A stretch of 64,000 bases of DNA, from positions 1,483 to 65,482 of the forward strand of contig CAZAXO010000001.1 in NCBI GenBank assembly GCA_964489085.1. The letters are read 5' to 3'. Below, one piece after another: positions 1 through 64,000 of the stretch. The DNA comes from an uncultured Candidatus Bathyarchaeia archaeon (lineage in GTDB: Archaea > Thermoproteota > Bathyarchaeia > 40CM-2-53-6 > DTGE01). Positions within the stretch are counted from its first letter, which is position 1. Every line of letters starts with the position of its first letter. The notes under the pieces are model-generated. The model ran no database searches. It was not told the origin of the DNA and was given only the letters and a program-made list of their open reading frames with translations. Position numbers and translations under genes: made by a program.

Positions 1-196
1 ATTCTTTCTAGAAGTTAAACCATTCATTTATTTTCACCTTTCTTATAAAAAAATTATGTTATATTATAATTATCTAAAAAATTTAAAACTTTAAATTTTT
101 TTATCTAACATCGTAATTATACTATACCTAATATAATATAATTTAGGTTTTAATATATAAACAATAATAAAAAAAGAAAAAGAAGAAATTCTAAAA

Positions 197-838
197 CTAC
201 GCAATACTTTCTATACTCAAATATACGGAATAATCTTTAGTTGTCTTAACGGTTTCGAAAACAATAGAGTCAATAGAACCCAAATCCATATCGTAAAATA
301 ATTCGTTTTCAACCTCAGTTTCTCCATCTACATTCAAATTATATCTATTATTTCTTGCATCAAATGTTATTTGTATCTCATACCAATTCTCCTTATTATA
401 TCTTTCTAACGTTCTCCAAATATCGTCATTACTATCTTCATCTAAATACTGAATTTTATTCCAGTTATAAACCCTTATTTTAGTCATATATTTAGATAAA
501 GACTTTATACCAACATTAAAACATCTCTTATTATTATCAGACATATAAATGGAAAATTTAATAGTACCAGTAATTAAATCATCCACAGGATAAACTATCT
601 TTGCAGTTCCTTTAGTAGATTCATCCGTAAACTTTATAACATTAGATTTCCCTTCAAACGAAACAATCTCAGAAACATTACAGTTGTCATCGATATAACT
701 ACTATATGTAACATCATCTGTAACACTAAATAAATTAGAAAAATCGAATATGTTACCCATTTGAACAATTAGAGTAAAACCAGATATCAGAACAAGAATA
801 ATTAACAAAAAAATAACGTAAAAATTATTCTTCTTCAT
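197..838 (-). CDS. secreted or membrane-anchored protein of unknown function
   Basis: 213-aa ORF with hydrophobic N-terminus (FYVIFLLIILVLISGFTLIV). It is the first of four consecutive surface-protein-like genes. Confidence 0.45.
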   Translation of the reverse strand: MKKNNFYVIFLLIILVLISGFTLIVQMGNIFDFSNLFSVTDDVTYSSYIDDNCNVSEIVSFEGKSNVIKFTDESTKGTAKIVYPVDDLITGTIKFSIYMSDNNKRCFNVGIKSLSKYMTKIRVYNWNKIQYLDEDSNDDIWRTLERYNKENWYEIQITFDARNNRYNLNVDGETEVENELFYDMDLGSIDSIVFETVKTTKDYSVYLSIESIA

Positions 839-840
839 TT

Positions 841-1965
841 TTACTTCTTTCTCCTAACTACAATATATACAACAACAACTACACCTATACCTATAGATAT
901 AATGGAAATACCAATCGTTATAGTTGTCGAATATGATTCATCCGTTTGACTGGCATCTTCCTCCTGTACACCAGTCGGCGGAGCGTATATAACGTTATCA
1001 TCGGATATTTCTGGTGGTTCCTCGTAGTCGTCATACCAGTCAGGATCTTGGTAATTTGGTACACCATCGTTATCACTATCTGCAAATGGATCGTTTTCAT
1101 ATGTACCAACAGGAGGTGGAGGTATATCACCCCATGCTTCATCTGGCTCAGAAGAAACAATATCTTCTGTAACATCTTGTTTAGCTTTAATTTCAAATGT
1201 AACAGTCTGGTATGGACTCCAATCACCACGATTATCTCTAACCCTAAACTTCGATATGTGAGTACCAATAGCAAATTCATCTAGACTAATAGATACTTTT
1301 GCCTCATTAATCACATTGTCATTTATAACCCATTGATATTTAGAAATAGTACCATCAGAATCACTACCCGTACCAACAAATTGTGCATCAGAAGATACTC
1401 CCTGATAATATATACTATTCGATTTAGGTGTAACAATAGAAGCAACCGGTTTTACATTTGGTGCTAAAACAATTACATTTACTTTATGTACCGCACTCCA
1501 TGCGCCATCATCGTCTTTTACTTTAAATACAATATTATGAGTCCCTTCCACTAAATCAGATTTGGAAAACTGTTTAAGATTTCCAATAATACCCTGAATA
1601 CTACTTGTCCATCTGTATTCTTTAATGTATCCATCAGAATCTCCACCTCTACCTATAAACGTAACACTCGATCCAACCGTGATTGTTGTTGGTGTAACAG
1701 ATAATATAACACATGTCGGTGCTTGATTAGGTGGCGGGGTAGGAGGAGGAGGGGGGATATAAATCGGCGATGGCGATGGAGTTACAACTACAGGTTCTTC
1801 CACTGGTTCTGGTTCTGGAGTATAAGATATACCACCTCCTTCACTGTCTGGAGTGAACATCCATAATCCAGAATATCTACCTACCGAGAATATTGTAACT
1901 CCAGCAATAGCAATTACTACTATTATAATTACTCCATATATTATTTGTTTTTTATTTATATTCAT
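841..1965 (-). CDS. surface protein with two PKD-like domains, Pro-rich linker and C-terminal TM anchor
   Basis: N-terminal TM segment and a PSPSPIYIPPPPPTPPP linker. Two internal repeats carry DSDGxIxxYxW (PKD-domain-like) motifs. C-terminal hydrophobic stretch plus RRKK tail. Confidence 0.55.
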   Translation of the reverse strand: MNINKKQIIYGVIIIVVIAIAGVTIFSVGRYSGLWMFTPDSEGGGISYTPEPEPVEEPVVVTPSPSPIYIPPPPPTPPPNQAPTCVILSVTPTTITVGSSVTFIGRGGDSDGYIKEYRWTSSIQGIIGNLKQFSKSDLVEGTHNIVFKVKDDDGAWSAVHKVNVIVLAPNVKPVASIVTPKSNSIYYQGVSSDAQFVGTGSDSDGTISKYQWVINDNVINEAKVSISLDEFAIGTHISKFRVRDNRGDWSPYQTVTFEIKAKQDVTEDIVSSEPDEAWGDIPPPPVGTYENDPFADSDNDGVPNYQDPDWYDDYEEPPEISDDNVIYAPPTGVQEEDASQTDESYSTTITIGISIISIGIGVVVVVYIVVRRKK

Positions 1966-2038
1966 TTTCTTTTATCAGATTTATTTTTTATTAGATAACA
2001 TAAATATATGCTATGTTATCTAATAAAAAATAAAAAAA

Positions 2039-3424
2039 TTAACCTCGTTTTGTAATTTTTCTTATACTCATTAGTGGTATTGCAACTTTAATTACTACTA
2101 TTATCACGGCAACTATTATAACTATTGTTATTATAATTCCAAAAGCGTCTATAAATCCTGTTGCTATATCATCGAGTAAATCTGACCATATTCTTTCAAA
2201 TAATACATCTACATCAGTCTCTCCACCGACATTTGCATCCCAAATCCAATCCCCGTTTTCGACGTATGGATCATCTAAATCACTTCCACCCTGTTGATTA
2301 GTAATAGTAGCCGAACAAATAAAATTGACGTAAACCTTAAATTTCTGGTGTACAAAATAGTTATCGACGTGAACACTTGCTATTCTATTATCAATTTTAG
2401 TAATAGGACCTTCTTCCCATCCTATTCCAGCAGGTGAAATAAGTGGTACATCTTGGTAATCCCACCACAATCTACCATATCGTATATTTATTTCCTGTTT
2501 CGTTTCAGTGTATTCTGGTTTTAATCGTATTGGGACTGAGTACTTATTACTTCCTATAGACGCTAAATACGTACCAACTGGTTCAGCATTTATAGTATAT
2601 TGTTGTAACGTACTAGTATGCATTTGACCGAGACTCCACCCTAGATTTGCATCATTTATAGTACCCAACATTTCCATATGTTTATCTCCAACTAGGGTAG
2701 GATCTTGCTTTCCAATTTTAGTTGCAGTCACTGTTCCCTCCGTCGTAGATTGTTGAACGTATTTATCCTCGTAAGAACCAACCTGACCATGTCTAGTCTC
2801 TACTACTTCGATCCCCTTTATTTCTACATAAATCTTAGGTTCTTGTATTTGATACCCATTAAGAAGTATGTCTTGTCCACTCCAGTCTGGGACAATACTA
2901 ACTGAGACTGGTAAATATCCATCGTAATCGTGTTTTATAATACCACTATAATATACCGTATCATATGTAACCGAGTAAGATTTTAACTCTTCATCTAATC
3001 TGGCAGGGGGTGGAAAAATATTTTCGGCAGTAAATCTCCTAATTTCTAAGTACTTAGAACTAGATTCTCCTATTCTAAACCCAGACAATCCAGTCTCAGG
3101 TGTAACAGTCGTATAGGCATTAATCTGAAAAGTAAATATACCATCGGCTTTGAAAGCAATACGACTACTACTTTGAGTCAATATACCTTCATTTCTAAAA
3201 CTCTCAAGACTATGACCACCTTCAGAGAATCTAATTTGACCAGAACCATCAGAGGTAGTGTAATCAATGAAATTAGACACATCCACTTTAAGCCATGTAT
3301 TATCTACGTTGGCAGAATCCCAAATAGCCGTGGAAGGAGAAGTAGTAGCAGTAACAGTAGAAATACAAATATTTATAATAAGTAAGTTAAAGAAAAAAAA
3401 AATAAAAATTTTAGATTTTTTCAT
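2039..3424 (-). CDS. secreted/C-terminally anchored surface protein
   Basis: 461 aa. Signal-peptide-like N-terminus (IFIFFFFNLLIINICISTVTA) and a C-terminal TM (IIITIVIIVAVIIVVIKVAIPL). Confidence 0.5.
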   Translation of the reverse strand: MKKSKIFIFFFFNLLIINICISTVTATTSPSTAIWDSANVDNTWLKVDVSNFIDYTTSDGSGQIRFSEGGHSLESFRNEGILTQSSSRIAFKADGIFTFQINAYTTVTPETGLSGFRIGESSSKYLEIRRFTAENIFPPPARLDEELKSYSVTYDTVYYSGIIKHDYDGYLPVSVSIVPDWSGQDILLNGYQIQEPKIYVEIKGIEVVETRHGQVGSYEDKYVQQSTTEGTVTATKIGKQDPTLVGDKHMEMLGTINDANLGWSLGQMHTSTLQQYTINAEPVGTYLASIGSNKYSVPIRLKPEYTETKQEINIRYGRLWWDYQDVPLISPAGIGWEEGPITKIDNRIASVHVDNYFVHQKFKVYVNFICSATITNQQGGSDLDDPYVENGDWIWDANVGGETDVDVLFERIWSDLLDDIATGFIDAFGIIITIVIIVAVIIVVIKVAIPLMSIRKITKRG

Positions 3425-3436
3425 AATACCACCAAA

Positions 3437-4465
3437 TTACGCAGCAATATCCGAGTATTTAGTAAAAAGTCCTAAGTTATCGTCGTCTTGTGGGACGACA
3501 ATTCTCCCACTGTCAACATCCGAAATTGATATATTAGTACCAAACTCCATTTCAAATGGAAGGGTGTAATCGTTATATTTGAACTGAATGACCTGAGTAA
3601 ATACAAAGTAGATCTTATCACCAGAAATAATTACTTCAACTGGATAATCTGTGTAGAAATCAGTAATACTACAGTTAACTTGGTTAACGTTACCGTCCGT
3701 AGTGCTTACGGTATCGTTAAAATCGATCATTAATGCAAAAGCATTAGTAATTCGTTCCAATGTGTCATCGTATTTCTTTTGAGTGTCTACTGCTGGATCG
3801 TATGTTGGCGCTTGACAACGCCAAAATCGTTCGTCGTATAATTCTCGTAACTCCGTAGCATCCATATCATTTACGTCAGATTGCTCAATGTCCCAACCAC
3901 CACTTCCGGCATGAGCATTAGTCGTAGTGCTTTGTGGAACACTCATAATAAACGTAAAATTACCATTAGTCTGATAACTACCCATAGTAACTTCGTCGTT
4001 TGTGCTGGTTAACATATTAAAATTTAGGTCAGACGATTGATGGTAAACGTAAATAGTGTATTGCCCGTTTCCACTAAACAAGTGAAAGTTATTGGCAAAT
4101 ACCGTATCTCCGTCTGGGTCAATTTCGACCCAGAAGTAGGAATGTGCCGAAAGATCCTCAGAAACATCCTCCGCGTCGTCGGACGCCACCTCTTCTTCGA
4201 AATTCGTAGACAAATATGTTACATCTTCGAATTCCTCAATAGAGTCAGACTCTTCTGGTACCCATATAGAAATGGGTACAAAATCCGATACGTCTTCTCC
4301 GTCAACATAGGAAATAACCGTAAACGTAGAAGTTGTCGGAGTAGTAGTCGTTGTAGGTGCAGCAGCCCATAAACCAGCCATATTACCAACAAGGAAAAAC
4401 ACCAACATCCCAGAAACAGCCACAATGATAACAAGGAGTATTGCTTGCGATTTTTTTAATCTCAT
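3437..4465 (-). CDS. secreted protein with Thr-rich linker
   Basis: 342 aa. N-terminal TM/signal, then a TTTTTPTTST tract and acidic segments. Confidence 0.5.
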   Translation of the reverse strand: MRLKKSQAILLVIIVAVSGMLVFFLVGNMAGLWAAAPTTTTTPTTSTFTVISYVDGEDVSDFVPISIWVPEESDSIEEFEDVTYLSTNFEEEVASDDAEDVSEDLSAHSYFWVEIDPDGDTVFANNFHLFSGNGQYTIYVYHQSSDLNFNMLTSTNDEVTMGSYQTNGNFTFIMSVPQSTTTNAHAGSGGWDIEQSDVNDMDATELRELYDERFWRCQAPTYDPAVDTQKKYDDTLERITNAFALMIDFNDTVSTTDGNVNQVNCSITDFYTDYPVEVIISGDKIYFVFTQVIQFKYNDYTLPFEMEFGTNISISDVDSGRIVVPQDDDNLGLFTKYSDIAA

Positions 4466-4768
4466 AATATTTTTTAATTCTCCATATTTTTTACGTTAGA
4501 TCTTTAATATAATTTAAACAGGTATAATATATAAATCTAATTAAAATCGCGATGTAAACACAGAATATAATATAGTAACATAAACTTATTATAAGTCAAA
4601 AATACAATATATGGAGTTTAGCATTTTTAGGAATAAATTATAATATGCTTTAAATCCGAAGAAAAAATCAAAAAATAAAGTACATTAAAATCATATAATT
4701 TGATTTGAAAAAATCAATATAAAAATATAAAATAGAATAAAGAAAAAGAAAAAAAAATAGTTTTTAAA

Positions 4769-5062
4769 TTATAGATTTTCCATTTTTTCAAATAGTTGTT
4801 GTTGTATCTTCCTAAAATGTCTTACTCTAAAATTGTTATTGAATAGTTTTGCATCATCTATTAAACTATCTAACATTTCAAGAGATTCGATAATTCCTTG
4901 TTCGGTAGTTTTAGGTAATAAAGTACTTTCTATCATCGCTTCTTCGGTTCCGCAGTTTGGACATATTTTGGATTTACCGTCCATTCTACTCAATGCTGAT
5001 CGCGCTACATAACTATTTTTACATCTTGGACATATTTTAGGTTGTTCTTTAATTTCCATCAT
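4769..5062 (-). CDS. zinc-ribbon protein (CxxC...CxxC)
   Basis: 97 aa with a CPRCKNSY...CPNCGTEE zinc ribbon. A TFS/RpoM-like ribbon is possible but not established. Confidence 0.4.
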   Translation of the reverse strand: MMEIKEQPKICPRCKNSYVARSALSRMDGKSKICPNCGTEEAMIESTLLPKTTEQGIIESLEMLDSLIDDAKLFNNNFRVRHFRKIQQQLFEKMENL

Positions 5063-5321
5063 TCTTTTTTACCTCAATATATTCTTTTGATATTAATATT
5101 ACTACTGATGTAAGTTTTCTCTTCAAAACGGAACTGAAATAGCCATCAACATTTTCATCAAATTCTGTAGGAACTGTAAAGAATACCTCAATTTTACACA
5201 AATTCTTTTTTACAAACTTCCCTTGTTCAAAATACTCCTTCTCACATTCTTCGAAAAAGATTCCATTACATCCTTCGAACAATCCACTATTCACTTTAAT
5301 TTTTTGACCGTACTGAAGCAT
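5049..5321 (-). CDS. hypothetical protein
   Basis: 90-aa ORF lying tail-to-head in the minus-strand array. Confidence 0.3.
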   Translation of the reverse strand: MLQYGQKIKVNSGLFEGCNGIFFEECEKEYFEQGKFVKKNLCKIEVFFTVPTEFDENVDGYFSSVLKRKLTSVVILISKEYIEVKKNDGN

Positions 5322-5335
5322 AGCTTTTTATCACC

Positions 5336-5590
5336 TCAAAACTTATAAGGCCTGTGATATTCTTCTTTATATTTTTCATCAGTAAATAGTTTCTTCGATG
5401 GTCTAATATCGCGTTTATGTATTCTTGCAACACTTCCAGGTATATATAGATTAAACTCCGTATCTTCTTCTAAAGTGTCTAAGAAATCTGTCAAAGAATT
5501 TAAACCCAGAAATTTAAGAATTTCTCCATTCTTCTGTTCTATAAAATATATCATCTGATTTTCCATGATAAATTCAGGATTTAATACCAT
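5336..5590 (-). CDS. hypothetical protein
   Basis: 84-aa ORF in the gene array. Confidence 0.3.
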   Translation of the reverse strand: MVLNPEFIMENQMIYFIEQKNGEILKFLGLNSLTDFLDTLEEDTEFNLYIPGSVARIHKRDIRPSKKLFTDEKYKEEYHRPYKF

Positions 5591-5592
5591 TT

Positions 5593-5883
5593 TTATTTAC
5601 ACCTACCTATATACCTATTTTTATTTACTATTTCTTTTCTACGACCCATAGGAGTACTAACTGATATGAGTTCTTCGAATTCTTGTTCATCCATATCAAA
5701 AATTATATGTTGTACAGGAAAACTGTCATCCCCTAGAGCTATTTGAATGGATCTTAGTTTTTCAGAGTTCATAAGTCTAGGCATTCTGTTCCTCATAACT
5801 CTGAATCTATCTTCGTCATCAAAACTGGGATCTCTTCTTGTGTAATAATTCCATATCTCAAGTAATCTAACTTTCGATACCAT
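5593..5883 (-). CDS. hypothetical protein
   Basis: 96-aa ORF, 3 nt from its neighbour. Confidence 0.3.
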   Translation of the reverse strand: MVSKVRLLEIWNYYTRRDPSFDDEDRFRVMRNRMPRLMNSEKLRSIQIALGDDSFPVQHIIFDMDEQEFEELISVSTPMGRRKEIVNKNRYIGRCK

Positions 5884-5887
5884 TTTC

Positions 5888-6394
5888 TCACCCGTTTATA
5901 TTTGAGTTATCTAACTCAGTGACTTCCTGCCAAGTGTCCATTATTTTCGGTTCGTCAGAACATTGATCTTCAAACTCAGAAAATAGTGCCCATGAGTATC
6001 GTACTATATACATCTCAAGTTTCTTGTGAACTAATCTATGAACTCTGTATCCACTGAAGTAATCTCCTCCGTTAAAATGCTTACCTGTTTCTTTAGGGAC
6101 TTCTGTTATTATAGACTCTAGTTCTTCGAAAAATGATTCCCTTAATTTGAGAGATTGAAATCGTCCAAACGGAAGGGCAAACATATATTTTCCTTTCTCA
6201 TCATATATCTTGTAATATGAATAGTAGTCTTGAGCATCGGAACATTGATTATATCGTACATTCTGAATAATAATACATTTTCTTAAATCCCAGTTAAGTA
6301 CCAAACTAAGTCGTTTTAATTCATCTATTGCCTTATCGGAATCAAAAGACTCTGTACTCAGTTCCCAAATTCTGTCCAGTATATTTTTATCCAT
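5888..6394 (-). CDS. hypothetical protein
   Basis: 168-aa ORF. Confidence 0.35.
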   Translation of the reverse strand: MDKNILDRIWELSTESFDSDKAIDELKRLSLVLNWDLRKCIIIQNVRYNQCSDAQDYYSYYKIYDEKGKYMFALPFGRFQSLKLRESFFEELESIITEVPKETGKHFNGGDYFSGYRVHRLVHKKLEMYIVRYSWALFSEFEDQCSDEPKIMDTWQEVTELDNSNING

Positions 6395-6395
6395 T

Positions 6396-6677
6396 TTAAT
6401 TTCTCACCTCCTTATTTTTTTCTTTTATTATAATAGAAATTAAATAGCTATTCTTATCTAAAGTATCAAAGATTTTTGATACATATTCTCTGTAGAATAG
6501 TTCATCTGAATTTGAAGTCTGGACTGCAACATCTTTGATTTTATTTTTTAGTTCCTTTAGTGCCTCTATTTTATCCAGTATATCAATATCATTATTAGAC
6601 GAATTTACGTAATCTACAGAGAGTCGTTTAATACATCCATTGATCTTATTTAATAACTCATTAATTCTTTTTGACAT
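6396..6677 (-). CDS. hypothetical coiled-coil protein
   Basis: 93-aa ORF with Lys/Glu-rich composition. Confidence 0.3.
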   Translation of the reverse strand: MSKRINELLNKINGCIKRLSVDYVNSSNNDIDILDKIEALKELKNKIKDVAVQTSNSDELFYREYVSKIFDTLDKNSYLISIIIKEKNKEVRN

Positions 6678-6697
6678 TATATATCACTTAAAAAAAA

Positions 6698-8248
6698 TTA
6701 TTTTTTAATGAAGTTACTAGCTTCTTTTTGAACTTTACTATATCTGTTATCTGACAACCATTCTCCAAATCTACCAATGGTACTTTCCATTATTTTATGG
6801 AATCTCTCATAAAATTCAAACTCGTGTTCATTAGAATTTTTGGATTCATCCGTGTGTGCATATTCGTGACACAAAAATCTATATATTTGAGCCATTGTAC
6901 TCTCGTAAATTTTGGCGTCCATAAAAAATTTCATGTTTATAGTAATATATGTACTACCGTCAGTCCATCCATTCAACTCTTTAGATGCTTTCATGAGTTT
7001 TAACTCTCTAACCGGTTGACCCTCAAAAACGTAATCATTCAAAAATTTTGCAGCATAAAACAATGTTCGCTTAACCTGAGATTTCAAATGTTTAAAAAGT
7101 TCATTTATATCAACCATTTTCTCACCCTTATCAGTCAAAACCTCAGCAGGCAACTCTTCCCGCATTGAGATTCTAAAAACTTCGTAACCTTCAGTACCAG
7201 CGATACGATTGATTGCTCGCTCAAACCTCTTATCTACGACTAAATATCCACGTCGTAAAGCCCTATCAGCGAGTTTAGAACCACCTTTAGCAAAATATAT
7301 ATCATCATAGGATTTAAGCACATTTATGCTAACCCTTTTTCCATTTGCCAAAAGAATAAGTTCTTTATCCTTTATAGTATCAAGCGAAATATCACCAGCC
7401 ATAAATTTGTCAACTATAATTTTAGCCAAATCTGGTCCGAACTTATTTCGTTTTTTGATATGACGTTCTTCTATTTCTTGAATAAATCTAATAAATCTCT
7501 TTTTTCTGTTCGATTCAACAAAATCGTTCCTAGCAAAATTGGTCTCTATCTTTTTCTTTACATTATAACTGACATTAAAAATACTATGAGAATCTTTAAC
7601 GTAAATTCCCATAGCATATAAACTACCACCGTAGGTACCACCGTAGGACGAATCCTTTAACTTAAATGCTTCAAAAATTTCATTTTGTTCAATTATTTTA
7701 TAATCGGGTTCAATCAACTTTTTATTTATAAACACTTTAGATTTTACCATATAAAAAGTCCTTTCCAATTGTCTACATATACCAGAGACCCTATACGACT
7801 CCATCCCGTCGTATAATTCGACATAGGAATTAGTTCCATCCACCTTCTTATCTAACTTATCTAAGGTATACGATAGACCGTTCTTTCTCACATCAATCTC
7901 TATCTTGTTAAAAAGAGATTCTATTGTAATCCTACCATACTGCATCATCTGAAGAATCCCAATGCCAAAGAAACCTATTTTGGTTTCATCGTCCCTTTTA
8001 GTAGAATCACCAATAGTTTCGAATTCGTTACGTATAATCTCTTCGGTCATACCAGAGCCATCATCTATTACCGATATGTAATCTTTGGTAATAGTGATAT
8101 TAATATTAGCTGAATCGGCATCAATCGAATTTTGAACAACCTCAGAAATAGCCTTTCTAAGGTCTGTACCCTGATACTTCATCATCAGGGAAATTAATTC
8201 CTTTCCAGCCTTAAAGTCCCTTCTTTCCATTTTCTTGACAACCTCCAA
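6698..8248 (-). CDS. GHKL (Bergerat-fold) ATPase with C-terminal HExxH motif
   Basis: N-box EVVQNSIDA, G1 box IDDGSGM and G2 box GFFGIGIL near the N-terminus. C-terminal LCHEYAHTDE is a zincin-like HExxH. Confidence 0.5.
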   Translation of the reverse strand: MEVVKKMERRDFKAGKELISLMMKYQGTDLRKAISEVVQNSIDADSANINITITKDYISVIDDGSGMTEEIIRNEFETIGDSTKRDDETKIGFFGIGILQMMQYGRITIESLFNKIEIDVRKNGLSYTLDKLDKKVDGTNSYVELYDGMESYRVSGICRQLERTFYMVKSKVFINKKLIEPDYKIIEQNEIFEAFKLKDSSYGGTYGGSLYAMGIYVKDSHSIFNVSYNVKKKIETNFARNDFVESNRKKRFIRFIQEIEERHIKKRNKFGPDLAKIIVDKFMAGDISLDTIKDKELILLANGKRVSINVLKSYDDIYFAKGGSKLADRALRRGYLVVDKRFERAINRIAGTEGYEVFRISMREELPAEVLTDKGEKMVDINELFKHLKSQVKRTLFYAAKFLNDYVFEGQPVRELKLMKASKELNGWTDGSTYITINMKFFMDAKIYESTMAQIYRFLCHEYAHTDESKNSNEHEFEFYERFHKIMESTIGRFGEWLSDNRYSKVQKEASNFIKK

Positions 8249-8345
8249 AATGATTATTTATAATTATAATAATCATTTGGTATATTTAAATATTTGTATG
8301 ATAAATGGCTTGTTATAATATTAAAAATAGATTTTAAAAAAAAGT

Positions 8346-8825
8346 TTATATAGACGGACGGAAACATAGTACTTCAAAATCGTTCTGTAACATACCGAGT
8401 TTCTTTTCTAATGAGTCGTGAAACCCAAGTACAAAATGTTTTAACCTAATTGGATTAGTCTTTAAAAACCCAAGAGCACCGTAAATGAAATCCTGTAAAG
8501 ATATATTATATCCATATCCGTAATACAGTTCATATCCATTCGTAAGTTTTATCTTTACAGATGGTATAGTAAACGACGTCCTTTCCTCACCGTAATCTAC
8601 CTTTATCGATGATATAATCTCCTGAGTTTCCAAACAGTCATCTTTATCATTAAGAATAAGTACATCGTACCATTTATCTATCGTAGACTCTATTATTTCG
8701 ATAAAATACCCTTCATTTAATACTACATATAATCCATCGTCAGAAAGCATAACACAATTATATGTACTATTCAATTTAATAATTTCATCCTTCTTATCTT
8801 CAGAAGCCATGTTCAATATATACAC
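8346..8825 (-). CDS. hypothetical protein
   Basis: 159-aa ORF. Confidence 0.35.
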   Translation of the reverse strand: MYILNMASEDKKDEIIKLNSTYNCVMLSDDGLYVVLNEGYFIEIIESTIDKWYDVLILNDKDDCLETQEIISSIKVDYGEERTSFTIPSVKIKLTNGYELYYGYGYNISLQDFIYGALGFLKTNPIRLKHFVLGFHDSLEKKLGMLQNDFEVLCFRPSI

Positions 8826-9271
8826 CCAATTCTACCTGTAGTTATAGTTCTATGTTTGTAATAACACTCCTCCGATATTTCTGAGAAAAATAATATATCA
8901 ACCACCGATGAATAATCAGGATCAGTACACACTTCAGTCCACCAATCAATAGGATGAACCCCAACATAAGCAACACTACGAACCATATTATCTTCCATAA
9001 AAGAAATAAACCAATACCTATTCTCTTCCTGAGGTCTCTCATCGCCAATCCTCCTAAGATTATAAATAAATTTAGATATGGATTGTTCTACCTTTATCAT
9101 TTTTTTAGTATCAAGACAATATTCCTTAATATTTGTATATTTATTTATAATCTTTCGTAAATCTATTTTTAGGTTCTTTATGTCTTTGTTTTCAATTTTT
9201 ATTTTTATTACCTCCTTTATTTTTAGATTTATGGAAATTACAGGTATCGGCAAATGTGTGTGTTTGCTCAC
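8813..9271 (-). CDS. hypothetical protein
   Basis: 152-aa ORF overlapping its neighbour by 13 nt. Confidence 0.35.
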   Translation of the reverse strand: MSKHTHLPIPVISINLKIKEVIKIKIENKDIKNLKIDLRKIINKYTNIKEYCLDTKKMIKVEQSISKFIYNLRRIGDERPQEENRYWFISFMEDNMVRSVAYVGVHPIDWWTEVCTDPDYSSVVDILFFSEISEECYYKHRTITTGRIGCIY

Positions 9272-9425
9272 CTATAATTTTTATAAGTTCTGGTTCTGTA
9301 CAGTTACCAAACATACCGTCAAAAAATGCGGTTATTTGTTTCCAGAACTTACAATTAAAACATAGTTTTCTTCCTTTGGTATACTCCTTCATAAAATCTA
9401 GCATACCTTTAGACATTTTACCCAT
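9192..9425 (-). CDS. small Cys-rich protein
   Basis: 77 aa with CFNC...C...C cysteines. It overlaps the end of 8813..9271, so one of the two may be mis-called. Confidence 0.25.
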   Translation of the reverse strand: MGKMSKGMLDFMKEYTKGRKLCFNCKFWKQITAFFDGMFGNCTEPELIKIIGEQTHTFADTCNFHKSKNKGGNKNKN

Positions 9426-9464
9426 ATTTTTAAACCTCTATTTCAAAAAATTTTTATAAGTTTT

Positions 9465-9662
9465 TTATTTTTCTAACCATCCATTATATTCTTCTAACAT
9501 ATCTTCAATAATTCTTTTATAATGAGTACAAATTTCATTTAAGAAATCTTCCTTATTTTTTTCATCGATTATTATGTAATGTCTATAGAAACCCTCGTCA
9601 TATTTAGAGGAAGGGCTTTCACATTCAGCTAAATCATCTAAGTGAAGTATTAATTTACCCAT
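9465..9662 (-). CDS. hypothetical small protein
   Basis: 65-aa ORF. Confidence 0.3.
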   Translation of the reverse strand: MGKLILHLDDLAECESPSSKYDEGFYRHYIIIDEKNKEDFLNEICTHYKRIIEDMLEEYNGWLEK

Positions 9663-9665
9663 TTT

Positions 9666-10043
9666 TTAAACCTCTTTTAATATTTGTCTTAAATTCATAA
9701 TAACATATTTACATGCGTAAAGACATCCGTAATAATATATATCTTTCCACTTGTTCTTACTCTTTCTTACTTTTTTTGTATAACTTTTAAATCTATTAAA
9801 TAGATCATCGATAAAAATATCGAGTGGTTTTTTATCGGTCTCATTGGTAAATCTGCGTAATGTATATATTATACCATCCTTCATTTCTTTTGGTACTTCT
9901 ACAAACTTATCGAAAATGAGTTGATATTTGCTACTATCGTAAAACATAATTTCGTTAGTTATCTTGGTATTAATAGTTTCTTTTAGTTTCTTTTTTATTT
10001 CTTTTAAGGCTTCTATGAGTTTCATGTTGTCACCTTTGTACAT
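9666..10043 (-). CDS. hypothetical protein
   Basis: 125-aa ORF. Confidence 0.35.
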   Translation of the reverse strand: MYKGDNMKLIEALKEIKKKLKETINTKITNEIMFYDSSKYQLIFDKFVEVPKEMKDGIIYTLRRFTNETDKKPLDIFIDDLFNRFKSYTKKVRKSKNKWKDIYYYGCLYACKYVIMNLRQILKEV

Positions 10044-10942
10044 TCTCCTATAGCATATGATGTATATTGACTTAATTCCTGTCGTTGTTCTCGAGTTAAC
10101 ATACTCATATATCCTTCATCCCATAAAAATATTTGTACGTTTCTATACCTAGACTTATATCTTAGAATAATTTCTTCTCTGAGTCTTGTCTCAGCGAATT
10201 CATCACCGTTTCTAGCCAGTTCTTTTAACAAAGGAAAGCTTAATTTTGAATCCAAGACTCTTGTGTCGTAACCGTTTTCTACCCATGCTTGTACGTTGGA
10301 ACAGTGTCCCATAAATTCTTCGTCTGGAGTCAACATGGTTGTGTCGGACTCATTCCTGTTCGAGTATAAATCTACGATTTCATCGATGCTTTCGAAGTCG
10401 TCGTTCGAATGGTTGCAGGGGATGCTAATCAATAGATATGAACATTGCATAAATTGATTATTATTTATATAAATTCGTGTACGATTATCATGTTTGACTA
10501 ATTTTAAAAGGGAAGAACGAGGATTTGGATAAAATACTTTGTGAACTAGCCCTTTAGCTCCTATAAGACTAGCTCCAAATAGATCAGTCTTGTCGAAATG
10601 TGTATTATTTAGATTAGACCCTTCAAGATTAGCATCTCTTAGGTTGGTTCTGGTGAGATTAGCCCATTCAAGATTAGCTCCTTGTAAGTTGGCTCCCTCA
10701 AGATTAGCTTCTTGTAAGTTGGACCTCCCTAGGTCTGCTCCTTCAAGACAAGCCCCTCTGAGATCAGATATATTTAAACTAGCCCACCTCAAATTGGCAT
10801 TTTTAAAGTTAATATCCTTTAGATCAGCATTTGTAAGGATAATTTTCGAATAATCTACTCCCTCAAAGTTTGCCCCTCGTAGGTTAGCACCTTTAGTTGG
10901 TATTTTAGTAATACTACCAGTATCAGTATCATAAAACTCCAT
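10022..10942 (-). CDS. pentapeptide-repeat protein
   Basis: About 25 consecutive A(D/N)LxG pentapeptide repeats (ANLRGANFEGVDYS...ANLEGANLQGANLEWANLTRTNLRDANLEGSNL), followed by a unique C-terminal domain of about 150 aa. Confidence 0.7.
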   Translation of the reverse strand: MEFYDTDTGSITKIPTKGANLRGANFEGVDYSKIILTNADLKDINFKNANLRWASLNISDLRGACLEGADLGRSNLQEANLEGANLQGANLEWANLTRTNLRDANLEGSNLNNTHFDKTDLFGASLIGAKGLVHKVFYPNPRSSLLKLVKHDNRTRIYINNNQFMQCSYLLISIPCNHSNDDFESIDEIVDLYSNRNESDTTMLTPDEEFMGHCSNVQAWVENGYDTRVLDSKLSFPLLKELARNGDEFAETRLREEIILRYKSRYRNVQIFLWDEGYMSMLTREQRQELSQYTSYAIGECTKVTT

Positions 10943-10969
10943 TTCTATCTTATAACCTCCAGTTCTATT

Positions 10970-11980
10970 CTATAATAAAGCACTTATTGGTACCCAAGAA
11001 TTAAAAGTTTTACCATCAACTTCGATAAAAGCCTTAATAGCTTTTGGTGTCCTAGTCTCAACATCTTTGATAACACCGTTTTTACTAATAGAAAAATTCT
11101 TTTCCATTAGCCATTTTTTTACTGATCTTCCAATAAATTCATCATAATTAGTAGTTACAATACTTCTAAGTACTTCAATTTGTTTATCCGTCAAACTTCC
11201 ACGCTCAAAAAATAATTGTTGAAACGAAAACAAATACTGTCTCTCATCCTCATTGAGTTTATCAACAATATTAGTAGCTTTATTCAAAATTCTAGTTATT
11301 TCCTGAAATCTATCTTCGTTTTTAGATTTTAATATTTTATTTGCCACATCTAATTGCTTGTCCGAAAAAACTCTCATATTATTATGTTGTGTAACGACTG
11401 ATATTATAAAACTCTTCTCCCAGTTAGTTAGTATTTTAGTTTGTTTATTTTTCTTAAAGCAAGTAACAAGTTTCTTTACAATTTCATGCTGTTCACTATT
11501 ATCAGTTAAAAACTTAGCCACCTTCTTTTTGTGACCTTCTACCTTCATTAGTTCCTTCAAATGAACCGACTTTTTCTTTCTAGCACCCTTAACAATTTCC
11601 CTGAGAATACCAGCTAACTTCTTAAAATCGTAATTTACATCTTTCGGATGTGGAATATCCTTAGTAAAATCTCCTAACTCATCTCTAGCAATAATCCATA
11701 GATATTTACCAGCCCTAAGAACATCTTCATCGTTAAGTTGATCTTCACTTAAGTTCCAATATTTTAATATGAAAGGTTTGGCAATGCATACATTGCCGTA
11801 AACATAGACGTTACCATCTGAATCTTTGACTTCAACACCATACCTGATCGGATGGCCTTCCACACAGGTACCTGCGCCAAATTTTCCGTAGTCAATCATA
11901 CCAACTATCTCAAACTCCTTATTAGATAAGTATAAGGAGTTTTCAATGTTAATCCTACTCACGATTTTGATAACCTCCAA
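10970..11980 (-). CDS. hypothetical protein
   Basis: 336-aa ORF. Confidence 0.4.
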   Translation of the reverse strand: MEVIKIVSRINIENSLYLSNKEFEIVGMIDYGKFGAGTCVEGHPIRYGVEVKDSDGNVYVYGNVCIAKPFILKYWNLSEDQLNDEDVLRAGKYLWIIARDELGDFTKDIPHPKDVNYDFKKLAGILREIVKGARKKKSVHLKELMKVEGHKKKVAKFLTDNSEQHEIVKKLVTCFKKNKQTKILTNWEKSFIISVVTQHNNMRVFSDKQLDVANKILKSKNEDRFQEITRILNKATNIVDKLNEDERQYLFSFQQLFFERGSLTDKQIEVLRSIVTTNYDEFIGRSVKKWLMEKNFSISKNGVIKDVETRTPKAIKAFIEVDGKTFNSWVPISALL

Positions 11981-12031
11981 TTTTTTTTTAATTTTTTGAT
12001 TTAATTCTCAATTTAAAATAAAAAAAAGAAT

Positions 12032-12331
12032 TTAAATTAATTTATCCATATGTTCTAGAATATAATAAAAAACCGAATGATTTAGATGTTTGTTCCATTC
12101 TTCAGCAGTATGAAGGTTATTTATTTTACACATTTTTATAACATTAATTTTCATACCAAGAGCTTCAGAAGGTTCTCGAAAACCTCCTATTCTGGTATCT
12201 CTACCACAAATAGGACAATTCATAGATAAAGAAAAATGCGTACCTCGATTTATACAATAAAATTTATCCAAAACTTCTTGTGTTATTTCAAGATCTTCTA
12301 AGTTTTCCATTTTTTTTACTAAGCTTTCCAT
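12032..12331 (-). CDS. zinc-ribbon small protein
   Basis: 99 aa with a CPICGRD zinc ribbon. Confidence 0.35.
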   Translation of the reverse strand: MESLVKKMENLEDLEITQEVLDKFYCINRGTHFSLSMNCPICGRDTRIGGFREPSEALGMKINVIKMCKINNLHTAEEWNKHLNHSVFYYILEHMDKLI

Positions 12332-12334
12332 TTT

Positions 12335-12616
12335 TTAAACCACCCTTTTCCTTTTATTTGTTCTCATTGTTTTATGTCCTTCTTGGAGAACATAAAAATA
12401 GGTTCCATCCTCCACGAGATATTCGTTAATATCTCGATGGATTTTAAGGGGCAAAACTCTTTTCATTCCATGAGGCTTTTCCTTTGAACCCCCGCAAAAT
12501 GAACATATTTTCACGGGGCGGGCACTATTCAAGAATAACGACCCACACGAGACACATTCGTCAATAAAAGGTTTTTCTATTGTTTGTAAAAAATGCTTAT
12601 TTTTATTCATTTTCAT
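12335..12616 (-). CDS. zinc-ribbon small protein
   Basis: 93 aa with CVSCGS...CSFCGGS. Preceded by the conserved promoter-like element. Confidence 0.35.
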   Translation of the reverse strand: MKMNKNKHFLQTIEKPFIDECVSCGSLFLNSARPVKICSFCGGSKEKPHGMKRVLPLKIHRDINEYLVEDGTYFYVLQEGHKTMRTNKRKRVV

Positions 12617-12643
12617 ACTTTTCTAATCACTTTTTTTATTTTA

Positions 12644-12682
12644 TTTATATAAATATAAACAATTATCATATTTAAATATATA
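12644..12682 (-). promoter_or_regulatory. conserved TATA-rich promoter-like element (copy 1)
   Basis: TTTATATAAATATA(A)ACAATTATCATATTTAAATATAT lies 28 bp upstream of the 12616 start. A second copy at 18887..18925 matches in all but 2 positions. Confidence 0.45.
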
Positions 12683-12685
12683 GGT

Positions 12686-13078
12686 TTATGTATCATCATC
12701 TAAAATAGTCCATCTCCCTGATTTATATATTACAATATAATCACCGATATTCAATTGATAATATACTTTAGCATAATTCTGATAAATTCTAGTTTCATCT
12801 ATTTTAAAATCATTTAAGGCATACTCCTTTCCATCTATTGTAATAATATATAATTTGTGCAAACCATCCTCTATTCTCATATCTTCAATCGCTCCTTCGA
12901 GAACAACGGTTTGATCGTCTATTTTCTTCTGTTCTTCCATATATGAATAGGCACAACAAAATATAATCAAAAAAGTCGTTAAAAGAGAAATTATTACAAT
13001 AATTACCTCCTGTGTATCGTCCATTATTTTATCCACCTCCTTAATATCTATAAGACACTTTATTTGATTTATAACCAA
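12686..13078 (-). CDS. small membrane protein
   Basis: 130 aa with one TM helix (IIVIISLLTTFLIIFCCAY). Confidence 0.35.
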   Translation of the reverse strand: MVINQIKCLIDIKEVDKIMDDTQEVIIVIISLLTTFLIIFCCAYSYMEEQKKIDDQTVVLEGAIEDMRIEDGLHKLYIITIDGKEYALNDFKIDETRIYQNYAKVYYQLNIGDYIVIYKSGRWTILDDDT

Positions 13079-13388
13079 GTAGATTTTCTTTTAATTTCAT
13101 AGGTGGATATTTACCAGACACAAAAACCTTTTGAGTTGTCATAAAAAAATAGGAACCATCGTGTTTCCTACAATATCTACCATTATAATAATACCATTTG
13201 AACATACCATCAGTGGTAAGAAACATCCTACCTTCAGGAGGTTTGAACTTATTAAGATCAGAATCTACAACTACCAATACTTCCATACTATAAGGGTCAA
13301 CTATTGCTACTCTACCCTTATTCTTAGTCAATTGTTCTCTGATATCCTTCGTTAACTTTATTAATTCAATCTTAGGTATTAAAATCAC
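13041..13388 (-). CDS. hypothetical protein
   Basis: 115-aa ORF. Confidence 0.3.
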   Translation of the reverse strand: MILIPKIELIKLTKDIREQLTKNKGRVAIVDPYSMEVLVVVDSDLNKFKPPEGRMFLTTDGMFKWYYYNGRYCRKHDGSYFFMTTQKVFVSGKYPPMKLKENLLGYKSNKVSYRY

Positions 13389-13423
13389 CTTACTATTCCT
13401 TCATAATCAGAAACCCTATAGAA

Positions 13424-14314
13424 TTACAACAAATTCAATAAATTATCTCTGGCTGTTCTAAGAGAGACAGTAGTAACCTCTAAAATCTCTGATATATCAT
13501 CCTGTCTAAGACCCCAGTCGTACTTATCAGATAATACGTAAATTATACCAGCAGTAGAACACAACTTATTCCTACCACTATAAATACTATCATACATGTT
13601 AGAGAAATTATAACCATCGGATAATATATCATTCACACTACCATTCAACCCACCAAATTTATTATTTAGGCGGTATATATAATGTCTGACGTATCCATGC
13701 AGAGGCACAGCCTTAACCGGTTTCAAATTGTATTCCTTAATCATTCCATAATGTAATTTCATAACAGTTTTCATATTTAGCTTACCACTATCGTTATTCT
13801 CATCCTTCACATAACCATCATCACCAAAAAAACTCAACATATTTCTTACGTTGAAAGGTGTTTCATGTAATCTAAAACAATAAATTAGAATAGCCATAGC
13901 AAACGCCGCATTACTATAACCAGATAATTTTTTATCTATTGTTTTAAGAATAAGATATTCTACATCCTTTTTAATATCACTATTATCCATTTCAATATGT
14001 TTAAAGTATTTCTCACTCAAAATTTTAATAGTAATACCCTTACGCTTATAACCAGGATCCCAATTTGATACCCTTTTAATTCTACTAAATGTACTTTTAT
14101 CCTTTACGTTATTCCTAATTTCAAAAGTAGTCCTTCGAGTGTTAAAAATACCAGATACAACCTCAGTATGCACCTTATTTCTCACATCTTCACTATCATA
14201 TACTCGACTACGCATAGAGACATATCTATCAGTTCTAACAACTAGACCACAGTCAATACAAGTCACATAAATTGAGTTTTTAACTATATTAATATGCCTA
14301 CATTTATCCACCAT
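13424..14314 (-). CDS. tfb: TFIIB-like transcription factor
   Basis: N-terminal Zn ribbon CRHINIV...CIDCGLVV (the CxxCGLV signature). Two cyclin-fold-like segments (SNAAFAMAILIYCFRLHETPF, and GRNKLCSTAGIIYVLS...VSLRTARDNL). Length 296 aa. Confidence 0.65.
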   Translation of the reverse strand: MVDKCRHINIVKNSIYVTCIDCGLVVRTDRYVSMRSRVYDSEDVRNKVHTEVVSGIFNTRRTTFEIRNNVKDKSTFSRIKRVSNWDPGYKRKGITIKILSEKYFKHIEMDNSDIKKDVEYLILKTIDKKLSGYSNAAFAMAILIYCFRLHETPFNVRNMLSFFGDDGYVKDENNDSGKLNMKTVMKLHYGMIKEYNLKPVKAVPLHGYVRHYIYRLNNKFGGLNGSVNDILSDGYNFSNMYDSIYSGRNKLCSTAGIIYVLSDKYDWGLRQDDISEILEVTTVSLRTARDNLLNLL

Positions 14315-14454
14315 ATTATATACCTCCTAATTTCTAAATTTACACTCTGCTTCCTTATAATCATCACATTTGTAATTTTTACCATCGCACTCTATTGATA
14401 GATGTTTTTTATTAAAGCAATATCCTAATTCGTAATACTCACACAATGACATAT

Positions 14455-15054
14455 TTATCCCTCTAAACCATTTAATATTACATTTAATCTATCTCTTTTT
14501 TTACTTAATAATTTAATAACTATACTTTTTAATTTCATAAATAAATTAATATATTCTTTATTATCGAGTCCACCCCTTAAAATATAGGACGGATGGTAAA
14601 CCGGATACACATAATACTCTATCATGTCTTTCCTTTTTACAAATAACTTACCTATACTACTTTTCATACCTCGGTTTTTAATAAAATACGACGTTGCGGT
14701 AGAGCCTAATGTTACTATAATCAAAGGTTTCATTTGACTCATCTCATATAATAAGTGTTTTCTACAACTATTAATTTCGTCCCACGATGGTGTCCTATTA
14801 TTTGGTGGCCTACATTTTACTATATTAGTAACATAGAAATACTCTCTATTTATACCAGCTTTTTTCATAGATTCAGTTAAAAGCATTCCACTTCTACCTA
14901 CAAATGGTTTACCAAGTTTTACTTCAGTACCACCAGGTGCTTCTCCTATAATCATCAAATTATAGTTTACATTTCCAGAACCAGATATAACTTTGTTATC
15001 TCCAGTATATAGACCACATTCCTTATCTACGCAATCTATTAATATTCTATCCAT
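14455..15054 (-). CDS. udg: uracil-DNA glycosylase, family 4 (Fe-S type)
   Basis: Motifs GEAPGGTEVKLGKPFVGRSG, NIVKCRPPNNRTP and HPSYILRGG, plus Cys residues that fit a 4Fe-4S cluster. Confidence 0.8.
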   Translation of the reverse strand: MDRILIDCVDKECGLYTGDNKVISGSGNVNYNLMIIGEAPGGTEVKLGKPFVGRSGMLLTESMKKAGINREYFYVTNIVKCRPPNNRTPSWDEINSCRKHLLYEMSQMKPLIIVTLGSTATSYFIKNRGMKSSIGKLFVKRKDMIEYYVYPVYHPSYILRGGLDNKEYINLFMKLKSIVIKLLSKKRDRLNVILNGLEG

Positions 15055-15055
15055 C

Positions 15056-15370
15056 TTAACTAATCTCTACCATCTCTAGCTCAGTACTATCTATTTCAAC
15101 TACATTTAATTTCTCTATCTCTTTATCATATGAAAACTCTGATACTTTCCTACCCGAATTCATTATAAATTCTTTTAGCTTATCCTTAAGCCAATAAGTT
15201 CTATTATATTTGGTAACTGATATTCTATATTTACTAAATTCTTTAAATCCTATTTTTTCACTAGTTAAATAAGTTTTTATATCACTCTTAAGAGTATCTT
15301 TGATATTATTCAAAATAGAAATTTGTTTACTTATCTCGTGGTATTTCCTTACTTGATCCTCTATTGACAT
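15056..15370 (-). CDS. hypothetical protein
   Basis: 104-aa ORF. Confidence 0.3.
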   Translation of the reverse strand: MSIEDQVRKYHEISKQISILNNIKDTLKSDIKTYLTSEKIGFKEFSKYRISVTKYNRTYWLKDKLKEFIMNSGRKVSEFSYDKEIEKLNVVEIDSTELEMVEIS

Positions 15371-15579
15371 AAAATAATTCCAATTTTTTTATTTACGTTT
15401 TTTATCTCTGTATAAATTAGATTATATAATTTATTTATTTTTTCATTTAACTTATATTTATCGAAGTTTTTCAATAATAAAATTAATTCATCTTTAAAAT
15501 ATTCTTTAGTTATACTTTTTTTATTATTTTCGTGTACTACAGCTTCAGTATATAATTTTTCAAAGTCTATATTCTCCAT
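15361..15579 (-). CDS. hypothetical small protein
   Basis: 72-aa ORF. Confidence 0.3.
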   Translation of the reverse strand: MENIDFEKLYTEAVVHENNKKSITKEYFKDELILLLKNFDKYKLNEKINKLYNLIYTEIKNVNKKIGIILCQ

Positions 15580-15970
15580 CAGTTTTTATCTTACTAAACC
15601 TCCTACTTATAAAAGATATCTCTTCTTTAGAAAATTTGATTTTAGTATCGAAACTAACATTATTAGATCTCATTATTTTTTGATAAATTACCATTAATAC
15701 CAATACTTTGTCTAATACTGATGACTCAATTTGCTTGACAGTACCATTTTTTAAGTCGTATACTCCATAACTAACCCTTTTAAATTTATCTTTATGATTA
15801 TACAACGTTGTATTAATGGTATTCCTTGTAACCTTACCATAGGATGGATCTTTATTTAACTCGTTAACTATCTCTATAAGTTGCATAGATCCTTCTTTTT
15901 TTAATAATTTTTCTATCCTATCAACTAAATACATGTTATTAATAACGTTAAACGATATAATTGACATCAT
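15560..15970 (-). CDS. hypothetical protein
   Basis: 136-aa ORF with a 4-nt overlap with the upstream gene. Confidence 0.35.
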   Translation of the reverse strand: MMSIISFNVINNMYLVDRIEKLLKKEGSMQLIEIVNELNKDPSYGKVTRNTINTTLYNHKDKFKRVSYGVYDLKNGTVKQIESSVLDKVLVLMVIYQKIMRSNNVSFDTKIKFSKEEISFISRRFSKIKTDGEYRL

Positions 15971-16776
15971 AAAACACGTTTCATCCTGTTAAACTCTTTT
16001 AACATTCCCTCCAACTCTTTTTTATATAAACTCTTTCCTGTTTTGACGTATTTATACATTTTACTTAAATACCATTTAAAATTTAACATATCAATCTCAC
16101 TAATTCTATTCACATTACCTCCAGTAAACAATTTAACTAATGATTCACTCTTTGTAGGCCCTACACCACTAATTCTATTTGAAACTATGGTTGGATCCCG
16201 TATATTCGATATATCTCTTATTGTATAATATTTCCTAGCTTTTTTCGATAAATTATATCCCCAACCTTCGGCACAAGATATAGCACCTATCTCTCTATCA
16301 TCGGTAGATGCTATTGGTTTATATAATTTAGTAAAATCTATGGTACCAGTAGAATGTTTAAGTATAGATACAATCATATAGGCAGATTCCTCCTTATTGG
16401 CAGAATGGTAAATACTGACACCATACTTAGTCATTAGTGAACCAAGGGCTCCAAGTTTACTCTCGGTACTCATTTGGGAAAAGACGTTATTTATATCCCC
16501 TTCTATTAAGATGATAACACGACTAAACCCATTTTCATACATCTCTATGACCTGTCTAAATAATCTACCATCGGCAATAGAAGAAACATAATCATCTTTG
16601 CTTTTTCTTTCTATTCCAACATTTCCAACTTTAGAGTCCTCACCCCTAATAATATAATCGCATACAGGGAAATGAGAAGAAAATACTCTACATTTAATAT
16701 TATATTGAGAAATATTGATTCTTAAATACCTAATCATAATAGATGGTTCTCTATTATCCACACCAAGTTCCATCAT
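15967..16776 (-). CDS. ERCC4-type (XPF/Hef/Mus81-like) structure-specific nuclease
   Basis: ERCC4 signature GIERKSKDDYVSSIADGRLFRQ. The start overlaps the helicase stop by 4 nt. Confidence 0.6.
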   Translation of the reverse strand: MMELGVDNREPSIMIRYLRINISQYNIKCRVFSSHFPVCDYIIRGEDSKVGNVGIERKSKDDYVSSIADGRLFRQVIEMYENGFSRVIILIEGDINNVFSQMSTESKLGALGSLMTKYGVSIYHSANKEESAYMIVSILKHSTGTIDFTKLYKPIASTDDREIGAISCAEGWGYNLSKKARKYYTIRDISNIRDPTIVSNRISGVGPTKSESLVKLFTGGNVNRISEIDMLNFKWYLSKMYKYVKTGKSLYKKELEGMLKEFNRMKRVL

Positions 16777-18884
16777 AAAAATACTGCAGCTCCCTTTTTA
16801 ATTTCCATTATACTATCAGTCTTTAAACCTATAATTTCAGATAATTTAGAAACTGATGTAGAAATGAATTTTTCAACCGAGTCAATATTTCTACTTAATA
16901 GTGAACTTAATCGTTTCTCACCAATACCTTTCAATTTAGCTAACTCTATGATACCACCCGTTATGATACCATGTTTAGCCCCTATTAGTAAGTCAGTTAA
17001 TTCCTGCTTGTAATCTCTAAATAGAATCGAAGAAATAGATAAGAAACGTTCAGAAGCACCAAGTACAGTATACTTATCACCCGAACTGAAGGTGAAATTC
17101 TTTTTAACTTTATTTATTTCTTTGTTAAGTTTGCCTATTTCGTTAGCTATTGTATATTGATCATATTTTTCTACATATTCTACTTTCCGTTCTAACTCAT
17201 CTATCCTATCTTGATATTCCGTCGTTTCTTTCATTATTAATTCTTTATGATAAGTAAGAGCAAAAATTTTCATTATATTACCAGAAAAATCTATATACTT
17301 ATCCATTATTTTATACCCAAAATGTCTGGTTATTTCCTGTCTTGGTTTAATAAAATCTATGGCATAATCTATCTTAGTTTGATCGTTATCATAAGCTACC
17401 ACTATGGATGCATATTCTGGAGCACTGGCTATTAAACAGAATAATTCTCCATTGGTCAAATCTTCCTTTTTATACAACACTCTCTCCCAGTGAACAACCG
17501 TTTCCGGTTGTATTGAATACTTTGAAGTCATTCTGCCCTTAAAGGTAGGTACCAATCTATCACCATTAGTATGAACAAATCTGTGTTTCGTTAACCAATT
17601 CAACTCACTTACTAATAAATCTCTAGTTATAGTATTATCCATAAGGAAATTTTCTATTAAAGAAAACTTATCAACATCGGTCACTATCTCAGAAACCACC
17701 CATCCAAGTTCGTATTTCTTAAGGTAGTTCCTCAACTTTGACTCAACCAAAAGTGGTCTTTTCATATGCTCAAGTACTTCCTCCTTTTCAGACTCAGCAC
17801 AAAAAACGAAAGCATATCCCATTTTGGAAAAACCAGGTCGTCCAGCCCGACCCATACTTTGTTCTAAACGGTCTTTTTCAATTAGTTGTCTACCAAGTAA
17901 ATATGAATACTGATACATATCGAACATTACGACTATATCAGCAGGTAAATTTACTCCCATTGCTAATGTGGGAGTAGCAGCAACTATGTTAATTCTACCA
18001 CTTCTGAACATATCTTCAACTTTGTCTTTTTCCTCAACCGACATACCAGCATTATGCCAACCCATTTTATAAGTGTATAATGCTTCATTTAATTTAATAT
18101 TATTATTATGAGTAAGTTCGGATATTACACCCCTAGTTCTGGATCTTGAAGTCGTAAATATGAGAATTTTCTTATCTGGAAATTTAACAATAATTTTACG
18201 GATAATATCGACTCTCGCCTTTATATCCAACCAATAATTATAGTTTTTGCGATATGTCATAACGTATTTTTTCAATGGTACAGGTCGTTCGTCTTTACCA
18301 GCACTTATTAACGACATTTTTAAATCATCGGAAAATTTTACCGGATTATCAATAGTAGCAGATAAACCAACGATTTGACAATCAGGAAATAAAACTCTAG
18401 TCATTATCACATCACATTCCACTATACCACCTCGTGACTCATCACCGTAGTTATGAACCTCATCTATAACTACTAGTCCGAGATTAGAAAAGATTGTACG
18501 TTTATTCACATCATTAAGAATAACATAAAACCTCTCATATGTAAGTATAGCAATATTCCAATCACCGTACTCATCTATTTCCTTCCTGTTATCACCATCA
18601 TCTAAGATAATTCTACTTTTTGGAAAATATTTCTTCAACTCAGCGGTTTGCTCCTTAGTTAAAACTTTCAATGGTGACAATAAAACTGCTCGTTTTCCAA
18701 CACTTAAAGTCTTAGCTATTGCCATAATAGCAATAGGTGTCTTACCATAACCCGTAGGTAAGACAGTAATGAAATTTTTCCGCTCATTAATTAAAGGTAT
18801 AGCCTCCTCTTGACGAGGTCTAAGCATAAACGGAAATGATAACCCATAAACCTTAGCGACACTCATATTTCTTTTGACCTCCAA
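16773..18884 (-). CDS. SF2 DEVH-box helicase (Hef/Hel308-like) with C-terminal HhH
   Basis: Walker A LPTGYGKT, VIDEVHNYGD, motif VI SMGRAGRPG and a C-terminal LAKLKGIGEKR helix-hairpin-helix. Confidence 0.75.
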   Translation of the reverse strand: MEVKRNMSVAKVYGLSFPFMLRPRQEEAIPLINERKNFITVLPTGYGKTPIAIMAIAKTLSVGKRAVLLSPLKVLTKEQTAELKKYFPKSRIILDDGDNRKEIDEYGDWNIAILTYERFYVILNDVNKRTIFSNLGLVVIDEVHNYGDESRGGIVECDVIMTRVLFPDCQIVGLSATIDNPVKFSDDLKMSLISAGKDERPVPLKKYVMTYRKNYNYWLDIKARVDIIRKIIVKFPDKKILIFTTSRSRTRGVISELTHNNNIKLNEALYTYKMGWHNAGMSVEEKDKVEDMFRSGRINIVAATPTLAMGVNLPADIVVMFDMYQYSYLLGRQLIEKDRLEQSMGRAGRPGFSKMGYAFVFCAESEKEEVLEHMKRPLLVESKLRNYLKKYELGWVVSEIVTDVDKFSLIENFLMDNTITRDLLVSELNWLTKHRFVHTNGDRLVPTFKGRMTSKYSIQPETVVHWERVLYKKEDLTNGELFCLIASAPEYASIVVAYDNDQTKIDYAIDFIKPRQEITRHFGYKIMDKYIDFSGNIMKIFALTYHKELIMKETTEYQDRIDELERKVEYVEKYDQYTIANEIGKLNKEINKVKKNFTFSSGDKYTVLGASERFLSISSILFRDYKQELTDLLIGAKHGIITGGIIELAKLKGIGEKRLSSLLSRNIDSVEKFISTSVSKLSEIIGLKTDSIMEIKKGAAVFL

Positions 18885-18886
18885 AA

Positions 18887-18925
18887 CTTTTTTATTTTTA
18901 TATAAATATAGACAATTATCATATT
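18887..18925 (-). promoter_or_regulatory. conserved TATA-rich promoter-like element (copy 2)
   Basis: Matches 12644..12682 in all but 2 of 39 positions. It sits directly upstream of the helicase gene and contains the palindromic ATATTTAAATAT. Confidence 0.45.
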
Positions 18926-18958
18926 TAAATATATGTTATGATTATACATATATTGAAC

Positions 18959-19843
18959 CTATACCAGCGACATTACCTTTCGGTTAGACTCCAATATTTC
19001 CATAATCTTCCCTATTTCATCTATATATTTCAAAATACATCTCTGTTTAGCCTCAGTCATAGTTAAACCAGACTCTCGTATCCAAATACTATCCAAATTA
19101 TCGTCAAATGTACGACCCTTCTTCATTGGTATTCCCCATGACCAAGTATCAACAGAAGTAAATTCAAATCCGTATTTGAGTAAACTCTTCATAAAAGTTA
19201 AATTTCCACCAAATATATGTATCTTTGGATTATTAAACCTCCTGTTTAAATAATTACAAACCTGACGCCGTATTTCTATAAAAAAATCGTACATATCACC
19301 ATCCATGTTGGTAATACCACCACCTCCGATACCCCAATACTCCACCTGTTTTAAATCGAAGTTCTCACCTAACATATCTACAAATAGTAATTTTTCATCG
19401 ACACTATTCCCTTGTATGGGAATAATTAACTCGTAATTCCTATCCATATCGAATTGTTCTATGTAGTTATCTATAGTCTTTCTCATATATGGTAATCTAT
19501 CTTCGTACCTATCCCCTATTTTTTCAATTAAAGATGCTGTATTGTAATCCAAACAAACACCTGAATCTGGATTAATAAAGTTTAAACAATCATTATATTC
19601 AGAAACAGTAAACGGATAATCTGGATAATTCTTTAAAATATTATAACCACCTGAATCAATCATAAGTTTTTTAACGTTCCTAAAAACGTCGGGAAATGTA
19701 TTTACAAAACAACGATTTTTGTTATCATAGGATTTCAAAACACTCTGTAACACACAAAGTTTAGTATAATCAACCCATATATTCCCAGTTCTACGAGTAA
19801 AAAGAAAAGAATTTTCAACTACAAAATAAAAATCTTCAAACAT
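18959..19843 (-). CDS. dpdA: DpdA-like tRNA-guanine-transglycosylase-family protein (7-deazaguanine DNA transglycosylase candidate)
   Basis: MIDSGGY matches the TGT catalytic DSGG(F/Y) motif. At 294 aa it is too short for ArcTGT with PUA domains. It neighbours the preQ0 biosynthesis genes. Confidence 0.5.
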   Translation of the reverse strand: MFEDFYFVVENSFLFTRRTGNIWVDYTKLCVLQSVLKSYDNKNRCFVNTFPDVFRNVKKLMIDSGGYNILKNYPDYPFTVSEYNDCLNFINPDSGVCLDYNTASLIEKIGDRYEDRLPYMRKTIDNYIEQFDMDRNYELIIPIQGNSVDEKLLFVDMLGENFDLKQVEYWGIGGGGITNMDGDMYDFFIEIRRQVCNYLNRRFNNPKIHIFGGNLTFMKSLLKYGFEFTSVDTWSWGIPMKKGRTFDDNLDSIWIRESGLTMTEAKQRCILKYIDEIGKIMEILESNRKVMSLV

Positions 19844-20168
19844 TTATTTCTATTCCTCCTCAAAATCGTGGCAAACCCTAAATAACCACATATCCATTTT
19901 ACACTCGTCGCAATAACCCATATTATTTGGGTTTAATGGATAATTTGTCCAATGAGCGCATCTTCCACATATCTTCCTTGAGTTAATCATTTTCTTCCCT
20001 CAAATCATTTACCATTTCCTTCAATTCTTTAGGATGAAACTTATAGTAAAAATCAGCCCAGTCTCTCACCATACAAGAAGTATGATCCATCATACAACCA
20101 GAAACCACATTAGTAATAGCTTCTCGTTCTTCTTCGGTAAATTCTTGTTTTGACATCTTTACCTCTTC

Positions 20169-21002
20169 TTATACATTTTCCTTTAATTTATGCTTATGTA
20201 GTCTAACAAATACCCTTATATCTGGATTAACCTTTCTCAAATATACTCTTCTGGCTTTCAATAATTCAAGATTAGATATTAAATTAACCCAAAATCTTTT
20301 AGTAAAAATAATAAATATCTTTCTCCATATCCCCTTATATTGTTTCATCAATTCATAATAATACCAATACGGATTTTTATCCCATTTAGGCTCCCAATAC
20401 CACTTAACCCATAAACCATTGTTTATCTCAGCTACCCACCGCCTTAAACAACTTATACACCATCCACACGATCTATGCTTATTATCGTAGCAAGACACCG
20501 TAAAATTTTCTAAATCCTCTACATCTCCACCTTTCTTAATATACTTTTTCAATAATTTAGTCTTTGTATACCTTCTAACTGGAAATTCAATTTTTACCTT
20601 CCTTTTAGTTTGTAATCCAAGAACATCGTCCCAACAATAAGAAATTATATTCTGAGCCATTTTCCTAAATTTATTAGTCTTATCCTTACTAGTTTCACCC
20701 CTGAGAGCACACAAATAAACTATATCCCCGTAAAAACTAGCTATTTCAATAAAGAATAAATTTCGTAAAGGTATATGAGCATTATCCAACTCAAATCCAA
20801 GTATACTACTTGCATCTACAATGATGAGCCTACCTCCGAATCCCCCAAGTTCATCAAACGCATTAATAATTTTTAACTCTTTTTCTTCGTATCTGGAACC
20901 TGTCTTAATGTATAGTAATATATCTGGTTCAAATAGGAAATTACATATAAAACTATCCATTCCACCTGAATACAGTAAGACGGTCTTTTTCTCACTTGAC
21001 AT
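20169..21002 (-). CDS. queC: 7-cyano-7-deazaguanine synthase QueC
   Basis: PP-loop VLLYSGGMDS, YIKTGSRYEEKE, and a C-terminal CGWCISC zinc site. Confidence 0.7.
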   Translation of the reverse strand: MSSEKKTVLLYSGGMDSFICNFLFEPDILLYIKTGSRYEEKELKIINAFDELGGFGGRLIIVDASSILGFELDNAHIPLRNLFFIEIASFYGDIVYLCALRGETSKDKTNKFRKMAQNIISYCWDDVLGLQTKRKVKIEFPVRRYTKTKLLKKYIKKGGDVEDLENFTVSCYDNKHRSCGWCISCLRRWVAEINNGLWVKWYWEPKWDKNPYWYYYELMKQYKGIWRKIFIIFTKRFWVNLISNLELLKARRVYLRKVNPDIRVFVRLHKHKLKENV

Positions 21003-21312
21003 TAATCATTTCCTCCCTAAAATGTATAATTAATTCACTAATGGCATGTTTATAAATCATACTACAATCCGTCGAAGTTTCTATTACGTATAAGTCATCA
21101 TCTAACCAATACATTTTTTTTATGTTATGAAAAAACTTAGGTTTAGGATATATACAATAATGTAACTCAACAAAATCTATTTTTTCTACATCTTCATCAG
21201 AGGTAAAAACAAAGAAACTAGATATATGATCACTCTCTTCTGCTTTCTTAAATAATCCCATTTTACATATATCCTTCAAAAAATCTATTATATTTTTTAC
21301 TGTGAGTCGCAT
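20992..21312 (-). CDS. hypothetical protein
   Basis: 106-aa ORF between queC and the membrane-protein gene. Confidence 0.3.
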   Translation of the reverse strand: MRLTVKNIIDFLKDICKMGLFKKAEESDHISSFFVFTSDEDVEKIDFVELHYCIYPKPKFFHNIKKMYWLDDDLYVIETSTDCSMIYKHAISELIIHFREEMINVK

Positions 21313-21649
21313 GGTCTAAAAATATATGTACATATATTATAAGTAGTATTCTAAGGATAATATCTACAATAATTAATTCATTTATAAAAACAATTACAAA
21401 TAGTAAAATAATAAAGGTAATAGTTGCTAAGAATCTATAACTATGTAAATATAAATGTAACTTACCTTTAAAGCCTAATAATTTATCTTGCGTATTTTTT
21501 TGCCATAAATCACTAACTATATATATGAGCATAATATCAGGCAAAAATGATATAATAACACCAATAAACCCAAAAATAATAAAAGATATAACTACAGTCA
21601 ATATAGTATTAATTATATCTAGCATTATTTTTATTCTTCTATTATTCAC
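21263..21649 (-). CDS. small polytopic membrane protein
   Basis: 128 aa with 3-4 predicted TM helices. Overlaps the GT gene start by 4 nt. Confidence 0.4.
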   Translation of the reverse strand: MNNRRIKIMLDIINTILTVVISFIIFGFIGVIISFLPDIMLIYIVSDLWQKNTQDKLLGFKGKLHLYLHSYRFLATITFIILLFVIVFINELIIVDIILRILLIIYVHIFLDHATHSKKYNRFFEGYM

Positions 21650-22620
21650 AGGACAACCCTATATTTAGATAATTTTTGAATATATTTAAATTCATTTATA
21701 TCTATTATCTTACCATCAAACAATCCAAACAATTTTATTAATCCTAACTTTATCCCGTACATAAATGCCCGAATCTTTAATTTAAAAGGCTGTCCCTTCA
21801 ACTTTATATTATTTATTATAGATAGTAACATACCAATAGGATCTAATCTTCTAAATAAATATATTATTATCTCATTTCTAAACATTAAATAATGTCTGAA
21901 CTTATCAAATTTAGTAATGAGCAACTCTACATTATGTTCAGCAATAGTACTAGGTTGAAATATACAATAAACATCCTTTCTAAATGCTGTATTACTAATA
22001 TCTTCATGGTAAACAAAAAACTCAGTATCAAACCAAAGTTCCTTCTCCTTAAACATCCAAACATCCAATAATACACAAGTAGTTATCATATGACCAATAC
22101 TTATTGATTCTGAAGGTATATCATCAATTTCACCTTTACGTATCGTATTATTAAAATGTTTATTATATTTACCGTAAAACCAAATTCTATTAGTACCACC
22201 GTACAACATTTTTGGACATACAGCATATGTTCTATATTTCTTAATAATATTAAGTAACATTGATATAGTATCTTTCCTAATATAGGAATCAGAATCACAT
22301 ATTAGCAAATACCTAGACACACATTCCCTTATTATTCTATTCTTACCGTAGGAAGCACCAAGATTGGAACCCGAATAAATAATATGAAAGTTTAGTTTTA
22401 TGTATTCAAATAATAGATTATATAACCTATTAATATCAATAGAACTATAACTATCATTAACTAACAGAATTACCTCCCCTATATAATTCCTTTCATATCT
22501 TAACGAATTAAGTAATAAACGTAAACCATTAAATTCATTATTAAACACAATACCTACAGTTATCCTATTCTCATTATACCAATATAAATCGAGGCCGGAT
22601 TTAGTAATGTTTATTTTCAT
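21646..22620 (-). CDS. family-2-like (GT-A fold) glycosyltransferase
   Basis: N-terminal VGIVFNNEF...LLLNSL, LLVNDSYSS, and a DxD-like CDSDS. Length 324 aa. Confidence 0.5.
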   Translation of the reverse strand: MKINITKSGLDLYWYNENRITVGIVFNNEFNGLRLLLNSLRYERNYIGEVILLVNDSYSSIDINRLYNLLFEYIKLNFHIIYSGSNLGASYGKNRIIRECVSRYLLICDSDSYIRKDTISMLLNIIKKYRTYAVCPKMLYGGTNRIWFYGKYNKHFNNTIRKGEIDDIPSESISIGHMITTCVLLDVWMFKEKELWFDTEFFVYHEDISNTAFRKDVYCIFQPSTIAEHNVELLITKFDKFRHYLMFRNEIIIYLFRRLDPIGMLLSIINNIKLKGQPFKLKIRAFMYGIKLGLIKLFGLFDGKIIDINEFKYIQKLSKYRVVL

Positions 22621-22635
22621 TTTAATCCCCTTTTT

Positions 22636-23952
22636 CTAAATGATATTTCTAAAATAGTCGGAACATCTCTGTATACAACGTATAGCATTTCTAATTATGA
22701 CTCCATTAACATTAAATTCACGAGATGAGAGTTCAAACTCAATTTTATTAAAATTCTTCAACTTTTCTTCATTACAACAATATTTCTCATTAATCCATAA
22801 TAAGTATTTTTTTTCATTTTCAGTGGCATCACAAAAACACAATCCACAGGTAGTACATTTCATAAGACCACATTTTTTACAGAAAGTTTTAATAGAAGAT
22901 GCTATAGTTATTGGGCTTCCACAGAACCAACAAATATGATCTTCAGATTCTTTTATTTCTCTGTTTCTTGCCCTAACACACTGTTTTAATCCAGTATCAT
23001 AAAAATTGACGTTTTTACCTCCCTTATGCATAACTTCTAACCTCGTTAATTTTTCTAAATCGTAATAGCAAGAAAGGTAACATCCATTACATTCCTCAAT
23101 TCTTTCTTTAAAAATCTTAACGTACCATTCAAATCCATACTTCTCTATACTACGGTTTAAATCGAATATATTAAAATCAAATGGCACCATATCCTCACAG
23201 GGCATAATCATGAGGTCGTTATTTACTACTAATCTATAAGGATAACTACAATGCCAACTCATATCCATAAATTTTGGTATATTTCTAATATATTCTTTTG
23301 TATTATGAATCAGAAGTTTATCATAATTATATAAAACATTCTTAACATCATCTATTATTCTATATTTCAGACGCGAATCGTTAATAGAAATAGTAGAATC
23401 GTAGTTTCCCATCAGACAATGTTTTCTATCGTCTGTACTATAATTATATACAGCAACTATAGTCCACACTTTTAGGCTGGTAAAATATCTGATAGTATCA
23501 AATAATTTTCCAATAGTCTTTTCTTCGTATAATAGATTTATGGAAACATCATCAAAATATTTTCTATATATATCAAACTTATCCTTAAAACCTTTGTAGG
23601 AATCTACACTTATAGTTATATTCTTAAGACCAGATTCACTCAACCTCATAGCAATAGATTCACTTAACTTACTACCATTAGTAACTATAGTGAAATCCAT
23701 TCCCAATGTATCACTGAGATATCCTATGACATCGTATATATGTTCATATTCCAATGGTTCACCCCCCATGATAACAATAAATTCAGACAAATTACTCATT
23801 ATTTCCAACGCATTTATAATATCTATAAAATTAGCATCCTTAGTCTTAAGAGATTTGGAAGAACAAAAAGGACAGTCATAACTACAATTTCTATTTGATA
23901 TAAACAAACAAGATTTAAACATCTTCTCTTTCATTCTAATTTTTTCTACCAT
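22636..23952 (-). CDS. radical SAM enzyme with C-terminal Cys-rich SPASM/twitch-like domain
   Basis: CSYDCPFC (Cx3Cx2C) at residues 23-30, a VIMGGEPLEY glycine-rich motif, and C-terminal CNGCYLSC...CWFCGSP...CKKCGLMKCTTCGLCFC. Confidence 0.6.
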   Translation of the reverse strand: MVEKIRMKEKMFKSCLFISNRNCSYDCPFCSSKSLKTKDANFIDIINALEIMSNLSEFIVIMGGEPLEYEHIYDVIGYLSDTLGMDFTIVTNGSKLSESIAMRLSESGLKNITISVDSYKGFKDKFDIYRKYFDDVSINLLYEEKTIGKLFDTIRYFTSLKVWTIVAVYNYSTDDRKHCLMGNYDSTISINDSRLKYRIIDDVKNVLYNYDKLLIHNTKEYIRNIPKFMDMSWHCSYPYRLVVNNDLMIMPCEDMVPFDFNIFDLNRSIEKYGFEWYVKIFKERIEECNGCYLSCYYDLEKLTRLEVMHKGGKNVNFYDTGLKQCVRARNREIKESEDHICWFCGSPITIASSIKTFCKKCGLMKCTTCGLCFCDATENEKKYLLWINEKYCCNEEKLKNFNKIEFELSSREFNVNGVIIRNAIRCIQRCSDYFRNII

Positions 23953-24066
23953 TTAAATCAACTCTGGTCCTTCGATATATGTTTTCATTTTACCATTAGG
24001 TACAAAAATACGACACGAATCACCGTGACTGTGAAATTCAATAGTATCCCATTCAATCTCATCCAT
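23953..24066 (-). CDS. 37-aa ORF translationally coupled to the radical SAM gene (candidate precursor peptide or small protein)
   Basis: MDEIEWDTIEFHSHGDSCRIFVPNGKMKTYIEGPELI. Its TAA stop directly abuts the ATG of the radical SAM gene. It is below the ORF-track size cutoff. Confidence 0.2.
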   Translation of the reverse strand: MDEIEWDTIEFHSHGDSCRIFVPNGKMKTYIEGPELI

Positions 24067-24226
24067 TTTTTAACGATCTACCAACTTAGGTTTCTTAATT
24101 TTATCCATTAGTTCATCGACTTCATCTGGAGATAATATAACCTGACTACCTTCTATTATTATCCTATAAAAATCTTTAAACGAACCACTCGTTAGCTTCT
24201 CAACATCAATCGGTATTTTTACCATA

Positions 24227-24535
24227 TTATCTCCTCGTTAATTCTTTATATTTCTCCATTGCTGTGTTAAAATCCAATCGATATAAGATTTTAAGCGTTC
24301 TAAGAAAGAAATAATTCAAACGACTGCTAGCTAATTCAAAATTCGTCTTTTCGGTAAACGACATTTTCAGTTCCAAAAACATTCTAGTCATTTCATCGAA
24401 AAATTGTTCGATTACGGCATCTCGTTCCTTTGGTGTTCTTTCGTTAAAATCCTCCATTAATTTTGAATCGTTAATGTAAATCGTTTTAACAGGAGTTTGA
24501 AACTTTTCAAACATTTTATCTAATTCTTCACCCAC
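24227..24535 (-). CDS. hypothetical protein
   Basis: 102-aa ORF. Confidence 0.3.
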   Translation of the reverse strand: MGEELDKMFEKFQTPVKTIYINDSKLMEDFNERTPKERDAVIEQFFDEMTRMFLELKMSFTEKTNFELASSRLNYFFLRTLKILYRLDFNTAMEKYKELTRR

Positions 24536-24660
24536 GATTTTTTATCCCTCTGACTTCTCAATAAATATTAACCAACGTGAATTTTTCCAATTCTTCATTT
24601 ATTCGCATTTTCTTTTTTACAATATAATAATACTCTAAAGAAATTTATATAATCAGACAA

Positions 24661-25230
24661 TCACCTATCGATTAAACTCAATATTTCACTCCTTAATTTG
24701 AGGTTATTAAGAGCATCTCCTTTAACGGAGGATGTAACCATTTTAACGTTTTCCTTCTTAACACCACGCATAACTTCACACAAATGAAGTGCTTCAATTA
24801 CAACCATAACCGACGCCGGTTTCAAATCTGACTCATAAATAAATTTACATATATCATTGGTCATTTTTTCTTGTATATTTAATCTATGAGCAAATTTGTC
24901 TACGATTCTAGATAGTTTCGATATACCAATTATATTACCTTCATTTGACAAATATGCTACATCGACCCTACCATAAAAAGGTAACATATGGTGTTCACAT
25001 ATGGAATAAAATTTTATATTTTTTGATATTACTAACTCAGAAGCTATATCTTCGTGTTTAAATACTTTTATTAGAGAATTATCGTCGTTATTATTATATC
25101 CATTGAAAATCTCTTCATACATTCTTGCTACTCTATTTGGAGTTTCCTTTATTCCCTCTCGTAACTCATCTGTACCTTCTATCTCTAAAAGTAAAGTTTT
25201 AATACATCTTCTAATTTTATCCAGATTCAT
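24661..25230 (-). CDS. folE: GTP cyclohydrolase I
   Basis: SICEHHMLPF, GISKLSRIVD, QEKMT and ALHLCEVMRGV motifs. Confidence 0.85.
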   Translation of the reverse strand: MNLDKIRRCIKTLLLEIEGTDELREGIKETPNRVARMYEEIFNGYNNNDDNSLIKVFKHEDIASELVISKNIKFYSICEHHMLPFYGRVDVAYLSNEGNIIGISKLSRIVDKFAHRLNIQEKMTNDICKFIYESDLKPASVMVVIEALHLCEVMRGVKKENVKMVTSSVKGDALNNLKLRSEILSLIDR

Positions 25231-26054
25231 TCCATACCAATAAATTTGTGTAGTTGAGGTGTAATACCCATAAAATTAAACTCTTTACTATATAAATCCT
25301 TATTTACGTCACTTGCGATTTTTGCTATAGTTTTTAAATACGTTCTCATATACCGTTTAGATTTTCCATCATACATCTTTACATACTTATCATTCGTTTT
25401 TTCGGTATTAATAGGTGATAAATAAAATGGAAATTCATATAAATAATTTTTTCTGATAAAGCTAAGTATTAGTTCAATATCTCTACTTACATGTTCGGGA
25501 TCAATCATGTATTTAAAGTTGACTTCTATATTTTCGTAACCATGGTGTAATAGTTCTTCCAATAAATGTATTGGTATCCTATAATTTGATTTCTGAGTTA
25601 TTGTATATATTAAATATCTACCGGATATAGTTTGTTTATACGGACTACCAATTTCGGTAAGTAAGGATAACGTACCGTTGGTTTCTATCTTGATATTAAA
25701 ATGCTTATTATTTTTTACGTGAGTATATACATATTGAGTTAATCTGACTATTTCATCCTTAAATAAAAGTGGTTCACCACCAGTAAATACTAAATGTCTA
25801 AAATGATACTTATTACACATATCATATAAATATTTTTGAAACGTTATACCTATTTTATCTAGTAAAAGACTATCTCTAGTAAAATCGGTGTCACAGTACG
25901 AACATTTCAAATTACATTTATTAAACCTTATAAATAAGCTTGGCATCCCAATATATTTCCCCTCTCCCTGTATGGAGAAGAATATGTCACTTACCTTATC
26001 TCTAATATCCTCTACATTAATCCAAGACATGTAATCACCCAAACACATTCCCAA
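25227..26054 (-). CDS. queE: 7-carboxy-7-deazaguanine synthase QueE (radical SAM)
   Basis: FSIQGEGKYIGMPSLFIRFNKCNLKCSYCDT and FTGGEPLL. 4-nt overlap with folE. Confidence 0.8.
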   Translation of the reverse strand: MGMCLGDYMSWINVEDIRDKVSDIFFSIQGEGKYIGMPSLFIRFNKCNLKCSYCDTDFTRDSLLLDKIGITFQKYLYDMCNKYHFRHLVFTGGEPLLFKDEIVRLTQYVYTHVKNNKHFNIKIETNGTLSLLTEIGSPYKQTISGRYLIYTITQKSNYRIPIHLLEELLHHGYENIEVNFKYMIDPEHVSRDIELILSFIRKNYLYEFPFYLSPINTEKTNDKYVKMYDGKSKRYMRTYLKTIAKIASDVNKDLYSKEFNFMGITPQLHKFIGME

Positions 26055-26493
26055 ATATTTTTTCTAATATACCATCCCTACGTAATTCAAAATTGAACCA
26101 ATCATAAGCCTCCTTTATTTCAACCTCCACACTAGACGTATCAGATTCGTATAATTTAACTGAAGTAAAAACCTGTAGATCTACAGGTCCGTTATATATC
26201 AAATCAAACATCATTTTATCAACAAGGATACATATAGCTGATGCGATATTTTCAGCAGTCGGATTAAACTTTATTACATTATTAAGGAATTTGTGATCAA
26301 ATCGATTTTCTATTTCTTTCTTAATTAAATTAAAATCTATAGCCATACCATTTTGCCAATAACAATTAATACCACCCTTAAGTTCAATAGTCACATGTCC
26401 ATACCAGGTGTGACCATGTAAATTTTTACATTTGCCTTTGTAATCTACTAATTTGTGCGCCGCACTAAATTTAAAATGTTTACATATTATCAT
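26035..26493 (-). CDS. queD: 6-carboxy-5,6,7,8-tetrahydropterin synthase QueD
   Basis: FKFSAAHKL...CKNLHGHTWYGHV (Cx5HGH) signature. Confidence 0.8.
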   Translation of the reverse strand: MIICKHFKFSAAHKLVDYKGKCKNLHGHTWYGHVTIELKGGINCYWQNGMAIDFNLIKKEIENRFDHKFLNNVIKFNPTAENIASAICILVDKMMFDLIYNGPVDLQVFTSVKLYESDTSSVEVEIKEAYDWFNFELRRDGILEKIFGNVFG

Positions 26494-26592
26494 GTTATAT
26501 CGAATTTTGGATATTTTAATAAATTTATAAAATTTTTTATAAATTTAAATATTTTTAAAATACAGGTCGAAACACATAAAAAAGAAAAAATT

Positions 26593-26799
26593 TTATAGTT
26601 TAACTATCTTTATTTTAGATATTTTAGTATCAGAAGATGGACTACCATATCCCCTGTCGACTGAACTTATAGCCATAGTATACCTTAACTCTCGTCTTAT
26701 ATTTTCTTTAGTCAAACTTGTATCGTCTGTTATATATGTACCTTCTATCTCAAAAGAAACTTTATATTTTCGTTTTGATACTTCTATATAACCACCCAT
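26593..26799 (-). CDS. hypothetical small protein
   Basis: 68-aa ORF. Confidence 0.25.
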   Translation of the reverse strand: MGGYIEVSKRKYKVSFEIEGTYITDDTSLTKENIRRELRYTMAISSVDRGYGSPSSDTKISKIKIVKL

Positions 26800-26856
26800 C
26801 CTACCATAACCACCCTACATTTTTATAGTTTTAAAATATAAAAAGAAAAAAAAAAT

Positions 26857-27225
26857 TTATGAATAAGATTCAGCAAACGCTTTAAATTTCTTGGTATCAG
26901 TATTTACCCTTTTAACCCCATATTTATGTTTATACGCAGCAATTATGGACTCCATACTAGTACTTTTACTTCGTCTATAAGGTGCATGTCCTTTTTGGAA
27001 GCCACGAGGTTTCTTAATCGATTCGTGGTATTCTTTCCAGTATTTCCAATATTCGAAGGTTCCGGTAATTTCTCCACGCCATACTGCCTTTTGTCCGGTT
27101 TCTTTCTCCATTCGTTTCATTTCTTCGGTTAAGGGTTTATCCCATTTCATACCCTTCCAGTATGCGACTTCTTGGGTCTTACCTTTCCAAGTGTGTTTCC
27201 TAGTTTCTCTTTTCTTTCTTGGCAT
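26857..27225 (-). CDS. basic protein of the WRGxxTGTF paralog family
   Basis: Contains VWRGEITGTFEYWKYW. Paralogous to 27425..27910 and 50371..50859. Confidence 0.4.
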   Translation of the reverse strand: MPRKKRETRKHTWKGKTQEVAYWKGMKWDKPLTEEMKRMEKETGQKAVWRGEITGTFEYWKYWKEYHESIKKPRGFQKGHAPYRRSKSTSMESIIAAYKHKYGVKRVNTDTKKFKAFAESYS

Positions 27226-27424
27226 AATTTATTTTTTCAACTCATTAATATTAAATCTCTATAATATAAAAAATAAGTATTATTTAAATAATTAATTAAA
27301 ATCGCGATTAATTAGAAATATATTTATTTATAAAACTCATATTATATGTATCATAACCATTTATATGTTACATAGTCAAACTTAATCAATAAAATAATAA
27401 AAAAAAAGATAAACAAAAAAAAAA

Positions 27425-27910
27425 TTATTTCGCTTCCTTAGAAGCTTTTTCCTTCTCCATTTGATACAGGATAAAAGTTCCGGTAATCACTCCACGCCAA
27501 ACCGGAAACTTTCCGGGTTTAGCTTCCATAAATTCGTTGAATTCAGCTAACAGAGCTTTGGTGATTTTGTGTTCCTTACCATTTTTATCCATAACCTTGC
27601 TCCCCAATGCAGGAAGCTTTTTTGGATCAGTTTTTAATTTGGGAGCACCTCGTTTCTTAGGTGCCTTTTTGGTTGTTGCCTTTTTCTTTTTAGAGGTTTT
27701 AGGAGTAGGTTCTTCCTCATCTTCGTCCTCTTCCTCATCTTCGTCCTCAAATTCTTCTTCCATTTCGGCTGCTTCCTCTAATGCTTCTTCTAATTCGTCC
27801 TCTTCGTCCTCATCAAGTTCAATATCTTCAAGATCGTCAACAACCTCAATTTCCTCTTCTACTTCTTGTTTCTTTTTTTGGGTCTTTTTTGGCATATTCA
27901 TTACTTCCAT
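27425..27910 (-). CDS. acidic/basic chromatin-like protein of the WRGxxTGTF paralog family
   Basis: Long poly-Glu/Asp tract followed by a Lys-rich tract (KKKKATTKKAPKKRGAPK) and C-terminal PVWRGVITGTF. Confidence 0.4.
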   Translation of the reverse strand: MEVMNMPKKTQKKKQEVEEEIEVVDDLEDIELDEDEEDELEEALEEAAEMEEEFEDEDEEEDEDEEEPTPKTSKKKKATTKKAPKKRGAPKLKTDPKKLPALGSKVMDKNGKEHKITKALLAEFNEFMEAKPGKFPVWRGVITGTFILYQMEKEKASKEAK

Positions 27911-28072
27911 ATAACATTTTTTTTGATATATAAATAATAATTTTTTTATTTATAAATCTATGTTTTTGGATATGTTACATAGTGTATTTAAGTTTCAATA
28001 TTAAAATCATACAAAATAAACATAAAAAATAAATAAAAATTATCTTAGATATGTTTAAATAGTAGAAGTGGT

Positions 28073-29131
28073 TCAATCAAAAATAGGATGCCACCTTCCA
28101 CATTTTTCTGGACACAAATTGAAGTCTCTTAATTGGTAGCAACTATACATTTTATATTTCAAATTTGAATATGCTTTTTTCACTGGTCTTAATCCTTCTC
28201 CTTCGTGGTGATTAGATAACCTCAAATTAGTAGAAGTATGTAACCACATATCATTACTCAATATAATTTTTAAAATGGATACTATTACCTTAAATGGTAT
28301 TGGAACTTTAGTTACAGTTTGATCTCTCAAATATATAACTAAACAAAATCTCCCTTTATATCCAAGTTCAGGATTATTTAACCAAGATTTCACACATGGT
28401 GGAAACTTATCAAACGGAATATTTAACTTATCCAGCTCATCCTTAGTATAGAGATCCCCGTTCATAGGTGTAGACAATTTACTATCTATAGAATACATAA
28501 AATCCTCTACATCAAATTTAGATAAGTTAAGGAGTTTCTCACCGTAAAAATATCGCTTTGGTTTTCTGATTGGATATTTACTGGCAATTTCGTATATCTC
28601 CTTCTCAGTTTTATTAAATAGTAAATCTTTATCTAAATATATTGAATACCTACCACGTTTGAAGTTAAATGTTTCCGGGATTCTAAACGTCTGAGATAAA
28701 TCACCCTTTACCTGAGGATCCATCCTTATTTTTATCTTATTTTCCAAATAGGATTGAAAGTTATGTATACACGATCTCTTATTTTTTATGGTCTCTTTAC
28801 AATAAATAAAGTCGTGAGAACCACCACCAGACATTATAAATGTGCTTAGTAAGTTATAATTATAACACCACTTAAATAACTTTCTGGTAGGTTCAAGCCA
28901 ATCAGGAGGGTCTATATCGAAGAATATTTTATCTATAATTGCCGATTCATAATCTACCTTCCCCTGATCAATAGTAGAATACGGATAAACCGATATATGT
29001 ATACCGTGGGAACTACCATACTTTTTTATATATGAATTTATTTCATCTAAGTTCCACACAATGCCTTCTTTAAAAGGTCTACCTATTTCTCTGGGAAACC
29101 TCTCAAGAAGAGATACAACAGATATTGACAT
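28073..29131 (-). CDS. archaeo-eukaryotic primase (PriS-like) catalytic subunit
   Basis: AEP motif I IFFDIDPPD, motif II SGGGSHDF and motif III-like D..QTFRIPETFNFKRG, plus a C-terminal Cys/His cluster. Confidence 0.5.
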   Translation of the reverse strand: MSISVVSLLERFPREIGRPFKEGIVWNLDEINSYIKKYGSSHGIHISVYPYSTIDQGKVDYESAIIDKIFFDIDPPDWLEPTRKLFKWCYNYNLLSTFIMSGGGSHDFIYCKETIKNKRSCIHNFQSYLENKIKIRMDPQVKGDLSQTFRIPETFNFKRGRYSIYLDKDLLFNKTEKEIYEIASKYPIRKPKRYFYGEKLLNLSKFDVEDFMYSIDSKLSTPMNGDLYTKDELDKLNIPFDKFPPCVKSWLNNPELGYKGRFCLVIYLRDQTVTKVPIPFKVIVSILKIILSNDMWLHTSTNLRLSNHHEGEGLRPVKKAYSNLKYKMYSCYQLRDFNLCPEKCGRWHPIFD

Positions 29132-29168
29132 TCACCATAAATTTTAACATATAAACATAATAATATCA

Positions 29169-29621
29169 CTAAACTTCATAGTTCTCATAAAACATTATAC
29201 TATCATCCATATCCTCGTTTATATACTCACAATGGATAATACTCTCAGAAATTTTAAGTAAAACCATACTAATAAATGAATTTATTTCATTATCATAATT
29301 TTTTATTTCAGATATAAATTTCCAATGATTACCTTTCACTCCAACCCAATCCCACACCGGTAATAGCTCGCTCTCATTCTCAAACAATCCAATCTTATAT
29401 GAATGTATTTTTCCTACAAACCATTTTTTTATAAATTCGAGATCGTATTTTTCTGCTAACGTTCTCCACGGATTATATTTCTCATATAGAAATCGCACAC
29501 CACAGGCACCCTTCGGTCTAGCTTCGTAATTTTCTTCTATAATTTCACAAAAATTTTCCATTATCTTCACATATTTATCCTTTAAAATACAGTGAACCTT
29601 CAAGCAACTATAAAAACCCAT
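29169..29621 (-). CDS. hypothetical protein
   Basis: 150-aa ORF. Confidence 0.3.
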   Translation of the reverse strand: MGFYSCLKVHCILKDKYVKIMENFCEIIEENYEARPKGACGVRFLYEKYNPWRTLAEKYDLEFIKKWFVGKIHSYKIGLFENESELLPVWDWVGVKGNHWKFISEIKNYDNEINSFISMVLLKISESIIHCEYINEDMDDSIMFYENYEV

Positions 29622-29904
29622 TTTTATCTCCTTCCTCTATTTTTTTCCTTATCTCTAGCTTCTTTAGCCTTTTCCAAATCCAATGGGGCAGGTATTAAAA
29701 ATTCCATCGTCCTATGTATCATTCCATCGTCGTCCATATATGAAGTAAACGTTCTGATAGTACCCCCGGATACTCTTCAATTTCGTGTCCTCTTTCTTCA
29801 GCTATCTTCAAAAACATACTTCTAAGCTTATCTGCTTTTTCTTTTACTAATAAATCCAATTCTTCTTCTGACATATTTTCCATATTTTTACCACCTTAAA
29901 TTAA

Positions 29905-30108
29905 TCAACTTCCACTTGGATCGTCAAAGTACTTATGGTCGAAGTCTTTGCACTTTTTCTTTTTGTAATACCACTCGGAGTTAACCTCGATACCACACTT
30001 ATTACACCCACCAACGAACTCGGTTTCATGTCCTTTCCTGCACCCACCTAACATATGTCGATTCTCACAAGCACTACAAGGATATATGTCTATGTACCAT
30101 CTAACCAT
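29905..30108 (-). CDS. small Cys-rich zinc-binding protein
   Basis: 67 aa with CSACENRH...GGCRKGH...GGCNKCG. Confidence 0.3.
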   Translation of the reverse strand: MVRWYIDIYPCSACENRHMLGGCRKGHETEFVGGCNKCGIEVNSEWYYKKKKCKDFDHKYFDDPSGS

Positions 30109-30580
30109 TTTTTAAATACTCCAATCCGAAAGTGAACCCTGAATTATTTCACTTAATTTGTTAATACCAACACTACCTTCCAATTTTAAGAAAGTAAACG
30201 TCAAAACCTCCCAAATAAGTTTGTTATCACCAGCCCTCTGTAACAACTCAGAAGCTAACTTACCACATTCACTATTTTGAATACCGGATAATTGTTCATC
30301 CCCTATAATTTCCTATCTCCTTTTATCTACATAACTAATATACGACCCATAATCTACTCCTATAGATAAAAACATAGTAATCCAACTAATAATGGCAACA
30401 ACAAAGACAGTAATTTAAACCGTAGAGTCATAGAAAACACTAACTGGAATAAGTACAAAAGTAAATGTAATAGTAATTATAAAAAACAATCCTCCAATAA
30501 GATCTAACCTATTTTCTAATTTTTTGTACTTATCTAATTCAATATTATCACTCATGTTCTATTCCCTCCCACTTCTTTTA

Positions 30581-30964
30581 TTACCAATTATCTTTAATTA
30601 ATTCTTCTACTTTATCTTTAACTTCTATAATTCTATGTAATATCTTTTTGCAGTATTTTATTTTCTGTTTATATATCTCTATCCCCTTTTTTCGTTGTTC
30701 GATCTCTTCTTCAATATATTTTCTACCACAAGATAAACAATAAATATATGTTTCCGTTGAATAACGCTTAATAGGATCACCCAAATGTTCCTCTACCAAT
30801 ATTACAATGACACCCAATTTTTCATGACATCCCCAGCATGTACTCATTAACATAACATCACTGAAACTAAATGGGTCTAGTCGATATTTCAAGTTTTTAC
30901 CTCTTGCTTTATTAACAATCCTGCAGGTACAATCTCCCTTGTTATAATCTATTTCTACACTCAT
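30581..30964 (-). CDS. Cys/His-rich zinc-binding protein
   Basis: 127 aa with CTC...CWGCHEK...CLSCG. Confidence 0.3.
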   Translation of the reverse strand: MSVEIDYNKGDCTCRIVNKARGKNLKYRLDPFSFSDVMLMSTCWGCHEKLGVIVILVEEHLGDPIKRYSTETYIYCLSCGRKYIEEEIEQRKKGIEIYKQKIKYCKKILHRIIEVKDKVEELIKDNW

Positions 30965-31103
30965 TTAAAAAAATTCACATCCTCAGTATCATTATACTTA
31001 TCAATATCAGGATAATCCTCAAATTTAATTTCTTCATAGATATCCTCAGCTAATCCTTCAATTGATTTCAAAACACCAACAACTTTTTTTAAATATTCCA
31101 TAC

Positions 31104-31403
31104 TCATTCCTTCCCACCTCCTCTCAAAATAGCTTTTTTCAACTCTATCTTATTTTTTATTAAATTTTGTTTGTTAATATTACTTTCTCTAATAGCACCC
31201 AGAGTATCCAGCTTCTCTTTCAACATAAAGTATTGTCGCTTTCTATCAAAATTCAAACTCTTATTCAGAAAGTTTATCAAAGCAGTTTCAAATCGTTCCA
31301 TCTCCATCATTTGCTCTGCTGTAACTTCTAACACCTTTTTCCCTAAGTAGTATTTTATGAAAGCACCAATTCCAGTAAAGATTTTATTAGACTCCATTTC
31401 CAT
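31104..31403 (-). CDS. hypothetical protein
   Basis: 99-aa ORF. Confidence 0.3.
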   Translation of the reverse strand: MEMESNKIFTGIGAFIKYYLGKKVLEVTAEQMMEMERFETALINFLNKSLNFDRKRQYFMLKEKLDTLGAIRESNINKQNLIKNKIELKKAILRGGGKE

Positions 31404-31420
31404 CCACCAAATCCAGTTAA

Positions 31421-31624
31421 TTAACCACCATTCAACCTACTACTCAAAGTTTTAAGGGTACAAATAAAATTATCTAAATACTTCAACATAGTAACTTGAT
31501 TCTCATCAACAGTATTGACAGGCAATATTCCTATTAACTCCCAAATTGACGTCAAGTTAGGAATAATTTCATCCAATTTCTCTTTAATGTTCTTCTTTAT
31601 TACTTCTTCAAAACTATTACCCAA
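31421..31624 (-). CDS. hypothetical small protein
   Basis: 67-aa ORF. Confidence 0.25.
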   Translation of the reverse strand: MGNSFEEVIKKNIKEKLDEIIPNLTSIWELIGILPVNTVDENQVTMLKYLDNFICTLKTLSSRLNGG

Positions 31625-31648
31625 AATTCACCTACCTCCTAATATTTT

Positions 31649-32599
31649 TTAAAATTCAAATAGTGTCGTCTGTTTTTCGTTAACAGATAATTTCCTAAGT
31701 TTACCGATTCCATTCTCCACCCTAACCCTAGAAAATCCATTTTTCTCATATAAAAACTCAAATAATTTTTCAAAGTCTGGTTTCTTCCTTGTTAGTTTAT
31801 AATTAGTATTTACATTAGGATTTAAATACATTCCCATAAGCCTATGATATAAATCGAAAAATTCTCCGTTTTTAAGCATCTTACCAGTTTTACATTCTAT
31901 CATAGCCTTATCAATAAAAGGAGCCTTAAATATATCATCATACTCCGTCACTGCCTTTACCGCCGTGTTAACACCAACCCCCTTTATACCAGAAAAATAA
32001 TCATTACCAGATAATATGGCAATAGATATAAGATCTTCACGTTTCAATCTTTTGTCATTCAAAACCTTAGCCAAAGAAATGAATTCTATTTTGTCTGCTT
32101 TCATAGCCAAATTTCTAACCAAACGTTTACCACCAAATAAGAGTATATCGAAGTCCTGACTACAAGCACAAAAGGCTTGATCTTTCATTGTTAGATAAGC
32201 ACATTGGGCATCACCTTCACTCGGAGATTGAATAGATTGTATACCCATTAAATCTAACAACTCTTTACCAGATTCTATTACCTTATCGGTAATATGTATC
32301 AAATCCTTATTTTTCTGTCTATACCACCTAAGTTTAGTTATCTTTTCATTACCGTCAAAACAGTAAATAGGTCTAATATCGTGTTCCAATAATTTTAAAT
32401 TTCTATAAAACAACCCAGATAAATGTGACGTAATATCACCACCGTAATTCATAAGGGGTTTTCCGTCAGAACCCCTTATGGCATGTAGGAATTGATAAAT
32501 AACGTTAAAAGCATCTACACTAACAGTCCTATTTATCAAACTACCCATTGTCAAGTCTCGTTTAGTAGACTCAGTCAAAACACCTATACCACTACCCAT
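31649..32599 (-). CDS. fen: flap endonuclease FEN-1 (XPG family)
   Basis: XPG-N GDITSHLSGLFYRNLKLLEHDIRPIYCFDG and XPG-I SPSEGDAQCAYL...SQDFDILLFGG, with an HhH-like region. Confidence 0.8.
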   Translation of the reverse strand: MGSGIGVLTESTKRDLTMGSLINRTVSVDAFNVIYQFLHAIRGSDGKPLMNYGGDITSHLSGLFYRNLKLLEHDIRPIYCFDGNEKITKLRWYRQKNKDLIHITDKVIESGKELLDLMGIQSIQSPSEGDAQCAYLTMKDQAFCACSQDFDILLFGGKRLVRNLAMKADKIEFISLAKVLNDKRLKREDLISIAILSGNDYFSGIKGVGVNTAVKAVTEYDDIFKAPFIDKAMIECKTGKMLKNGEFFDLYHRLMGMYLNPNVNTNYKLTRKKPDFEKLFEFLYEKNGFSRVRVENGIGKLRKLSVNEKQTTLFEF

Positions 32600-32620
32600 T
32601 CGTCATTCCCTTCCCAATTA

Positions 32621-33043
32621 TCATTCTCCATTATCATAAAGATCCGATAAGATCCTTTTTTTATCATCCTCAGTTATCGGTCTAGGTTGAGTCAGTTCCT
32701 TCAGTTTAACTACCTCCTCTCTCAACAAATTAATATCCTCTGGTGTTGCCTCCTCTACTACCATATCGTTAATCTGATACTTCAGATCCAATAACCCAAC
32801 CAATAGTTCCACCATATGCTCCTGATGATGCAAAATATCTAACGCAATCTTATTTTCATATTTACTAGCGAAATAAACAGCCAAAGAATCCAAAAATCTA
32901 TAATTCTCTCTAAGAACCAACTCTAATTTTTCCACTCTACTCAATCTATCCCACTGCTCCGTAACAACATTATCTATTAGAGTATCAAACTTTATTTGAC
33001 TAATAATTTTCCTCGTATTTTCAACTTCGTTTTTATCTTCCAC
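32621..33043 (-). CDS. hypothetical acidic protein
   Basis: 140-aa ORF. Confidence 0.3.
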   Translation of the reverse strand: MEDKNEVENTRKIISQIKFDTLIDNVVTEQWDRLSRVEKLELVLRENYRFLDSLAVYFASKYENKIALDILHHQEHMVELLVGLLDLKYQINDMVVEEATPEDINLLREEVVKLKELTQPRPITEDDKKRILSDLYDNGE

Positions 33044-33459
33044 TAATAATCATCCCCTATATTTTCTACCCTATAAAACTCAGAGTTCTTATGTTTATAC
33101 AAAATTATTTTATCGTTAACTTTGATATCATTCTTTATTACCACACTCCTTTCCAAATAAATATTAATATTTTTTAACGTAACTTCGTCAAATATTGTTA
33201 TATTGTAATAGAAATGAGTAATGTTTTTAATGTTAAAAAACAAGGGATTCGAATCTACATCTTGGGTTGTAAAGTTAAATTCTTTCATCTCTATTACAAC
33301 ACCTGAACTAACGATGTAATAATCGTCTTTGAATGGTTCCGATGTCTGTTGATTATTGATTCCAATTTGATATAATATAGTAATACCTATAAGACCAGTC
33401 ACTACAAACATCAATATAATAATATAGAGTTTCCGTTGATCATTCATTTTAACACTCAT
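33043..33459 (-). CDS. membrane-anchored protein
   Basis: 138 aa with an N-terminal TM (LYIIILMFVVTGLIGITILY). Confidence 0.35.
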   Translation of the reverse strand: MSVKMNDQRKLYIIILMFVVTGLIGITILYQIGINNQQTSEPFKDDYYIVSSGVVIEMKEFNFTTQDVDSNPLFFNIKNITHFYYNITIFDEVTLKNINIYLERSVVIKNDIKVNDKIILYKHKNSEFYRVENIGDDY

Positions 33460-33574
33460 AAGTAGTTAAATTATCATGTTAAAGTATTATTTATTAATTA
33501 TAATAAAATTTGGATAATTTATAAATTTTTAAAACAAACAAAAAAAAATAATTTTTTATAATAAGAAAAAAAAA

Positions 33575-33796
33575 TTAGGGTTTCCACCCTTCTTTTAAAT
33601 TATTAGGATTTTTAGCTCTATCCATCAAATGATATAAATACTTTTCTGCAGCTTCGACCTTTTCCCTAGCAGTATATACGAGGTTTTTATCCTTCTTATA
33701 TTTAAATATATCCGCCAAATCTTCAATAGACATCAAAATACTTTGAAATTTACTATTAATATATGAAGAAATTCTCCACTCTGCCGATTTAGTCAT
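33575..33796 (-). CDS. small protein, paralog of 58047..58271
   Basis: Shares FKYK(K/R)DKN(L/I)V and a C-terminal (D/E)GxW(K/E)P with 58047..58271. Confidence 0.35.
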   Translation of the reverse strand: MTKSAEWRISSYINSKFQSILMSIEDLADIFKYKKDKNLVYTAREKVEAAEKYLYHLMDRAKNPNNLKEGWKP

Positions 33797-33829
33797 ACTT
33801 CACTTTACATCCTTTATTATTTTATTGTG

Positions 33830-34141
33830 TTAAAACATCCAATCCCCAGTAAATTCGTATTCATCTAAATCATTTAAGAAATTCTTCTCAGGTATTTTAT
33901 CGATGTTTTTAGCAAATGTTTCACCAGAAAAAACTAATTTCCACTTTGGATATTTCCTAGGGTTTTTCCTAAGTGAACTTAACAACTTCTCTTTATTCCT
34001 AATCGTATTAATATATCCTTTAGAAAAAGGAATATTATCTTCGTCACCGTAGCGCTTTACCAATTCATCCCATATCTCCTGTTCAATCTTAGTTAACTTT
34101 TCATCATACCAACCAAATGTTCCCCTTCCCATATTTACCAC
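33830..34141 (-). CDS. small protein of the C-terminal (F/Y)TGDW family
   Basis: Ends in YEFTGDWMF. Paralogs at 58817..59122 and 59859..60140. Confidence 0.35.
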   Translation of the reverse strand: MVNMGRGTFGWYDEKLTKIEQEIWDELVKRYGDEDNIPFSKGYINTIRNKEKLLSSLRKNPRKYPKWKLVFSGETFAKNIDKIPEKNFLNDLDEYEFTGDWMF

Positions 34142-34459
34142 CTACCAGAATCCACTAAGGGATAGTTCCTTCAAACAGTTTTTGATTGTTCTACCAGTTA
34201 TTTTTTCTTTTTCATTAGTTGATCGAACCCAAACACTTCCATTGAAATAAAATCTAAGTTCTGGCTGTTCATTAGGATGCTCATCAATCCATTTAATTAT
34301 ACGATCTATATCGGCGTTATACAAATCACTCTCAGTAAACGGTGGCTTCCCCTTATATCTTTTTTTAAGTAAACCAAAAGCATAACTTATTTTTGCCGTG
34401 TATTTCATATTTTCAGAAATTTTTCTTGCTGCCATAATCATCAACCGTTTTATATCCAA
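34142..34459 (-). CDS. hypothetical protein
   Basis: 105-aa ORF. Confidence 0.3.
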   Translation of the reverse strand: MDIKRLMIMAARKISENMKYTAKISYAFGLLKKRYKGKPPFTESDLYNADIDRIIKWIDEHPNEQPELRFYFNGSVWVRSTNEKEKITGRTIKNCLKELSLSGFW

Positions 34460-34490
34460 TTAAATAAAAACATTGTTAATATATAAATTT

Positions 34491-35834
34491 TTACTTTAAA
34501 TCCCAGAAAGCTATAAAATTACAAAACATATAATAAGAAATTAAAGAATAAGCCTCGTATCCATACTGGGTAATATAAATACTATTTTCATTCGATAAAT
34601 AATCATATAACATATTCAACTCATCTGGTGTATAATTTAACACAAAACCATCGTAATCATAAATAAAAATTTTATCCTTCCTAAGACTTCTACAAATATC
34701 TATATCCTTCAAATATAATTTTTCATTTACATATTTAGTATTAACAAACTCACTACCAAAAACTCCAATAAAGACACAGTCTGAAGCTTTGACTCTAGAA
34801 TAGAACCAATAATCTGAATAAGTAACCCTGTCAATACCATTTCTTTCACATCCAAATAAATCATTCATAAATTTTTCGGTTTCTATCTCGTAAGCGGTAC
34901 GATAAGTCATAGTTATAGTTCTATCCCGTTCGAACTTCAAAGAATATATATTACGAGTATACAACATAATATCATCGTTAGTACATTCGTGCATCCTAAC
35001 CATATATAAATCCAAATTATCCTCGTGGATCATATCAGAAAATTCGATCAGACACCGCTCAGCAATAGATATTTCATCAACAGTAGGATAATTAACAACT
35101 AAATAATTAACGTAATTTGGGTTACTGTGTAACTCATTTATATATCTAACGGGAGTTTCAGCATCGACTACAATACCCATCATATTTTTATGAAATAATT
35201 TAGTACCAAGCCACTGCCTTAAATCCTCGTATACATCAGGCGCAGAATAAGCGTTATCAATTGTAAGATAAAAGTGATCACTAAATCCAATAGCCAAATA
35301 AACCTTTTGTTTACCAAGAGCTTCAGAAATTTTATCCTCTATACTATTACTAAAAAAACTACTATAAGAAACAGCAATACATACCGAAAATCTTCCATCT
35401 ATATCATCTACGTCATTAGGATTACACCAAAACACAATTTCAGGGTCGGTCCTAGGGTGAATATTAACATATCTACTAGATGACACTACTGGAACCATCA
35501 AAAAAATCAGCACAACAAACATACATAATCCAACAACAAAAGACCTGATACTATAAGATAAAAAGCAATACGATACAATCAAATAAAAAATAAATAAAAA
35601 TATACCAACGTATATAGCTTCAATTAATTGAGTTACAACATATATATATATGGAAGATATAAATAATTGTATAAAAAACACAGAATATACTACAAAAACC
35701 AAAAATATTAGTATTTGTTTCAGTCTACTTTTTTTCTTCCTTTTAGGTTTAATTGTTGGTTGTTGTGTAAATCTTAATTCCCTAGGATGAGTTATCATCT
35801 TATTAAAATCTATGGGATATTTGTCAGGTCTCAC
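34491..35834 (-). CDS. polytopic membrane protein with large C-terminal domain
   Basis: 447 aa with 3-4 N-terminal TM helices. Confidence 0.4.
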   Translation of the reverse strand: MRPDKYPIDFNKMITHPRELRFTQQPTIKPKRKKKSRLKQILIFLVFVVYSVFFIQLFISSIYIYVVTQLIEAIYVGIFLFIFYLIVSYCFLSYSIRSFVVGLCMFVVLIFLMVPVVSSSRYVNIHPRTDPEIVFWCNPNDVDDIDGRFSVCIAVSYSSFFSNSIEDKISEALGKQKVYLAIGFSDHFYLTIDNAYSAPDVYEDLRQWLGTKLFHKNMMGIVVDAETPVRYINELHSNPNYVNYLVVNYPTVDEISIAERCLIEFSDMIHEDNLDLYMVRMHECTNDDIMLYTRNIYSLKFERDRTITMTYRTAYEIETEKFMNDLFGCERNGIDRVTYSDYWFYSRVKASDCVFIGVFGSEFVNTKYVNEKLYLKDIDICRSLRKDKIFIYDYDGFVLNYTPDELNMLYDYLSNENSIYITQYGYEAYSLISYYMFCNFIAFWDLK

Positions 35835-36436
35835 AGACTGTCAACCTTCCATTTTTTTCTCAGTTTTTTAAATTGTTTTTTCCTCATAGCTATAAATTTA
35901 GTATTAGTTTCCTGTTGTTCTTCCACTTCTACACCAAATTTCTTAACTATTTTTCCAACCAACTTTCTAACTCTCTTATATCTAGGTCTAACAAGAATTG
36001 TTATAACTACGAATACCATAAATGATAACATAAAAACCAATAATAAAATAGACGAAAAAACACTACTATTTTGACCAATAGTATTATTATAATCCACATC
36101 TTCTATGTTTATACCAAATATCGGACTGAAACCGTAAACCGTATCGTCAATACTACTAATAACTCTTATTCTAAAAGTATTACTCCTAAAATTACCATTT
36201 CCTACGTTCCACCTGTACCTACCATCGTTAGATGTCTCGGTTATATGTTGAACGTAAATATTGTTATCCCATAACTCTAACCTAACACGATCCACATCTG
36301 GTATCTCTACCCATTCGATAGTTACAAATTCGTTATCGGTAAAAGTAGAACCCTCTTTAGGAGAAGTAACTACGACTTGCTGTGTCTGTATACCAGCCGT
36401 TAGTAAGATACTTATTAAAATTAATACCCTTATCAT
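35831..36436 (-). CDS. type-I membrane (envelope/virion-like) protein
   Basis: Signal peptide, ectodomain, a C-terminal TM and a basic tail (KKQFKKLRKKWK). Confidence 0.4.
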   Translation of the reverse strand: MIRVLILISILLTAGIQTQQVVVTSPKEGSTFTDNEFVTIEWVEIPDVDRVRLELWDNNIYVQHITETSNDGRYRWNVGNGNFRSNTFRIRVISSIDDTVYGFSPIFGINIEDVDYNNTIGQNSSVFSSILLLVFMLSFMVFVVITILVRPRYKRVRKLVGKIVKKFGVEVEEQQETNTKFIAMRKKQFKKLRKKWKVDSL

Positions 36437-36446
36437 TATTATAATA

Positions 36447-37181
36447 TTATTTTTTCGAATTTAAAAAACTAATTAAATTCGAGTCGTAATTACCATTTTT
36501 GTGTTCTTCAATTATTATATTAACGATATATTTGTATTCCTCAACGATTTCTTCAGAAAATCCATATCCCTTAAGATCTTCCATATATTCTTCCATTTTA
36601 AATATCATCCTATTAATACAATGTCCTCTATTATATTCGTATTCTTTATAATCACCGTTACAATCACAACAAAACCATTGAACCACACCAGATACCCATT
36701 GATTAATCACATCCTCAGCATATCCCTTCAAAACCTTCTCATCGTTAGTCCATGGATGAGAACCAATACAGTGTCTATAAACAGACGTAATATAAAGCTC
36801 CTTACCACATTCAGGATTTTGACAATAATGTTTTATATCCCTTATAATTGTATTTACACCAATGACTTCTTCCAATATGGTAGCAGATCTATTACTAGAT
36901 TCCATCCTTTCAGAAGCTACACGATTACGATCTTCCTCAGCCTGTCTTTTATAATTTTTAATACGAAAATACCTATATAAACCATACCCAATTGCAACCA
37001 TTATAATCAAAGCACACCATATTTGAAAAACAAAGATTATCACGTCTACATAAACAACTCCGGCAACTCCAAATATAAATGGATATTGAAGGAATAACAA
37101 CAACATAAAAAAAACTGCTATCATAAAAACAAAATTTGCATAAAACAAATTATCCAATCCTTTTATTTTACTTTCTCTCAT
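36447..37181 (-). CDS. membrane protein with Cys-rich cytoplasmic domain
   Basis: Two or three N-terminal TM helices, then CQNPECGK...CCDCNG...RGHC. Confidence 0.4.
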   Translation of the reverse strand: MRESKIKGLDNLFYANFVFMIAVFFMLLLFLQYPFIFGVAGVVYVDVIIFVFQIWCALIIMVAIGYGLYRYFRIKNYKRQAEEDRNRVASERMESSNRSATILEEVIGVNTIIRDIKHYCQNPECGKELYITSVYRHCIGSHPWTNDEKVLKGYAEDVINQWVSGVVQWFCCDCNGDYKEYEYNRGHCINRMIFKMEEYMEDLKGYGFSEEIVEEYKYIVNIIIEEHKNGNYDSNLISFLNSKK

Positions 37182-37805
37182 TTTTATCCAAAACCTTCAT
37201 GTAAATATAATTTTATTATATTATAATATAATTTTCAAAATTTATAAATCTTTTTTGATGTAGTAAAAAAAGATTTTTTTTAAATGTTTAAAAACAACCG
37301 ATTTTCAAGTTATGTTTATCTTTATAATTAACTAATATCTGACTCTTTTATTCATTATATTTCATATAAAATTCTAAATAAATATATTGATATTCCTTTT
37401 TAATGATTATATTAATTTATTTCAAATAGTATTGTACCTAAGAAAATATGTTTAAGTTTTTTTATTTTAATATTGGTATTGTTTTTTGATTACATTTTTA
37501 TCATAATATATAGTCTGTTAATGTGTATATATAAAAAACTTTTGGAGATATAAAAACATTTATAAACAATTGATATCTTAGCGTTTTTCGAATTTTGGAA
37601 ATAAATCTATTATATTACTATATTTAATATTTATATTTCTAAAATTAATTAATTAAATATAAGGGGTTTTTTTCTTTGAGTAAGTATTTATGATAAGTAT
37701 TTAATATATACACATATTTGATGTTGTATATTTTGGAGAATCTACTTGGAAATAGACATATAAAATCATTTGAATTAAAATTAAAAATTATTATGTATTT
37801 TTAAG

Positions 37806-38912
37806 TTAGAATAAGTAGTCGAATTTTTTAAGTATGTTTAGTTTTCTTGGGTCTATTTGTTTATAGTAATTTTTAAAATCATCACTTTGTAAACATAATA
37901 GTATATAAGGGCAAAAATCAAAACATTTGTTTGACGGTTTTCTTTTGAATTTACATAGATTAATGTCGTTGATGAGTTCTTTTTTTAGATTATCATACTC
38001 TCTTAACATATCGATATTAAATGGTATATATTTAAATGTATTTTTCCAGTCTTGTATGTATAAAACGAAACCAGATGTTGGAGTTAGTCCTTTTAGATCT
38101 TCCAATATGTTTATACCATCTTTAGTTACAACCTTATATATATTCTTATTTGAGGATAGTAATCTGAAATAAGAGCCAAGTTCGAAGTTTATTGTTTTTT
38201 TATCGTAGTTGGTATAGATTTTAGGTAAGCTTTTTATATATTCGTCAGTTACTTTTGGATTGTCTCTTAAATTATAATATTTTGGTTTTCCGGTTTTGTA
38301 ATCTCCTATTGCTATAGTGTCGGTTGTTTTTCTATGTATCACATCTATAACTCCGACATCACAATTATTGTGATTTTCTATTCTTAGCTCTCTATATATT
38401 GGTTTTATGTATTTCCAAGAACGATTATTTCCAATATCTTCTCGGATTTTAAAGATTCTATACGTTTCGTAGTTAGCATATTTTAGAAACAGATACTTAT
38501 ATGTTAATATTTTTTTTTCGTTCTCAGGTACAAAGCTTCTACATTTTAGATATATATAGTTTCTAACTTTTAACTTATTTGTGTATGTTGTTAATAATTT
38601 TCTACTTAACTTATTCCATACTTTATTAAATACGAAATGAGCGTTCGAACCGAAGATACCGGAGTTCGAGTTTCTACCATCGTTAATAAAGACATTTTTT
38701 ACTCTAGCGTAATCGAATTGTTTTGGACAAATTGGATATTTACCTACCCAAGACTTACTTAAATATTTTAGTTTATTAATCATATAATCTATTGTATTTA
38801 GATTAAACGGTATATAAACTAATTTGTCTCTTAGTAAATTATTATATAATTGTAGGTATTCATCTCTGGTTAGATTATATTGTTTTTGTATTAAATTATA
38901 ATTAGAGGTCAT
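37806..38912 (-). CDS. Cas4/RecB-family PD-(D/E)xK nuclease-like protein
   Basis: VIDVIHRK...IAIGDYKTGK (the D...DYK motif), a QxxxY-like segment, and a C-terminal Cys cluster CKFKRKPSNKCFDFCPYILLC typical of Fe-S Cas4-type nucleases. Confidence 0.4.
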   Translation of the reverse strand: MTSNYNLIQKQYNLTRDEYLQLYNNLLRDKLVYIPFNLNTIDYMINKLKYLSKSWVGKYPICPKQFDYARVKNVFINDGRNSNSGIFGSNAHFVFNKVWNKLSRKLLTTYTNKLKVRNYIYLKCRSFVPENEKKILTYKYLFLKYANYETYRIFKIREDIGNNRSWKYIKPIYRELRIENHNNCDVGVIDVIHRKTTDTIAIGDYKTGKPKYYNLRDNPKVTDEYIKSLPKIYTNYDKKTINFELGSYFRLLSSNKNIYKVVTKDGINILEDLKGLTPTSGFVLYIQDWKNTFKYIPFNIDMLREYDNLKKELINDINLCKFKRKPSNKCFDFCPYILLCLQSDDFKNYYKQIDPRKLNILKKFDYLF

Positions 38913-38914
38913 TA

Positions 38915-41617
38915 CTATACTAATGCTTGTAACTCTGTATCTTGAAATATATCTAAATATTGTATACCTAATTCTTTTAACGATGTTTCTAATGGAGATA
39001 AAGTCTTTTTTATTAATCTGTCGTAATCTATGGCTTCTATTACATCATCCGGTAGGTAATCTTCGTCATCTAAGGCTACTTTATCTGTTTTGGCATATTT
39101 AGGTGGTATTTTATTTTCGTCTGTATAAATAAAATGTATAATTGAGTTCTTTCCAAGATTACTTAGACCATCCCATAAATAAGCCCACTGATTTGTCCAT
39201 CTTGCTGCGTCAATATGTTCTACTTTTGATAAGACTTTTCTACCTGTTTTTTTATCTATTCTAAAATACTCGTCAAATCTTTTTGTTGCGGTAACTCTAA
39301 TACAGAGATCCTTTATTGGATATTTACCGGATATTATTTTATTAATTTCCTTTCTTATATATGATTTTATTAGTTTTATTATTTCTCTGTCAGATTTATC
39401 TTCATGTATTATAGATTGTACTTTCTTTATTATTTTATTTCCGACTATAGGTATATTACTCTTTATGTGACCGGTAATTTCTATTTCTGGTTCTTTTAAT
39501 ATAATAGATTTATTTAATATAAACTTTACTATAACTCCTTCACTATATTTCTTTTTTGCTCCAGTGTCATCACTACCTTTTATTCTAACCATAAAATAGG
39601 TCGAAGATATGGTTTCTGGTCTAATAAACAACCTATTTATTTTTAGGTTGAATTTATTCGTTACATATGTTTTATAGAAATGGTTTAGTCTCTTTTCTAT
39701 TTTTCTGCTTTCTTTTATCATATCTTCTGCTGACTTACTTTTTAATTGTATTTTTAATGAATCGGTATCTCCATATATTACTTTTATACCCATATGTATT
39801 AGTAATTTCTTTCCATTTATCATCATAAATCTTGCTGTTACTGTGATAGTCTCAGCTATTACTTCGTTAAATAATCTCCAGTTTTCATTTCCGAATATGC
39901 CGTATATAGTATTTGTTAAATATTTTATTACTGTTTGAGTATCATTAGTTAATTGAATTTCAAACTCCAGTTCTATTATTATTGTTTTGTTACCTTTTTC
40001 TTTTTCTTTTTTCACTTTTTCTTCTAGTTTAAATAACTCTTCTTTTATATTATCTCTATATTCTATTAGCTCTAGTAAACAGCTTGCTATTAGTGATGTT
40101 TTGTCCCGTCTGAAGTATGTATTATTTGGTGTGCTTATATAATCATACGGTAAATTTTTTAATTCTTTTTCGGTCAAATCTTTTCCTATGTATGTATCAA
40201 ATCCTATATTGAATGAAATCATTATCATCGGATATAGTGATTTGAAATCAAATGAACATACTTTTCTTGAACGACCGAAAACTGCTGTGTCTACATATCC
40301 TCCTATATATCCTATTTTCTCTCGTTCTCTTGCTGATGGTAATACTATATTTCTATTCTTAGCCTTAACCAATAGTAATTGATCTATTACTTGCAAATTA
40401 GATAATATATTTTCATAGTTGACACCAGTCATACCTCGTATTCCACTAAAGTATTGTTCTTGTCTCAATTTCTCGTAAATTTCATAATCTATAAGGGTAT
40501 CTATAGCATTATAATAAACTAATAATTTTAATTTATTCTTATATGCTGTATTGAATGAACATCCTAATTTTATTTTTCCATATTTTATTACTGCTAGTCC
40601 GGCATTACCTAGACTTCCACTGACTGTTTTTGTTTGTCTACTCAGATATGCATCTCTTGTATCAAATAGTATTTGACCTTTTATTACATATTCGTTAGTA
40701 TAGTTGTTCAAATATACTGCGTTTAGAGGTGAAAGAGAGAAGTAATCTAGTCTTTTAGTTCTTGTTTTTTCATTGGTTATTTGTCTATTTAATACTTTCA
40801 TTCTGTTTATCATGTATGGAATATCGAATTTTTTTATGTTCCATCCCCATATTCCATCTCCGTTCGTATATTTATGGTATTTCAGGAACCCTCTGAACAT
40901 ATCTACTTCTTTATTATATATATGTATTATCCACTTGTATTTTTTACCGTGTGGATTTACTAATGATACGTGTTTTGTTATTTCATCGTTTTTGGATTTT
41001 ACTAATCCTTTTTTAAATACGAAGGTATTTGATGTTTTTGTAAACGAATCTATTACATTTATTACCGTTACTGGTTTTAGTGCTTTATCAACATCTGGTA
41101 TTTTATTTCCTTCTTCTGTTAGGGTTTCAATATCTAAATGTAGTCGTCTTTTATTGATGAAGAAGTTACATGGTTTTATTAACGAGTAATGTATCTTTCT
41201 TTTTCCAATTGGTACAGATATTCCATTTAGTACGTTAGCATCTATTTGAACTCGTATTTTATATGGTATATCATCTTCGTAACATTCTTCTGTTGGAAAG
41301 TAATCTCTTATACCGTGTGTCTTATTTGCTATACCGCTTACATCTGTTGAATTCCGTACGTATATTTTTTTTAATGGTAAACCATCATAGGATCTATATT
41401 TTCGTTTTGTCTTCTTGTTTTGTTTTTCTATTTTTACTATTCTATCATCTGTAGGTGGTGTACCTTCGTTACTAGTATAAAAATATGGTATGTGACCATG
41501 TGTAGTTATCATATGTTTCTTTTTATTTTTGTCTCTACCAAACCAGAATACTAACTCCCCTTTACCTTTTATTGATTTCTTTTCTACTAAATGAATAGAC
41601 AAATCCATACGTTCCAT
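38915..41617 (-). CDS. polB: family-B DNA polymerase
   Basis: Exo I LHLDIET, motif A DFKSLYPMIM, motif B KYLTNTIYGIFG and motif C YGDTDS. Length 900 aa. Confidence 0.9.
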   Translation of the reverse strand: MERMDLSIHLVEKKSIKGKGELVFWFGRDKNKKKHMITTHGHIPYFYTSNEGTPPTDDRIVKIEKQNKKTKRKYRSYDGLPLKKIYVRNSTDVSGIANKTHGIRDYFPTEECYEDDIPYKIRVQIDANVLNGISVPIGKRKIHYSLIKPCNFFINKRRLHLDIETLTEEGNKIPDVDKALKPVTVINVIDSFTKTSNTFVFKKGLVKSKNDEITKHVSLVNPHGKKYKWIIHIYNKEVDMFRGFLKYHKYTNGDGIWGWNIKKFDIPYMINRMKVLNRQITNEKTRTKRLDYFSLSPLNAVYLNNYTNEYVIKGQILFDTRDAYLSRQTKTVSGSLGNAGLAVIKYGKIKLGCSFNTAYKNKLKLLVYYNAIDTLIDYEIYEKLRQEQYFSGIRGMTGVNYENILSNLQVIDQLLLVKAKNRNIVLPSAREREKIGYIGGYVDTAVFGRSRKVCSFDFKSLYPMIMISFNIGFDTYIGKDLTEKELKNLPYDYISTPNNTYFRRDKTSLIASCLLELIEYRDNIKEELFKLEEKVKKEKEKGNKTIIIELEFEIQLTNDTQTVIKYLTNTIYGIFGNENWRLFNEVIAETITVTARFMMINGKKLLIHMGIKVIYGDTDSLKIQLKSKSAEDMIKESRKIEKRLNHFYKTYVTNKFNLKINRLFIRPETISSTYFMVRIKGSDDTGAKKKYSEGVIVKFILNKSIILKEPEIEITGHIKSNIPIVGNKIIKKVQSIIHEDKSDREIIKLIKSYIRKEINKIISGKYPIKDLCIRVTATKRFDEYFRIDKKTGRKVLSKVEHIDAARWTNQWAYLWDGLSNLGKNSIIHFIYTDENKIPPKYAKTDKVALDDEDYLPDDVIEAIDYDRLIKKTLSPLETSLKELGIQYLDIFQDTELQALV

Positions 41618-41665
41618 ATGGGTGGTAAGGGATTCGAACCCTTATACATGCCTGTACATTCTACC
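41618..41665 (-). ncRNA. tRNA-like 3-prime minihelix (T-arm plus acceptor, no D/anticodon arms)
   Basis: The minus-strand sequence reads GGGTAGA-ATGTACAGGCATGTAT-AAGGGTTCGAATCCCTT-ACCACCC-A. It has a canonical GGTTCGAATCC T-loop/stem and a 7-nt acceptor strand, and it ends 1 nt before the polB ATG. Confidence 0.35.
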
Positions 41666-41697
41666 CTTAATATAAAAAAAATAAAAATATTATTAGA

Positions 41698-42744
41698 TTA
41701 ACTATGTAGTTGAGGTCCGACTATATAGTTTAATTCTAAACCATAATCTAAATCACTTGTTTTCGATAATAGTAATGGTGTCTTATCTCCAAAGTATATT
41801 GTAACGTGACCTTTGGTAGAACTTACTGCTGCGTTAAACTGACCAGCGTATGTTACTTCGAAATTTTTATTCAGGTTTCCTTGTTTTATATACATATCTC
41901 TCGATACTTTTCCTCTATCCTCAGTTTTAGTGCTTTTTGATGTTATATTAAGTCTATTATTTTCTACTTTGAATGGATACATTCTGTTTGCGTGTAATTC
42001 TCCATCTCTTACTACTTCCTTCAGTTGGTTACAGCTTAATTCGACGTATGTAGTTAATTTTATTCCATTATATAATTGTACTATTGTTTTGTCTTTGTTG
42101 AATCTTCCAATAATTTTGTATTTCTTAAAGTAGTCTAGGTTATCCTTATCTGTTTGTTGTTTTCCTATATCGTAGTCTTTTCTTAATTTGGTTATTATAT
42201 CGTTCCTTATGTTTTTTATTTTTGTAGTTTCTACGAAGGCTTCGACGGTTATTGGAAAATTTAGATCTGTCCTAGATTTTCGTATTACTATTAATCCATT
42301 CTCATATATTACGTCAATTAAATCAGTGGAATTAAATCTATTTAGGTAAGATAATAGTTTCTCTATTGAAATTGGCATTTCTCCGGTATTAATTATTGAT
42401 AATTTGTGATCGTATTTATTGTTAATCTTTAATCTCATACTTGCTATTAGACCTTTGTTTAAGTCCATAGAGATAGACCATATCATATTTGTTTCTACTC
42501 GTATTATACAATCATCAATAAAGTTACTTTTTTCTCCAGATAACGTCGTACCATTTGCTTTTAAATGATTTAATATATCAACTAGTTTATTACAAATTAT
42601 TTTAAATCCTACTAATTTAGTTATTTTCTCAGTACTGTCGTCTTCACCTATATCCTCTATTTCCTCTTCTTCAGACTCTACTATATCCTCATATTCATCC
42701 ATAGTAACTTCTATTTCGTCATCATCATCAAAATCTTCACTCAT
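41698..42744 (-). CDS. candidate sliding-clamp (PCNA-like) protein with acidic N-terminal extension
   Basis: It sits between polB and the ATPase gene. The ~300-aa core has a PCNA-like N-terminal pattern (LVDILNHLKAN...FIDDCIIRVETNMIWSISMD). The call is tentative. Confidence 0.3.
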   Translation of the reverse strand: MSEDFDDDDEIEVTMDEYEDIVESEEEEIEDIGEDDSTEKITKLVGFKIICNKLVDILNHLKANGTTLSGEKSNFIDDCIIRVETNMIWSISMDLNKGLIASMRLKINNKYDHKLSIINTGEMPISIEKLLSYLNRFNSTDLIDVIYENGLIVIRKSRTDLNFPITVEAFVETTKIKNIRNDIITKLRKDYDIGKQQTDKDNLDYFKKYKIIGRFNKDKTIVQLYNGIKLTTYVELSCNQLKEVVRDGELHANRMYPFKVENNRLNITSKSTKTEDRGKVSRDMYIKQGNLNKNFEVTYAGQFNAAVSSTKGHVTIYFGDKTPLLLSKTSDLDYGLELNYIVGPQLHS

Positions 42745-44123
42745 TTTGGATACACCTCCATTAAATGATTTATTACATCGGCAAACTTCGGTGCTTCGAA
42801 TTTGTATTTCTCCTGTATTATTTCTTTTTCTTCGAATCTACAATCGGTAACAGCTAATATTCTTTTCGTCACTGCCTTTTTTACAATATCTCCCTTTTTT
42901 GTTTTCATATCCTTTTTTACATCGGTTTTATATAACCTTCCAATAATATCTACCCAGTACTCAGTGCCTTTTTGTACATCGTCTTCATATTTGTCAGTTG
43001 GTTTTCTATCATATAAAGTTTTACCGTCTGTATAAATGGGTTTTACGTTTCCAATCAATATAATATTTATTTGGTACATTCTTAGTTTTCTTAATATTTC
43101 ATAAACTAGTTTCTTTTTATATTGATGTTCTACGATTAATATTTCTCTACTTGGTTTTAGGAACTCATCAAATGTTATATCTGGCATACCATTTTTATCT
43201 TTATGTTTTATCATATATACGAAAAGCATCAAGTCTGTCATTAATGTAAATGGGTCTACAATTAATGTGCCATGTGTTCGATTCTCTAGTGAAAATATAC
43301 CCGCATACATATTTTCCAATGTTGCTTCTGGATCTATTAGTTTGGTATTTTCATCTTTCACAAAACATTGTTTTATATGTATTAATCCTTTCGGATATTT
43401 ATCACTTGGCAAATATTTATACCATTTAGTTTCTGCTTCATCTCTCGTTGCTGCATCTGCTTCTACTATATATACTGGTCTTCCTTTTGGTACATCTCGA
43501 TATTTCGAAGTATAACCATTAAATTCAACAGATGACATCGCCAAATGAGTTTTTCCTACTTTCCCTTTTCCAGTCAGTAGGAAAATAAAACCTTTCATCC
43601 TTTTGTGTCCCTCTTTATACATCTTTATTTCGTCGTTTATAATTGGTACCCATATTTCATCGTATGTAGCTCTGAATACTGCTGGTACTTTTATTCTGTT
43701 TCCTATGTCTTCTTCTTCGTATACTCCTTCTATTTGTATCTCCGAATCAGTTTTTTGTGTTTTACTGTTTTTTGTTTTACCTTTATTTTTTTTACTACAG
43801 CTTTGACATAGCTCAGTTTCCTCAGATATGTATTTAATGAACTTACAGCTTCTACAGGTGTCTAATATATAGAAGTCTTCATTCTTTTTTCCGAAGTTTA
43901 TTTTGAGTAAATCTGAGGTATCTATACCTTTTTTTTCCAGAAATTTTAAAGCTATTTTATGTATGTAGTTACAGAATTCTATTGTTGGTTTTCCATGAAT
44001 CAATGATGATTTGTTTTTATATTTTTCTTCAAATACATCTTGATATTTCTCAGTATTTATTAATTTGTTTACTATTAGGTTGTATGATTTAATTGGTGAT
44101 TTTGTTTCTGTTATTCTATTCAC
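42741..44123 (-). CDS. P-loop NTPase with N-terminal zinc ribbon
   Basis: CRSCKF...CQSC ribbon, then Walker A LLTGKGKVGKTHLA (RecA/KaiC-like). 4-nt overlap with the upstream gene. Confidence 0.4.
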   Translation of the reverse strand: MNRITETKSPIKSYNLIVNKLINTEKYQDVFEEKYKNKSSLIHGKPTIEFCNYIHKIALKFLEKKGIDTSDLLKINFGKKNEDFYILDTCRSCKFIKYISEETELCQSCSKKNKGKTKNSKTQKTDSEIQIEGVYEEEDIGNRIKVPAVFRATYDEIWVPIINDEIKMYKEGHKRMKGFIFLLTGKGKVGKTHLAMSSVEFNGYTSKYRDVPKGRPVYIVEADAATRDEAETKWYKYLPSDKYPKGLIHIKQCFVKDENTKLIDPEATLENMYAGIFSLENRTHGTLIVDPFTLMTDLMLFVYMIKHKDKNGMPDITFDEFLKPSREILIVEHQYKKKLVYEILRKLRMYQINIILIGNVKPIYTDGKTLYDRKPTDKYEDDVQKGTEYWVDIIGRLYKTDVKKDMKTKKGDIVKKAVTKRILAVTDCRFEEKEIIQEKYKFEAPKFADVINHLMEVYPK

Positions 44124-44126
44124 CCT

Positions 44127-45353
44127 TTAATCTTCCATTGTTTGTTCGAATATATCGTCTAGGTCATCTAGGTCTGTTAGTTCTTCTATTTCTTCTTCGT
44201 CTAATTCATCCTCGTTATCTTCGTCCTCTTCTTCGTCTTCTATTATTTCTTCTATTTCTTCGTCTAAATCGTTTGATATAGTTACTTCTGCTTTAGCTTT
44301 GGGTTTAGGTTTAGGTTTTTGTTCTGGTACTTCTCTCTTTTGTTTTGTAATCATCATAAACCCTACTCCCTGAAAGACAATGTCACCCCAATCTCCTGTC
44401 CACTTATCTCCTACTTTGGTTTCTACTTGTTGCATTTTGAAAAATAGATACATATTTGTACCTTCTCCAAAATCTAATGGTAGGTTTCTATTCCACCATA
44501 CTTTATACGGTTTAGTTTCGTTTCCATCTGCATCCATGTAACCCATGTTTGGATGTGATACTGCTATACTTGGAGATATTTCGTCTGTTCCAGGATCTAC
44601 AGCCGTGACAAACACTTCAGCCATAAATTCCTCGTCTGTCCCTTTTTTGTGTTCTTGTGTCCAGCTCACTTTTTTATTGAAAATCTTTTTTATATCCTTA
44701 AGTAGTACAGTCTGTTTTGAAAATAGTCTCGATGCTGACTTATTGGATATTCTGTTTAGTAAACTCATATGTTTCTTATTTTCTATGTTTATATTTGTTA
44801 GATTAGTTGCCTCTCTTGCTTCTAGGTATAGGGTTTTATTCTTTTTATCTTCTGCTATTGTCTTAAATTCTGTTTTAACCCATTCACTGTGTATAACTTC
44901 TTTAAATTTATCAGAGTTTGGATTTGCGAACTCGTTTCCTACTGATATACTTACTATCCTTACTGACTTACCGAGTTTTTCTTTAGTTACATTTTTTTCG
45001 AATACACCGATACCACCTAAATTCCATAGATATGAATATTCAGGTAAATCCTCACCTAATTTTTTATTTGGATTTCCTTCCCTGTTTTTAGCCCAGAAGT
45101 ACAGTGGTATCTTATCTACTACTTCACCAATTTCATTTATAACTTCTCTTACGTATCCCTTTTTTACTGCATTCTCTGGATCTTTTTCGTATTCTGAAAG
45201 TGCTTCAGCCCGTTTCGATGCTACCCAGTTGAAGTGACCGGTGTCTTTAAATATTTTCACGTATACGGCCTCTGTACCTATATCTGATAAATGTCTTTTC
45301 TTTTCGGCAAACAACCTTCCGGTTACCGTATCTTCTATTTCTTCGTCACTCAT
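44127..45353 (-). CDS. protein with long acidic C-terminal tail (possible DNA-binding/SSB-like or structural protein)
   Basis: 408 aa ending in EEIIEDEEEDEDNEDELDEEEIEEL. It is the last gene of the polB operon. Confidence 0.35.
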   Translation of the reverse strand: MSDEEIEDTVTGRLFAEKKRHLSDIGTEAVYVKIFKDTGHFNWVASKRAEALSEYEKDPENAVKKGYVREVINEIGEVVDKIPLYFWAKNREGNPNKKLGEDLPEYSYLWNLGGIGVFEKNVTKEKLGKSVRIVSISVGNEFANPNSDKFKEVIHSEWVKTEFKTIAEDKKNKTLYLEAREATNLTNINIENKKHMSLLNRISNKSASRLFSKQTVLLKDIKKIFNKKVSWTQEHKKGTDEEFMAEVFVTAVDPGTDEISPSIAVSHPNMGYMDADGNETKPYKVWWNRNLPLDFGEGTNMYLFFKMQQVETKVGDKWTGDWGDIVFQGVGFMMITKQKREVPEQKPKPKPKAKAEVTISNDLDEEIEEIIEDEEEDEDNEDELDEEEIEELTDLDDLDDIFEQTMED

Positions 45354-45571
45354 ATTTGGATATTCTTTCCTAACTTCTTCCTCAAGCTCTTCTGCTCGTT
45401 CGAATAGGTCTTTTTCGTTTACTGTTTTTTTTTTAGCCCAAACTTTTATTATCTCATATTTTTCGGTTTTTTCTTTTACTATGTTTAACCACCTTTTGTA
45501 TTTTCTTATTATCGGTTTTTAATTAAATTTTTTTATAAATTTTAAAAATTTTTTTTATATTTAAATTTTGA

Positions 45572-45608
45572 ATTATAACTTAATAATCAACTATTATTAA
45601 GTTATAAT
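45572..45608. promoter_or_regulatory. 37-bp palindrome in divergent intergenic region
   Basis: ATTATAACTTAATAAT-caact-ATTATTAAGTTATAAT. The 16-bp arms are perfect inverted repeats, and the palindrome lies at the minus/plus strand-switch point. Confidence 0.5.
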
Positions 45609-45686
45609 AAAAGTTTTAAATTTTATAATTTTTTTATATAATTTATTATTAAATTAACTTTCCAAATTGACATAGGTGGGATACAT

Positions 45687-46499
45687 TTGATTTATGTAGT
45701 TAATTACGACATGGATGAAGAAGATATAAGCAAAATCTCGGATTTTAAGTATAATAATATATTTATAAACTGTCTAGACCATAGTACAAAGGGTATAGAA
45801 AATGTACTCATTAATACATTTGCTGAGCCAAACAGAAATTTCTTTTCAGGTAAAATATGTAGGTATATAATTAGAAACGTATATTTTGCTAATAATAAGT
45901 CTATAGATATAGTTTTCCGAAATGTTGGTAGGATTATATATCTTATTAATATTAGTTATGAACAGGAGAAGTACATATATTCTAAACACAAAAATAAATA
46001 TAGGTATTATAAGTGTTCATTTAAAAGGAGGGATGATTCGTTTACACTTATGGTTAAACGGGTTATGTTTTGGAATGATATGAACAAATTGAGTTTATTG
46101 GAAGGACAAAGTTATGATATAGGTTATTTATTGAAATTAATTAGTTATAACCTACCGGAGTCTGTGTTATCTGAAACGGACTTTCTTAATAATCTTGAGC
46201 TTATAATGGATTTAGGTAAGTATGTTAATATGATAAATAAAGAGAATATATTTGTATCTTTACTATTGAATTTTGTTACACCTTCTTATATAACTAAATT
46301 TAGATATCCTCCTAAACATAGAAAAGGAAAAAAGAAGAAGGAGGAATCTGAGTTAAAAACTAAATATGGTGGCAATATAGAGGATATGGCTCGTGATAAA
46401 ATGATTGAATATTTTAAATATAGAGACTCTGATTTTGGAAATATTAATACATCGAAAAAAGCCAAAAAAAATAACGATAATACAATGAGTTTGATATAA
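45687..46499 (+). CDS. hypothetical protein
   Basis: 270-aa ORF, the first gene of the plus-strand block. Confidence 0.4.
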   Translation: MIYVVNYDMDEEDISKISDFKYNNIFINCLDHSTKGIENVLINTFAEPNRNFFSGKICRYIIRNVYFANNKSIDIVFRNVGRIIYLINISYEQEKYIYSKHKNKYRYYKCSFKRRDDSFTLMVKRVMFWNDMNKLSLLEGQSYDIGYLLKLISYNLPESVLSETDFLNNLELIMDLGKYVNMINKENIFVSLLLNFVTPSYITKFRYPPKHRKGKKKKEESELKTKYGGNIEDMARDKMIEYFKYRDSDFGNINTSKKAKKNNDNTMSLI

Positions 46500-47099
46500 A
46501 TGAATTTTGAGGATATAACTGATATTAAATTTAAGAAGATAGATAAGGATACTATAGAGTTTACTAAAAAGACCTCATTATGGTGTACCTTACCATATGA
46601 TAACCATAGTAAAGGGTGTCCTAACTACGGTAAAAAAAATACATGTCCACCAGATGCTCCGTATTTGGAACATGAAGTAAAGTCATACGAACATATATAT
46701 TTACTTTATTTACGCTTTGATTTTGAGATGTATAGAGTAATAAGGGGCAATGAATGGATTAATAAGGGATTTCCTTATACAGAAAAGCAATTGCGTTGTC
46801 TTTTATATTATCAACCCTCAATAAAGAGGATAATTAAAAATCATATAATTAATAAATTATTTACTCTGGGAAGTATTTATGTTCTTGGATGTGGTTCTGG
46901 GTTGAGGCTTCCTTTTCAAAAGATTGTGTATTCTATGGAAGCTGTTGGTATAAATGTATTTAAAACGTTAAAAAATAATAATATTTATCATGAAATCAAA
47001 CCTGTTAATACTACATTGTTTGTTAATTTAATATGTTCGAGTGATATTGTATTTGAGAGGAAAGAGAAGAAAGAGATAAAAATAATGGAGTTGATATGA
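46500..47099 (+). CDS. hypothetical protein (CPNYGKKNTCPP motif)
   Basis: 199-aa ORF immediately adjacent to its neighbours. Confidence 0.35.
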   Translation: MNFEDITDIKFKKIDKDTIEFTKKTSLWCTLPYDNHSKGCPNYGKKNTCPPDAPYLEHEVKSYEHIYLLYLRFDFEMYRVIRGNEWINKGFPYTEKQLRCLLYYQPSIKRIIKNHIINKLFTLGSIYVLGCGSGLRLPFQKIVYSMEAVGINVFKTLKNNNIYHEIKPVNTTLFVNLICSSDIVFERKEKKEIKIMELI

Positions 47100-48059
47100 T
47101 TGGATGAAGTTAACGTTTTGTTAATGGAAAAATATAGGAGTAGTGATTTTTCTGATGGTGCGTTATTGGGTCAAGATAGGATATTGAGGTCGTGTAGAAA
47201 TTTTGTTAAGAAGGGTGAAATACCACATCTTATATTATCTGGACCTGCCGGTACCGGAAAAACAACTACTGCTTTGGCTTTGGCTTTACGTATTAGTGGA
47301 CCTGCTAATACTAAAATACTTAATGCGAGTGATGAAAATAGTATTAAGGTTATACGAGGACCAGTTAAAGAATTTATTATGGCTGATTCTGATTTGTCGG
47401 ATATATTAAAGACTCTGATATTGGATGAAAGTGATAATATGTCATCTAAGGCTCAACAGGGACTTCGTAGAATGATAGAAGAACATAGTGATTCTTTTAG
47501 GCTTATTATGACGTGTAATTATATAAACCAGATTATAGATCCCATTGTATCTAGGTGTGTAAATTTGGTATATAGACCTATTCCTAAGATTTTAGTTGTT
47601 AACAGATTAAAAAAGGTTGCTAAAGCTGAATCTATTAAAATTACTAAGAAACAACTTAATATAGTTGCTACTGTGTTTAGGGGTGATATGCGTAAGTGTT
47701 ATAATATTTTAGATTCTATTCGTCTTGGTGCTGATTTTGGTGCATTAATAAATGAAATAAGTCCCGTTACTTATTTTAAGTTAATATTATCTAACAATAT
47801 AGTCGGTATTAAGGATTATATTGATAAAAATATATTTAGTAAGTATGATATGAAATATTTGATTGATTTGTGTATAGATTTGATTGTTAGATTAATTAAA
47901 TCTGATAAAGTTAACGATAAAAGTAAATTTAGTTTGTCTAATGCTAAACATTTGGTTGGTCTTTTGACCGAGGCAGATTATAGGTTGTCTATTGGTTCTG
48001 AATATTCTGCTGTAGCCTTCTGGATAGCTGTAAAGTATAATAATTTGGTGTTATTATAA
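47100..48059 (+). CDS. rfc: replication factor C small-subunit-like clamp loader (AAA+)
   Basis: Walker A LSGPAGTGKTTTALALA, Walker B ILDESDNM, and the RFC-specific SRC motif (IDPIVSRC). Confidence 0.75.
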   Translation: MDEVNVLLMEKYRSSDFSDGALLGQDRILRSCRNFVKKGEIPHLILSGPAGTGKTTTALALALRISGPANTKILNASDENSIKVIRGPVKEFIMADSDLSDILKTLILDESDNMSSKAQQGLRRMIEEHSDSFRLIMTCNYINQIIDPIVSRCVNLVYRPIPKILVVNRLKKVAKAESIKITKKQLNIVATVFRGDMRKCYNILDSIRLGADFGALINEISPVTYFKLILSNNIVGIKDYIDKNIFSKYDMKYLIDLCIDLIVRLIKSDKVNDKSKFSLSNAKHLVGLLTEADYRLSIGSEYSAVAFWIAVKYNNLVLL

Positions 48060-48341
48060 GTGATTACATTTCTAGTTAAGGAAGCTCGTAGTCATTTGGA
48101 GGAATACGGTATTGTATACACTTTACGAGAGTTTTCAAATCGTCGTGTTGGTAAATGTAAATATAATTATTTTCCAAATGATAGGAGTAGAGGGTCTGTA
48201 TTTATTGTTTTTATTGGGAATTTTTTTGATAAGGAATGTGAATTAGTACCATACGTTAAAGATTCCGGTTTTAATTCTTTGAATGAGTGGTTAGAGAAGG
48301 CAGGTAAAGCCAGAATGTTATACTCGGTAAGTTTATTATAG
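48060..48341 (+). CDS. hypothetical protein
   Basis: 93-aa ORF. Confidence 0.3.
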   Translation: MITFLVKEARSHLEEYGIVYTLREFSNRRVGKCKYNYFPNDRSRGSVFIVFIGNFFDKECELVPYVKDSGFNSLNEWLEKAGKARMLYSVSLL

Positions 48342-50216
48342 GTGATCGTTATAGATCTTTGGCAGAAGTTATTACCCATTAGAGAGAAAGCCTACAGTTC
48401 AGATAAAAAAATCATATTGGATAATTACATACAGGGATCTGGTAAATCTCTATCTCAAACCGGTATAATGATAAAGAACAATAAAAATAACTTAGCCTTT
48501 TTTAATGACCACGAACTAATTCACGAAATGTGGAGTTCAATTTACAGTACCAGAGGTATTGGAGGTTGGATTAAGAACTACCCTTTTATCAACCTTATGT
48601 TTGGTAAGACTTACGTACTTAAGGAATACGAACGTAAAACCTACGGCAAGAAATTTAGTTGTTTCTGCAATCAGTACGGTAACGATTTAATCTTTAATTT
48701 GATAAGGATGGGATTTATACCTAGTAATTATTGTAATGATATATGTGTGTATGGTAACGAGTGTTCACATAAAGCTCAGATACGAGAGAACTTCAACATG
48801 GCTAAACTGGATTTTGATAGTCTATGGTTGTTGGTTAAATCCTATATATTTACAGATATAATGGATGGTATATTTGATAAGTTTAAAGATTTGAATATAT
48901 TGATGGATGAAAACTTCTTTAACGTTTTGTTTGACCAGATAGATTTGAGGGCATTTACTATATCATTTTATAAGAAGGCTATTTCAGATGTGTTAAATAT
49001 AAATTCTGAACTTGAGGAAATATGGGTAGATTTTGTACCACTACTTGATAGGATGATAAATAGTTTGGTTGGTGCTAAAAGCATAAAGACAGAAAAGAAG
49101 ATCAAGTTAATAATTAGAGATATATACGAATTTTTAGGTTCTTATTCTGTTTCAGATTTATCGGGTTGGAACGAAATTATGAAGCACACCTTTCTCCAAA
49201 ACAATGGTACTATAACTCCTAAGATAGGAAATATTATGAATAGTTTTATAGATATACTAAATGATATTTCATTATGTGAAACACCTGAGTCTGTCAATAA
49301 TAGAATTTTAGTCGATGACGAAGAACATATATTTACATACATAATAAATAAAAAAAAATTAACTGAAGATCTAATTGAAAAATCCTCCAAATTTATAATT
49401 GCATCATCTATAATGGATGGTAAAATATTCGAAGCATTATTTCCAAATTATTCTGACGATTATACCATACTGCATGGTGGAATACAACCTAAATTTAAAA
49501 AAGTGTATAGATATACGAAGGGTGTGTATCCAAAATATGTATTATATAATTATAAAACGAATCAATATACTAAATCGTTCTGCAATCTACTTAAAATTAC
49601 TGGTGAAATATTACAGAGACATAAAAATGATAAATTGATGTTAGTGAGCTTTAAGGAGTTTATAAGAGTTATCCATAAAGGGTTAAAATCCGTTATACGT
49701 AAATATGGTATAGATTTAGTATATGCATATTGGTACAATATAGAAGGTAAAAACATTTATAAAGATAGAACGGTACAAATACAATTTGGATGTCCAGGAA
49801 GACCAAGTAGATATTCTACTGCGATTTCTACTATTTTAGATTTAGATAAAGACCTGATCGATTATATATCGGTACAAGGTGCACAATTTCAAACATCCGA
49901 GAGACTTAGAAGTATCTTATATCCAAATGTTAAAACAGTTTACCAATTATCGAAGATAATAAATGACAAATATCCTGAATATATAGATTTTAATAATATT
50001 GCTGAGATAAAGCATAAGGGTCTTATTTCCTTTATGAGGAAATACGGGGTTTGTAGTGCTGATGAAATAAGGGTAAAATATTATGAAAGTAGGATTTCTA
50101 AAAAGCAGGTTACCAATGTACTCGATAACTTATTTAGAGAAGAGTTATTAGGTAAGGTTAAGATTAAAAGGGAAGTAGGACCAGGAAGACCAACTTGGTA
50201 TTGGAAGGCTAATTAA
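48342..50216 (+). CDS. large P-loop NTPase (Walker A QGSGKS) of unknown role; packaging ATPase or replication ATPase are candidates
   Basis: 624 aa with YIQGSGKSLSQTG near the N-terminus and Cys clusters (FSCFCNQYG, CNDICVYGNEC). Confidence 0.35.
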   Translation: MIVIDLWQKLLPIREKAYSSDKKIILDNYIQGSGKSLSQTGIMIKNNKNNLAFFNDHELIHEMWSSIYSTRGIGGWIKNYPFINLMFGKTYVLKEYERKTYGKKFSCFCNQYGNDLIFNLIRMGFIPSNYCNDICVYGNECSHKAQIRENFNMAKLDFDSLWLLVKSYIFTDIMDGIFDKFKDLNILMDENFFNVLFDQIDLRAFTISFYKKAISDVLNINSELEEIWVDFVPLLDRMINSLVGAKSIKTEKKIKLIIRDIYEFLGSYSVSDLSGWNEIMKHTFLQNNGTITPKIGNIMNSFIDILNDISLCETPESVNNRILVDDEEHIFTYIINKKKLTEDLIEKSSKFIIASSIMDGKIFEALFPNYSDDYTILHGGIQPKFKKVYRYTKGVYPKYVLYNYKTNQYTKSFCNLLKITGEILQRHKNDKLMLVSFKEFIRVIHKGLKSVIRKYGIDLVYAYWYNIEGKNIYKDRTVQIQFGCPGRPSRYSTAISTILDLDKDLIDYISVQGAQFQTSERLRSILYPNVKTVYQLSKIINDKYPEYIDFNNIAEIKHKGLISFMRKYGVCSADEIRVKYYESRISKKQVTNVLDNLFREELLGKVKIKREVGPGRPTWYWKAN

Positions 50217-50370
50217 ATCCGTTTATTAACTACCATTATATTTATTTATTAGTATTTCTATTATTACATCCATCCTACAAAATTTTTCTCTTTTGTTTTT
50301 TATTGCTTGTTGTATCTTATCTAGTTTCTTTTTGTTATTTATGCTAACCGAGATAGATGTGTATTTTTTT

Positions 50371-50859
50371 TTAGACATATGTAATTTGTTCTATTTTCTT
50401 TATTTTCTTTTTATTATATGGAACGTTGTTATCATCGAAGATTTTTATTATTTCGTGTTTATATATTTGTTCCCAGTTACTGTTTACTCCCTTATAATTT
50501 ATTTTTCTTACATATGTGAGTATTTGTTTTAATGCTGGTGTCCTAGGTATTTGGTTTCTATATTTTTTTGTTATATTTAGTAGTTCTTCGATAGTATATT
50601 CTACGTATATTCTCTTTATTACTTTTCGTTCCTTTACTTTCGATAATTCTACCTTTGTTCTTCTTGTCCTTTTTTTCTCTCCAGCCCAGTATAACCAGTA
50701 ACAAAACGTTCCGGTGACTCTTCCTCGTATTACCGCGTCTTTTCCAGTTTCCTCTTTATATCTTATCATATCCGGTGCTAAGATATCAGTCCACGGTTGA
50801 TCTTTCCAAAATTTTACTTCTTTAGTTACTCCTTTATAAGTTATAGTTCTAGTTTCCAT
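50371..50859 (-). CDS. protein of the WRGxxTGTF paralog family
   Basis: Contains VIRGRVTGTFCYWLYW. Third paralog. Confidence 0.4.
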   Translation of the reverse strand: METRTITYKGVTKEVKFWKDQPWTDILAPDMIRYKEETGKDAVIRGRVTGTFCYWLYWAGEKKRTRRTKVELSKVKERKVIKRIYVEYTIEELLNITKKYRNQIPRTPALKQILTYVRKINYKGVNSNWEQIYKHEIIKIFDDNNVPYNKKKIKKIEQITYV

Positions 50860-50928
50860 AATTTATGATAATATATTTATAATTTATAAATAGAGGTAAA
50901 ATATTTAAATTTTTATATAATCTTAAAT

Positions 50929-51387
50929 TTAAAATTTATGGTATTGTATTTTATCTAAGCCAGTTTGTTCTAGGAAGTTTTCATAACTGTGAAATATCAT
51001 ACCAGCCTTTTCTCCTATGTCCTTTGAATAATCCATACATCTACGGAGTACGAGTTTTTTAAATATATCTCTGGCTGGTTTGTTCTTTTGTTTTACCTCC
51101 TCTGGTACGTCCATCCTTAATACCATCATTAATTGTGTTATGAACGGGAATTCCAATGTACATCTTCCTGAAAACTCTATTTTTCCTACATCTGGTAGTA
51201 TCTCTAGTTTGAAGTCGAAGAAGCCGAACGCTTCCTTTGAGTTTAGATATACTAAATTTTTTGTTTGTAGTGTGTAATTATACTCTACATTGGGTTTTGG
51301 ATTATCCATCCAAACATTCACTTTTGGATTGATAAAAACGAAGTTTTTTAATCTAATGAAACTATCTATTTTTTTAAATGTTGGCAT
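50929..51387 (-). CDS. hypothetical protein
   Basis: 152-aa ORF. Confidence 0.35.
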   Translation of the reverse strand: MPTFKKIDSFIRLKNFVFINPKVNVWMDNPKPNVEYNYTLQTKNLVYLNSKEAFGFFDFKLEILPDVGKIEFSGRCTLEFPFITQLMMVLRMDVPEEVKQKNKPARDIFKKLVLRRCMDYSKDIGEKAGMIFHSYENFLEQTGLDKIQYHKF

Positions 51388-51435
51388 AATTCTATGGGTG
51401 GCGAGTTTGTACCTCAGTGTCGTGTGCTCTTTGAT

Positions 51436-52161
51436 CTACCCACTGGAAAAAGTAGAACCACTTTCCATATATGCGATTATATCTCCGTAAAGTAGTTTAT
51501 CTTTGTGATTCTTTATCATGGATAATATTTTTTCTTTATTACTTAGTTGTAAACTACCGTATAATACCATATGAGTTTCATAAAACATTACGATATAACT
51601 AGCTCTCCCTAAATTTTCTATTAGTTCAAAACATCTTTCTATATCTCCCATAAACCTTTTATGAAACTCAAAACTTATTAATTCTATTGGTTGTGATAAC
51701 CCCTCTAAAATATCAGGTTCTGAACCTTCGGCATCAATTTTACAGAATTTAGGTTTACCATATTTATTTATTAGCCAGTCTAGTGTCACTGTTTTTATTC
51801 CTTCTCTATACCAAGTGAAATCTTCTAGTGATTCATCTGGTTTTTTCTTGTATTTGTCTTTTAGTGTGGATAGTTCCGGCTTTTCTTTGCAAGTGTTTAT
51901 CGTCATAATATCGATCTCAGAGTATGCACCCATATCTAAAAGATGTATGTTGTTATTATTTTTGAATCTATGACTTAAATGAATAAAGAGATTGTACAGT
52001 GGTTCCAACGCTATTACAGTTGCACCTAGTTGGAGGAATATGTCTGATTTATCTCCTACGTTAGCACCTATATCGAATACCAAATCTCCCTTTTTTATGT
52101 ATGTAGAGTAAAACTTAGTTTCTATTTTTTTATCTGTTTCATTTTCGGTTTGGTAATCCAT
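51436..52161 (-). CDS. FkbM-family SAM-dependent methyltransferase
   Basis: VFDIGANVGDKSDIFLQLGATVIALEP matches the FkbM signature. Confidence 0.55.
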   Translation of the reverse strand: MDYQTENETDKKIETKFYSTYIKKGDLVFDIGANVGDKSDIFLQLGATVIALEPLYNLFIHLSHRFKNNNNIHLLDMGAYSEIDIMTINTCKEKPELSTLKDKYKKKPDESLEDFTWYREGIKTVTLDWLINKYGKPKFCKIDAEGSEPDILEGLSQPIELISFEFHKRFMGDIERCFELIENLGRASYIVMFYETHMVLYGSLQLSNKEKILSMIKNHKDKLLYGDIIAYMESGSTFSSG

Positions 52162-52207
52162 TTTTTTGACCTCCGTTTATGATAAACAAAAAAAAAATAG
52201 GGTATTA

Positions 52208-52408
52208 TTATAAGTCTCGTGGAAAGATCGTCTTTCTTTTATTACCTTCTGCTCTGTCACAGGCTTTTAATACCAGTTCTTCTATATACTCATCAATTTT
52301 ACCAAATAATTCCTTTGATAACTTGAGATTCTTTCCACTTCCTTTTACTATTTCGTACACTCTACTTTTTACAACAGTGTGTTTTTCTTTTTTGGTTTTT
52401 TCAGACAT
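52208..52408 (-). CDS. histone-fold protein (archaeal-histone-like singlet)
   Basis: 66 aa. RVYEIVKGSGKNLKLSKELFGKIDEYIEELVLKACDRAEGNKRKTIFPRDL aligns with HMf-type histones (IIKDAG...ARHAGRKTIKAEDI). Confidence 0.5.
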   Translation of the reverse strand: MSEKTKKEKHTVVKSRVYEIVKGSGKNLKLSKELFGKIDEYIEELVLKACDRAEGNKRKTIFPRDL

Positions 52409-52527
52409 AATTTTAATCCTCCAACTATAATATTTATATTATTAATATAATAATTTGGATAATTTATAAAATTTTTTGTAAAACATCTTGTCAAAATAGT
52501 AAAAGAAAGAGAAAAAAAAATTAGATA

Positions 52528-52902
52528 TTAACCAGTCCATAGATTTTTGTCTACCAACTTTCTTATTTGTGTTAACTTATTTTCTATGTTTCGAGGTAAT
52601 TTCATTTCTTTCCAGTCTTTTAATTCTGAGCTTCCTATTGTATCCCAAAAGTCCTTTCTTAGTGTATTTGCTGGTATTTTATACATACCCCATATTGTGT
52701 ATCTTCTAAAAGGTGGCATCCAAGCTCTAAGCCATTGTTCTATTGCTTCGTCTGTAGGCACCATTGCTTGTTTTAACGTCTTATATGCTTTTTCTATCGA
52801 CTGTTTTAGAATATTTTCAAGTTGCTTATATTCCTTCGGATTTTTTTTTTCATCTAAATCCTCAAGTAGATTATTCATTATATCTCTAAATACTTCTTTC
52901 AT
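52528..52902 (-). CDS. hypothetical protein
   Basis: 124-aa ORF. Confidence 0.35.
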   Translation of the reverse strand: MKEVFRDIMNNLLEDLDEKKNPKEYKQLENILKQSIEKAYKTLKQAMVPTDEAIEQWLRAWMPPFRRYTIWGMYKIPANTLRKDFWDTIGSSELKDWKEMKLPRNIENKLTQIRKLVDKNLWTG

Positions 52903-52948
52903 TTTTATTTTTCACCTCCGTTTTAGTAGTTTTTTATAAGTTTAATTA

Positions 52949-53206
52949 TTAAAACATATAACGATTTTGTTGTGATTTTCTCTCCCCCCATTTCTCCATT
53001 AGTTCGTTCGATATTTTGATCGCCTTGTTTATGTAATTGCGTATTTGTTCTATTTTTCCTTTTTCGTACTCGGAATCATAAGATGACGATTTCGGGAGTT
53101 GTTCTTTAGAATCTTTAAGTTTCCTTCTAACATCAAATAAACCTTTTCTTTTTAGCTTGTTATCACCATAACTCTTTATGGGTATTCCTCTTGGTATTAT
53201 TCTCAC
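52949..53206 (-). CDS. hypothetical basic protein
   Basis: 85-aa ORF. Confidence 0.3.
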   Translation of the reverse strand: MRIIPRGIPIKSYGDNKLKRKGLFDVRRKLKDSKEQLPKSSSYDSEYEKGKIEQIRNYINKAIKISNELMEKWGERKSQQNRYMF

Positions 53207-53362
53207 CTCCGTCCTAGTAATTTTTCCAAATTTTTGAGGTATTTTACGTCAATTTTATTTATTTCGATGTTGTTTCTAATCTTAAGTATAGTAATAAGAG
53301 CGTTGTTACAAATAGCTCCAATTTCGTTTATTACCGGTAGTAACTCATTTAGAATTGTCATA

Positions 53363-53650
53363 TTAGTAATGATCTATCATGCAGTTAAATGCTTTTTCTA
53401 CTTCATTCCAAAAAATTTTTCTAATATTGTCTGCTTTTGAGTGTTTGAAGTAAGTTAATCCAGTTTCCGGACATGAAGGTCCTTTATTCATATGTACACT
53501 GTCTAAGAATATCTCTATTATATTGCTTGGTATTGGTAAAGACCGCCTAAGAGCATTGTAAGACTTTACGATTATCTTTTTAACGGTTGGTTCTAAATCT
53601 TGTTCAATTTCGAAATCTTTTATTATTGTATTAGCCATCCTTTCAGCCAT
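53363..53650 (-). CDS. small protein, LPIPxNIIE paralog family (member 1)
   Basis: RRSLPIPSNIIEIF...IRKIFWNEV. Confidence 0.4.
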   Translation of the reverse strand: MAERMANTIIKDFEIEQDLEPTVKKIIVKSYNALRRSLPIPSNIIEIFLDSVHMNKGPSCPETGLTYFKHSKADNIRKIFWNEVEKAFNCMIDHY

Positions 53651-53665
53651 TTTCTCACCTCCTAT

Positions 53666-54010
53666 TTATAATAATCTGAGTATATGTTCCCAAAATTTTC
53701 TTATTATTACATCAGCAGTTTGAAAATCAGTTGTTTTTGCTATAATCCCATCTATTTTACCACATTTTTTATGATACGTCTTATAATCTCTGTCGTCTGG
53801 AATACCGACTTTATTTAATGAGTTAGACATGTTACTCATTTGTTTTATTATGTATTTTTCAATTACATTTGTTGGTATTGGTAATGGTTTTCTAAGGTAC
53901 TTATAGGTTCTATGTACGAAGCTTTTTATCCTATTTGTTCCTATCGACCGCATAAAATCCTTACTAAATAAATTTATAGATTTCTCTCTTATTTGTTTTT
54001 CAGTTACCAT
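53666..54010 (-). CDS. small protein, LPIPxNIIE paralog family (member 2)
   Basis: RKPLPIPTNVIEKY...IRKFWEHI. Confidence 0.4.
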   Translation of the reverse strand: MVTEKQIREKSINLFSKDFMRSIGTNRIKSFVHRTYKYLRKPLPIPTNVIEKYIIKQMSNMSNSLNKVGIPDDRDYKTYHKKCGKIDGIIAKTTDFQTADVIIRKFWEHILRLL

Positions 54011-54031
54011 TTTCTTACCTCCTATTCATCG

Positions 54032-54538
54032 TTAGACCTTATATTTTGGATTATCTCTACCTCCACTATAAGGCATAAATAGGTATTTTCTTTTTATTTC
54101 CATCTCTTCAGGATTGCATTTGTAATTAACTTTATATCCTTGTTTTATAAACTTCACAGGGGAACCAAATAATAATCCACCAGATTCAAACTGATAATGG
54201 GTAGGATCAATCCAATACAACCTATTATTTATTACAACTTCTACCCAGTAATGGTCATCTAACCACCCAAATTCACCGTGGATCACCTTGGTTTTTATTT
54301 TCATACCCTTAAAATACAATGATAGATTATACGACGCAACAGGACAATAACCTAAATCTGACTTCCACCAGTTTTTCTCAAACGTCTTAGTTTTTTCAGA
54401 ATACGTTAAAGATATTTTCTTAATAGTCAGTAATAATCCTTTGTAATCTCTAGTGTGGTACGATTTTTTGTGAGATGGAACGATTATTTTCTTTCCATCT
54501 TTAGTGTAAGAAAAAGATTTTAATTCTTTAGTTTTCAT
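54032..54538 (-). CDS. hypothetical protein
   Basis: 168-aa ORF. Confidence 0.35.
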   Translation of the reverse strand: MKTKELKSFSYTKDGKKIIVPSHKKSYHTRDYKGLLLTIKKISLTYSEKTKTFEKNWWKSDLGYCPVASYNLSLYFKGMKIKTKVIHGEFGWLDDHYWVEVVINNRLYWIDPTHYQFESGGLLFGSPVKFIKQGYKVNYKCNPEEMEIKRKYLFMPYSGGRDNPKYKV

Positions 54539-54729
54539 TTTGTTATATCATCTATGATATCTTGAATAAAGTCTATTCGTTTATTTATTTTTTTGCTGAT
54601 TTCTTCCATATGTCCTTCGAAATCTATCTCATCTAGGGTTTTATCTAACTGACTTTCGAAGTCGTCTAGTTTTCGTTTTACCGTTTTGTGTCTAATTACG
54701 TTTTGTTCTTCGGTTCTCTTTTTTGTCAT
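54535..54729 (-). CDS. hypothetical small protein
   Basis: 64-aa ORF with a 4-nt overlap. Confidence 0.3.
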   Translation of the reverse strand: MTKKRTEEQNVIRHKTVKRKLDDFESQLDKTLDEIDFEGHMEEISKKINKRIDFIQDIIDDITK

Positions 54730-54730
54730 T

Positions 54731-55033
54731 TTATCCTATCCTTTCTCCGTTTAACGCATCCTTTATATAACCCCAGAAGGTTTTACGTATCTGATCTGCC
54801 GAATTTTTGTATTCTTCAGACAAATAATATTCCCCGTTGGGTTCTTCACGGCTGATCCATGTTTCAATGTAGGTTTCTATTATTTTTGGTGGTATAGGCA
54901 TTATTCTCGAAAGTGATTTACCTATTTTGTTAATCGAAGCTATAAAATGAGGTTTTGAATCCGGAAACTCATCTATGTACTCAGAAATAGAATATTTATC
55001 CAATATTTTCTCTATATACTTTTTACTTACCAT
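54731..55033 (-). CDS. small protein, LPIPxNIIE paralog family (member 3)
   Basis: SRIMPIPPKIIETY...IRKTFWGYI. Confidence 0.4.
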   Translation of the reverse strand: MVSKKYIEKILDKYSISEYIDEFPDSKPHFIASINKIGKSLSRIMPIPPKIIETYIETWISREEPNGEYYLSEEYKNSADQIRKTFWGYIKDALNGERIG

Positions 55034-55055
55034 TTTTTTACCTCTTATTATGTTT

Positions 55056-55259
55056 TTATAGGAAAGTTTCCAAAAATTTTGATATTAAGTCTCGTTTATT
55101 CTGAGCATGTGATGAGTTGGTTGTTAATCTTCTTCCATTAGCGTATATAGTATATTCGTATAAATATGTATCTTTTCCATACTGTTGCGATTTCTCTTTT
55201 GTAATATTCCTGAGTTCATATTTTACAGGGATTACAATATCATTTATTTTCGTTGTCAC
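55056..55259 (-). CDS. small protein, LKNI/DLYIN paralog family
   Basis: VIPVKYELRNITKE...YEYTIYANG. Confidence 0.35.
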   Translation of the reverse strand: MTTKINDIVIPVKYELRNITKEKSQQYGKDTYLYEYTIYANGRRLTTNSSHAQNKRDLISKFLETFL

Positions 55260-55272
55260 CTTATTACCTCTG

Positions 55273-55680
55273 TCATTTTCTTAAATAAATTGAATAGCGG
55301 GCTATACCTCCGGTTGATTTTAGTTGTCTTACCGTTACGTTGTTGTATCTTATATATATTAAGTCTTTTAGGGTTTCTCTGAAATTTTTGTATTGTCCAG
55401 TTTTAACTTTTAGTTGTGTTTTTGTTTTTGTTCTATTTGTGAAGTTTTTTTCTTCCAATTTTGCTGGTTGTATTGAGACTAAAAATAGTATTACTTCTTT
55501 TATTGTTTTCGCTTTCCTTTTCTTTGTGTCGATACCTATTACGTCGGATGTACTTGGATCTTTGAACCAAGATGCTGGTATATTGTCTGAATAGTGTTTT
55601 ATTTTGGATGTATGACTTTCGTCGGCTATTCTAGATTTTTTGGATCTTTTTAGATGAAACTTTTGTGCTTTTTTAAACAT
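55273..55680 (-). CDS. hypothetical basic protein
   Basis: 135-aa ORF. Confidence 0.3.
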   Translation of the reverse strand: MFKKAQKFHLKRSKKSRIADESHTSKIKHYSDNIPASWFKDPSTSDVIGIDTKKRKAKTIKEVILFLVSIQPAKLEEKNFTNRTKTKTQLKVKTGQYKNFRETLKDLIYIRYNNVTVRQLKSTGGIARYSIYLRK

Positions 55681-55683
55681 TTT

Positions 55684-55944
55684 TTATAACAACTTATTTT
55701 TTATTGATTCTTTTAATTCTTTTAAATTATTTGCTTGGTAACCAGTAGACCCTCTATAAGAGTAGTTTTCTATCCTTTGTTCTCTGTTGGAGGGTAGGTA
55801 ATATATATCTATTTTGTAATAGAATCCTTCTAAATTTTTTAGTTTATATCTGGTAACGTAAATAAGATCTTCTTTTCTATCTCCGAGGTATATTTCTTTA
55901 AGATCTTGTTTACTTACTACCAAATCTTCAAAATCTTCTGGCAT
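55684..55944 (-). CDS. hypothetical protein
   Basis: 86-aa ORF. Confidence 0.3.
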   Translation of the reverse strand: MPEDFEDLVVSKQDLKEIYLGDRKEDLIYVTRYKLKNLEGFYYKIDIYYLPSNREQRIENYSYRGSTGYQANNLKELKESIKNKLL

Positions 55945-55951
55945 GATATTT

Positions 55952-56188
55952 TTAATATCCCATTGAGTTTTCTAATAGTTCTACCGCGTGATTTATCACG
56001 TCTGTTTTTGTATTTCCAGTATACATAACTATATCTTTTCTGGCAGAATTCACTTTTCCATTTATATATAAATCGTAAGCATAAGCAGATGAACCATCTT
56101 CATATATCGCTTTTCTTATGTTTTTTAGCTCTATACTTACTGTAAATTTTATATCCTTAAGCATTAATCGTTTTTCTTCTTTCGACAT
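55952..56188 (-). CDS. small protein, LKNI/DLYIN paralog family
   Basis: FTVSIELKNIRK...YAYDLYINGK. Confidence 0.4.
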   Translation of the reverse strand: MSKEEKRLMLKDIKFTVSIELKNIRKAIYEDGSSAYAYDLYINGKVNSARKDIVMYTGNTKTDVINHAVELLENSMGY

Positions 56189-56599
56189 TTAAAAATCATC
56201 TAATCTTATATTTTGTACTATTTTTTCGAATAATTGACTTAAACTTTCGACCGGTAATGAACGACAGTCTTTTTGTCTCAACTCATCATTTATATAAAGG
56301 TCGAACTTGTAGTAAAATACGTGGAGGTTTATATCTTTGATTCTCATATTTGTAACTTTTTTGATATTCTTCAGTTGGATTTTTATCGTAAATTGCTTGG
56401 GTTTTATGTCTATTGTTCTTAAGTCGTCTCTATATTTCGTTTCTTTATATTTTGATTCTATAGATGTATTGGCTTCACTTTTTATTTCATTACGAGTGTA
56501 TCCACCTCTGTAGGTTCCTCCTCTCGATCTAACAGATGCTCCTTTTTTTTGTGCAGCAGTCCTATATGGTTGATCTCTTCTTACCATTTTTTTTTTCAC
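56189..56599 (-). CDS. protein with basic N-terminus, LKNI/DLYIN paralog family
   Basis: FTIKIQLKNIKK...YKFDLYINDEL. Confidence 0.4.
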   Translation of the reverse strand: MKKKMVRRDQPYRTAAQKKGASVRSRGGTYRGGYTRNEIKSEANTSIESKYKETKYRDDLRTIDIKPKQFTIKIQLKNIKKVTNMRIKDINLHVFYYKFDLYINDELRQKDCRSLPVESLSQLFEKIVQNIRLDDF

Positions 56600-56600
56600 T

Positions 56601-56846
56601 TTACATTCTTAATTCTTTTACTACCTTGATAAACAATTCATTTATATCTTTCACATTATATACGTATCTATCTTCTGATGCAAGAACATCGTTGATGTAT
56701 AAATCGAACGAATAGGTTGGTTTTTCTTTTCTATCTTTATCTATACGTTTTATAATGTTTTTTAATTGAACTTTTACTGTGAATTGTTTAGGTTTTAACT
56801 TTATTCTTTTAATGTTGGTTCTATATTTCATTTCTTTTTTTGACAT
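56601..56846 (-). CDS. small protein, LKNI/DLYIN paralog family
   Basis: FTVKVQLKNIIK...YSFDLYINDVL. Confidence 0.4.
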   Translation of the reverse strand: MSKKEMKYRTNIKRIKLKPKQFTVKVQLKNIIKRIDKDRKEKPTYSFDLYINDVLASEDRYVYNVKDINELFIKVVKELRM

Positions 56847-57181
56847 TATTTAACAACTTTTATTATTTTTTGTTTGATAACATTATTTATTCCTGAACTG
56901 AATTTTAATTTTACGTTTTTATATGGATATCTTGATTTTTTGAATTTTATGGGTGTTATTTCTATTTTGTATTGAGTTCTTTTGAAATTCCATTTGTTGC
57001 ATATCCAATCGAAGCCGTATTTGTATCCGTATTGGTCATTTATATTTCCAAATCCTTTATATATGGTAAGTCTATTGTCGTTATCGTCGACTTTGGGTTT
57101 AATAATGGTTTTACTTATTTTTACGTCGTCTTCCTTAACTATATCCCATTTGGTAAGGGTGTGTACTTTATTTTTATACAT
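56846..57181 (-). CDS. small protein, paralog of 57438..57710
   Basis: Shares KWNFKRTQYKIEI with RWNYSNPQYGIKI in 57438..57710. Confidence 0.35.
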   Translation of the reverse strand: MYKNKVHTLTKWDIVKEDDVKISKTIIKPKVDDNDNRLTIYKGFGNINDQYGYKYGFDWICNKWNFKRTQYKIEITPIKFKKSRYPYKNVKLKFSSGINNVIKQKIIKVVK

Positions 57182-57183
57182 AT

Positions 57184-57435
57184 TTAATACCTTATAATAC
57201 GTTGTATATATTTTAATACGTTTTTGTAGAGTTCATCTATGGAGTTTGCATTTATCTCTCGTATGTTACTGTTGGTTCTGATATTATTTATGTATATATT
57301 GTGTATGTATGTTGTCTTTCCTCTATTTGTAATTACGTTTTCTTTATTATATTCACACTTAGTAATTTCTTTTATTCCTACTTTTACGGTAAACGATTTA
57401 TCCTTTATTTTTGTAGTTTTGATTAGTTCCGTCAT
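57184..57435 (-). CDS. small protein, LKNI/DLYIN paralog family
   Basis: FTVKVGIKEITK...YIHNIYINNI. Confidence 0.35.
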   Translation of the reverse strand: MTELIKTTKIKDKSFTVKVGIKEITKCEYNKENVITNRGKTTYIHNIYINNIRTNSNIREINANSIDELYKNVLKYIQRIIRY

Positions 57436-57437
57436 TT

Positions 57438-57710
57438 CTATCCGATTTTTTCTATTAGTTTCTTCCTTACGATCTTTAAGATACCACTACTGACTTTTAT
57501 TCCTTTTATTTTTATACCGTATTGTGGGTTACTATAGTTCCATCTAGTACAAGTTATATTTCCTATATGACTATGTCCAAGTCTGTCTGTTATTTTCAGT
57601 TTGGCAGTATAGTCAGTTGTATTTGCACCAATAAAGAGTTGGTATTCTTTAACATCTGTTACTTGAATTTGATCTTCGGATACTATATCTTCCTTTGCTA
57701 TATAAATCAT
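57438..57710 (-). CDS. small protein, paralog of 56846..57181
   Basis: 90-aa ORF. Confidence 0.35.
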   Translation of the reverse strand: MIYIAKEDIVSEDQIQVTDVKEYQLFIGANTTDYTAKLKITDRLGHSHIGNITCTRWNYSNPQYGIKIKGIKVSSGILKIVRKKLIEKIG

Positions 57711-57732
57711 AATTTTTTATTTAGTCTATAAT

Positions 57733-58059
57733 TTAGTTTATAAATAAATGATATATATTCTTATTTCCTTTCTTAGATTTTAAAACTTTTTCTCTTCCTA
57801 CTTTGGAGCCGGTTCTACATGAATATACTTTTATTACATTGTTTAAATGTTTTTTATTATAGAGAGATCCACAATAAATTCCATATTTAGAATATTTTTT
57901 TTTTGTTCCAACGCCATATATGAAATATTCGTTATCATACTCGTCTGCTTGTAAGATGATTTCTTTTTTGAGTTCCTTTAACGATATTTTTTTTTGTCGT
58001 TTGAGTATCTTTTGTCTATCTTCTTCTTTATTTTTTATTACCTCTTTTATGGTTCCCAA
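57733..58059 (-). CDS. hypothetical basic protein
   Basis: 108-aa Lys-rich ORF. Confidence 0.3.
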   Translation of the reverse strand: MGTIKEVIKNKEEDRQKILKRQKKISLKELKKEIILQADEYDNEYFIYGVGTKKKYSKYGIYCGSLYNKKHLNNVIKVYSCRTGSKVGREKVLKSKKGNKNIYHLFIN

Positions 58060-58271
58060 GTTCCATCATCGGATAGGTTACTTATATTGTCAGCTCTATT
58101 GCAGAGATGCTCTAATAGATTGTTAATTCTTTTATTTAGTTTAATTATTTGTTCAACGATATTTTTATCTCGTTTATATTTAAATACTTTCTTAAGTATT
58201 CTAAATGAACTATTTAAATCCACGCTTTGTGTTGTTGCTCTTATTATAAACTTCTGAGCACTTCTTACCAT
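58047..58271 (-). CDS. small protein, paralog of 33575..33796
   Basis: FKYKRDKNIV...DDGTWEP. Confidence 0.35.
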   Translation of the reverse strand: MVRSAQKFIIRATTQSVDLNSSFRILKKVFKYKRDKNIVEQIIKLNKRINNLLEHLCNRADNISNLSDDGTWEP

Positions 58272-58370
58272 AGTGAAATATTCTCCATTGGTTAATTACT
58301 TTTTTGTAGGAATTCTATTATATTAATAATACTGGGGATTATATATAAAACTTTTTGATTTCCTGTTCTG

Positions 58371-58494
58371 AGAATTCCAATGTACTCCCCCTACCTTCCC
58401 TTTTTTTAGGGTAGTATTACTCCGGTTGTATACGTAAATGTAGAGTGTCAGCGACCAGAGTCAGTACCCGTCAGTAAATGTACATTGGAATTCT
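58371..58494. repeat. 15-bp perfect inverted repeat (AGAATTCCAATGTAC / GTACATTGGAATTCT) flanking a 94-bp GC-richer core
   Basis: Arms at 58371..58385 and 58480..58494. The core contains the CCCTA..TAGGG hairpin and three GTCAG repeats. It lies in a 545-bp ORF-free region. Confidence 0.5.
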
Positions 58495-58816
58495 TGAGAT
58501 TATCTATTTTTTTATAAATATGAACACACATTAATCTTATAGCGTGATTGTCATATCGATCGTGAAACTACTTCTCAAATTATTACTATATAATTTTGCG
58601 GGAAAAAATTATAATGTTATAATTTTCTGTATGTATATATATTATAGTAATATATTACATTATTGATATTATTATGATAGAAATAGTTGGGGTATGTACT
58701 GTCATCTATATAACGGTGGTATATAGACTATAATCCTATAATTATAAGGTTATAATTTATGGTTACAATAAAAAAAATATAATTGAGAATAAATAAGTTA
58801 TATCTTTAGTAGAAAA

Positions 58817-59122
58817 TTATTCTAATCTCCAATCTCCGGTAAACTCTACGTTATCTTCGATAAAATCAGGACATTCAAAATAATATTTATGTTCTTCGTT
58901 GGTTAATATCCATATTTTTTCTTCTACTTTAAATAGAAATTTTGGAAATCTTGTTACTCTTGGATTTTTTAGTGTTGATATGAGTTTTCTTTTATTTTTT
59001 ATACGTTTTATGTTATAATTTTCTAATACTAGTTTTCCACCGTATCCATACTCTTTTGCTTTTAGAATTAATAATTCCTTTAACTCTTCCTCTAATTTTG
59101 TTAATTGAGACATTTTATTCAC
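58817..59122 (-). CDS. small protein of the C-terminal (F/Y)TGDW family
   Basis: Ends in VEFTGDWRLE. Confidence 0.35.
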   Translation of the reverse strand: MNKMSQLTKLEEELKELLILKAKEYGYGGKLVLENYNIKRIKNKRKLISTLKNPRVTRFPKFLFKVEEKIWILTNEEHKYYFECPDFIEDNVEFTGDWRLE

Positions 59123-59571
59123 CTAATATCTATCCATCCACTTCCCAAACAATTTGGACATAATCTTTTTCCTTCTCCATTTGAATCTATAAAACCCTTT
59201 TCGGGGATTAGTCCCTTACCATCACATACAGGACAAGAAGGATCGAATTTTACAATTATACCTCCTTTATTTAATAATTTATAAATCTCATTTTGTATTC
59301 TATTGTAACTTATTTCAAACATATGATAACTAGCAAGAATACCATCGAAGTGGAAATGATAATCTAGATGTATGTCTCTTCCGGTGATATATTTACTACA
59401 ATCTTGTACCATCACTTTATCTTTACATGAAAATTTTCTTATTTCTTTTGCTACCATTTCTATTGGTTCCAATAGATCCCCTAATTTCTCTATTGCAGAG
59501 ACCAATAATTTTTTGTTTAACTTATTTTCTTTCGAAAGTTTACTCTTTAGTTTCGTTATCACAAGATTCAT
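59119..59571 (-). CDS. protein with C-terminal CxxCxGxG zinc-finger repeats
   Basis: CPVCDGKG...CPNCLGSG, a DnaJ-type zinc-finger pattern. Confidence 0.35.
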   Translation of the reverse strand: MNLVITKLKSKLSKENKLNKKLLVSAIEKLGDLLEPIEMVAKEIRKFSCKDKVMVQDCSKYITGRDIHLDYHFHFDGILASYHMFEISYNRIQNEIYKLLNKGGIIVKFDPSCPVCDGKGLIPEKGFIDSNGEGKRLCPNCLGSGWIDIR

Positions 59572-59858
59572 CTGACTCTAGTATTATAACATAAATAAGA
59601 AGTGATGCCATTAGGATCGACATTAATATATGTTGTATATTGGACATTATTGTATGCCATTCTATTGATTTGTCATATCCAAAAAATATAGTAACCGATC
59701 CTACAATAAAAAGACATACGAGTATTGCCAATGTAAACGAAAGATGTATTATAGGTGTTATCTCAATTTTCTCCGTTATTCATCAAATCCGTATTGTTTT
59801 GGATTTTTTATTTTTCTTATTGTGTTTTTCGCCTTTTCTTTATCCAATTTCATAATTT

Positions 59859-60140
59859 TTACCTTTTATAGATTCTCCATTTACCTGTGAAATATAGGTG
59901 ATCTTCTATTTTTTCTTCTTGTACTATCGATGTCAGTCCGACCGGAGATAATATTTGAAATGTAGAAGGATATAACGCGTATATAAAGACAACTCGTTTA
60001 CTTTTTCTCCATTTATCTTCTAGAAATTCAAGTAACTTCTTTTTATCCTTTAGTTTCTTGAAATCTTCGTTAGATAATGGACAACCGTGTCTATCTTCCA
60101 ATAATCCCTTTATTCTTTCATCTAAACTAGATAAACTCAT
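59859..60140 (-). CDS. small protein of the C-terminal (F/Y)TGDW family
   Basis: Ends in LYFTGKWRIYKR. Confidence 0.3.
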   Translation of the reverse strand: MSLSSLDERIKGLLEDRHGCPLSNEDFKKLKDKKKLLEFLEDKWRKSKRVVFIYALYPSTFQILSPVGLTSIVQEEKIEDHLYFTGKWRIYKR

Positions 60141-61129
60141 ATTAACACCGATTGTATTTTATATTTTTTCTTTTTGAAATATTTATGATCAAAATATTCA
60201 ACACCGTTAATTATTTTTATTCCGATTTTACATAAATACATTATTTTCTTTAATAATTTTCCATTTATAAACTCTATTTTTTCAAATATACCACTTTCTA
60301 TAAAGAAATCTATTTCTCCTTTTGTAAACTTACCATTTGTAACAATATATCCTTTGTTAATTTTGAGTTCATTCATCAATATTTTAAATCCAAATTCGTT
60401 TATATTCCCATTTGGTACTGTATTTTCTGGGTTACCTTTGTGTTTTGCTTCTACCAAGAATGTCAAAGTTTCACTAACACCTTTTATTTTGAATATTCCA
60501 TCTGCGTTTAGTCCTGTACCTGCTGGTTTTATATAAACTATATCACAGTTTTTTAAGATAGTCCAAGATCCACGTAATGCAGTAAGAGATAGATGTTCAA
60601 ACTCTGTTGAACTCATATTTAATATATATGGATCTACAAATATAGAATAATCTTGTTCAGATTTCAATTTACTATTACCCTTCTGTATTCTGTAACTCTT
60701 AGTCAGGTCTATTATTGTAGTATTAAGAATAATATCTCCATATTTTTGTCTGTATGGATCATCCTTAGGGTATTTATGTAAGTTAAATCGTCTATATTTT
60801 TCAAATTCCCTTTTTAATGTATTATTATATAACATACGTCCTTTATTAAATACCATAAAATCTCTTAAAAGTGGAGTTATTTTATATGTCGACTCAGCTA
60901 TCCTTATGGCAAACCCAAAAGGTATAAGATAGTCTTCGAATGATTTCCTTGTTCTATATTCATACCTTGGTTTTATATCTCCACCATTTAATATCTTTTG
61001 CTCTTCTTTTGTTATATCAAATCTCTTTATAATTGCCTTTAATAATTTATCTTTATGAAAACTTTTATTTTCATATTTATATAATGATTTACAAAAAAAT
61101 AAGGTTATATCTAATATTCTTGGTATCAT
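60137..61129 (-). CDS. putative PD-(D/E)xK nuclease-fold protein
   Basis: NADGIF...LTFLVEAKHKG resembles the D...(E/D)xK restriction-endonuclease-like core. Length 330 aa. Confidence 0.3.
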   Translation of the reverse strand: MIPRILDITLFFCKSLYKYENKSFHKDKLLKAIIKRFDITKEEQKILNGGDIKPRYEYRTRKSFEDYLIPFGFAIRIAESTYKITPLLRDFMVFNKGRMLYNNTLKREFEKYRRFNLHKYPKDDPYRQKYGDIILNTTIIDLTKSYRIQKGNSKLKSEQDYSIFVDPYILNMSSTEFEHLSLTALRGSWTILKNCDIVYIKPAGTGLNADGIFKIKGVSETLTFLVEAKHKGNPENTVPNGNINEFGFKILMNELKINKGYIVTNGKFTKGEIDFFIESGIFEKIEFINGKLLKKIMYLCKIGIKIINGVEYFDHKYFKKKKYKIQSVLI

Positions 61130-61130
61130 T

Positions 61131-61703
61131 TTAATTTATTCCTAACTTTTTCATATTTGTTTGTACTGTGGAGTCAGAACTACCTGATAAACAACTTTTA
61201 CATATTATATACATAGTATTTTCTACTACGTTATATGCTCCACTTATTTCTCCTACCGACTCAAATTCTATTATTTCACCACATCTACAACAGCTTGTAA
61301 CTACGCGTATATTTTTATGTCTTTTTGCTTCTATTATTTCTGATGGACATATTGCTTCGTCAGCACCAGTTATTACGTGTTTATAATACGGTTTGTTGCA
61401 TTTTGGACATATATCATTTAATTTGTATTTACCCACTGTATCAGAGATAGGATTATAGATGTAGAGTTCAAGTGCATCTAATAACTCTTTATTATATTTG
61501 TCTTCTAGTTCTTTTATGGTAGATTCCATAAATGATTTACTAAAGAAATCATACCCATCTAGAGCTCTATTTAAAAGTTTTGACATTGTATCCTTTAGAG
61601 CATCCAATTTACCATATATGGTAGTAAAATTTACTCTTATTGTATTATTTACCAGATTTAATATTTTTGTTTCGAATTCTTCTAAGTTATTCATATTTCT
61701 CAC
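61131..61703 (-). CDS. Cys-rich zinc-binding protein
   Basis: CPKCNKPYY...CPSE...CCRCGE...CKSC. Confidence 0.35.
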   Translation of the reverse strand: MRNMNNLEEFETKILNLVNNTIRVNFTTIYGKLDALKDTMSKLLNRALDGYDFFSKSFMESTIKELEDKYNKELLDALELYIYNPISDTVGKYKLNDICPKCNKPYYKHVITGADEAICPSEIIEAKRHKNIRVVTSCCRCGEIIEFESVGEISGAYNVVENTMYIICKSCLSGSSDSTVQTNMKKLGIN

Positions 61704-61884
61704 TTAATTTTTTGGTTATATATCTACAATGTATGTTTACGTTATTTATAACATTATTACGTTTCATCTACTTTCATAATTGTAAACTTTAACATTGTAA
61801 AATTTTTTATAATTTTTAAATAAATTTCCAAAAATATAAATTTTGATTTTTTCATCTAATTCCTGTAGAACTACTTTTTATGGT

Positions 61885-62035
61885 ATTATGAAAAAACATA
61901 ATATATTATGGAATTTCATAATATTTATAAGGTAAAATTATGTTTTTTCATAATATATTTAAATCAGTATTATGTAAACTCATAATATTTATAAATTGAT
62001 ATTATGTAAGAACATAATATTTAAATATGTTAATT
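61885..62035. promoter_or_regulatory. array of about five palindromic CATAATAT / ATATTATG iterons in a divergent intergenic region
   Basis: Elements seen: cataatatattatg (a perfect 14-bp palindrome), attatg-N6-cataatat, tattatg-N6-cataatat and atattatg-N6-cataatat. The region lies between minus-strand and plus-strand gene blocks. Confidence 0.5.
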
Positions 62036-62075
62036 GTTTATATTTATATAAAAATAAAAAAATTTGGAGGTCAAA

Positions 62076-62336
62076 ATGTTAACCATTAATGATGAGTTGA
62101 TAACTCAAGAAGAATTATCTAAATTATATGAAACATCTATATCTTATTTTAAGGAATTATATCCAGATTCCTTTAAACCATGTTTAATGGTTTGTACATG
62201 GCTTAGTGGAAATTTTCCGGTTTTTTGTGTTGAAAAAAGTAAATTGGAGGAATCTGTTGAGTTTAATTCGTTGTGTAGTATGTGTTGTGAAAGAGAATGG
62301 TGCTTTAGAAATGATCACTCTGAGGAGGACACATAA
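62076..62336 (+). CDS. small Cys-rich protein (C..WCF..H..EE family)
   Basis: A GGAGGT Shine-Dalgarno site lies 5 nt upstream of the ATG at 62076. The tracked ORF starting at 62064 begins with TTG. The protein ends in CCEREWCFRNDHSEEDT. Confidence 0.45.
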   Translation: MLTINDELITQEELSKLYETSISYFKELYPDSFKPCLMVCTWLSGNFPVFCVEKSKLEESVEFNSLCSMCCEREWCFRNDHSEEDT

Positions 62337-62339
62337 CTT

Positions 62340-62474
62340 ATGAGACAAGTATACAACTGTGGAAATTGTAATTATCGTCCTACTTGTGAAAAGGAAGGTG
62401 TGAATAAAGATGCCGACTGTCGCAAAGAAAACTGGTGTTTCGAGCACAGTCATTTTGAGGAGGGAGATCCATGA
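62340..62474 (+). CDS. small Cys-rich protein, paralog of preceding gene C-terminus
   Basis: 44 aa, MRQVYNCGNCNYRPTCEKEGVNKDADCRKENWCFEHSHFEEGDP. It is below the ORF-track cutoff. Confidence 0.3.
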   Translation: MRQVYNCGNCNYRPTCEKEGVNKDADCRKENWCFEHSHFEEGDP

Positions 62475-62623
62475 ACCAAGCTACTTATGAAACGAAAAAG
62501 AAGGAAGCAACCGATTTCTTTCAAAGAATATATAAAAACTTAGATCCAGCGGATATAGAAGTTTATTGGTTAGGTGGAGGTATACCTATTTTTTATATAG
62601 ATACTAATAAATACAAGTTCTAG
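62471..62623 (+). CDS. hypothetical small protein
   Basis: 50-aa ORF whose start overlaps the stop of the previous gene (ATGA). Confidence 0.25.
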   Translation: MNQATYETKKKEATDFFQRIYKNLDPADIEVYWLGGGIPIFYIDTNKYKF

Positions 62624-62627
62624 AGAA

Positions 62628-62804
62628 ATGAATCATAAAGAAATAATGGATAGGATGTTAGAAATTCAAAACAAATATAATAACAATTCTGATTTATTTC
62701 AACAAGATAAGGAGTTTATAGAACTGGCTGGTAAATTGAAATATACCAAAAGAAAACGAGTTTCTATAAATAAAATAATAATAGAGGAAAATAAAAATGA
62801 GTGA
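62628..62804 (+). CDS. hypothetical small protein
   Basis: 58-aa ORF overlapping the next start. Confidence 0.25.
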   Translation: MNHKEIMDRMLEIQNKYNNNSDLFQQDKEFIELAGKLKYTKRKRVSINKIIIEENKNE

Positions 62805-62991
62805 AGAAGATTCAGCATATGAAATTGTTGAAATAATAGAATATGGAAATGGTGTTTGTTCACACTGTGAATTATGGTCTAGAGGTAGTATATATGAGGT
62901 TACGGTTAAAAACAAATATAATTGTGATATACATCGTATCTGTTACGGTTGTTTTGAATGGTTATACAAGCATTATAAATTAAAATATTAA
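62797..62991 (+). CDS. small Cys-rich zinc-binding protein
   Basis: CSHCELW...CDIHRICYGCFEW. Confidence 0.4.
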   Translation: MSEEDSAYEIVEIIEYGNGVCSHCELWSRGSIYEVTVKNKYNCDIHRICYGCFEWLYKHYKLKY

Positions 62992-63003
62992 GGAGGTGAT
63001 AAG

Positions 63004-63198
63004 ATGACTTACTTTGGAGATTGTCGTGACCTACACTATGCTGAATCTGATTTCAGTGGAGGTAAATGTACACACCTGGTTCATGATACGGGTAAATGTG
63101 TATTTGGTCACGTCAAATGCTCAGGAAAAAGAGCTTGTATAGACAGGGTACATAAAATGTATCCTGATGTCTATGGTGAAAAATGTCCATATTATTAA
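63004..63198 (+). CDS. small Cys-rich zinc-binding protein
   Basis: A strong AAGGAGGTGAT Shine-Dalgarno site precedes the ATG. The protein has eight Cys. Confidence 0.45.
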   Translation: MTYFGDCRDLHYAESDFSGGKCTHLVHDTGKCVFGHVKCSGKRACIDRVHKMYPDVYGEKCPYY

Positions 63199-63281
63199 TC
63201 TTTTTGTTTTTATTGTAAGTGTGTTCTAACTTATAGAACACCAATAAAAAACATAAAAAATAAAAAAAAGTTGACGATAAG

Positions 63282-63491
63282 ATGTTGTGTGCAGTCTATA
63301 TAAAGATAGGAGATTCGGATTATAATAGGCTTAATATAAAAAGTGAACTCATAAAAAAGACTCAGCATATACTAACTGATACTATAGGAAAGGCTGTGTT
63401 TATAGAAAATCCAATAATTTACAAAGACGAAGATAGTACCGAAGAAATAATTTACAATAGTGATAATAATATGTTTATAACTTCAAGTTAA
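63282..63491 (+). CDS. hypothetical small protein
   Basis: 69-aa ORF. Confidence 0.3.
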   Translation: MLCAVYIKIGDSDYNRLNIKSELIKKTQHILTDTIGKAVFIENPIIYKDEDSTEEIIYNSDNNMFITSS

Positions 63492-63528
63492 TATTATTTA
63501 TTTCGAATATGGAGATGGTGTAGAAATT

Positions 63529-63813
63529 ATGGGTGAATTAGATATTGTTGATGATACAATAGCCAGACTTGAGAATGAGCTTCATGTGGAATCAAATAGG
63601 AGGATGAATATCTTCGTAGATGATACTGTAAAGGGCAATACTGGTACTTATAGGTTTAGACAATGCTGTGATTGTTGTGAGTGGTTGGAAAAGGAGCTTG
63701 AGTATATGCATATTTTCAAAAATTTGGTGGATCCCAATGGTGATAAAAGAATAAAGAAGGTATATAATAGGTATATTAAGAAGCAGAGGAAGATATTAAA
63801 TGATACTAGATGA
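63529..63813 (+). CDS. hypothetical protein (CCDCCEW motif)
   Basis: A GGAGATGGTG Shine-Dalgarno-like site lies upstream. Length 94 aa. Confidence 0.35.
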   Translation: MGELDIVDDTIARLENELHVESNRRMNIFVDDTVKGNTGTYRFRQCCDCCEWLEKELEYMHIFKNLVDPNGDKRIKKVYNRYIKKQRKILNDTR

Positions 63814-64000
63814 TATAATTGACTTGTTGAGTAAAGAAGATTTAACTGCTATTGAGGTAGCAGAGAAATTAGGTATTGATTATAACAGGGCTTCTTCCTA
63901 TATAAATACTTTATATAAACGTGGGAAAGTTACTAAAATAGATAAGGATATGCCGTGTGTCTATAGGGCTATAACACCATTATTTTTGCTTGGTAAACTT
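63800..64000 (+). CDS. winged-helix (HTH) DNA-binding protein, partial at window edge
   Basis: LTAIEVAEKLGIDYNRASSYINTLYKRGKV is HTH-like. The ORF is open to the end of the window. Confidence 0.35.
   Translation, partial: MILDDIIDLLSKEDLTAIEVAEKLGIDYNRASSYINTLYKRGKVTKIDKDMPCVYRAITPLFLLGKL

Follow-up and report, generated by a model that had tools for sequence, protein, structure and literature searches.

Identification and domain organization

The window (the whole stretch of 64,000 nucleotides that was analyzed) carries on its minus strand an ORF at 6698..8248, which encodes 516 aa if translated from the TTG codon at 8248 to the stop codon at 6698–6700. The ATG codon at 8230, located 10 nt downstream of GGAGG, is the more likely start (CDS 6698–8230, 510 aa), and the 510-aa form is present as such in a public protein collection. 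Residues are numbered here according to the 516-aa form; numbers in the ATG form are lower by 6.

The N-terminal region (aa ~1–178; 7715..8248, minus strand, as are all features below) is an Hsp90-type ATP-binding domain of the Bergerat/GHKL kind, in which an N-terminal strand and a helix precede the N-box. The three ATP-binding motifs reported in an earlier note on this DNA, namely the N-box EVVQNSIDA (aa 36–44; 8117..8143), the G1 box IDDGSGM (aa 61–67, D62-x-G64-x-G66; 8048..8068) and the G2 box GFFGIGIL (aa 92–99; 7952..7975), were all confirmed by translation; by motif, E36 occupies the position of the catalytic base and N40 that of the Mg2+ ligand. The Pfam search identified HATPase_c_3 (54.3 bits, E-value 1.9e-14, cut-off 25) and HATPase_c (36.2 bits, cut-off 26.4) in aa 28–113, so that the N-terminus does align to HATPase_c, as the note had expected. 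The order of the motifs, the Pfam matches above the gathering threshold and the Bergerat fold of the structural model place the protein in the GHKL superfamily.

The region that follows (aa ~179–400; 7049..7714) resembles the Hsp90 middle domain and contains the loop IETNFARNDF with N237, A239, R240 and N241 (7520..7549), which aligns to the catalytic-arginine loop of Hsp90, 'PLNVSRSALQ'. Its C-terminal half (aa 246–400) is basic, with a charge of +11 in the window protein compared with a family median of +4. The C-terminal domain (aa 401–516; 6701..7048) is a minimal zincin of the Wss1/SprT-like (minigluzincin) type. It comprises the conserved motif GWTDGS in the region of the zincin β-sheet (W428, T429, D430, G431; 6953..6970) and the zinc site HEYAH-x9-H-x3-FY-x-RFH (6797..6868), which aligns to HEMIH...GHGPEF of Spartan; the translated segment covering aa 461–475 reads HEYAHTDESKNSNEH. 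Zinc is predicted to be held by H461, H465 and H475, with E462 acting as the general base.

Relationship of the N-terminal and middle domains to Hsp90

The earlier note had placed the protein among ATPases of the MORC, MutL, topoisomerase VI-B and Hsp90 types; the comparisons described below retain only the last of these. A confident structural model (mean pLDDT 92.7, pTM 0.78) was obtained with AlphaFold from an alignment of 146 sequences, and a previous prediction from a 4-sequence alignment (pLDDT 45.7) was discarded. The best 50 matches of the model in a Foldseek search of the PDB are all full-length Hsp90s (Hsc82, TRAP1, HSP90-beta, GRP94 and HtpG), with E-values from 3e-17 to 5e-15 over 490–690 alignment columns and identities of about 14–16%. 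In agreement with the structural comparison, the best match of the family profile in the PDB is the N-domain of HtpG (E-value 2.4e-10), aligned over its whole length (profile positions 52–190).

Profile HMM comparison (HHalign) of the family with an Hsp90-family protein that carries PF00183 extended this relationship beyond the ATP-binding domain (probability 98.3%, E-value 2.3e-14, 277 columns, aa 33–315). In this alignment the G2 box corresponds to the glycine-rich segment iGhFGlGFYS of Hsp90, the family segment 'P..KWD.E...AY..F' to the beginning of the middle domain in Hsp90, and the near-invariant 'L-x-V-N-F-A-R-N' of the family sits on the Hsp90 loop 'P-L-N-V-S-R-S-A-L-Q'. The arginine of this middle-domain loop completes the ATPase site of Hsp90 (R380 in yeast Hsp82); the R417A variant of zebrafish TRAP1, a PDB entry listed among the matches of the family profile, has this very residue mutated. 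Since the alignment runs through the middle domain and its arginine loop, the N-terminal ~400 residues represent a divergent Hsp90 N-plus-middle module, and the conserved residues predict that the Hsp90-type ATP site is intact, including the trans-domain arginine.

The family and the Hsp90s (HtpG, TRAP1, Hsp82, GRP94) thus have in common the full-length Bergerat N-domain and the fold of the middle domain, with the arginine loop N-F-A-R-N in the former and N-[LV]-S-R in the latter, and Hsp90s are the best matches of the family at the level of sequence, profile and structure alike. The window protein is nevertheless not a canonical Hsp90: the Pfam scan revealed no match to PF00183 at E-value ≤1, the match to the NCBIfam HSP90 model NF010683 reaches 25.4 bits where 455 are required, and the C-terminal dimerization domain is absent, its place being taken by the zincin. 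Hsp90 functions as a dimer joined through its C-terminal domain, and it is a housekeeping gene, while the family described here is carried by mobile elements.

The same data bear on the reading preferred in the earlier note, i.e. a protein that manipulates DNA. Spelled out as a rival, the protein would be a DNA clamp of the MORC/MutL/topoisomerase VI-B type (GHKL plus S5) that acts by compaction, nicking or remodeling of DNA, to which the HExxH domain would be an accessory. MutL and PMS2 do match the family profile (~1e-6), as does, more weakly, MORC2 (5e-4), but these matches are limited to the stretch from the N-box to the G1/G2 boxes (N-box to G1 for MutL and PMS2), while HtpG covers the full N-domain; in the structural comparison, TRAP1 aligns over about 100 more residues (348). 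Moreover, the Hsp90 middle domain is covered by the HHalign alignment as well, and the catalytic residue supplied by the second domain is an arginine in an N-x-[AS]-R loop, as in Hsp90. The Pfam scan, while confirming HATPase_c, found no MutL_C, DNA_mis_repair, MORC S5 or topoisomerase VI-B transducer domain. We therefore consider the DNA clamp very improbable, and MORC, MutL and topoisomerase VI-B were rejected as the closest family.

Assignment to three particular groups was also considered and rejected. Membership in MORC/MutL was dismissed, as neither the S5 domain nor the C-terminal modules specific to these families, such as the MutL_C endonuclease or dimerization domain and the CW domain or coiled coil of MORC, were found and the best similarity is to Hsp90. 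Assignment to the ATPases of topoisomerase VI-B or type II topoisomerases was dismissed because no transducer domain, the link to a Toprim or A-subunit partner, was matched. The protein is not a known anti-phage defense protein as represented in PADLOC, where only TmtA (aa 29–98) and the REase_II model (aa 36–128) match.

The C-terminal zincin domain

The second claim of the earlier note was that of a zincin-like HExxH signature at the C-terminus. A PDB search with a profile derived from a shallow alignment returned no match; a profile built from 36 C-terminal domains matched five sequences only, proabylysin (E-value 0.047), two Spartan constructs (0.08 and 0.087), Wss1 (0.29) and SdeC (1.9). 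In the four alignments with proabylysin, Spartan and Wss1 the HExxH motif, the third His and the following Phe coincide, as exemplified by 'HEyaH..sHgpeFYerfh' of the family placed over 'HEMIH...GHGPEFCKHMH' of Spartan. Pfam points in the same direction below its thresholds: the domain of the window protein matches SprT-like (PF10263) at aa 402–489 with 17.2 bits (gathering threshold 25.6), and when the 36 domains were scanned singly, 13 matched SprT-like (best E-value 1e-5) and 6 matched WLM (PF08325), all of them sub-threshold. These alignments and sub-threshold matches together identify the C-terminus as a minimal zincin of the Wss1/SprT/minigluzincin type, with an HExxH motif, a downstream third His, an aromatic residue and the compact α/β zincin fold.

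SPRTN and Wss1, proteases of DNA–protein crosslinks, and the archaeal minigluzincins (selecase, projannalysin, proabylysin) are among the closest known systems, but they differ from the family. The family falls below the Pfam thresholds for SprT-like and WLM, and neither the zinc-binding subdomain and the SHP, PIP and UBZ motifs of SPRTN nor the SUMO and Cdc48 motifs of Wss1 were detected in it. The source of ATPase activity would also differ: a GHKL module in cis in the family, the AAA+ protein p97/Cdc48 in trans in SPRTN and Wss1.

Family size and conservation

The exhaustive HMM search was carried out with aa 120–516 of the query only, so that the generic ATP-binding motifs were excluded, against sequences clustered at 50% identity. 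It revealed at least 1,242 clusters at E-value ≤1e-3, of which 991 pass 1e-10 and 308 pass 1e-30. Among the matches listed, most are 500–650 aa long and the match begins near residue 120, which indicates the same architecture as in the window protein. A word-indexed search found just 4 relatives (25–100% identity), all four of which retain H461, E462, H465, H475, F479 and H484; when it was re-seeded with 50 sequences, the additions were generic GHKL proteins alone. The word-indexed search by itself thus made the family look rare, in contrast to the 1,242 clusters of the profile search.

HExxH followed by a His is present in all 153 top relatives that were retrieved, and the residues of both predicted active sites are nearly invariant in the 146-sequence alignment. 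In the ATPase site these are E36 (144/146), N40 (146/146), D62 (144/146), G64 (146/146), G66 (145/146) and G97 (146/146), and in the arginine loop N237 (142/146), R240 (145/146) and N241 (143/146). The zinc-site residues H461, E462, H465 and H475 are each found in 146/146 sequences and F479 in 144/146; elsewhere in the zincin domain R414 and T429 are conserved in 146/146 and W428 in 145/146. Of the 138 sequences matching the motif pattern, 108 have nine residues between HExxH and the third His. The near-total conservation of the ATPase and zincin residues indicates strong purifying selection on both catalytic centers. The HExxH signature of the earlier note is thus conserved, and H475 is the predicted third zinc ligand for which it had proposed to look. 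Members of the family are currently named "ATP-binding protein" or "DNA mismatch repair enzyme" in databases, and NCBIfam was found to contain no family dedicated to the fusion protein.

Genomic context and carriers

The gene in the window is carried by a virus. The window has a GC content of ~30% and no tRNAs, most of its ORFs match neither PHROG nor Pfam, and its replication and repair genes are of the archaeal type: a PolB with best matches in haloarchaeal tailed viruses (~23–25% identity), an RFC-like AAA+ protein, a helicase with an ERCC4 nuclease beside it, and a nuclease of the XPG/FEN1 type. The homolog most similar to the window protein is from a marine sediment metagenome (LCGC14); its contig and one other are syntenic with the window over the downstream genes 4769–5062, 3437–4465 and 2039–3424. 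The product of 3437–4465 has a hydrophobic N-terminus and a Thr-rich stretch, and a PKD-domain protein is also encoded among the downstream genes. Members of a short form were found on a virus-like contig of 99 kb, together with Endonuclease VII, Rnl2 and a TFIIS-type Zn ribbon, and on another of 58.5 kb, together with an integrase, a β-helix protein and a giant ORF. A scan of IMG/VR seeded on C-terminal motifs revealed at least two true members, on contigs of 298 and 351 kb, a lower bound given the narrow patterns used. A scan of viral contigs seeded on N-terminal GHKL patterns yielded 71 loci, which were set aside as generic GHKL matches alone. The carriers of the family include viruses that are divergent and probably archaeal.

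In bacteria the occurrence of the family is sporadic (Burkholderia, Pseudomonas, Erwinia, Shewanella, Paenibacillus, Saccharibacteria, Anaerolineae). PLSDB contains 196 plasmids with a family member (Acinetobacter 89, Pseudomonas 50, Xanthomonas 22); by prediction, 91 of these plasmids are conjugative and 42 mobilizable. Among the matches listed, the features are annotated as "ATP-binding protein", with a few labeled "hypothetical protein" or left unannotated. Many bacterial members possess an additional C-terminal segment of ~230 aa, with no Pfam match, which is absent from the window protein. A full-length member from an Acinetobacter phage/plasmid (369 bits against the family HMM, with the zinc site intact) is annotated as "DNA mismatch repair enzyme (predicted ATPase)". 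In P. syringae pPs7B44 the gene lies between virB11 and the coupling-protein gene, with genes for a type IA topoisomerase, for SSB and for a relaxosome component downstream, and in Erwinia elements it is flanked by TraC and TraU/TraG. It is found among ParB-N, PAPS-reductase-like and DinG genes in a Xanthomonas plasmid, and in Vreelandella its block also contains a DEAD/Helicase_C helicase and genes of the KorA, NinX and DUF3846 types. The family is confined to mobile elements, i.e. viruses, plasmids and ICEs, and sometimes lies within transfer operons. The analysis of 35 bacterial loci revealed no conserved obligate operon partner or substrate gene, the sole recurrent neighbor being a type IA topoisomerase (8/35). 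The helicase of the window is unrelated to this topoisomerase.

The location of the gene inside T4SS clusters of plasmids and ICEs raises the possibility of a role in assembly or maturation, with the chaperone-protease folding and trimming the virion or T4SS proteins of the element itself, and the synteny with downstream genes that possibly encode structural or surface proteins (3437–4465 and the PKD-domain protein) would fit such a role. It is hard to reconcile, on the other hand, with one family serving viruses and conjugative elements whose structural machineries are unrelated. The protein has no signal peptide or membrane segment, the gene is missing from most T4SS operons, and no structural neighbor is conserved, which makes this function quite improbable.

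A module of defense or exclusion, in which the ATPase senses a competing invader and the protease is then set free, for abortive infection or for superinfection exclusion, is suggested by the phyletically sporadic distribution, by the frequent presence of defense genes on mobile elements and by weak N-terminal matches to TmtA (E-value 3.8e-8), a type II REase model, MzaB and BbrUII. Yet these matches are confined to generic GHKL motifs and lie far below the cut-offs (17.9 bits against 850 for MzaB), the PADLOC models do not cover the protein, and the gene resides in conjugative transfer operons and virus genomes instead of chromosomal defense islands. No effector or sensor gene is associated with it in the 35 bacterial loci, and we regard a defense module as improbable.

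Functional prediction

The presence of an Hsp90-type N-domain, an Hsp90-type middle domain and a Wss1/SprT-type zincin in a single chain can be considered very probable. Such composition of domains, together with the genomic context, suggests that the protein is a chaperone-protease gated by ATP, which would serve the mobile element at establishment or replication; we assign to this prediction a probability of about 0.7. For every family member the activities of the ATPase and of the protease are predictions, as is the coupling between them, for which the odds appear to be about even.

According to the proposed mechanism, binding of ATP would close the Hsp90-like clamp, with R240 sensing the γ-phosphate as in Hsp90, and the closure would either capture and remodel a client protein or un-gate the protease. 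The adjacent zincin, which occupies the place of the Hsp90 dimerization domain, might then cleave the client with the zinc bound by H461, H465 and H475 and with E462 as the general base. The distribution over viruses, plasmids and ICEs points to a need common to invading or replicating DNA elements, which the protein may serve during establishment, DNA transfer or replication in the host. For zincins of the ArdC and SprT-like types on phages and conjugative elements, a proposed role is to attack host proteins soon after the DNA has entered the cell (PMC5512222, PMC7824862), and phage SprT-like and ArdC zincins have been proposed to cleave host proteins (PMC7824862). By the same token, the client could be a host factor such as a defense protein; a role in establishment or against the host is suggested here with somewhat less than even confidence. 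Alternatively, the protein might strip proteins stuck to the DNA of the element, as do Wss1 and SPRTN, which are assisted by p97/Cdc48 (PMC9127365, PMC10308373). Wss1/SPRTN with p97/Cdc48 may indeed be the nearest functional analogy, although here the protease would be fused in cis to an ATPase of another superfamily. More tentatively still, we propose a self-contained 'capture and cut' machine of viruses, plasmids and ICEs from bacteria to archaea, an ATP-dependent protease in which an Hsp90/GHKL clamp takes the place of the AAA+ ring and which would destroy a host defense factor or clear proteins locked on DNA.

The version of this proposal with DNA-bound substrates deserves to be considered separately. 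Here the zincin would be a protease of DNA–protein adducts, degrading the relaxase, a trapped type IA topoisomerase, or replication and terminal proteins on the DNA of the element, and the Hsp90-like module would take the unfolding or loading role of p97/Cdc48. The hints in its favor are the topoisomerase, SSB and relaxosome genes nearby, the resemblance to Wss1 and Spartan, and the basic charge of aa 246–400, the last being the sole hint at dependence on DNA. We regard adducts as the dedicated substrate as unlikely, though by no means far-fetched.

Comparison with other systems helps to place the chaperone-protease that we favor. The ArdC-type anti-restriction proteins and the SprT-like and MPTase zincins are likewise encoded by plasmids, ICEs and phages and fused to a targeting or handling module; the N-terminal partner is an Hsp90-like ATPase in our family and the ssDNA-binding ArdC-N domain in ArdC. 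No match to ArdC was found in Pfam or PHROG, nor is ArdC among the structural matches listed, and the zincin of the family is closest to Wss1/SprT. The family resembles FtsH and Lon in that a single chain holds both the protease and an ATP-driven module that handles proteins, and the protease of FtsH is an HExxH zincin as well; the module is a GHKL clamp here and an AAA+ ring translocase there.

Phage RIIA proteins, regarded as poorly understood counter-defense factors, have a GHKL module at the N-terminus, followed by a C-terminal part that varies (PMC7824862). Many models of T4-type RIIA match the structural model of the window protein strongly (Foldseek, BFVD, E-values from 1e-13 to 1e-9), while the sequence similarity is marginal (~40–56 residues), and the structural kinship concerns the N-terminal module. 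Orthology with RIIA was rejected, since the PHROG RIIA matches (E-values 3e-5 and 1.6e-4) extend over 40–56 residues alone. The neighboring genes that were scanned against PHROGs matched no family, rIIB included.

Implications

In the searchable literature, which mostly excludes subscription journals, we found no description or study of a fusion between a GHKL/Hsp90 module and a SprT, zincin or metallopeptidase domain. The novelty lies in the architecture, in which a chaperone module of the GHKL kind is joined to a protease, both parts being of known kinds, and in a family that is large and unnamed. To our knowledge, all well-studied ATP-dependent proteases rely on AAA+ motors, and Hsp90 is a chaperone that passes its clients to separate degradation machinery and carries no protease of its own. 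If our prediction is true, an Hsp90-like module joined to a Wss1/SprT-type zincin would represent a new mode of coupling between ATP and proteolysis. The annotations "ATP-binding protein" and "DNA mismatch repair enzyme" would need correction, and the bacterial members would offer a tractable model for the help that an ATPase gives to a Wss1/SPRTN-like protease. The family may also help to understand the RIIA proteins, which are related to it and have long been enigmatic, and it is a strong candidate for an unrecognized function in the establishment of mobile elements or in counter-defense.

The closest relative of the fusion protein encoded at 6698–8248 (-) comes from the marine sediment metagenome LCGC14. 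Many family members from bacteria, plasmids and ICEs are 770–860 aa long (bacterial loci L021–L032, L035–L041 and L050; positions 9001–11391 of the further locus L126), and carry beyond the zincin an additional C-terminal extension of ~230 aa, which has no Pfam match and is missing from the window protein. A full-length member is also encoded by L128, a contig of Acinetobacter phage MD-2021a (3024–6094), where it has been annotated as a "DNA mismatch repair enzyme (predicted ATPase)", a label that probably stems from generic GHKL similarity. This gene lies directly downstream of one annotated as a peptidase (yfgC_2), and the same type of protein occurs on ~89 Acinetobacter plasmids.

Downstream of the fusion gene, a module within 841–5062 (-) is kept in the related contigs L001–L003. 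The proteins conserved there are a 97-aa CxxC...CxxC zinc-finger protein with a weak HVO_2753-like match (4769–5062, -), a protein of 342 aa whose N-terminus is hydrophobic and which contains a Thr-rich stretch (3437–4465, -) and a 461-aa protein (2039–3424, -); the next gene (841–1965, -) shows sub-threshold matches to the PKD domain. The proteins of this module may be surface or structural proteins. On the other side, 1.8 kb upstream of the fusion gene, lies a gene for a 306-aa pentapeptide-repeat protein (10022–10942, -; Pfam Pentapeptide, E-value 4e-37). Qnr and MfpA, which belong to the same repeat class, are DNA mimics, and by analogy this protein could serve the virus as a factor against restriction or against topoisomerases.

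The region 15967–18884 (-) encodes an SF2 helicase of 703 aa, which matches the PHROG family "Holliday junction branch migration helicase" (E-value 1.5e-54) and is directly followed by a 269-aa ERCC4/XPF nuclease, and the pair looks like a split version of the archaeal Hef protein. Genes for a QueC-like protein (20169–21002, -), a family-2 glycosyltransferase (21646–22620, -) and a radical-SAM protein (22636–23952, -) are clustered at 20169–23952 (-), which suggests viral DNA modification of the 7-deazaguanine type, possibly glycosylated.

Nearly all large ORFs of the window lie on the minus strand, except for a plus-strand block at ~45.7–50.2 kb (45687–50216), at which the GC skew changes sign, to flip again beyond 62 kb; these may be transcription units that diverge from one another, or the region of a replication origin. 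A search of the whole window for tRNA genes gave none. Among the ~35 larger ORFs scanned against Pfam and PHROGs, most had no match at all, and none matched capsid, portal, terminase or tail families. The best matches of the family B DNA polymerase are to haloarchaeal tailed viruses (~23–25% identity). Together with an XPG/FEN1 flap endonuclease, a protein resembling an exonuclease and an RFC-like AAA+ clamp-loader protein (the genes lying at 31649–32599, -; 37806–41617, -; and 47100–48059, +), this polymerase makes up a replisome set of the archaeal or eukaryotic type, which suggests that the window represents a highly divergent archaeal virus.

Follow-up and report, generated by a model that had tools for sequence, protein, structure and literature searches.

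The duplicated element upstream of a zinc-ribbon gene and a Hef-like helicase gene is probably, with a likelihood that we put at about three in four, a virus-specific promoter cassette of archaeal type, reused before unrelated transcription units in an archaeal virus-like genome of ~70 kb. It is repeated, consistently oriented and of constant geometry, it stands in an archaeal gene context, and its position is conserved in a relative.

Three strict copies and their degenerate relatives

A preliminary description of this DNA had reported an element of 38-39 bp in two full copies, each with a perfect 12-bp palindrome: TTTATATAAATATA(A/G)ACAATTATCATATTTAAATATAT at 12644-12681/2 and a second occurrence identical at 37/39 positions. 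Sequence matching confirmed the repeat and its degree of identity, and the palindrome, ATATTTAAATAT, was found in both copies; the second occurrence, first given as 18887-18925, is in fact at 18897-18934/5, 10 bases away. The similarity reaches 46-49 nt, the AT-rich cassette as a whole measuring some 50-60 bp, and a third full copy had been overlooked, the 38-mer matching with 3 mismatches in 38 at 62015-62052, on the strand opposite to the other two. In the window (the whole 64-kb stretch that was analysed), copy 1 of the cassette (12617..12679, minus strand) runs from the palindrome as far as the nucleotide preceding the ATG (12614-12616) of a 93-aa zinc-ribbon (CxxC...CxxC) protein gene, with ATATTTAAATAT (box A) at 12668-12679, TATATTTATATAAA (box B) at 12644-12657 and an A-rich leader without GGAGG. 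Copy 2 (18867..18932, minus strand) lies upstream of the helicase ATG (18864-18866), with box A at 18921-18932, box B at 18897-18910 and the Shine-Dalgarno (SD) sequence GGAGGTCAAA at 18873-18882. Copy 3 (62017..62075, plus strand) precedes the ATG at 62076, with box A at 62017-62028, box B at 62039-62052 and GGAGGTCAAA again at 62066-62075. Every copy, the one on the opposite strand included, faces the start codon of its downstream gene.

The placement of the first two copies before the zinc-ribbon gene (12335..12616, minus strand) and the Hef-like helicase gene (16773..18866, minus strand; DEAD, Helicase_C, HhH) was borne out. The former is followed by a 99-aa gene (12032-12331, minus strand) and then a T8 tract within 11963-12031, the latter by an ERCC4/XPF nuclease gene (15967-16776, minus strand) and, farther along, a UDG gene (14455-15054, minus strand). 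Copy 3 stands before the first (62076..62336, plus strand) of a block of ten small plus-strand genes of 44-108 aa, several of them rich in CxxC motifs. A divergent copy before the GHKL ATPase gene (6698..8230, minus strand; HATPase_c_3, with a weak RIIA-like match) does exist, at ~8271-8293 and not at 8290-8320 as first placed. This degenerate cassette (8231..8293, minus strand) has a perfect box A at 8282-8293, 60 nt from the ATG, an AT-rich box B region that has diverged, and GGAGG as its SD; a further degenerate copy lies just outside the window.

The three strict copies are the top non-coding repeat family of the window, with pairwise identities of 94% over 49 nt (copies 2 and 3), 91% over 46 nt (copies 1 and 3) and 91% over 47 nt (copies 1 and 2). 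The 38-mer found no match in 100 shuffles, the palindrome occurs 5 times in the window against 0.27 expected, four of these five occurrences lying between genes although 91% of the window is coding, and TATTTAAATATG is the sole 12-mer common to at least three upstream regions. No oligo-T terminator precedes copy 1 or copy 2, and these two would accordingly serve as internal promoters that reinforce transcription.

Such identity could also mean that the three copies are recent duplicates of one segment, spread by recombination or gene conversion and containing only an ordinary promoter, in which case identity would reflect recency and not constraint. We consider this unlikely. It is true that identity is as high in the spacer as in the boxes, the copies differing at 1-3 positions in 38-49 nt, which goes beyond the needs of a basal archaeal promoter, and that no relative of >80% ANI was found that could separate purifying selection from recent copying. 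Yet distances of 6.2 and 43 kb separate the copies, one of which is inverted; they have the regulatory segment alone in common while the flanking genes are unrelated, and the degenerate copies retain box A and its distance from the start codon. Moreover, a relative that shares the synteny and 55% identity in the helicase has ATTTAAATGTGATAATT and an in-register TATAA at 62 nt from the ATG of that gene; box A, the TGATAATT flank and TATAA are kept in register before the orthologous helicase despite the divergence of the proteins. The relative has its own cassette in three copies, this upstream sequence among them, and relatives keep such multi-copy cassettes of their own. A motif confined to two sites, which the preliminary description would have read as a local duplication, is not what we see, given the inverted third copy, the two degenerate copies and the version before the relative's helicase.

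Promoter anatomy and predicted transcription start

Box A and box B each match the archaeal TATA consensus TTTAWATA (PMC11065993), and the cassette holds two tandem TATA-like boxes 23 bp apart. The palindrome box (TTTAAATA) lies 56-63 nt from the ATG, and over all copies box A precedes the start codon by 49-63 nt and GGAGG, where there is one, by 44-47 nt; box B (TTTATATAAA) lies 33-40 nt from the ATG, its end 27, 30 and 23 nt from the start codon in the three copies. Box B, too, is a perfect TATA octamer, and the choice between the two is made on geometry and on an SD argument only. First-in-unit genes have more TATA-like octamers in the 31-80 nt before them than internal genes do, and in the 31-40 nt bin 6 of the 10 matches are the element's own box B; once these are set aside, the modal TATA-to-ATG distance is 50-80 nt. 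A core SD precedes 37% of genes against 4% of random positions, and the SD is under selection in this genome; GGAGGTCAAA, common to copies 2 and 3, should therefore fall inside the mRNA. On these grounds the palindrome core is probably the TATA box, which would place the TTTATATAAA box at the predicted start of transcription, with an A-rich, SD-bearing leader after it.

The preliminary description had read the anatomy differently, taking TTTATATAAA as the TATA box of leaderless or short-leader mRNAs. If box B served in this way, transcription would start 3-10 nt before the ATG and the palindrome would be a separate upstream site for a regulator. Box B is indeed a perfect octamer at 33-40 nt from the start codons, its TATAA core is invariant in alignment A1, a TATA-like box stands 31-38 nt from the ATG in four other upstream regions (9425, 26493, 50859, 52902), GGAGG is absent from copy 1 and from the relative's helicase promoter, and one cassette copy in the relative L013 has a TATA-like box exactly 30 nt from an ATG. 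However, the start would then fall 3' of the well-spaced, conserved GGAGGTCAAA of copies 2 and 3, leaving it outside the mRNA despite selection on the SD. The palindrome box also fits the spacing at the genome's other promoters, and box A is still perfect in the degenerate copy and the relative, where box B has decayed to TTATAATTATAA and ATTATTATAAG. We find box B as the TATA box doubtful, and leaderless mRNAs unlikely for copies 2 and 3 given the spacing of the palindrome box.

With box A as the probable TATA box, host TBP would bind the TTTAAATA core of ATATTTAAATAT and TFB would contact the bases just 5' of it, which have an A at -3 and no G at -6, unlike the purine-rich BRE of strong Sulfolobus promoters. 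RNA polymerase would open the AT-rich box B (TATATTTATATAAA) and start at the T/A step in its TATAA core, with predicted starts near 12646, 18899 and 62050. The resulting leader would be ~30 nt long and A-rich, carrying the GGAGGTCAAA SD in copies 2 and 3.

A putative operator array beside copy 3

Upstream of copy 3 lies an array of five exact ATTATG-N6-CATAAT inverted repeats (61885..62018, plus strand), which we regard as putative operators. The repeats start at 61885, 61905, 61937, 61969 and 62001, and they are all the exact sites of this kind in the 64 kb, falling together within 135 bp. The last four follow a 32-bp period, each of them being followed by a TATA-like box, which varies among the array units (ATTTATAAGG, ATATTTAAATCA, ATTTATAAAT), and the final repeat abuts box A of copy 3, whose cassette is the last unit of the array. 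The ninth gene of the plus-strand block encodes a 95-aa winged-helix regulator of the TrmB family (63800..64000, continuing to ~64087 beyond the window, plus strand; domain score 34.8 bits against a cut-off of 25.6), which is the candidate binder of the array. We propose that a dimeric regulator, most plausibly this protein, binds the array beside the BRE/TATA and controls the copy 3 unit. A T5GT5 tract and a hairpin at 63199-63281 may set the TrmB gene apart from the transcript of copy 3. The suggestion that the element is a binding site for an encoded TFIIB-like factor fared less well, as no TFIIB/TFB-like factor was found among the proteins scanned, the best match being a 97-aa generic zinc ribbon at 14.8 bits (cut-off 29). 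The TrmB-type winged helix is the DNA-binding candidate that was detectable.

It is also conceivable that a dimeric regulator of virus or host uses the 12-bp palindrome mainly as its operator, that TBP does not bind there and that the core promoter is elsewhere in the cassette. The palindrome is a perfect dyad, archaeal regulators often bind dyads overlapping the BRE/TATA (PMC11065993), and a gene for a TrmB-type winged-helix protein lies 3' of copy 3. We nevertheless judge this improbable, since the invariant dyad beside copy 3 is ATTATG-N6-CATAAT, a different sequence, the TATA-like boxes of the array units are variable, as expected of TBP sites and not of a specific operator, and the core of the palindrome equals the TATA consensus.

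Archaeal context of the genome

The archaeal TATA/BRE framework first proposed for the element fits, given the archaeal-type replication and repair genes, the common oligo-T terminators without hairpins and the absence of a sigma-70 pair from the element. A bacterial-type phage promoter, read by sigma-70 or by a phage-specific RNA polymerase, would agree with the strong GGAGG ribosome-binding sites preceding many genes and with the weak match of the GHKL protein to PHROG RIIA, but we give it almost no credence. The element has no -35/-10 pair, and matches to one are at or below the level of shuffled sequence; neither an RNA polymerase nor a sigma factor was found; and hairpin-type terminators number only 3 in 7 kb, none of them in gaps. 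The window further encodes FEN1/XPG, a split Hef with a separate ERCC4 nuclease, an RFC-like protein and the TrmB regulator, and together with a polB closest to those of haloarchaeal tailed viruses these point to an archaeal host. The FEN1 homologues are without exception archaeal, the closest named ones being from Promethearchaeota/Lokiarchaeota. SD sites are reported to be rare in Lokiarchaea (PMC12993045), which, with such FEN1 homologues, counts against the reading given here. That the ~70-kb genome belongs to a virus is something we infer, since no capsid or terminase gene was recognised.

Comparison with known promoter systems

The closest precedents, as we read them, are the intergenic repeats of halovirus HF2 and the early-gene motif of SIRV2. 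Two classes of intergenic repeats, I and II, are described in HF2 (Haloferacalesvirus; Russ, Pfeiffer and Dyall-Smith 2021; PMC8707807), and in class I a TATA box and a conserved block at the transcription start site (TSS) were both essential by experiment (PMC8707807). Its multi-copy repeats of 29-58 bp, intergenic only and oriented with the downstream genes, its TATA box with a second conserved block holding the TSS, its class I control of early-middle genes including helicase and polymerase, its two sequence classes in different genome regions, the retention of positions in related viruses and a complex promoter region that is bidirectional and has short repeats in phase all have a counterpart here. 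On the other hand, the HF2 host is haloarchaeal, its repeats are unrelated in sequence and GC-richer, and class I has seven copies against three strict copies here; its promoters were studied by experiment (activity, TSSs, scanning mutagenesis), whereas everything here is read from sequence; and here the TATA box is a perfect 12-bp palindrome with a near-identical TATA-like box 23 bp downstream.

SIRV2 has an early regulatory sequence and a winged-helix (wHTH) repressor, the regulator being Aca8 (PMC11065993). In SIRV2 and other archaeal viruses a long virus-specific sequence surrounds a TTTAWATA box and is common to many small unrelated early genes, a small wHTH protein is regarded as the repressor of that sequence, and inverted repeats overlap the BRE in some viruses. 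The copy 3 block has this type of layout, with ten small proteins, a TrmB-type wHTH and dyads abutting the TATA box. The differences are Sulfolobales hosts with a purine-rich BRE, genes that are mostly single or leaderless where ours have SD-bearing leaders, and a regulator here of the TrmB family and not Aca8; copy 2, in addition, drives repair enzymes and not small proteins. With the generic archaeal BRE/TATA promoter (box A, TTTAWATA, at ~-26; TBP/TFB) the cassette shares exact octamers in both boxes, upstream and gene-oriented, an AT-rich meltable region and a predicted start at a pyrimidine-purine step, but its 46-49 conserved nt go far beyond what a core promoter needs, its BRE is not purine-rich and it has tandem TATA-like boxes. 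The F55 repressor of SSV1, with its tandem repeats at early promoters, and the repressor-operator arrays of phages are a further comparison: several phased sites overlap or abut an early or regulatory core promoter in a divergent control region, whereas here the putative sites are 18-bp dyads with a 32-bp period, each paired with a TATA-like box.

The cassette would drive genes for small proteins, zinc-ribbon ones among them, for DNA-repair enzymes and for a regulator, a content that suggests an early or early-middle class, which would be distinct from a second repeated promoter family found at 33-52 kb in the same genome. The earlier idea of a temporal promoter class agrees with this second family as far as promoter classes go, its temporal part being drawn from gene content only. 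The reusable promoter cassette is most likely an arrangement already known in archaeal viruses and would involve no new mechanism.

Copies and extent of the repeated element

The preliminary description had reported a 39-nt sequence at 12644-12682 and a second copy identical to it at 37 positions. The first is present as described, and the second has the reported identity but was found at 18897-18935, a shift of ten bases to the right. A search allowing up to three mismatches recovered a third full copy on the opposite strand (62015-62052), and in none of 100 dinucleotide-preserving shuffles was there any match to the element. Since the pairwise matches span 46-49 nt (94% over 49 nt for copies 2 and 3, 91% over 46 nt for copies 1 and 3, 91% over 47 nt for copies 1 and 2), the element is longer than previously thought: it runs from the palindrome through TATATTTATATAAA into an A-rich stretch, and copies 2 and 3 go on to a common GGAGGTCAAA just before the ATG. 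Its near-identical copies, three in number (46-49 nt, 91-94% identity), are intergenic without exception, and its family ranked first among non-coding repeats when repeats were sought across the whole window.

The palindrome ATATTTAAATAT occurs five times in the window against 0.27 expected. Four of these sites are intergenic (8282, 12668, 18921 and 62017), and the fifth (33698), a bare 12-mer inside a gene and about 250 nt from the next start codon, was excluded from the family. Degenerate copies precede the GHKL ATPase gene (8231..8293, minus strand), where the palindrome is perfect, and lie just past the right end of the window, at 1394-1444 of L007, the contig that reaches beyond it. Because the window and two Logan contigs cover about 68.6 kb of a genome of about 70 kb, this census of copies is nearly complete. 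The repeat first described is thus real, larger than had been supposed, and now correctly placed.

An archaeal genetic context

The window has about 30% G+C and is 91% coding by the collection's gene calls, and the minus strand carries the majority of genes. A bacteriophage was initially suspected from the strong GGAGG ribosome-binding sites, but the gene content contradicts this. Haloarchaeal tailed viruses have the polymerases closest to the family-B polymerase of the window (about 24% identity). The identical polymerase is encoded on a contig of 69,955 bp, and marine-sediment metagenomes, among them Loki's Castle LCGC14, supplied relatives at 48-56% identity. Homologues of the XPG/FEN1-type flap endonuclease are archaeal without exception, the best named ones belonging to Promethearchaeota/Lokiarchaeota (38-41%). 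Hef is split into a helicase with HhH (16773-18866) and an overlapping ERCC4/XPF nuclease (15967-16776), with a UDG gene downstream (14455-15054), and the window also encodes an RFC-like AAA+ protein and a TrmB-family regulator. Many intergenic gaps open with T6-T10 tracts that lack hairpins, as expected for archaeal termination. A sigma-70 promoter was also considered and rejected, as no copy holds a qualifying pair (-35 TTGACA and -10 TATAAT, 16-18 bp apart) and matches were at or below shuffle expectation (37 versus 43.8, and 4 versus 6.4).

Shine-Dalgarno (SD) cores (GGAG, GAGG or longer) precede 37% of 113 genes, compared with 4% of random positions. A review describes such sequences as rare in Lokiarchaea (PMC12993045), whereas they are common in this genome, although its nearest named FEN1 homologues are from Lokiarchaeota/Promethearchaeota. 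The polymerase gene has no SD, and its start codon directly abuts a tRNA-like 3' fragment (41619-41668, minus strand; T-arm AAGGG/TTCGAAT/CCCTT and acceptor strand ACCACCC, followed by A). This fragment, possibly the relic of an att site or a signal for processing, had no exact match over 29 nt or 24 nt in 185,579 species genomes; its fold is no better than shuffles (z -0.74), and neither ARAGORN nor Rfam reported anything in the window, the fragment included.

Neither Pfam nor PHROGs recognised a capsid, portal or terminase gene in about 68 kb (the window and L007), so that the term virus is used here by inference from context and structural genes by which a late class could be defined were not found. 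The genome could belong to a virus whose structural genes escape recognition, or to a mobile element of another kind. Proteins with PKD and sialidase-like CBM domains (197-1965) are the sole hints at a virion or surface function. We did not find this virus group described in the literature.

Architecture of the cassette

Copy 1 (12617..12679, minus strand) precedes a gene for a 93-aa zinc-ribbon protein, copy 2 (18867..18932, minus strand) the Hef-like helicase gene, and copy 3 (62017..62075, plus strand) the first of ten small plus-strand genes. Read towards the gene, all copies have the same order: ATATTTAAATAT, which we call box A, then G(A/T)TAATTGT(T/C), TATATTTATATAAA (box B), an A-rich leader and the ATG, with GGAGGTCAAA between leader and ATG in copies 2 and 3. 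Boxes A and B are near-duplicates (ATATTTAAATA and ATATTTATATA) spaced 23 bp apart, and both contain in all three copies an exact octamer (TTTAAATA in box A, TTTATATA in box B) of the form TTTAWATA, which is the archaeal TATA consensus as quoted in PMC11065993. Counted from its first T, TTTAAATA stands 49-63 nt before the start codon at all five sites, on both strands and in fixed orientation, and 44-47 nt before GGAGG where a GGAGG exists. Of the two bases that mark a purine-rich BRE (G at -6, A at -3), the sequences 5' of box A (CTATATA, ACATATA, CATAATA) have the A and lack the G. A structured RNA was rejected as an explanation of the element, as none of the three copies folds better than shuffles do (z +0.59, -0.21 and +0.80).

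We consider, with a probability of roughly 0.75, that the element is a virus-specific archaeal promoter cassette. A precedent is provided by the class I repeats of HF2, which consist of a TATA box and a second conserved block at the start site, and in which mutating either abolished promoter activity (PMC8707807). The element has the same layout of TATA box plus second block, although for HF2 this is experimental and here it is read from the sequence. The traits of HF2-type repeats recur as well: several copies within 29-58 bp, an intergenic location, fixed orientation and distance, and conservation in a relative.

The preliminary description had also proposed an archaeal TATA promoter, a reading that we retain, with TATATTTATATAAA as its TATA box, a role that now seems misassigned since this box more likely lies at the start site. 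Were box B the TATA box, transcription would begin 3-10 nt before the ATG, near 12623, 18876 and 62073. In the 34 promoter-bearing gaps taken together, the stretch 31-80 nt upstream of the first genes is enriched in TATA-like octamers, and in the 31-40 nt bin, 6 of the 10 octamer matches are the element's own box B. Once these are removed the mode is at 50-80 nt, which favours box A, and distances from TATA box to gene at SD-bearing genes include 60, 56, 62, 70/53 and 79 nt. A start set by box B would moreover fall downstream of the SD, and box A is favoured because SD sequences are under selection in this genome and GGAGGTCAAA is kept in copies 2 and 3. It is favoured too because it is perfect in the degenerate copies and in the relative, where box B decays to a TATAA core. 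We therefore regard box B as an improbable TATA box and box A as the likelier candidate, and the use of both boxes as TATA boxes appears rather more doubtful still. With box A at -30 to -23, the predicted start is the T/A step in box B's TATAA, near 12646, 18899 and 62050, and the leader, of about 30 nt, would include the SD.

Conservation in related genomes

Megablast against GenBank phages returned nothing, and the exact element had no match in IMG/VR or JGI metagenomes. Relatives of the helicase were reached only through a large protein search; a pattern scan of IMG/VR found nothing, and metagenomes gave one weak partial match of 31%. The relative that was found, L013 (JGI contig Ga0073583_1160439), encodes a helicase 55% identical to that of the window, in the same synteny: QueD, QueE, FolE, a 294-aa DpdA-like gene and then the helicase. 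The sequence CTTATTATTCAATAAC ATTTAAATGTGATAATT TATTTATAATTATTATAAG immediately precedes the helicase gene of L013, and the distance from box A to the helicase ATG is 62 nt there versus 63 nt here. In L013/L014, then, ATTTAAATGTGATAATT with an in-register TATAA precedes the helicase, both position and sequence being conserved at the one orthologous position examined. When the cassette copies and the relative were aligned, ATTTAAAT was invariant in all six sequences, as was the TATAA of box B, in register. The 17-mer common to the window and the relative occurs only at these promoter sites among the loci fetched to that point. It also has more than 120 single chance matches in IMG/VR and is not diagnostic alone, so that what counts as evidence is where it stands, not that it is unique.

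The stretch upstream of the L013 helicase is one of three copies of that contig's own cassette, which combines the palindrome CTTATTAWTTAATAAC with a T-tract and TATA-like boxes, and in both genomes the helicase is preceded by such a cassette. In L002, a further relative contig, a cassette of 62 nt occurs twice, again with this layout. Judged from these sequences, this virus group seems to be characterised by virus-specific promoter cassettes that are present in several copies and have a dyad directly 5' of the TATA box. Between one L013 cassette and the next gene there are also three tandem copies of a 20-nt unit (ATGGAATTCTGGTTAATTCT, 4001-4066).

The control region at copy 3

Upstream of copy 3 lie five exact ATTATG-N6-CATAAT dyads, the only ones in 64 kb, all at 61885-62018; by chance about one match would be expected even with one mismatch allowed. 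The last four follow a 32-bp period with a TATA-like box after each, and the final dyad runs into box A, ending 2 nt inside the palindrome of copy 3. At copies 1 and 2 such dyads occur in degenerate form only. The array occupies a divergent gap, with a minus-strand unit on one side and, behind copy 3, the block of ten small plus-strand genes (44-108 aa) on the other. Eight of these ten lack a Pfam match, and the ninth in the block codes for a TrmB-type winged helix (PF01978, 34.8 bits versus a cut-off of 25.6; TrmB in PDB 3qph at 8e-5). The array is probably an operator array, and it is conceivable, on the evidence of these motifs and domains, that the TrmB-like protein binds it, a proposal that we hold tentatively. 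A role in replication initiation or another origin-related function is possible. A T5GT5 tract and hairpin at 63199-63281 may separate the TrmB gene from the copy 3 transcript. A search of IMG/VR with the operator pattern gave three unrelated single matches only, and L009 is bacterial-phage-like. The layout proposed for SIRV2 early genes and Aca8 (PMC11065993) is that of the copy 3 region, with a shared strong promoter, small unrelated genes, a wHTH gene and BRE/TATA dyads.

Further putative promoter motifs and the genes behind them

A second family of upstream repeats, with four to five copies at 75-85% identity, was found at 33496-33531, 34458-34493, 37219-37254, 45600-45635 and 52441-52476. 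Read towards the gene it has the form AAAAATTTATAAATTATCCAAAT...TTATTATAAT, an A-rich BRE plus TATA, and the units behind it include the FEN1 and polymerase regions. The family may be a second promoter class covering the replication region. A 43-nt inverted repeat at 45545-45635 (77% complementary, 5-nt spacer) falls within the divergent gap 45354-45686 and resembles a back-to-back pair of promoters of this second class. A third motif occurs on the minus strand at 4538-4553 and 27293-27308, where the palindrome ATCGCGAT is followed by TTTTAATTA and a TATA box. Both occurrences are in long intergenic regions, and the whole, ATCGCGATTTTAATTA, contains the GC-rich 8-bp palindrome ATCGCGAT immediately 5' of the TATA box and is a candidate site for a further regulator.

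The genes behind the element itself encode the zinc-ribbon and other small proteins, the Hef helicase, XPF, UDG, the GHKL ATPase and the regulator. The idea of a temporal promoter class had been put forward for the element; the idea of promoter classes is supported by the second and third motifs and by the gene sets, and their timing is read from gene content alone, by which the element's genes may be early or early-middle. The element had also been considered a possible binding site for an encoded TFIIB-like factor, for which we found no candidate. No TFB/TFIIB core domain (PF00382) appeared in any protein scanned or in the precomputed Pfam annotation, and among proteins of 250-350 aa none has an N-terminal CxxC...CxxC zinc ribbon. 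PF08271, the TFIIB ribbon model, scored 14.8 bits (cut-off 29) on a generic zinc ribbon of 97 aa, where it is one of 19 zinc-ribbon models with equally weak scores. A TFB is encoded by some Asgard viruses (bioRxiv 10.1101/2021.07.29.453957).

Other features of the window

A complete preQ0/7-deazaguanine gene set lies at 18959-26493 (DpdA/TGT-like 18959-19843, QueC 20169-21002, FolE 24661-25230, QueE 25227-26054, QueD 26035-26493) and implies modification of the genomic DNA. In L013 the order of FolE, QueE, QueD and the DpdA-like gene is preserved, and the 17.5 kb retrieved from it showed no QueC. A 306-aa pentapeptide-repeat protein (10022-10942, Pfam E 4e-37) is encoded in the unit behind copy 1; since proteins of this kind can mimic DNA, it is a possible anti-defence candidate. 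Three unusually long non-coding regions, at 37182-37805 (624 bp), 58272-58816 (545 bp) and L007 791-1444 (about 67050-67703 in window positions, 654 bp), had no Rfam match and could hold an origin or non-coding RNAs.

Implications

Taken jointly, the cassette and the array could be read as a master early switch in an undescribed group of viruses or mobile elements of about 70 kb from uncultivated marine-sediment archaea, possibly Asgard, a combined reading that we offer as speculative and unlikely as a whole. Under it, a TrmB-type repressor sitting on five phased dyads, each with a TATA-like box, would gate the access of TBP/TFB, and one cassette, through its tandem TATA boxes at a spacing of 23 bp, would give rise to two mRNAs, one SD-led and the other near-leaderless. 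If this were true, two modes of translation initiation would be usable in a host lineage for which few SD sequences are reported.

Because the phenomenon is already documented in archaeal viruses, the element extends known biology and does not change it. Transcription signals have yet to be described for this uncultivated marine-sediment virus group, whose genes have their nearest cellular homologues in Asgard. The common motif flags small genes as early or anti-defence candidates, much as was done in the SIRV2 study. If confirmed, the cassette and array would provide a defined, strong and portable promoter and a candidate operator-repressor pair for these viruses. The main interest of the finding is that it offers transcription signals open to testing for a group of archaeal viruses from marine sediment that had not been described.

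Follow-up and report, generated by a model that had tools for sequence, protein, structure and literature searches.

The window, by which we mean the whole 64-kb stretch of DNA analyzed here, has a GC content of 29.6% and a coding density of 91%; 90 of its 106 ORFs lie on one strand, and ORFans and paralogue arrays are numerous. The following features were assigned (position, strand, description and, in parentheses, basis).

197-4465, minus: cluster of four beta-rich proteins, anchored in the membrane or secreted; two are ORFans, the others CBM/LamG-like and PKD (Pfam, hydrophobic segments)
12644-12676, minus; 18897-18929, minus; 62020-62052, plus: 33-nt promoter-like motif with two archaeal TATA-like boxes, TTTAAATA and TTTATATA (exact repeat)
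13424-14314, minus: TFB/TFIIB homologue, N-terminal zinc ribbon (C5/H7/C19/C22) and two cyclin-like repeats (family profile)
14455-15054, minus: family-4 uracil-DNA glycosylase, UDG4 (Pfam UDG 2.6e-30; TIGR00758 155 bits, above the cut-off of 125.3 bits)
15967-16776, minus: XPF/Hef-type ERCC4 nuclease (Pfam ERCC4 3.4e-21)
16773-18884, minus: Hel308/Ski2-type SF2 helicase with C-terminal HhH (Pfam DEAD, Helicase_C, HHH_5)
18959-19843, minus: DpdA-like DNA guanine transglycosylase, TGT fold (phrog_1279 "queuine tRNA-ribosyltransferase" 4.5e-5)
20169-21002, minus: QueC-like 7-cyano-7-deazaguanine synthase (Pfam QueC 2.7e-12; phrog_1550 1.4e-19)
21646-22620, minus: GT2 glycosyltransferase (Pfam Glycos_transf_2 9.6e-12)
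22636-23952, minus: radical-SAM enzyme (Pfam Radical_SAM 7.8e-13)
24661-26493, minus: FolE (GTP cyclohydrolase I), QueE-like radical SAM protein and QueD (PTPS) (Pfam 1.8e-59, 7.1e-8 and 2.7e-24; PHROGs 4.8e-55, 1.6e-32 and 5e-15)
28073-29131, minus: probable AEP primase with fused PriL-like Cys-rich C-terminal domain (motifs, sub-threshold Pfam)
31649-32599, minus: FEN-1 flap endonuclease, archaeal type (TIGR03674 fen_arch 2.1e-83; Pfam XPG_N, XPG_I)
37806-38912, minus: PD-(D/E)XK nuclease (Pfam PDDEXK_1 1.3e-6; phrog_69 exonuclease)
38915-41617, minus: family-B DNA polymerase, PolB (Pfam DNA_pol_B 1.5e-33, exo domain 2.9e-13)
41618-41666, minus: tRNA-like element (perfect T-arm GGTTCGAATCC, then ACCACCC, then A)
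41698-42744, minus: PCNA sliding clamp with acidic N-terminal extension (AlphaFold2 model, Foldseek)
42741-44123, minus: P-loop ATPase, Walker A GKGKVGKT, N-terminal CxxC...CxxC zinc finger (weak AAA_25 and AAA_24 matches)
44127-45353, minus: conserved 408-aa protein with a poly-acidic C-terminal tail of ~60 residues (conservation, tail sequence)
46500-47099, plus: DUF2284 metal-binding protein (Pfam DUF2284 2e-10)
47100-48059, plus: RFC small-subunit clamp loader (NCBIfam PRK00440 1.2e-58)
48342-50216, plus: 624-aa protein with Walker A GSGKS, Cys cluster, DENF and C-terminal winged-helix-like region (motifs only)
51436-52161, minus: FkbM-family methyltransferase (Pfam Methyltransf_21 1e-7; phrog_8156 6.4e-12)

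The expression signals are of a prokaryotic kind. GGAGG or GAGGT was found at positions -20 to -3 of 16% of ORFs against 2.3% in the background, SD-like 4-mers accompanied 40% of ORFs against 14%, and ten 4-nt overlaps (ATGA or GTGA) join neighboring ORFs, so that the ribosome-binding sites and ATGA overlaps reported in the first-pass annotation hold. Of the same-strand neighbor pairs, 44 of 90 lie no more than 5 nt apart. TATA-like 8-mers occurred upstream of genes more often than in the background (14% versus 4.7%), and the 33-nt motif is present in three exact copies, each just upstream of a gene start, where shuffled sequences gave an expectation of none. The SD-like sites, the overlaps, the coding density and the TATA-like motifs together support an archaeal style of expression. 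On its own, the TFB homologue scored below threshold (Pfam TFIIB, E 0.05). When the window protein and 11 relatives were taken as a family (n = 12), Pfam TFIIB was matched by 10 of the 12 sequences (best 4.5e-29) and the TFIIB zinc ribbon by 6, and the family profile retrieved human TFIIB in a full-length match (4.8e-24) and P. woesei TFB (9e-20), which bears out the TFIIB-like gene named earlier.

Among the replication genes, PolB retains intact exonuclease and polymerase motifs (DIET, DFKSLYP, KYLTNTIYG, YGDTDS). Its nearest relatives, 48 to 56% identical, come exclusively from sediment metagenomes, and in all of them the PD-(D/E)XK nuclease adjoins it. The RFC small subunit has its SRC motif at residue 151 in addition to a Walker A motif (GPAGTGKT), FEN-1 ends in a PIP-box-like QTTLFEF, and UDG4 has a GEAPG motif; the earlier assignments of these four genes are confirmed by HMM and profile matches. 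No HMM matched the PCNA gene; its AlphaFold2 model (pLDDT 72, pTM 0.74) had as top Foldseek hits only PCNA, archaeal and eukaryotic (probability 1.00, TM-target 0.74), in agreement with the first-pass call, and the best PDB match of the family profile was P. furiosus PCNA (E 0.25). The AEP primase proposed earlier is probable from its sequence: the candidate motifs (DID72, SGGGSH101, FRIP149) and invariant cysteines (C246, C331, C340, C344) are in place, although Pfam matches of the family (n = 3) stayed sub-threshold (DNA_primase_lrg 0.0075, AEP-TOTE 0.026, DNA_primase_S 0.057). Its homologues in relatives L088 and L111 are 60% and 40% identical. The P-loop ATPase, with homologues 47 to 62% identical, is a candidate helicase or recombinase. 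The acidic-tail protein, 39 to 48% conserved in relatives, had no HMM or PDB match and a single-sequence AlphaFold2 model of pLDDT 34, and is a candidate ssDNA-binding protein. The 624-aa protein, for which Pfam, PHROGs and the PDB gave no match, is possibly a helicase or initiator.

The NCBIfam model for Hef nuclease matched the ERCC4 nuclease at 1.4e-19, and that for archaeal Xpf at 4.5e-15. The neighboring helicase is a separate ORF that overlaps it by ATGA and scored 183 to 208 bits with Hel308-type models (up to 2e-61) versus 61 bits with Hef (7e-17). The Hef-like helicase/nuclease first described is thus borne out in part: the XPF/Hef nuclease stands, and the helicase is nearer to Hel308. 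The predicted histone fold was not recovered, since no ORF of at least 50 aa matched it in Pfam; a phmmer search of all six-frame segments with HMfA and HMfB gave E values of at least 1.

The window also carries a cluster for 7-deazaguanine DNA modification. The DpdA-like protein displays the motifs DSGG, IQG, GIGG and HIFG and has a homologue in L111; FolE, the QueE-like protein and QueD serve preQ0 synthesis and complete the cluster with DpdA and QueC. The GT2 glycosyltransferase and the radical-SAM enzyme are embedded within it and may decorate the base. A catalogue of this pathway covers 180 phages and archaeal viruses, whose DNA it shields from restriction (PMC6884629). At one end of the window, the beta-rich proteins, with hydrophobic N- and C-terminal segments and matches to Sialidase-like_CBM (2.3e-6) and PKD_4 (2.6e-5), form a candidate surface or adhesion module. 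The tRNA-like element directly abuts the PolB start codon and was not called as a tRNA by ARAGORN or Rfam; in four elements compared, pairing of the T-arm is kept through compensatory changes in three of five pairs.

Relatives of the element were exclusively short marine-sediment contigs, including Loki's Castle (LAZR01) and the metagenomes Ga0114923 and Ga0209976, which also yielded Asgard-targeted MGEs. Searches detected no relative in IMG/VR (using four different markers), in INPHARED by tblastn with TFB, PCNA and the P-loop ATPase, or among the 185,579 species genomes of GTDB, except one match of 24% identity on a 9-kb contig. All ten proteins checked fell into singleton clusters without names. 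The lineage, without a match in virus databases or the searchable literature, is previously undescribed.

The source contig measures 69,955 nt, of which ~68.65 kb was reconstructed, overlapping contigs supplying ~4.5-4.65 kb beyond the window. The window was screened with Pfam on ORFs of at least 50 aa and with tRNA and Rfam scans, and the extension more lightly, with precomputed Pfam marks, PHROGs (ten ORFs) and ARAGORN. Across the ~68.65 kb we found no tRNA, rRNA, ribosomal-protein, synthetase, RNA polymerase or core-metabolism gene, and no Rfam match; the absence of such genes noted for the window therefore extends along the reconstructed contig. Terminal repeats were not found on it, and none of the window Pfam hits belonged to an integrase, partition, conjugation or toxin-antitoxin family. 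The lack of translation and core-metabolism genes, the dense one-strand coding, the ORFans and paralogue arrays and the singleton clusters support reading the window as nearly the whole of a ~70-kb archaeal MGE with its own replisome, TFB and DNA-modification pathway. A fragment of a reduced cellular genome, such as that of an episymbiont, would explain the many archaeal-type informational genes. The missing tRNA, rRNA, ribosomal-protein, synthetase, RNA polymerase and metabolic genes, the predominance of ORFans in singleton clusters and the near absence of GTDB relatives bring that reading close to refuted, and we consider it very improbable.

Several features favor an archaeal host over a eukaryotic or bacterial one: the SD sites, gene overlaps, TFB, PCNA and archaeal-type FEN-1, RFC, UDG4, Hel308 and XPF, the TATA-like 8-mers and repeated motif, and a DpdA/preQ0 cluster of prokaryote-virus type. 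Giant viruses also have PolB, PCNA, RFC, FEN-1 and TFIIB-like genes, and the TFB zinc ribbon weakly matched A2L/VLTF3 (E 0.02). However, that was the only match to an NCLDV hallmark (A32, D5, VLTF3, MCP), the nearest neighbors of FEN-1 are archaeal, UDG4, like the DpdA/preQ0 cluster, is a prokaryotic feature, and the operons are SD-led and ATGA-coupled. Expression signals and gene content effectively refute an NCLDV-like or mirusvirus-like eukaryotic virus, the least credible reading considered, and support the first-pass proposal of a virus or MGE of an archaeal host.

Whether that element forms particles is the harder choice. Neither the 106 ORFs nor the extension gave a Pfam or PHROGs match to an MCP, portal, terminase, packaging ATPase, protease or tail protein; a capsid or terminase thus remains uncallable even with HMM libraries, as the first reading had it, and "virus or MGE" is not narrowed with certainty. 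We lean, with modest confidence, toward a previously undescribed dsDNA virus, with the window covering most of its genome, whose host is a low-GC archaeon from marine sediment, most likely a Lokiarchaeia-type Asgard. This reading draws on the complete DpdA/preQ0 cluster, an argument added here, on the surface-protein module and on a multi-component replisome of its own, as in large lytic viruses; the families missing from the window Pfam hits favor a virus over a plasmid. Magroviruses (Aoguangviridae) have been described as encoding the majority of DNA replication machinery components (PMC10768690). The Asgard viruses Fenrir and Skoll, like the element, have no identifiable MCP, and PolB, RFC-like or PCNA genes occur in Asgard viruses of the same study (10.1101/2021.07.29.454249). 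A substantial but lesser probability goes to a capsid-less archaeal MGE, either a large plasmid or an element akin to the "enigmatic MGEs" reported from Asgard archaea, which would have its own replisome and pass between cells in vesicles, on contact or in some other way. The undetected capsid or packaging genes, the absence from IMG/VR and a ParB_N gene in the relative L084, more typical of plasmids, fit such an element and, with the absence from INPHARED and the lack of terminal repeats, were counted against a virus. As precedent, Medvedeva et al. left circular, Asgard-CRISPR-targeted elements of 58.8 and 84.5 kb, with PCNA and TFB and no identifiable MCP, as "novel viruses or plasmids" (10.1101/2021.07.29.453957). 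On the other side, viruses are characterized by self-directed 7-deazaguanine DNA hypermodification of the DpdA kind (PMC6884629), plasmid-type maintenance genes (partition, conjugation, integrase, addiction) are absent from the window, the secreted module is adhesin-like, and unrecognized capsid genes are common among archaeal viruses.

The host is probably a Loki-type Asgard archaeon, a hint absent from the first-pass annotation that draws on the similarity ranking of one gene and on base composition. Next after the element's own relatives, all source-named FEN-1 sequences are Promethearchaeota, Promethearchaeati or Lokiarchaeota. One homologue, P0106, is 91% identical to a FEN-1 named Promethearchaeota and lies on a cellular contig whose GC content is 30.1% and whose tetranucleotide correlation with the window (0.60) equals that of some true relatives; unrelated 34%-GC contigs gave 0.06-0.23, but the second-ranked controls, two low-GC IMG/VR contigs, reached 0.42-0.50, so the signal is not very specific. 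The relatives from Asgard-associated sediments point the same way. It is less likely, but quite possible, that the same virus or MGE instead has a non-Asgard low-GC sediment host, for example DPANN (Woesearchaeales or Pacearchaeales): identity to the Asgard FEN-1 sequences is only 37-41%, with Micrarchaeia, Thermococcus and Desulfurococcaceae close behind at 36-39%, the compositional evidence is weak, and one PolB match (25% identity) is named Woesearchaeota. The all-Asgard FEN-1 block, the similarity to the contig of P0106 in GC and tetranucleotides and the co-occurrence with Asgard-rich sediments weigh against it.

With gene identities taken from tool results and roles from known family functions, a mode of life can be proposed. 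The TFB homologue would recruit host RNA polymerase and TBP to the element's TATA-box promoters, and translation of the long one-directional operons would begin at Shine-Dalgarno sites or by coupled restart at ATGA overlaps. Replication would be largely self-sufficient and of archaeal/eukaryotic type: the AEP-type primase would lay primers, PolB would elongate them while tethered to the element's own PCNA, loaded by the RFC-small-subunit homologue, and FEN-1 with its PIP box would remove them, the host providing ligase and perhaps an RFC large subunit. The acidic-tail protein and the zinc-finger ATPase, both encoded near PCNA and PolB, would likely act in ssDNA binding and as helicase or recombinase, and UDG4, the Hel308-type helicase and the XPF and PD-(D/E)XK nucleases in fork repair and processing. 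As particle-forming genes are not recognizable, a virion, if any, would be of unknown or highly diverged type, and the PKD/CBM membrane-anchored proteins may serve surface or adhesion functions on it or on the infected cell. FolE, QueD, QueE and QueC would make preQ0, which DpdA would exchange for guanine in the element's DNA; with further decoration perhaps added by the GT2 glycosyltransferase and the radical-SAM enzyme, the modified DNA would be protected against host restriction.

The element, a mobile genetic element of ~70 kb to which the window belongs, is a new lineage among the large virus-like elements of archaea, probably of Asgard archaea, that bring an archaeal/eukaryote-type replisome of their own. 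All ORFs were joined into pseudo-proteins and scanned with Pfam and PHROGs, with NCBIfam as a further library for key ORFs. The genes for replication, repair and transcription are as follows.

13424-14314, minus strand: TFB/TFIIB homologue
14455-15054, minus strand: family-4 UDG
15967-16776, minus strand: ERCC4/XPF-Hef nuclease
16773-18884, minus strand: Hel308-type helicase
28073-29131, minus strand: putative AEP primase
31649-32599, minus strand: FEN-1, archaeal type
38915-41617, minus strand: PolB
41698-42744, minus strand: predicted PCNA
47100-48059, plus strand: RFC small subunit

As proposed by the first-pass annotation, PolB, an RFC with the SRC motif, an archaeal FEN-1 and a family-4 UDG were recovered as clear HMM matches. 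The exonuclease and polymerase motifs of PolB are all intact, and the UDG scored above the TIGR00758 cut-off. The RFC small subunit matched PRK00440 (1.2e-58, residues 6 to 300) with 199 bits, below the 303-bit equivalog cut-off of this NCBIfam model, and shows Walker A and B (GPAGTGKT and DESD) and the SRC arginine finger, features that together with a lid domain mark this AAA+ family; no RFC large subunit was found on the element. FEN-1 matched XPG_N and XPG_I of Pfam as well as TIGR03674 (2.1e-83; 280 bits, cut-off 352), and its C-terminal end, QTTLFEF, resembles a PIP box, the PCNA-interacting motif. The gene identities are tool results, from which we infer the mechanisms of replication, transcription and DNA modification by way of the known functions of these families.

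The PCNA-like and TFIIB-like genes were borne out by other means. HMM scans gave no match for the ORF at 41698-42744, and the best PDB match of its family profile (six members) was P. furiosus PCNA with an E value of 0.25. Nevertheless, when an AlphaFold2 model built from a 12-sequence alignment (pLDDT 72, pTM 0.74) was submitted to Foldseek, the best 50 matches were all archaeal and eukaryotic PCNAs (E ~1e-11, probability 1.0; TM-target ~0.74, range 0.68 to 0.78), and the protein is thus predicted to be a PCNA clamp protomer with two beta-alpha-beta-beta-beta domains. The TFB homologue, with a C5/H7/C19/C22 zinc ribbon and two cyclin-like repeats, falls by itself below the Pfam threshold (TFIIB, E 0.05). 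An exhaustive phmmer search, however, brought up 12 relatives, and in a set of 12 sequences (the window protein and 11 of these relatives) the Pfam TFIIB repeat was matched by 10 (best 4.5e-29) and the TFIIB zinc ribbon by 6, and the family profile aligned over its full length (residues 16 to 285) with human TFIIB (4.8e-24) and Pyrococcus TFB (9e-20).

For the proposed AEP primase, the motifs were confirmed (DID, SGGGSH and FRIP, together with four invariant C-terminal cysteines), whereas profile support stayed below threshold. Three members of its family gave sub-threshold Pfam matches only, to three different primase families; motif II (SGGGSH) is absent as a conserved feature in L111, a contig carrying a more distant relative, and a profile search of PDB sequences returned no match. 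The ORF is a probable AEP primase. Since these motifs and invariant cysteines go together with a sub-threshold PriL match (DNA_primase_lrg), seen in a relative and covering the cysteine-bearing C-terminal half, the sequence suggests a natural fusion of a PriS-like domain with a PriL-like Fe-S C-terminal domain. Single-sequence and profile searches of the PDB with the primase, the Zn-finger P-loop ATPase (42741-44123, minus strand), a conserved 408-aa acidic-tail protein, SSB-like (44127-45353, minus strand), and a 624-aa protein (48342-50216, plus strand) returned nothing meaningful. A single-sequence AlphaFold2 model of the acidic-tail protein, addressing whether it is an SSB or a major capsid protein (MCP), was of low confidence (pLDDT 34).

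Euryarchaeal Hef joins a Hef-type SF2 helicase (N-terminal) and an XPF nuclease plus HhH2 (C-terminal) in one polypeptide. The Hef-like helicase/nuclease of the first-pass annotation held for its nuclease part, which matches Hef/XPF models of NCBIfam; the helicase is encoded in an ORF of its own, which overlaps the nuclease gene by ATGA, and fits Hel308-type models far better (183 to 208 bits, against 61 bits with Hef), so a Hef fusion was rejected. A histone-fold gene was likewise proposed and had to be dropped, as no ORF gave a CBFD_NFYB_HMF or histone match in Pfam and phmmer queries with HMfA and HMfB against the six-frame translation gave E values of at least 1.

The window also carries arrays of small paralogues (60 to 140 aa; seven families by BLASTP) without a match in any library.

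53363-57710, minus strand: paralogue array
26857-27910, with 50371-50859: paralogue array
33575-34141, with 58047-59122: paralogue array
62064-62336, with 62471-62623, plus strand: paralogue array

Three members of the first array (53363-53650, 53666-54010 and 54731-55033) have in common an 'LPIPxNIIE' motif superficially like the N terminus of archaeal histones. These paralogues were considered as histones and rejected, given an unconvincing alignment and no histone fold.

The expression signals are of prokaryotic style. In the window, GC content is 29.6% and coding density 91%, and 90 of its 106 ORFs of at least 50 aa lie on the minus strand, with plus-strand blocks at 45.7-50.2 kb and from 62 kb. 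The ribosome-binding sites of GGAGGT type noted at first pass are reflected in an enrichment of GGAGG/GAGGT 3 to 20 nt upstream of ORFs (16%, against 2.3% of random positions), and SD-like 4-mers precede 40% of ORFs, against a background of 14%. Nearly half of same-strand neighbours are spaced by 5 nt or less, and the ATGA-type overlaps noted with them were found as ten gene pairs overlapping by ATGA or GTGA. Archaeal TATA-like 8-mers were also more frequent upstream of genes (14% versus 4.7%). In addition, a 33-nt motif, TTTAAATATGnTAATTGTyTATATTTATATAAA, which contains two archaeal TATA-like boxes, occurs in three exact copies (none expected in shuffles). A gene begins shortly downstream of every copy, and the motif probably serves these genes jointly as a co-regulated promoter or operator.

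12644-12676, minus strand: 33-nt motif, copy 1
18897-18929, minus strand: 33-nt motif, copy 2
62020-62052, plus strand: 33-nt motif, copy 3

Copy 3 adjoins a tandem repeat at 61903-62023 (32 nt, 3.8 copies, 74% matches) in an AT-rich divergent intergenic region where gene orientation switches; this could be an origin of replication or a regulatory region. The gaps at 37181-37806 and 45353-45687 are long and AT-rich too.

A second kind of intergenic signal resembles part of a tRNA. Directly before the PolB start codon, a perfect T-arm, GGTTCGAATCC, is followed by an acceptor-like ACCACCC and then A; a second, degenerate copy stands before the start of ORF 50929-51387, and analogous intergenic elements were found in three metagenome contigs carrying relatives.

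41618-41666, minus strand: tRNA-like element before PolB
51390-51440, minus strand: degenerate second copy
L087, 2277-2342: analogous element
L090, 3278-3326: analogous element
L088, 1188-1243: analogous element

These minihelices have the T-arm consensus GGTTCRANTCC, then an acceptor-like 3' strand, then A. Among four elements compared, compensatory changes keep the T-arm pairing in 3 of 5 pairs, and the L087 element folds as an acceptor stem, a mini-hairpin and a T-arm (folding z = -3.1). None is called as a real tRNA by ARAGORN or Rfam; over the whole window ARAGORN found no tRNA and Rfam nothing at gathering thresholds. Processing signals for RNase P/Z, degenerate tRNA genes and remnants of att sites are all possible identities of the minihelices. 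Because no integrase was found and the degenerate second copy likewise precedes a start codon, a role in expression or processing seems more likely than an attP/att site. If they act as RNase P/Z signals before start codons, they could release leaderless mRNAs.

The source contig measures 69,955 nt, and two Logan contigs (SRR14802572) lengthened the window to 68,653 nt. The added ~4.65 kb hold small ORFans and a TrmB-like regulator and nothing else; ten ORFs of this ~4.5-kb extension gave no structural match in PHROGs, and no terminal direct or inverted repeats were found on the 68.65-kb reconstruction. A pentapeptide-repeat protein (10022-10942, minus strand) has a paralogue of its C-terminal domain near the right end of the source contig (~68.3-68.5 kb, corresponding to contig L002, 1-200), and the Logan assembly breaks fall at both copies (window ~10304-10395 and ~68493).

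To place the element, relatives were sought in several collections. PolB homologues at 48 to 56% identity came from short contigs only (28 kb or less), from Loki's Castle sediment (LAZR01/LCGC14), further sediment metagenomes (Ga0073582/3, Ga0114919/23, Ga0209976 and SDBV01) and a few Logan assemblies. The contig of the element is much the longest from this sediment lineage, of which only such fragments were seen elsewhere. The relatives have a syntenic core in common, composed of the acidic-tail protein, the Zn-finger P-loop ATPase, PCNA, PolB and a PD-(D/E)XK nuclease, to which L088 adds the primase; L111 has DpdA, primase, FEN-1, nuclease, PolB and DUF2284 in common with the element. Alignments of PolB, the ATPase, the primase and TFB found no relative in IMG/VR, where the only matches were generic PolBs at ~25% identity; tblastn of TFB, PCNA and ATPase against INPHARED gave no match. 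GTDB species genomes held no PolB relative and a single primase-like match (24% identity, on a 9-kb 'Patescibacteria' contig). All ten proteins checked fall in singleton clusters without names, and a literature search for the accessions of contig, sample and assembly returned nothing.

The host was approached through FEN-1 and composition. After its own relatives, FEN-1 is followed by an uninterrupted block at 37 to 41% identity in which every source-named sequence is from Promethearchaeota, Promethearchaeati or Lokiarchaeota, and FEN-1 of other archaea come next (36 to 39%). The best cellular FEN-1 of this Asgard block, 91% identical to a Promethearchaeota-named FEN-1, lies on a 201-kb cellular contig of 30.1% GC whose tetranucleotide correlation with the window is 0.60, compared with 0.58 to 0.86 for the element's own relatives and 0.06 to 0.23 for unrelated 34%-GC contigs. 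Together, ranking and composition are suggestive of an Asgard host.

Between 18959 and 26493 lies a cluster of DpdA, QueC-like, FolE, QueE and QueD genes; all five are predicted in one place and comprise the gene set of viral 7-deazaguanine modification (DpdA with FolE, QueD, QueE and QueC). DpdA is highly diverged (PHROG E 4.5e-5; motifs DSGG, IQG, GIGG and HIFG) and has no Pfam TGT match. A catalogue by Hutinet et al. (2019, PMC6884629) lists the pathway, which protects phage DNA from restriction, for 180 phages and archaeal viruses. The element resembles those systems in having the same gene set in one cluster and differs from them in its diverged DpdA and in the insertion of a GT2 glycosyltransferase and an additional 438-aa radical-SAM enzyme (21646-23952, minus strand) between the QueC-like gene and FolE/QueE/QueD. 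Given these insertions, the deazaguanine base could be further modified, for example glycosylated. Elsewhere, a 516-aa GHKL-type ATPase (6698-8248, minus strand; HATPase_c_3, 4.7e-14) and an Mrr-like restriction endonuclease (60137-61129, minus strand; Mrr_cat, 6.6e-6) are possible genes for counter-defence or inter-element competition.

Caudoviricetes are marked by an HK97-fold MCP, portal and large terminase, and Varidnaviria/NCLDV by a double-jelly-roll MCP and an FtsK/A32-type packaging ATPase, with the D5 primase-helicase and VLTF3 also present in NCLDV. At HMM-level sensitivity, Pfam and PHROGs detected no capsid, portal, terminase, packaging ATPase or tail gene among the 106 ORFs of the window and ten of the extension, so the initial statement that no confident capsid or terminase call could be made stands even with these libraries. 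Nor did they match a Varidnaviria/Nucleocytoviricota hallmark, the one trace being an A2L zinc-ribbon similarity (E 0.02) inside TFB. On the content of the 68,653-nt reconstruction, which has no ribosomal or synthetase genes either, the first-pass view of an archaeal virus or mobile element, rather than a cellular genome or a eukaryotic giant virus, holds overall.

Several known systems come close to the element. The 'enigmatic MGEs' 10H_0 and the group of 7H_42, Ga0114923_10000127 and Ga0209976_10000148, of 45 to 85 kb from deep marine sediment and tied to Asgard archaea by CRISPR spacers, carry PCNA and TFB homologues, replication and repair genes, nucleases and zinc-finger proteins, and have no identifiable MCP; whether they are viruses or plasmids was not decided by their authors (Medvedeva et al., 10.1101/2021.07.29.453957). 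Compared by description only, they have PCNA, TFB and the missing MCP in common with our element, relatives of which come from two metagenomes that also yielded members of this group, Ga0114923 and Ga0209976. Their description, however, names Topo mini-A, a fusion of primase and SF3 helicase, Rad51-like or Cdc6/Orc1 proteins, and Topo mini-A, SF3 helicase and Orc1 were not detected on the element; conversely, PolB, RFC, FEN-1 and the deazaguanine cluster are absent from their descriptions. Fenrir, Skoll and Nidhogg, large dsDNA viruses with links to Lokiarchaeota and Helarchaeota, reach up to 117.5 kb and carry between them PolB, RFC-like ATPases or PCNA; no MCP was identified in the Lokiarchaeota-linked Fenrir and Skoll (Rambo et al., 10.1101/2021.07.29.454249). 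Unlike the element, they bear Caudovirales hallmarks such as portal and terminase. Magroviruses (Aoguangviridae) and large tailed viruses of haloarchaea, for example HGTV-1, resemble the element in having a near-complete archaeal-type replisome, but they are Caudoviricetes with HK97 capsid, portal and terminase, none detectable here. Against a GenBank collection of phages and archaeal viruses, all PolB matches were below 60% identity; the best among the matches listed were haloarchaeal tailed viruses, HGTV-1 and its relatives, at 23 to 25%.

We lean towards a virus, as more likely than a capsid-less element. The latter is a smaller though real prospect. Against a virus stands the lack of any capsid, portal, terminase, packaging ATPase or tail gene detectable with Pfam or PHROGs; the 7-deazaguanine cluster, the multi-component replisome and the membrane-anchored PKD/CBM surface module at 197-4465 are counted for a virus, as is the fact that partition, conjugation, integrase and addiction genes were not found on the element. 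By the precedents of Rambo et al. and Medvedeva et al., it is normal for this host group that capsid genes go unrecognised. A more far-reaching joint reading, which we put forward tentatively and consider rather doubtful as a whole, is that of the first substantial (~70 kb) genome of a new family-level Asgard (Lokiarchaeia) virus lineage, with a near-autonomous archaeal/eukaryote-type replisome (PolB, PCNA, RFC, FEN-1, a primase in which PriS- and PriL-like parts are fused, and an SSB and helicase of a new type), a TFB of its own, DNA hypermodified with 7-deazaguanine and possibly glycosylated, virion proteins unlike any known capsid fold and tRNA-like minihelices before start codons.

The replication genes of this kind of element bear on debates about the origin of the eukaryotic and giant-virus replication machinery, and the PolB-PCNA-RFC-FEN-1-TFB set is usable for phylogenies. 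As an Asgard-associated element it is also a candidate example of DNA modified with 7-deazaguanine, and it can serve as a test bed in the search for new archaeal virion proteins. If it is capsid-less, it would widen the class of large, replisome-encoding 'enigmatic' archaeal mobile elements.
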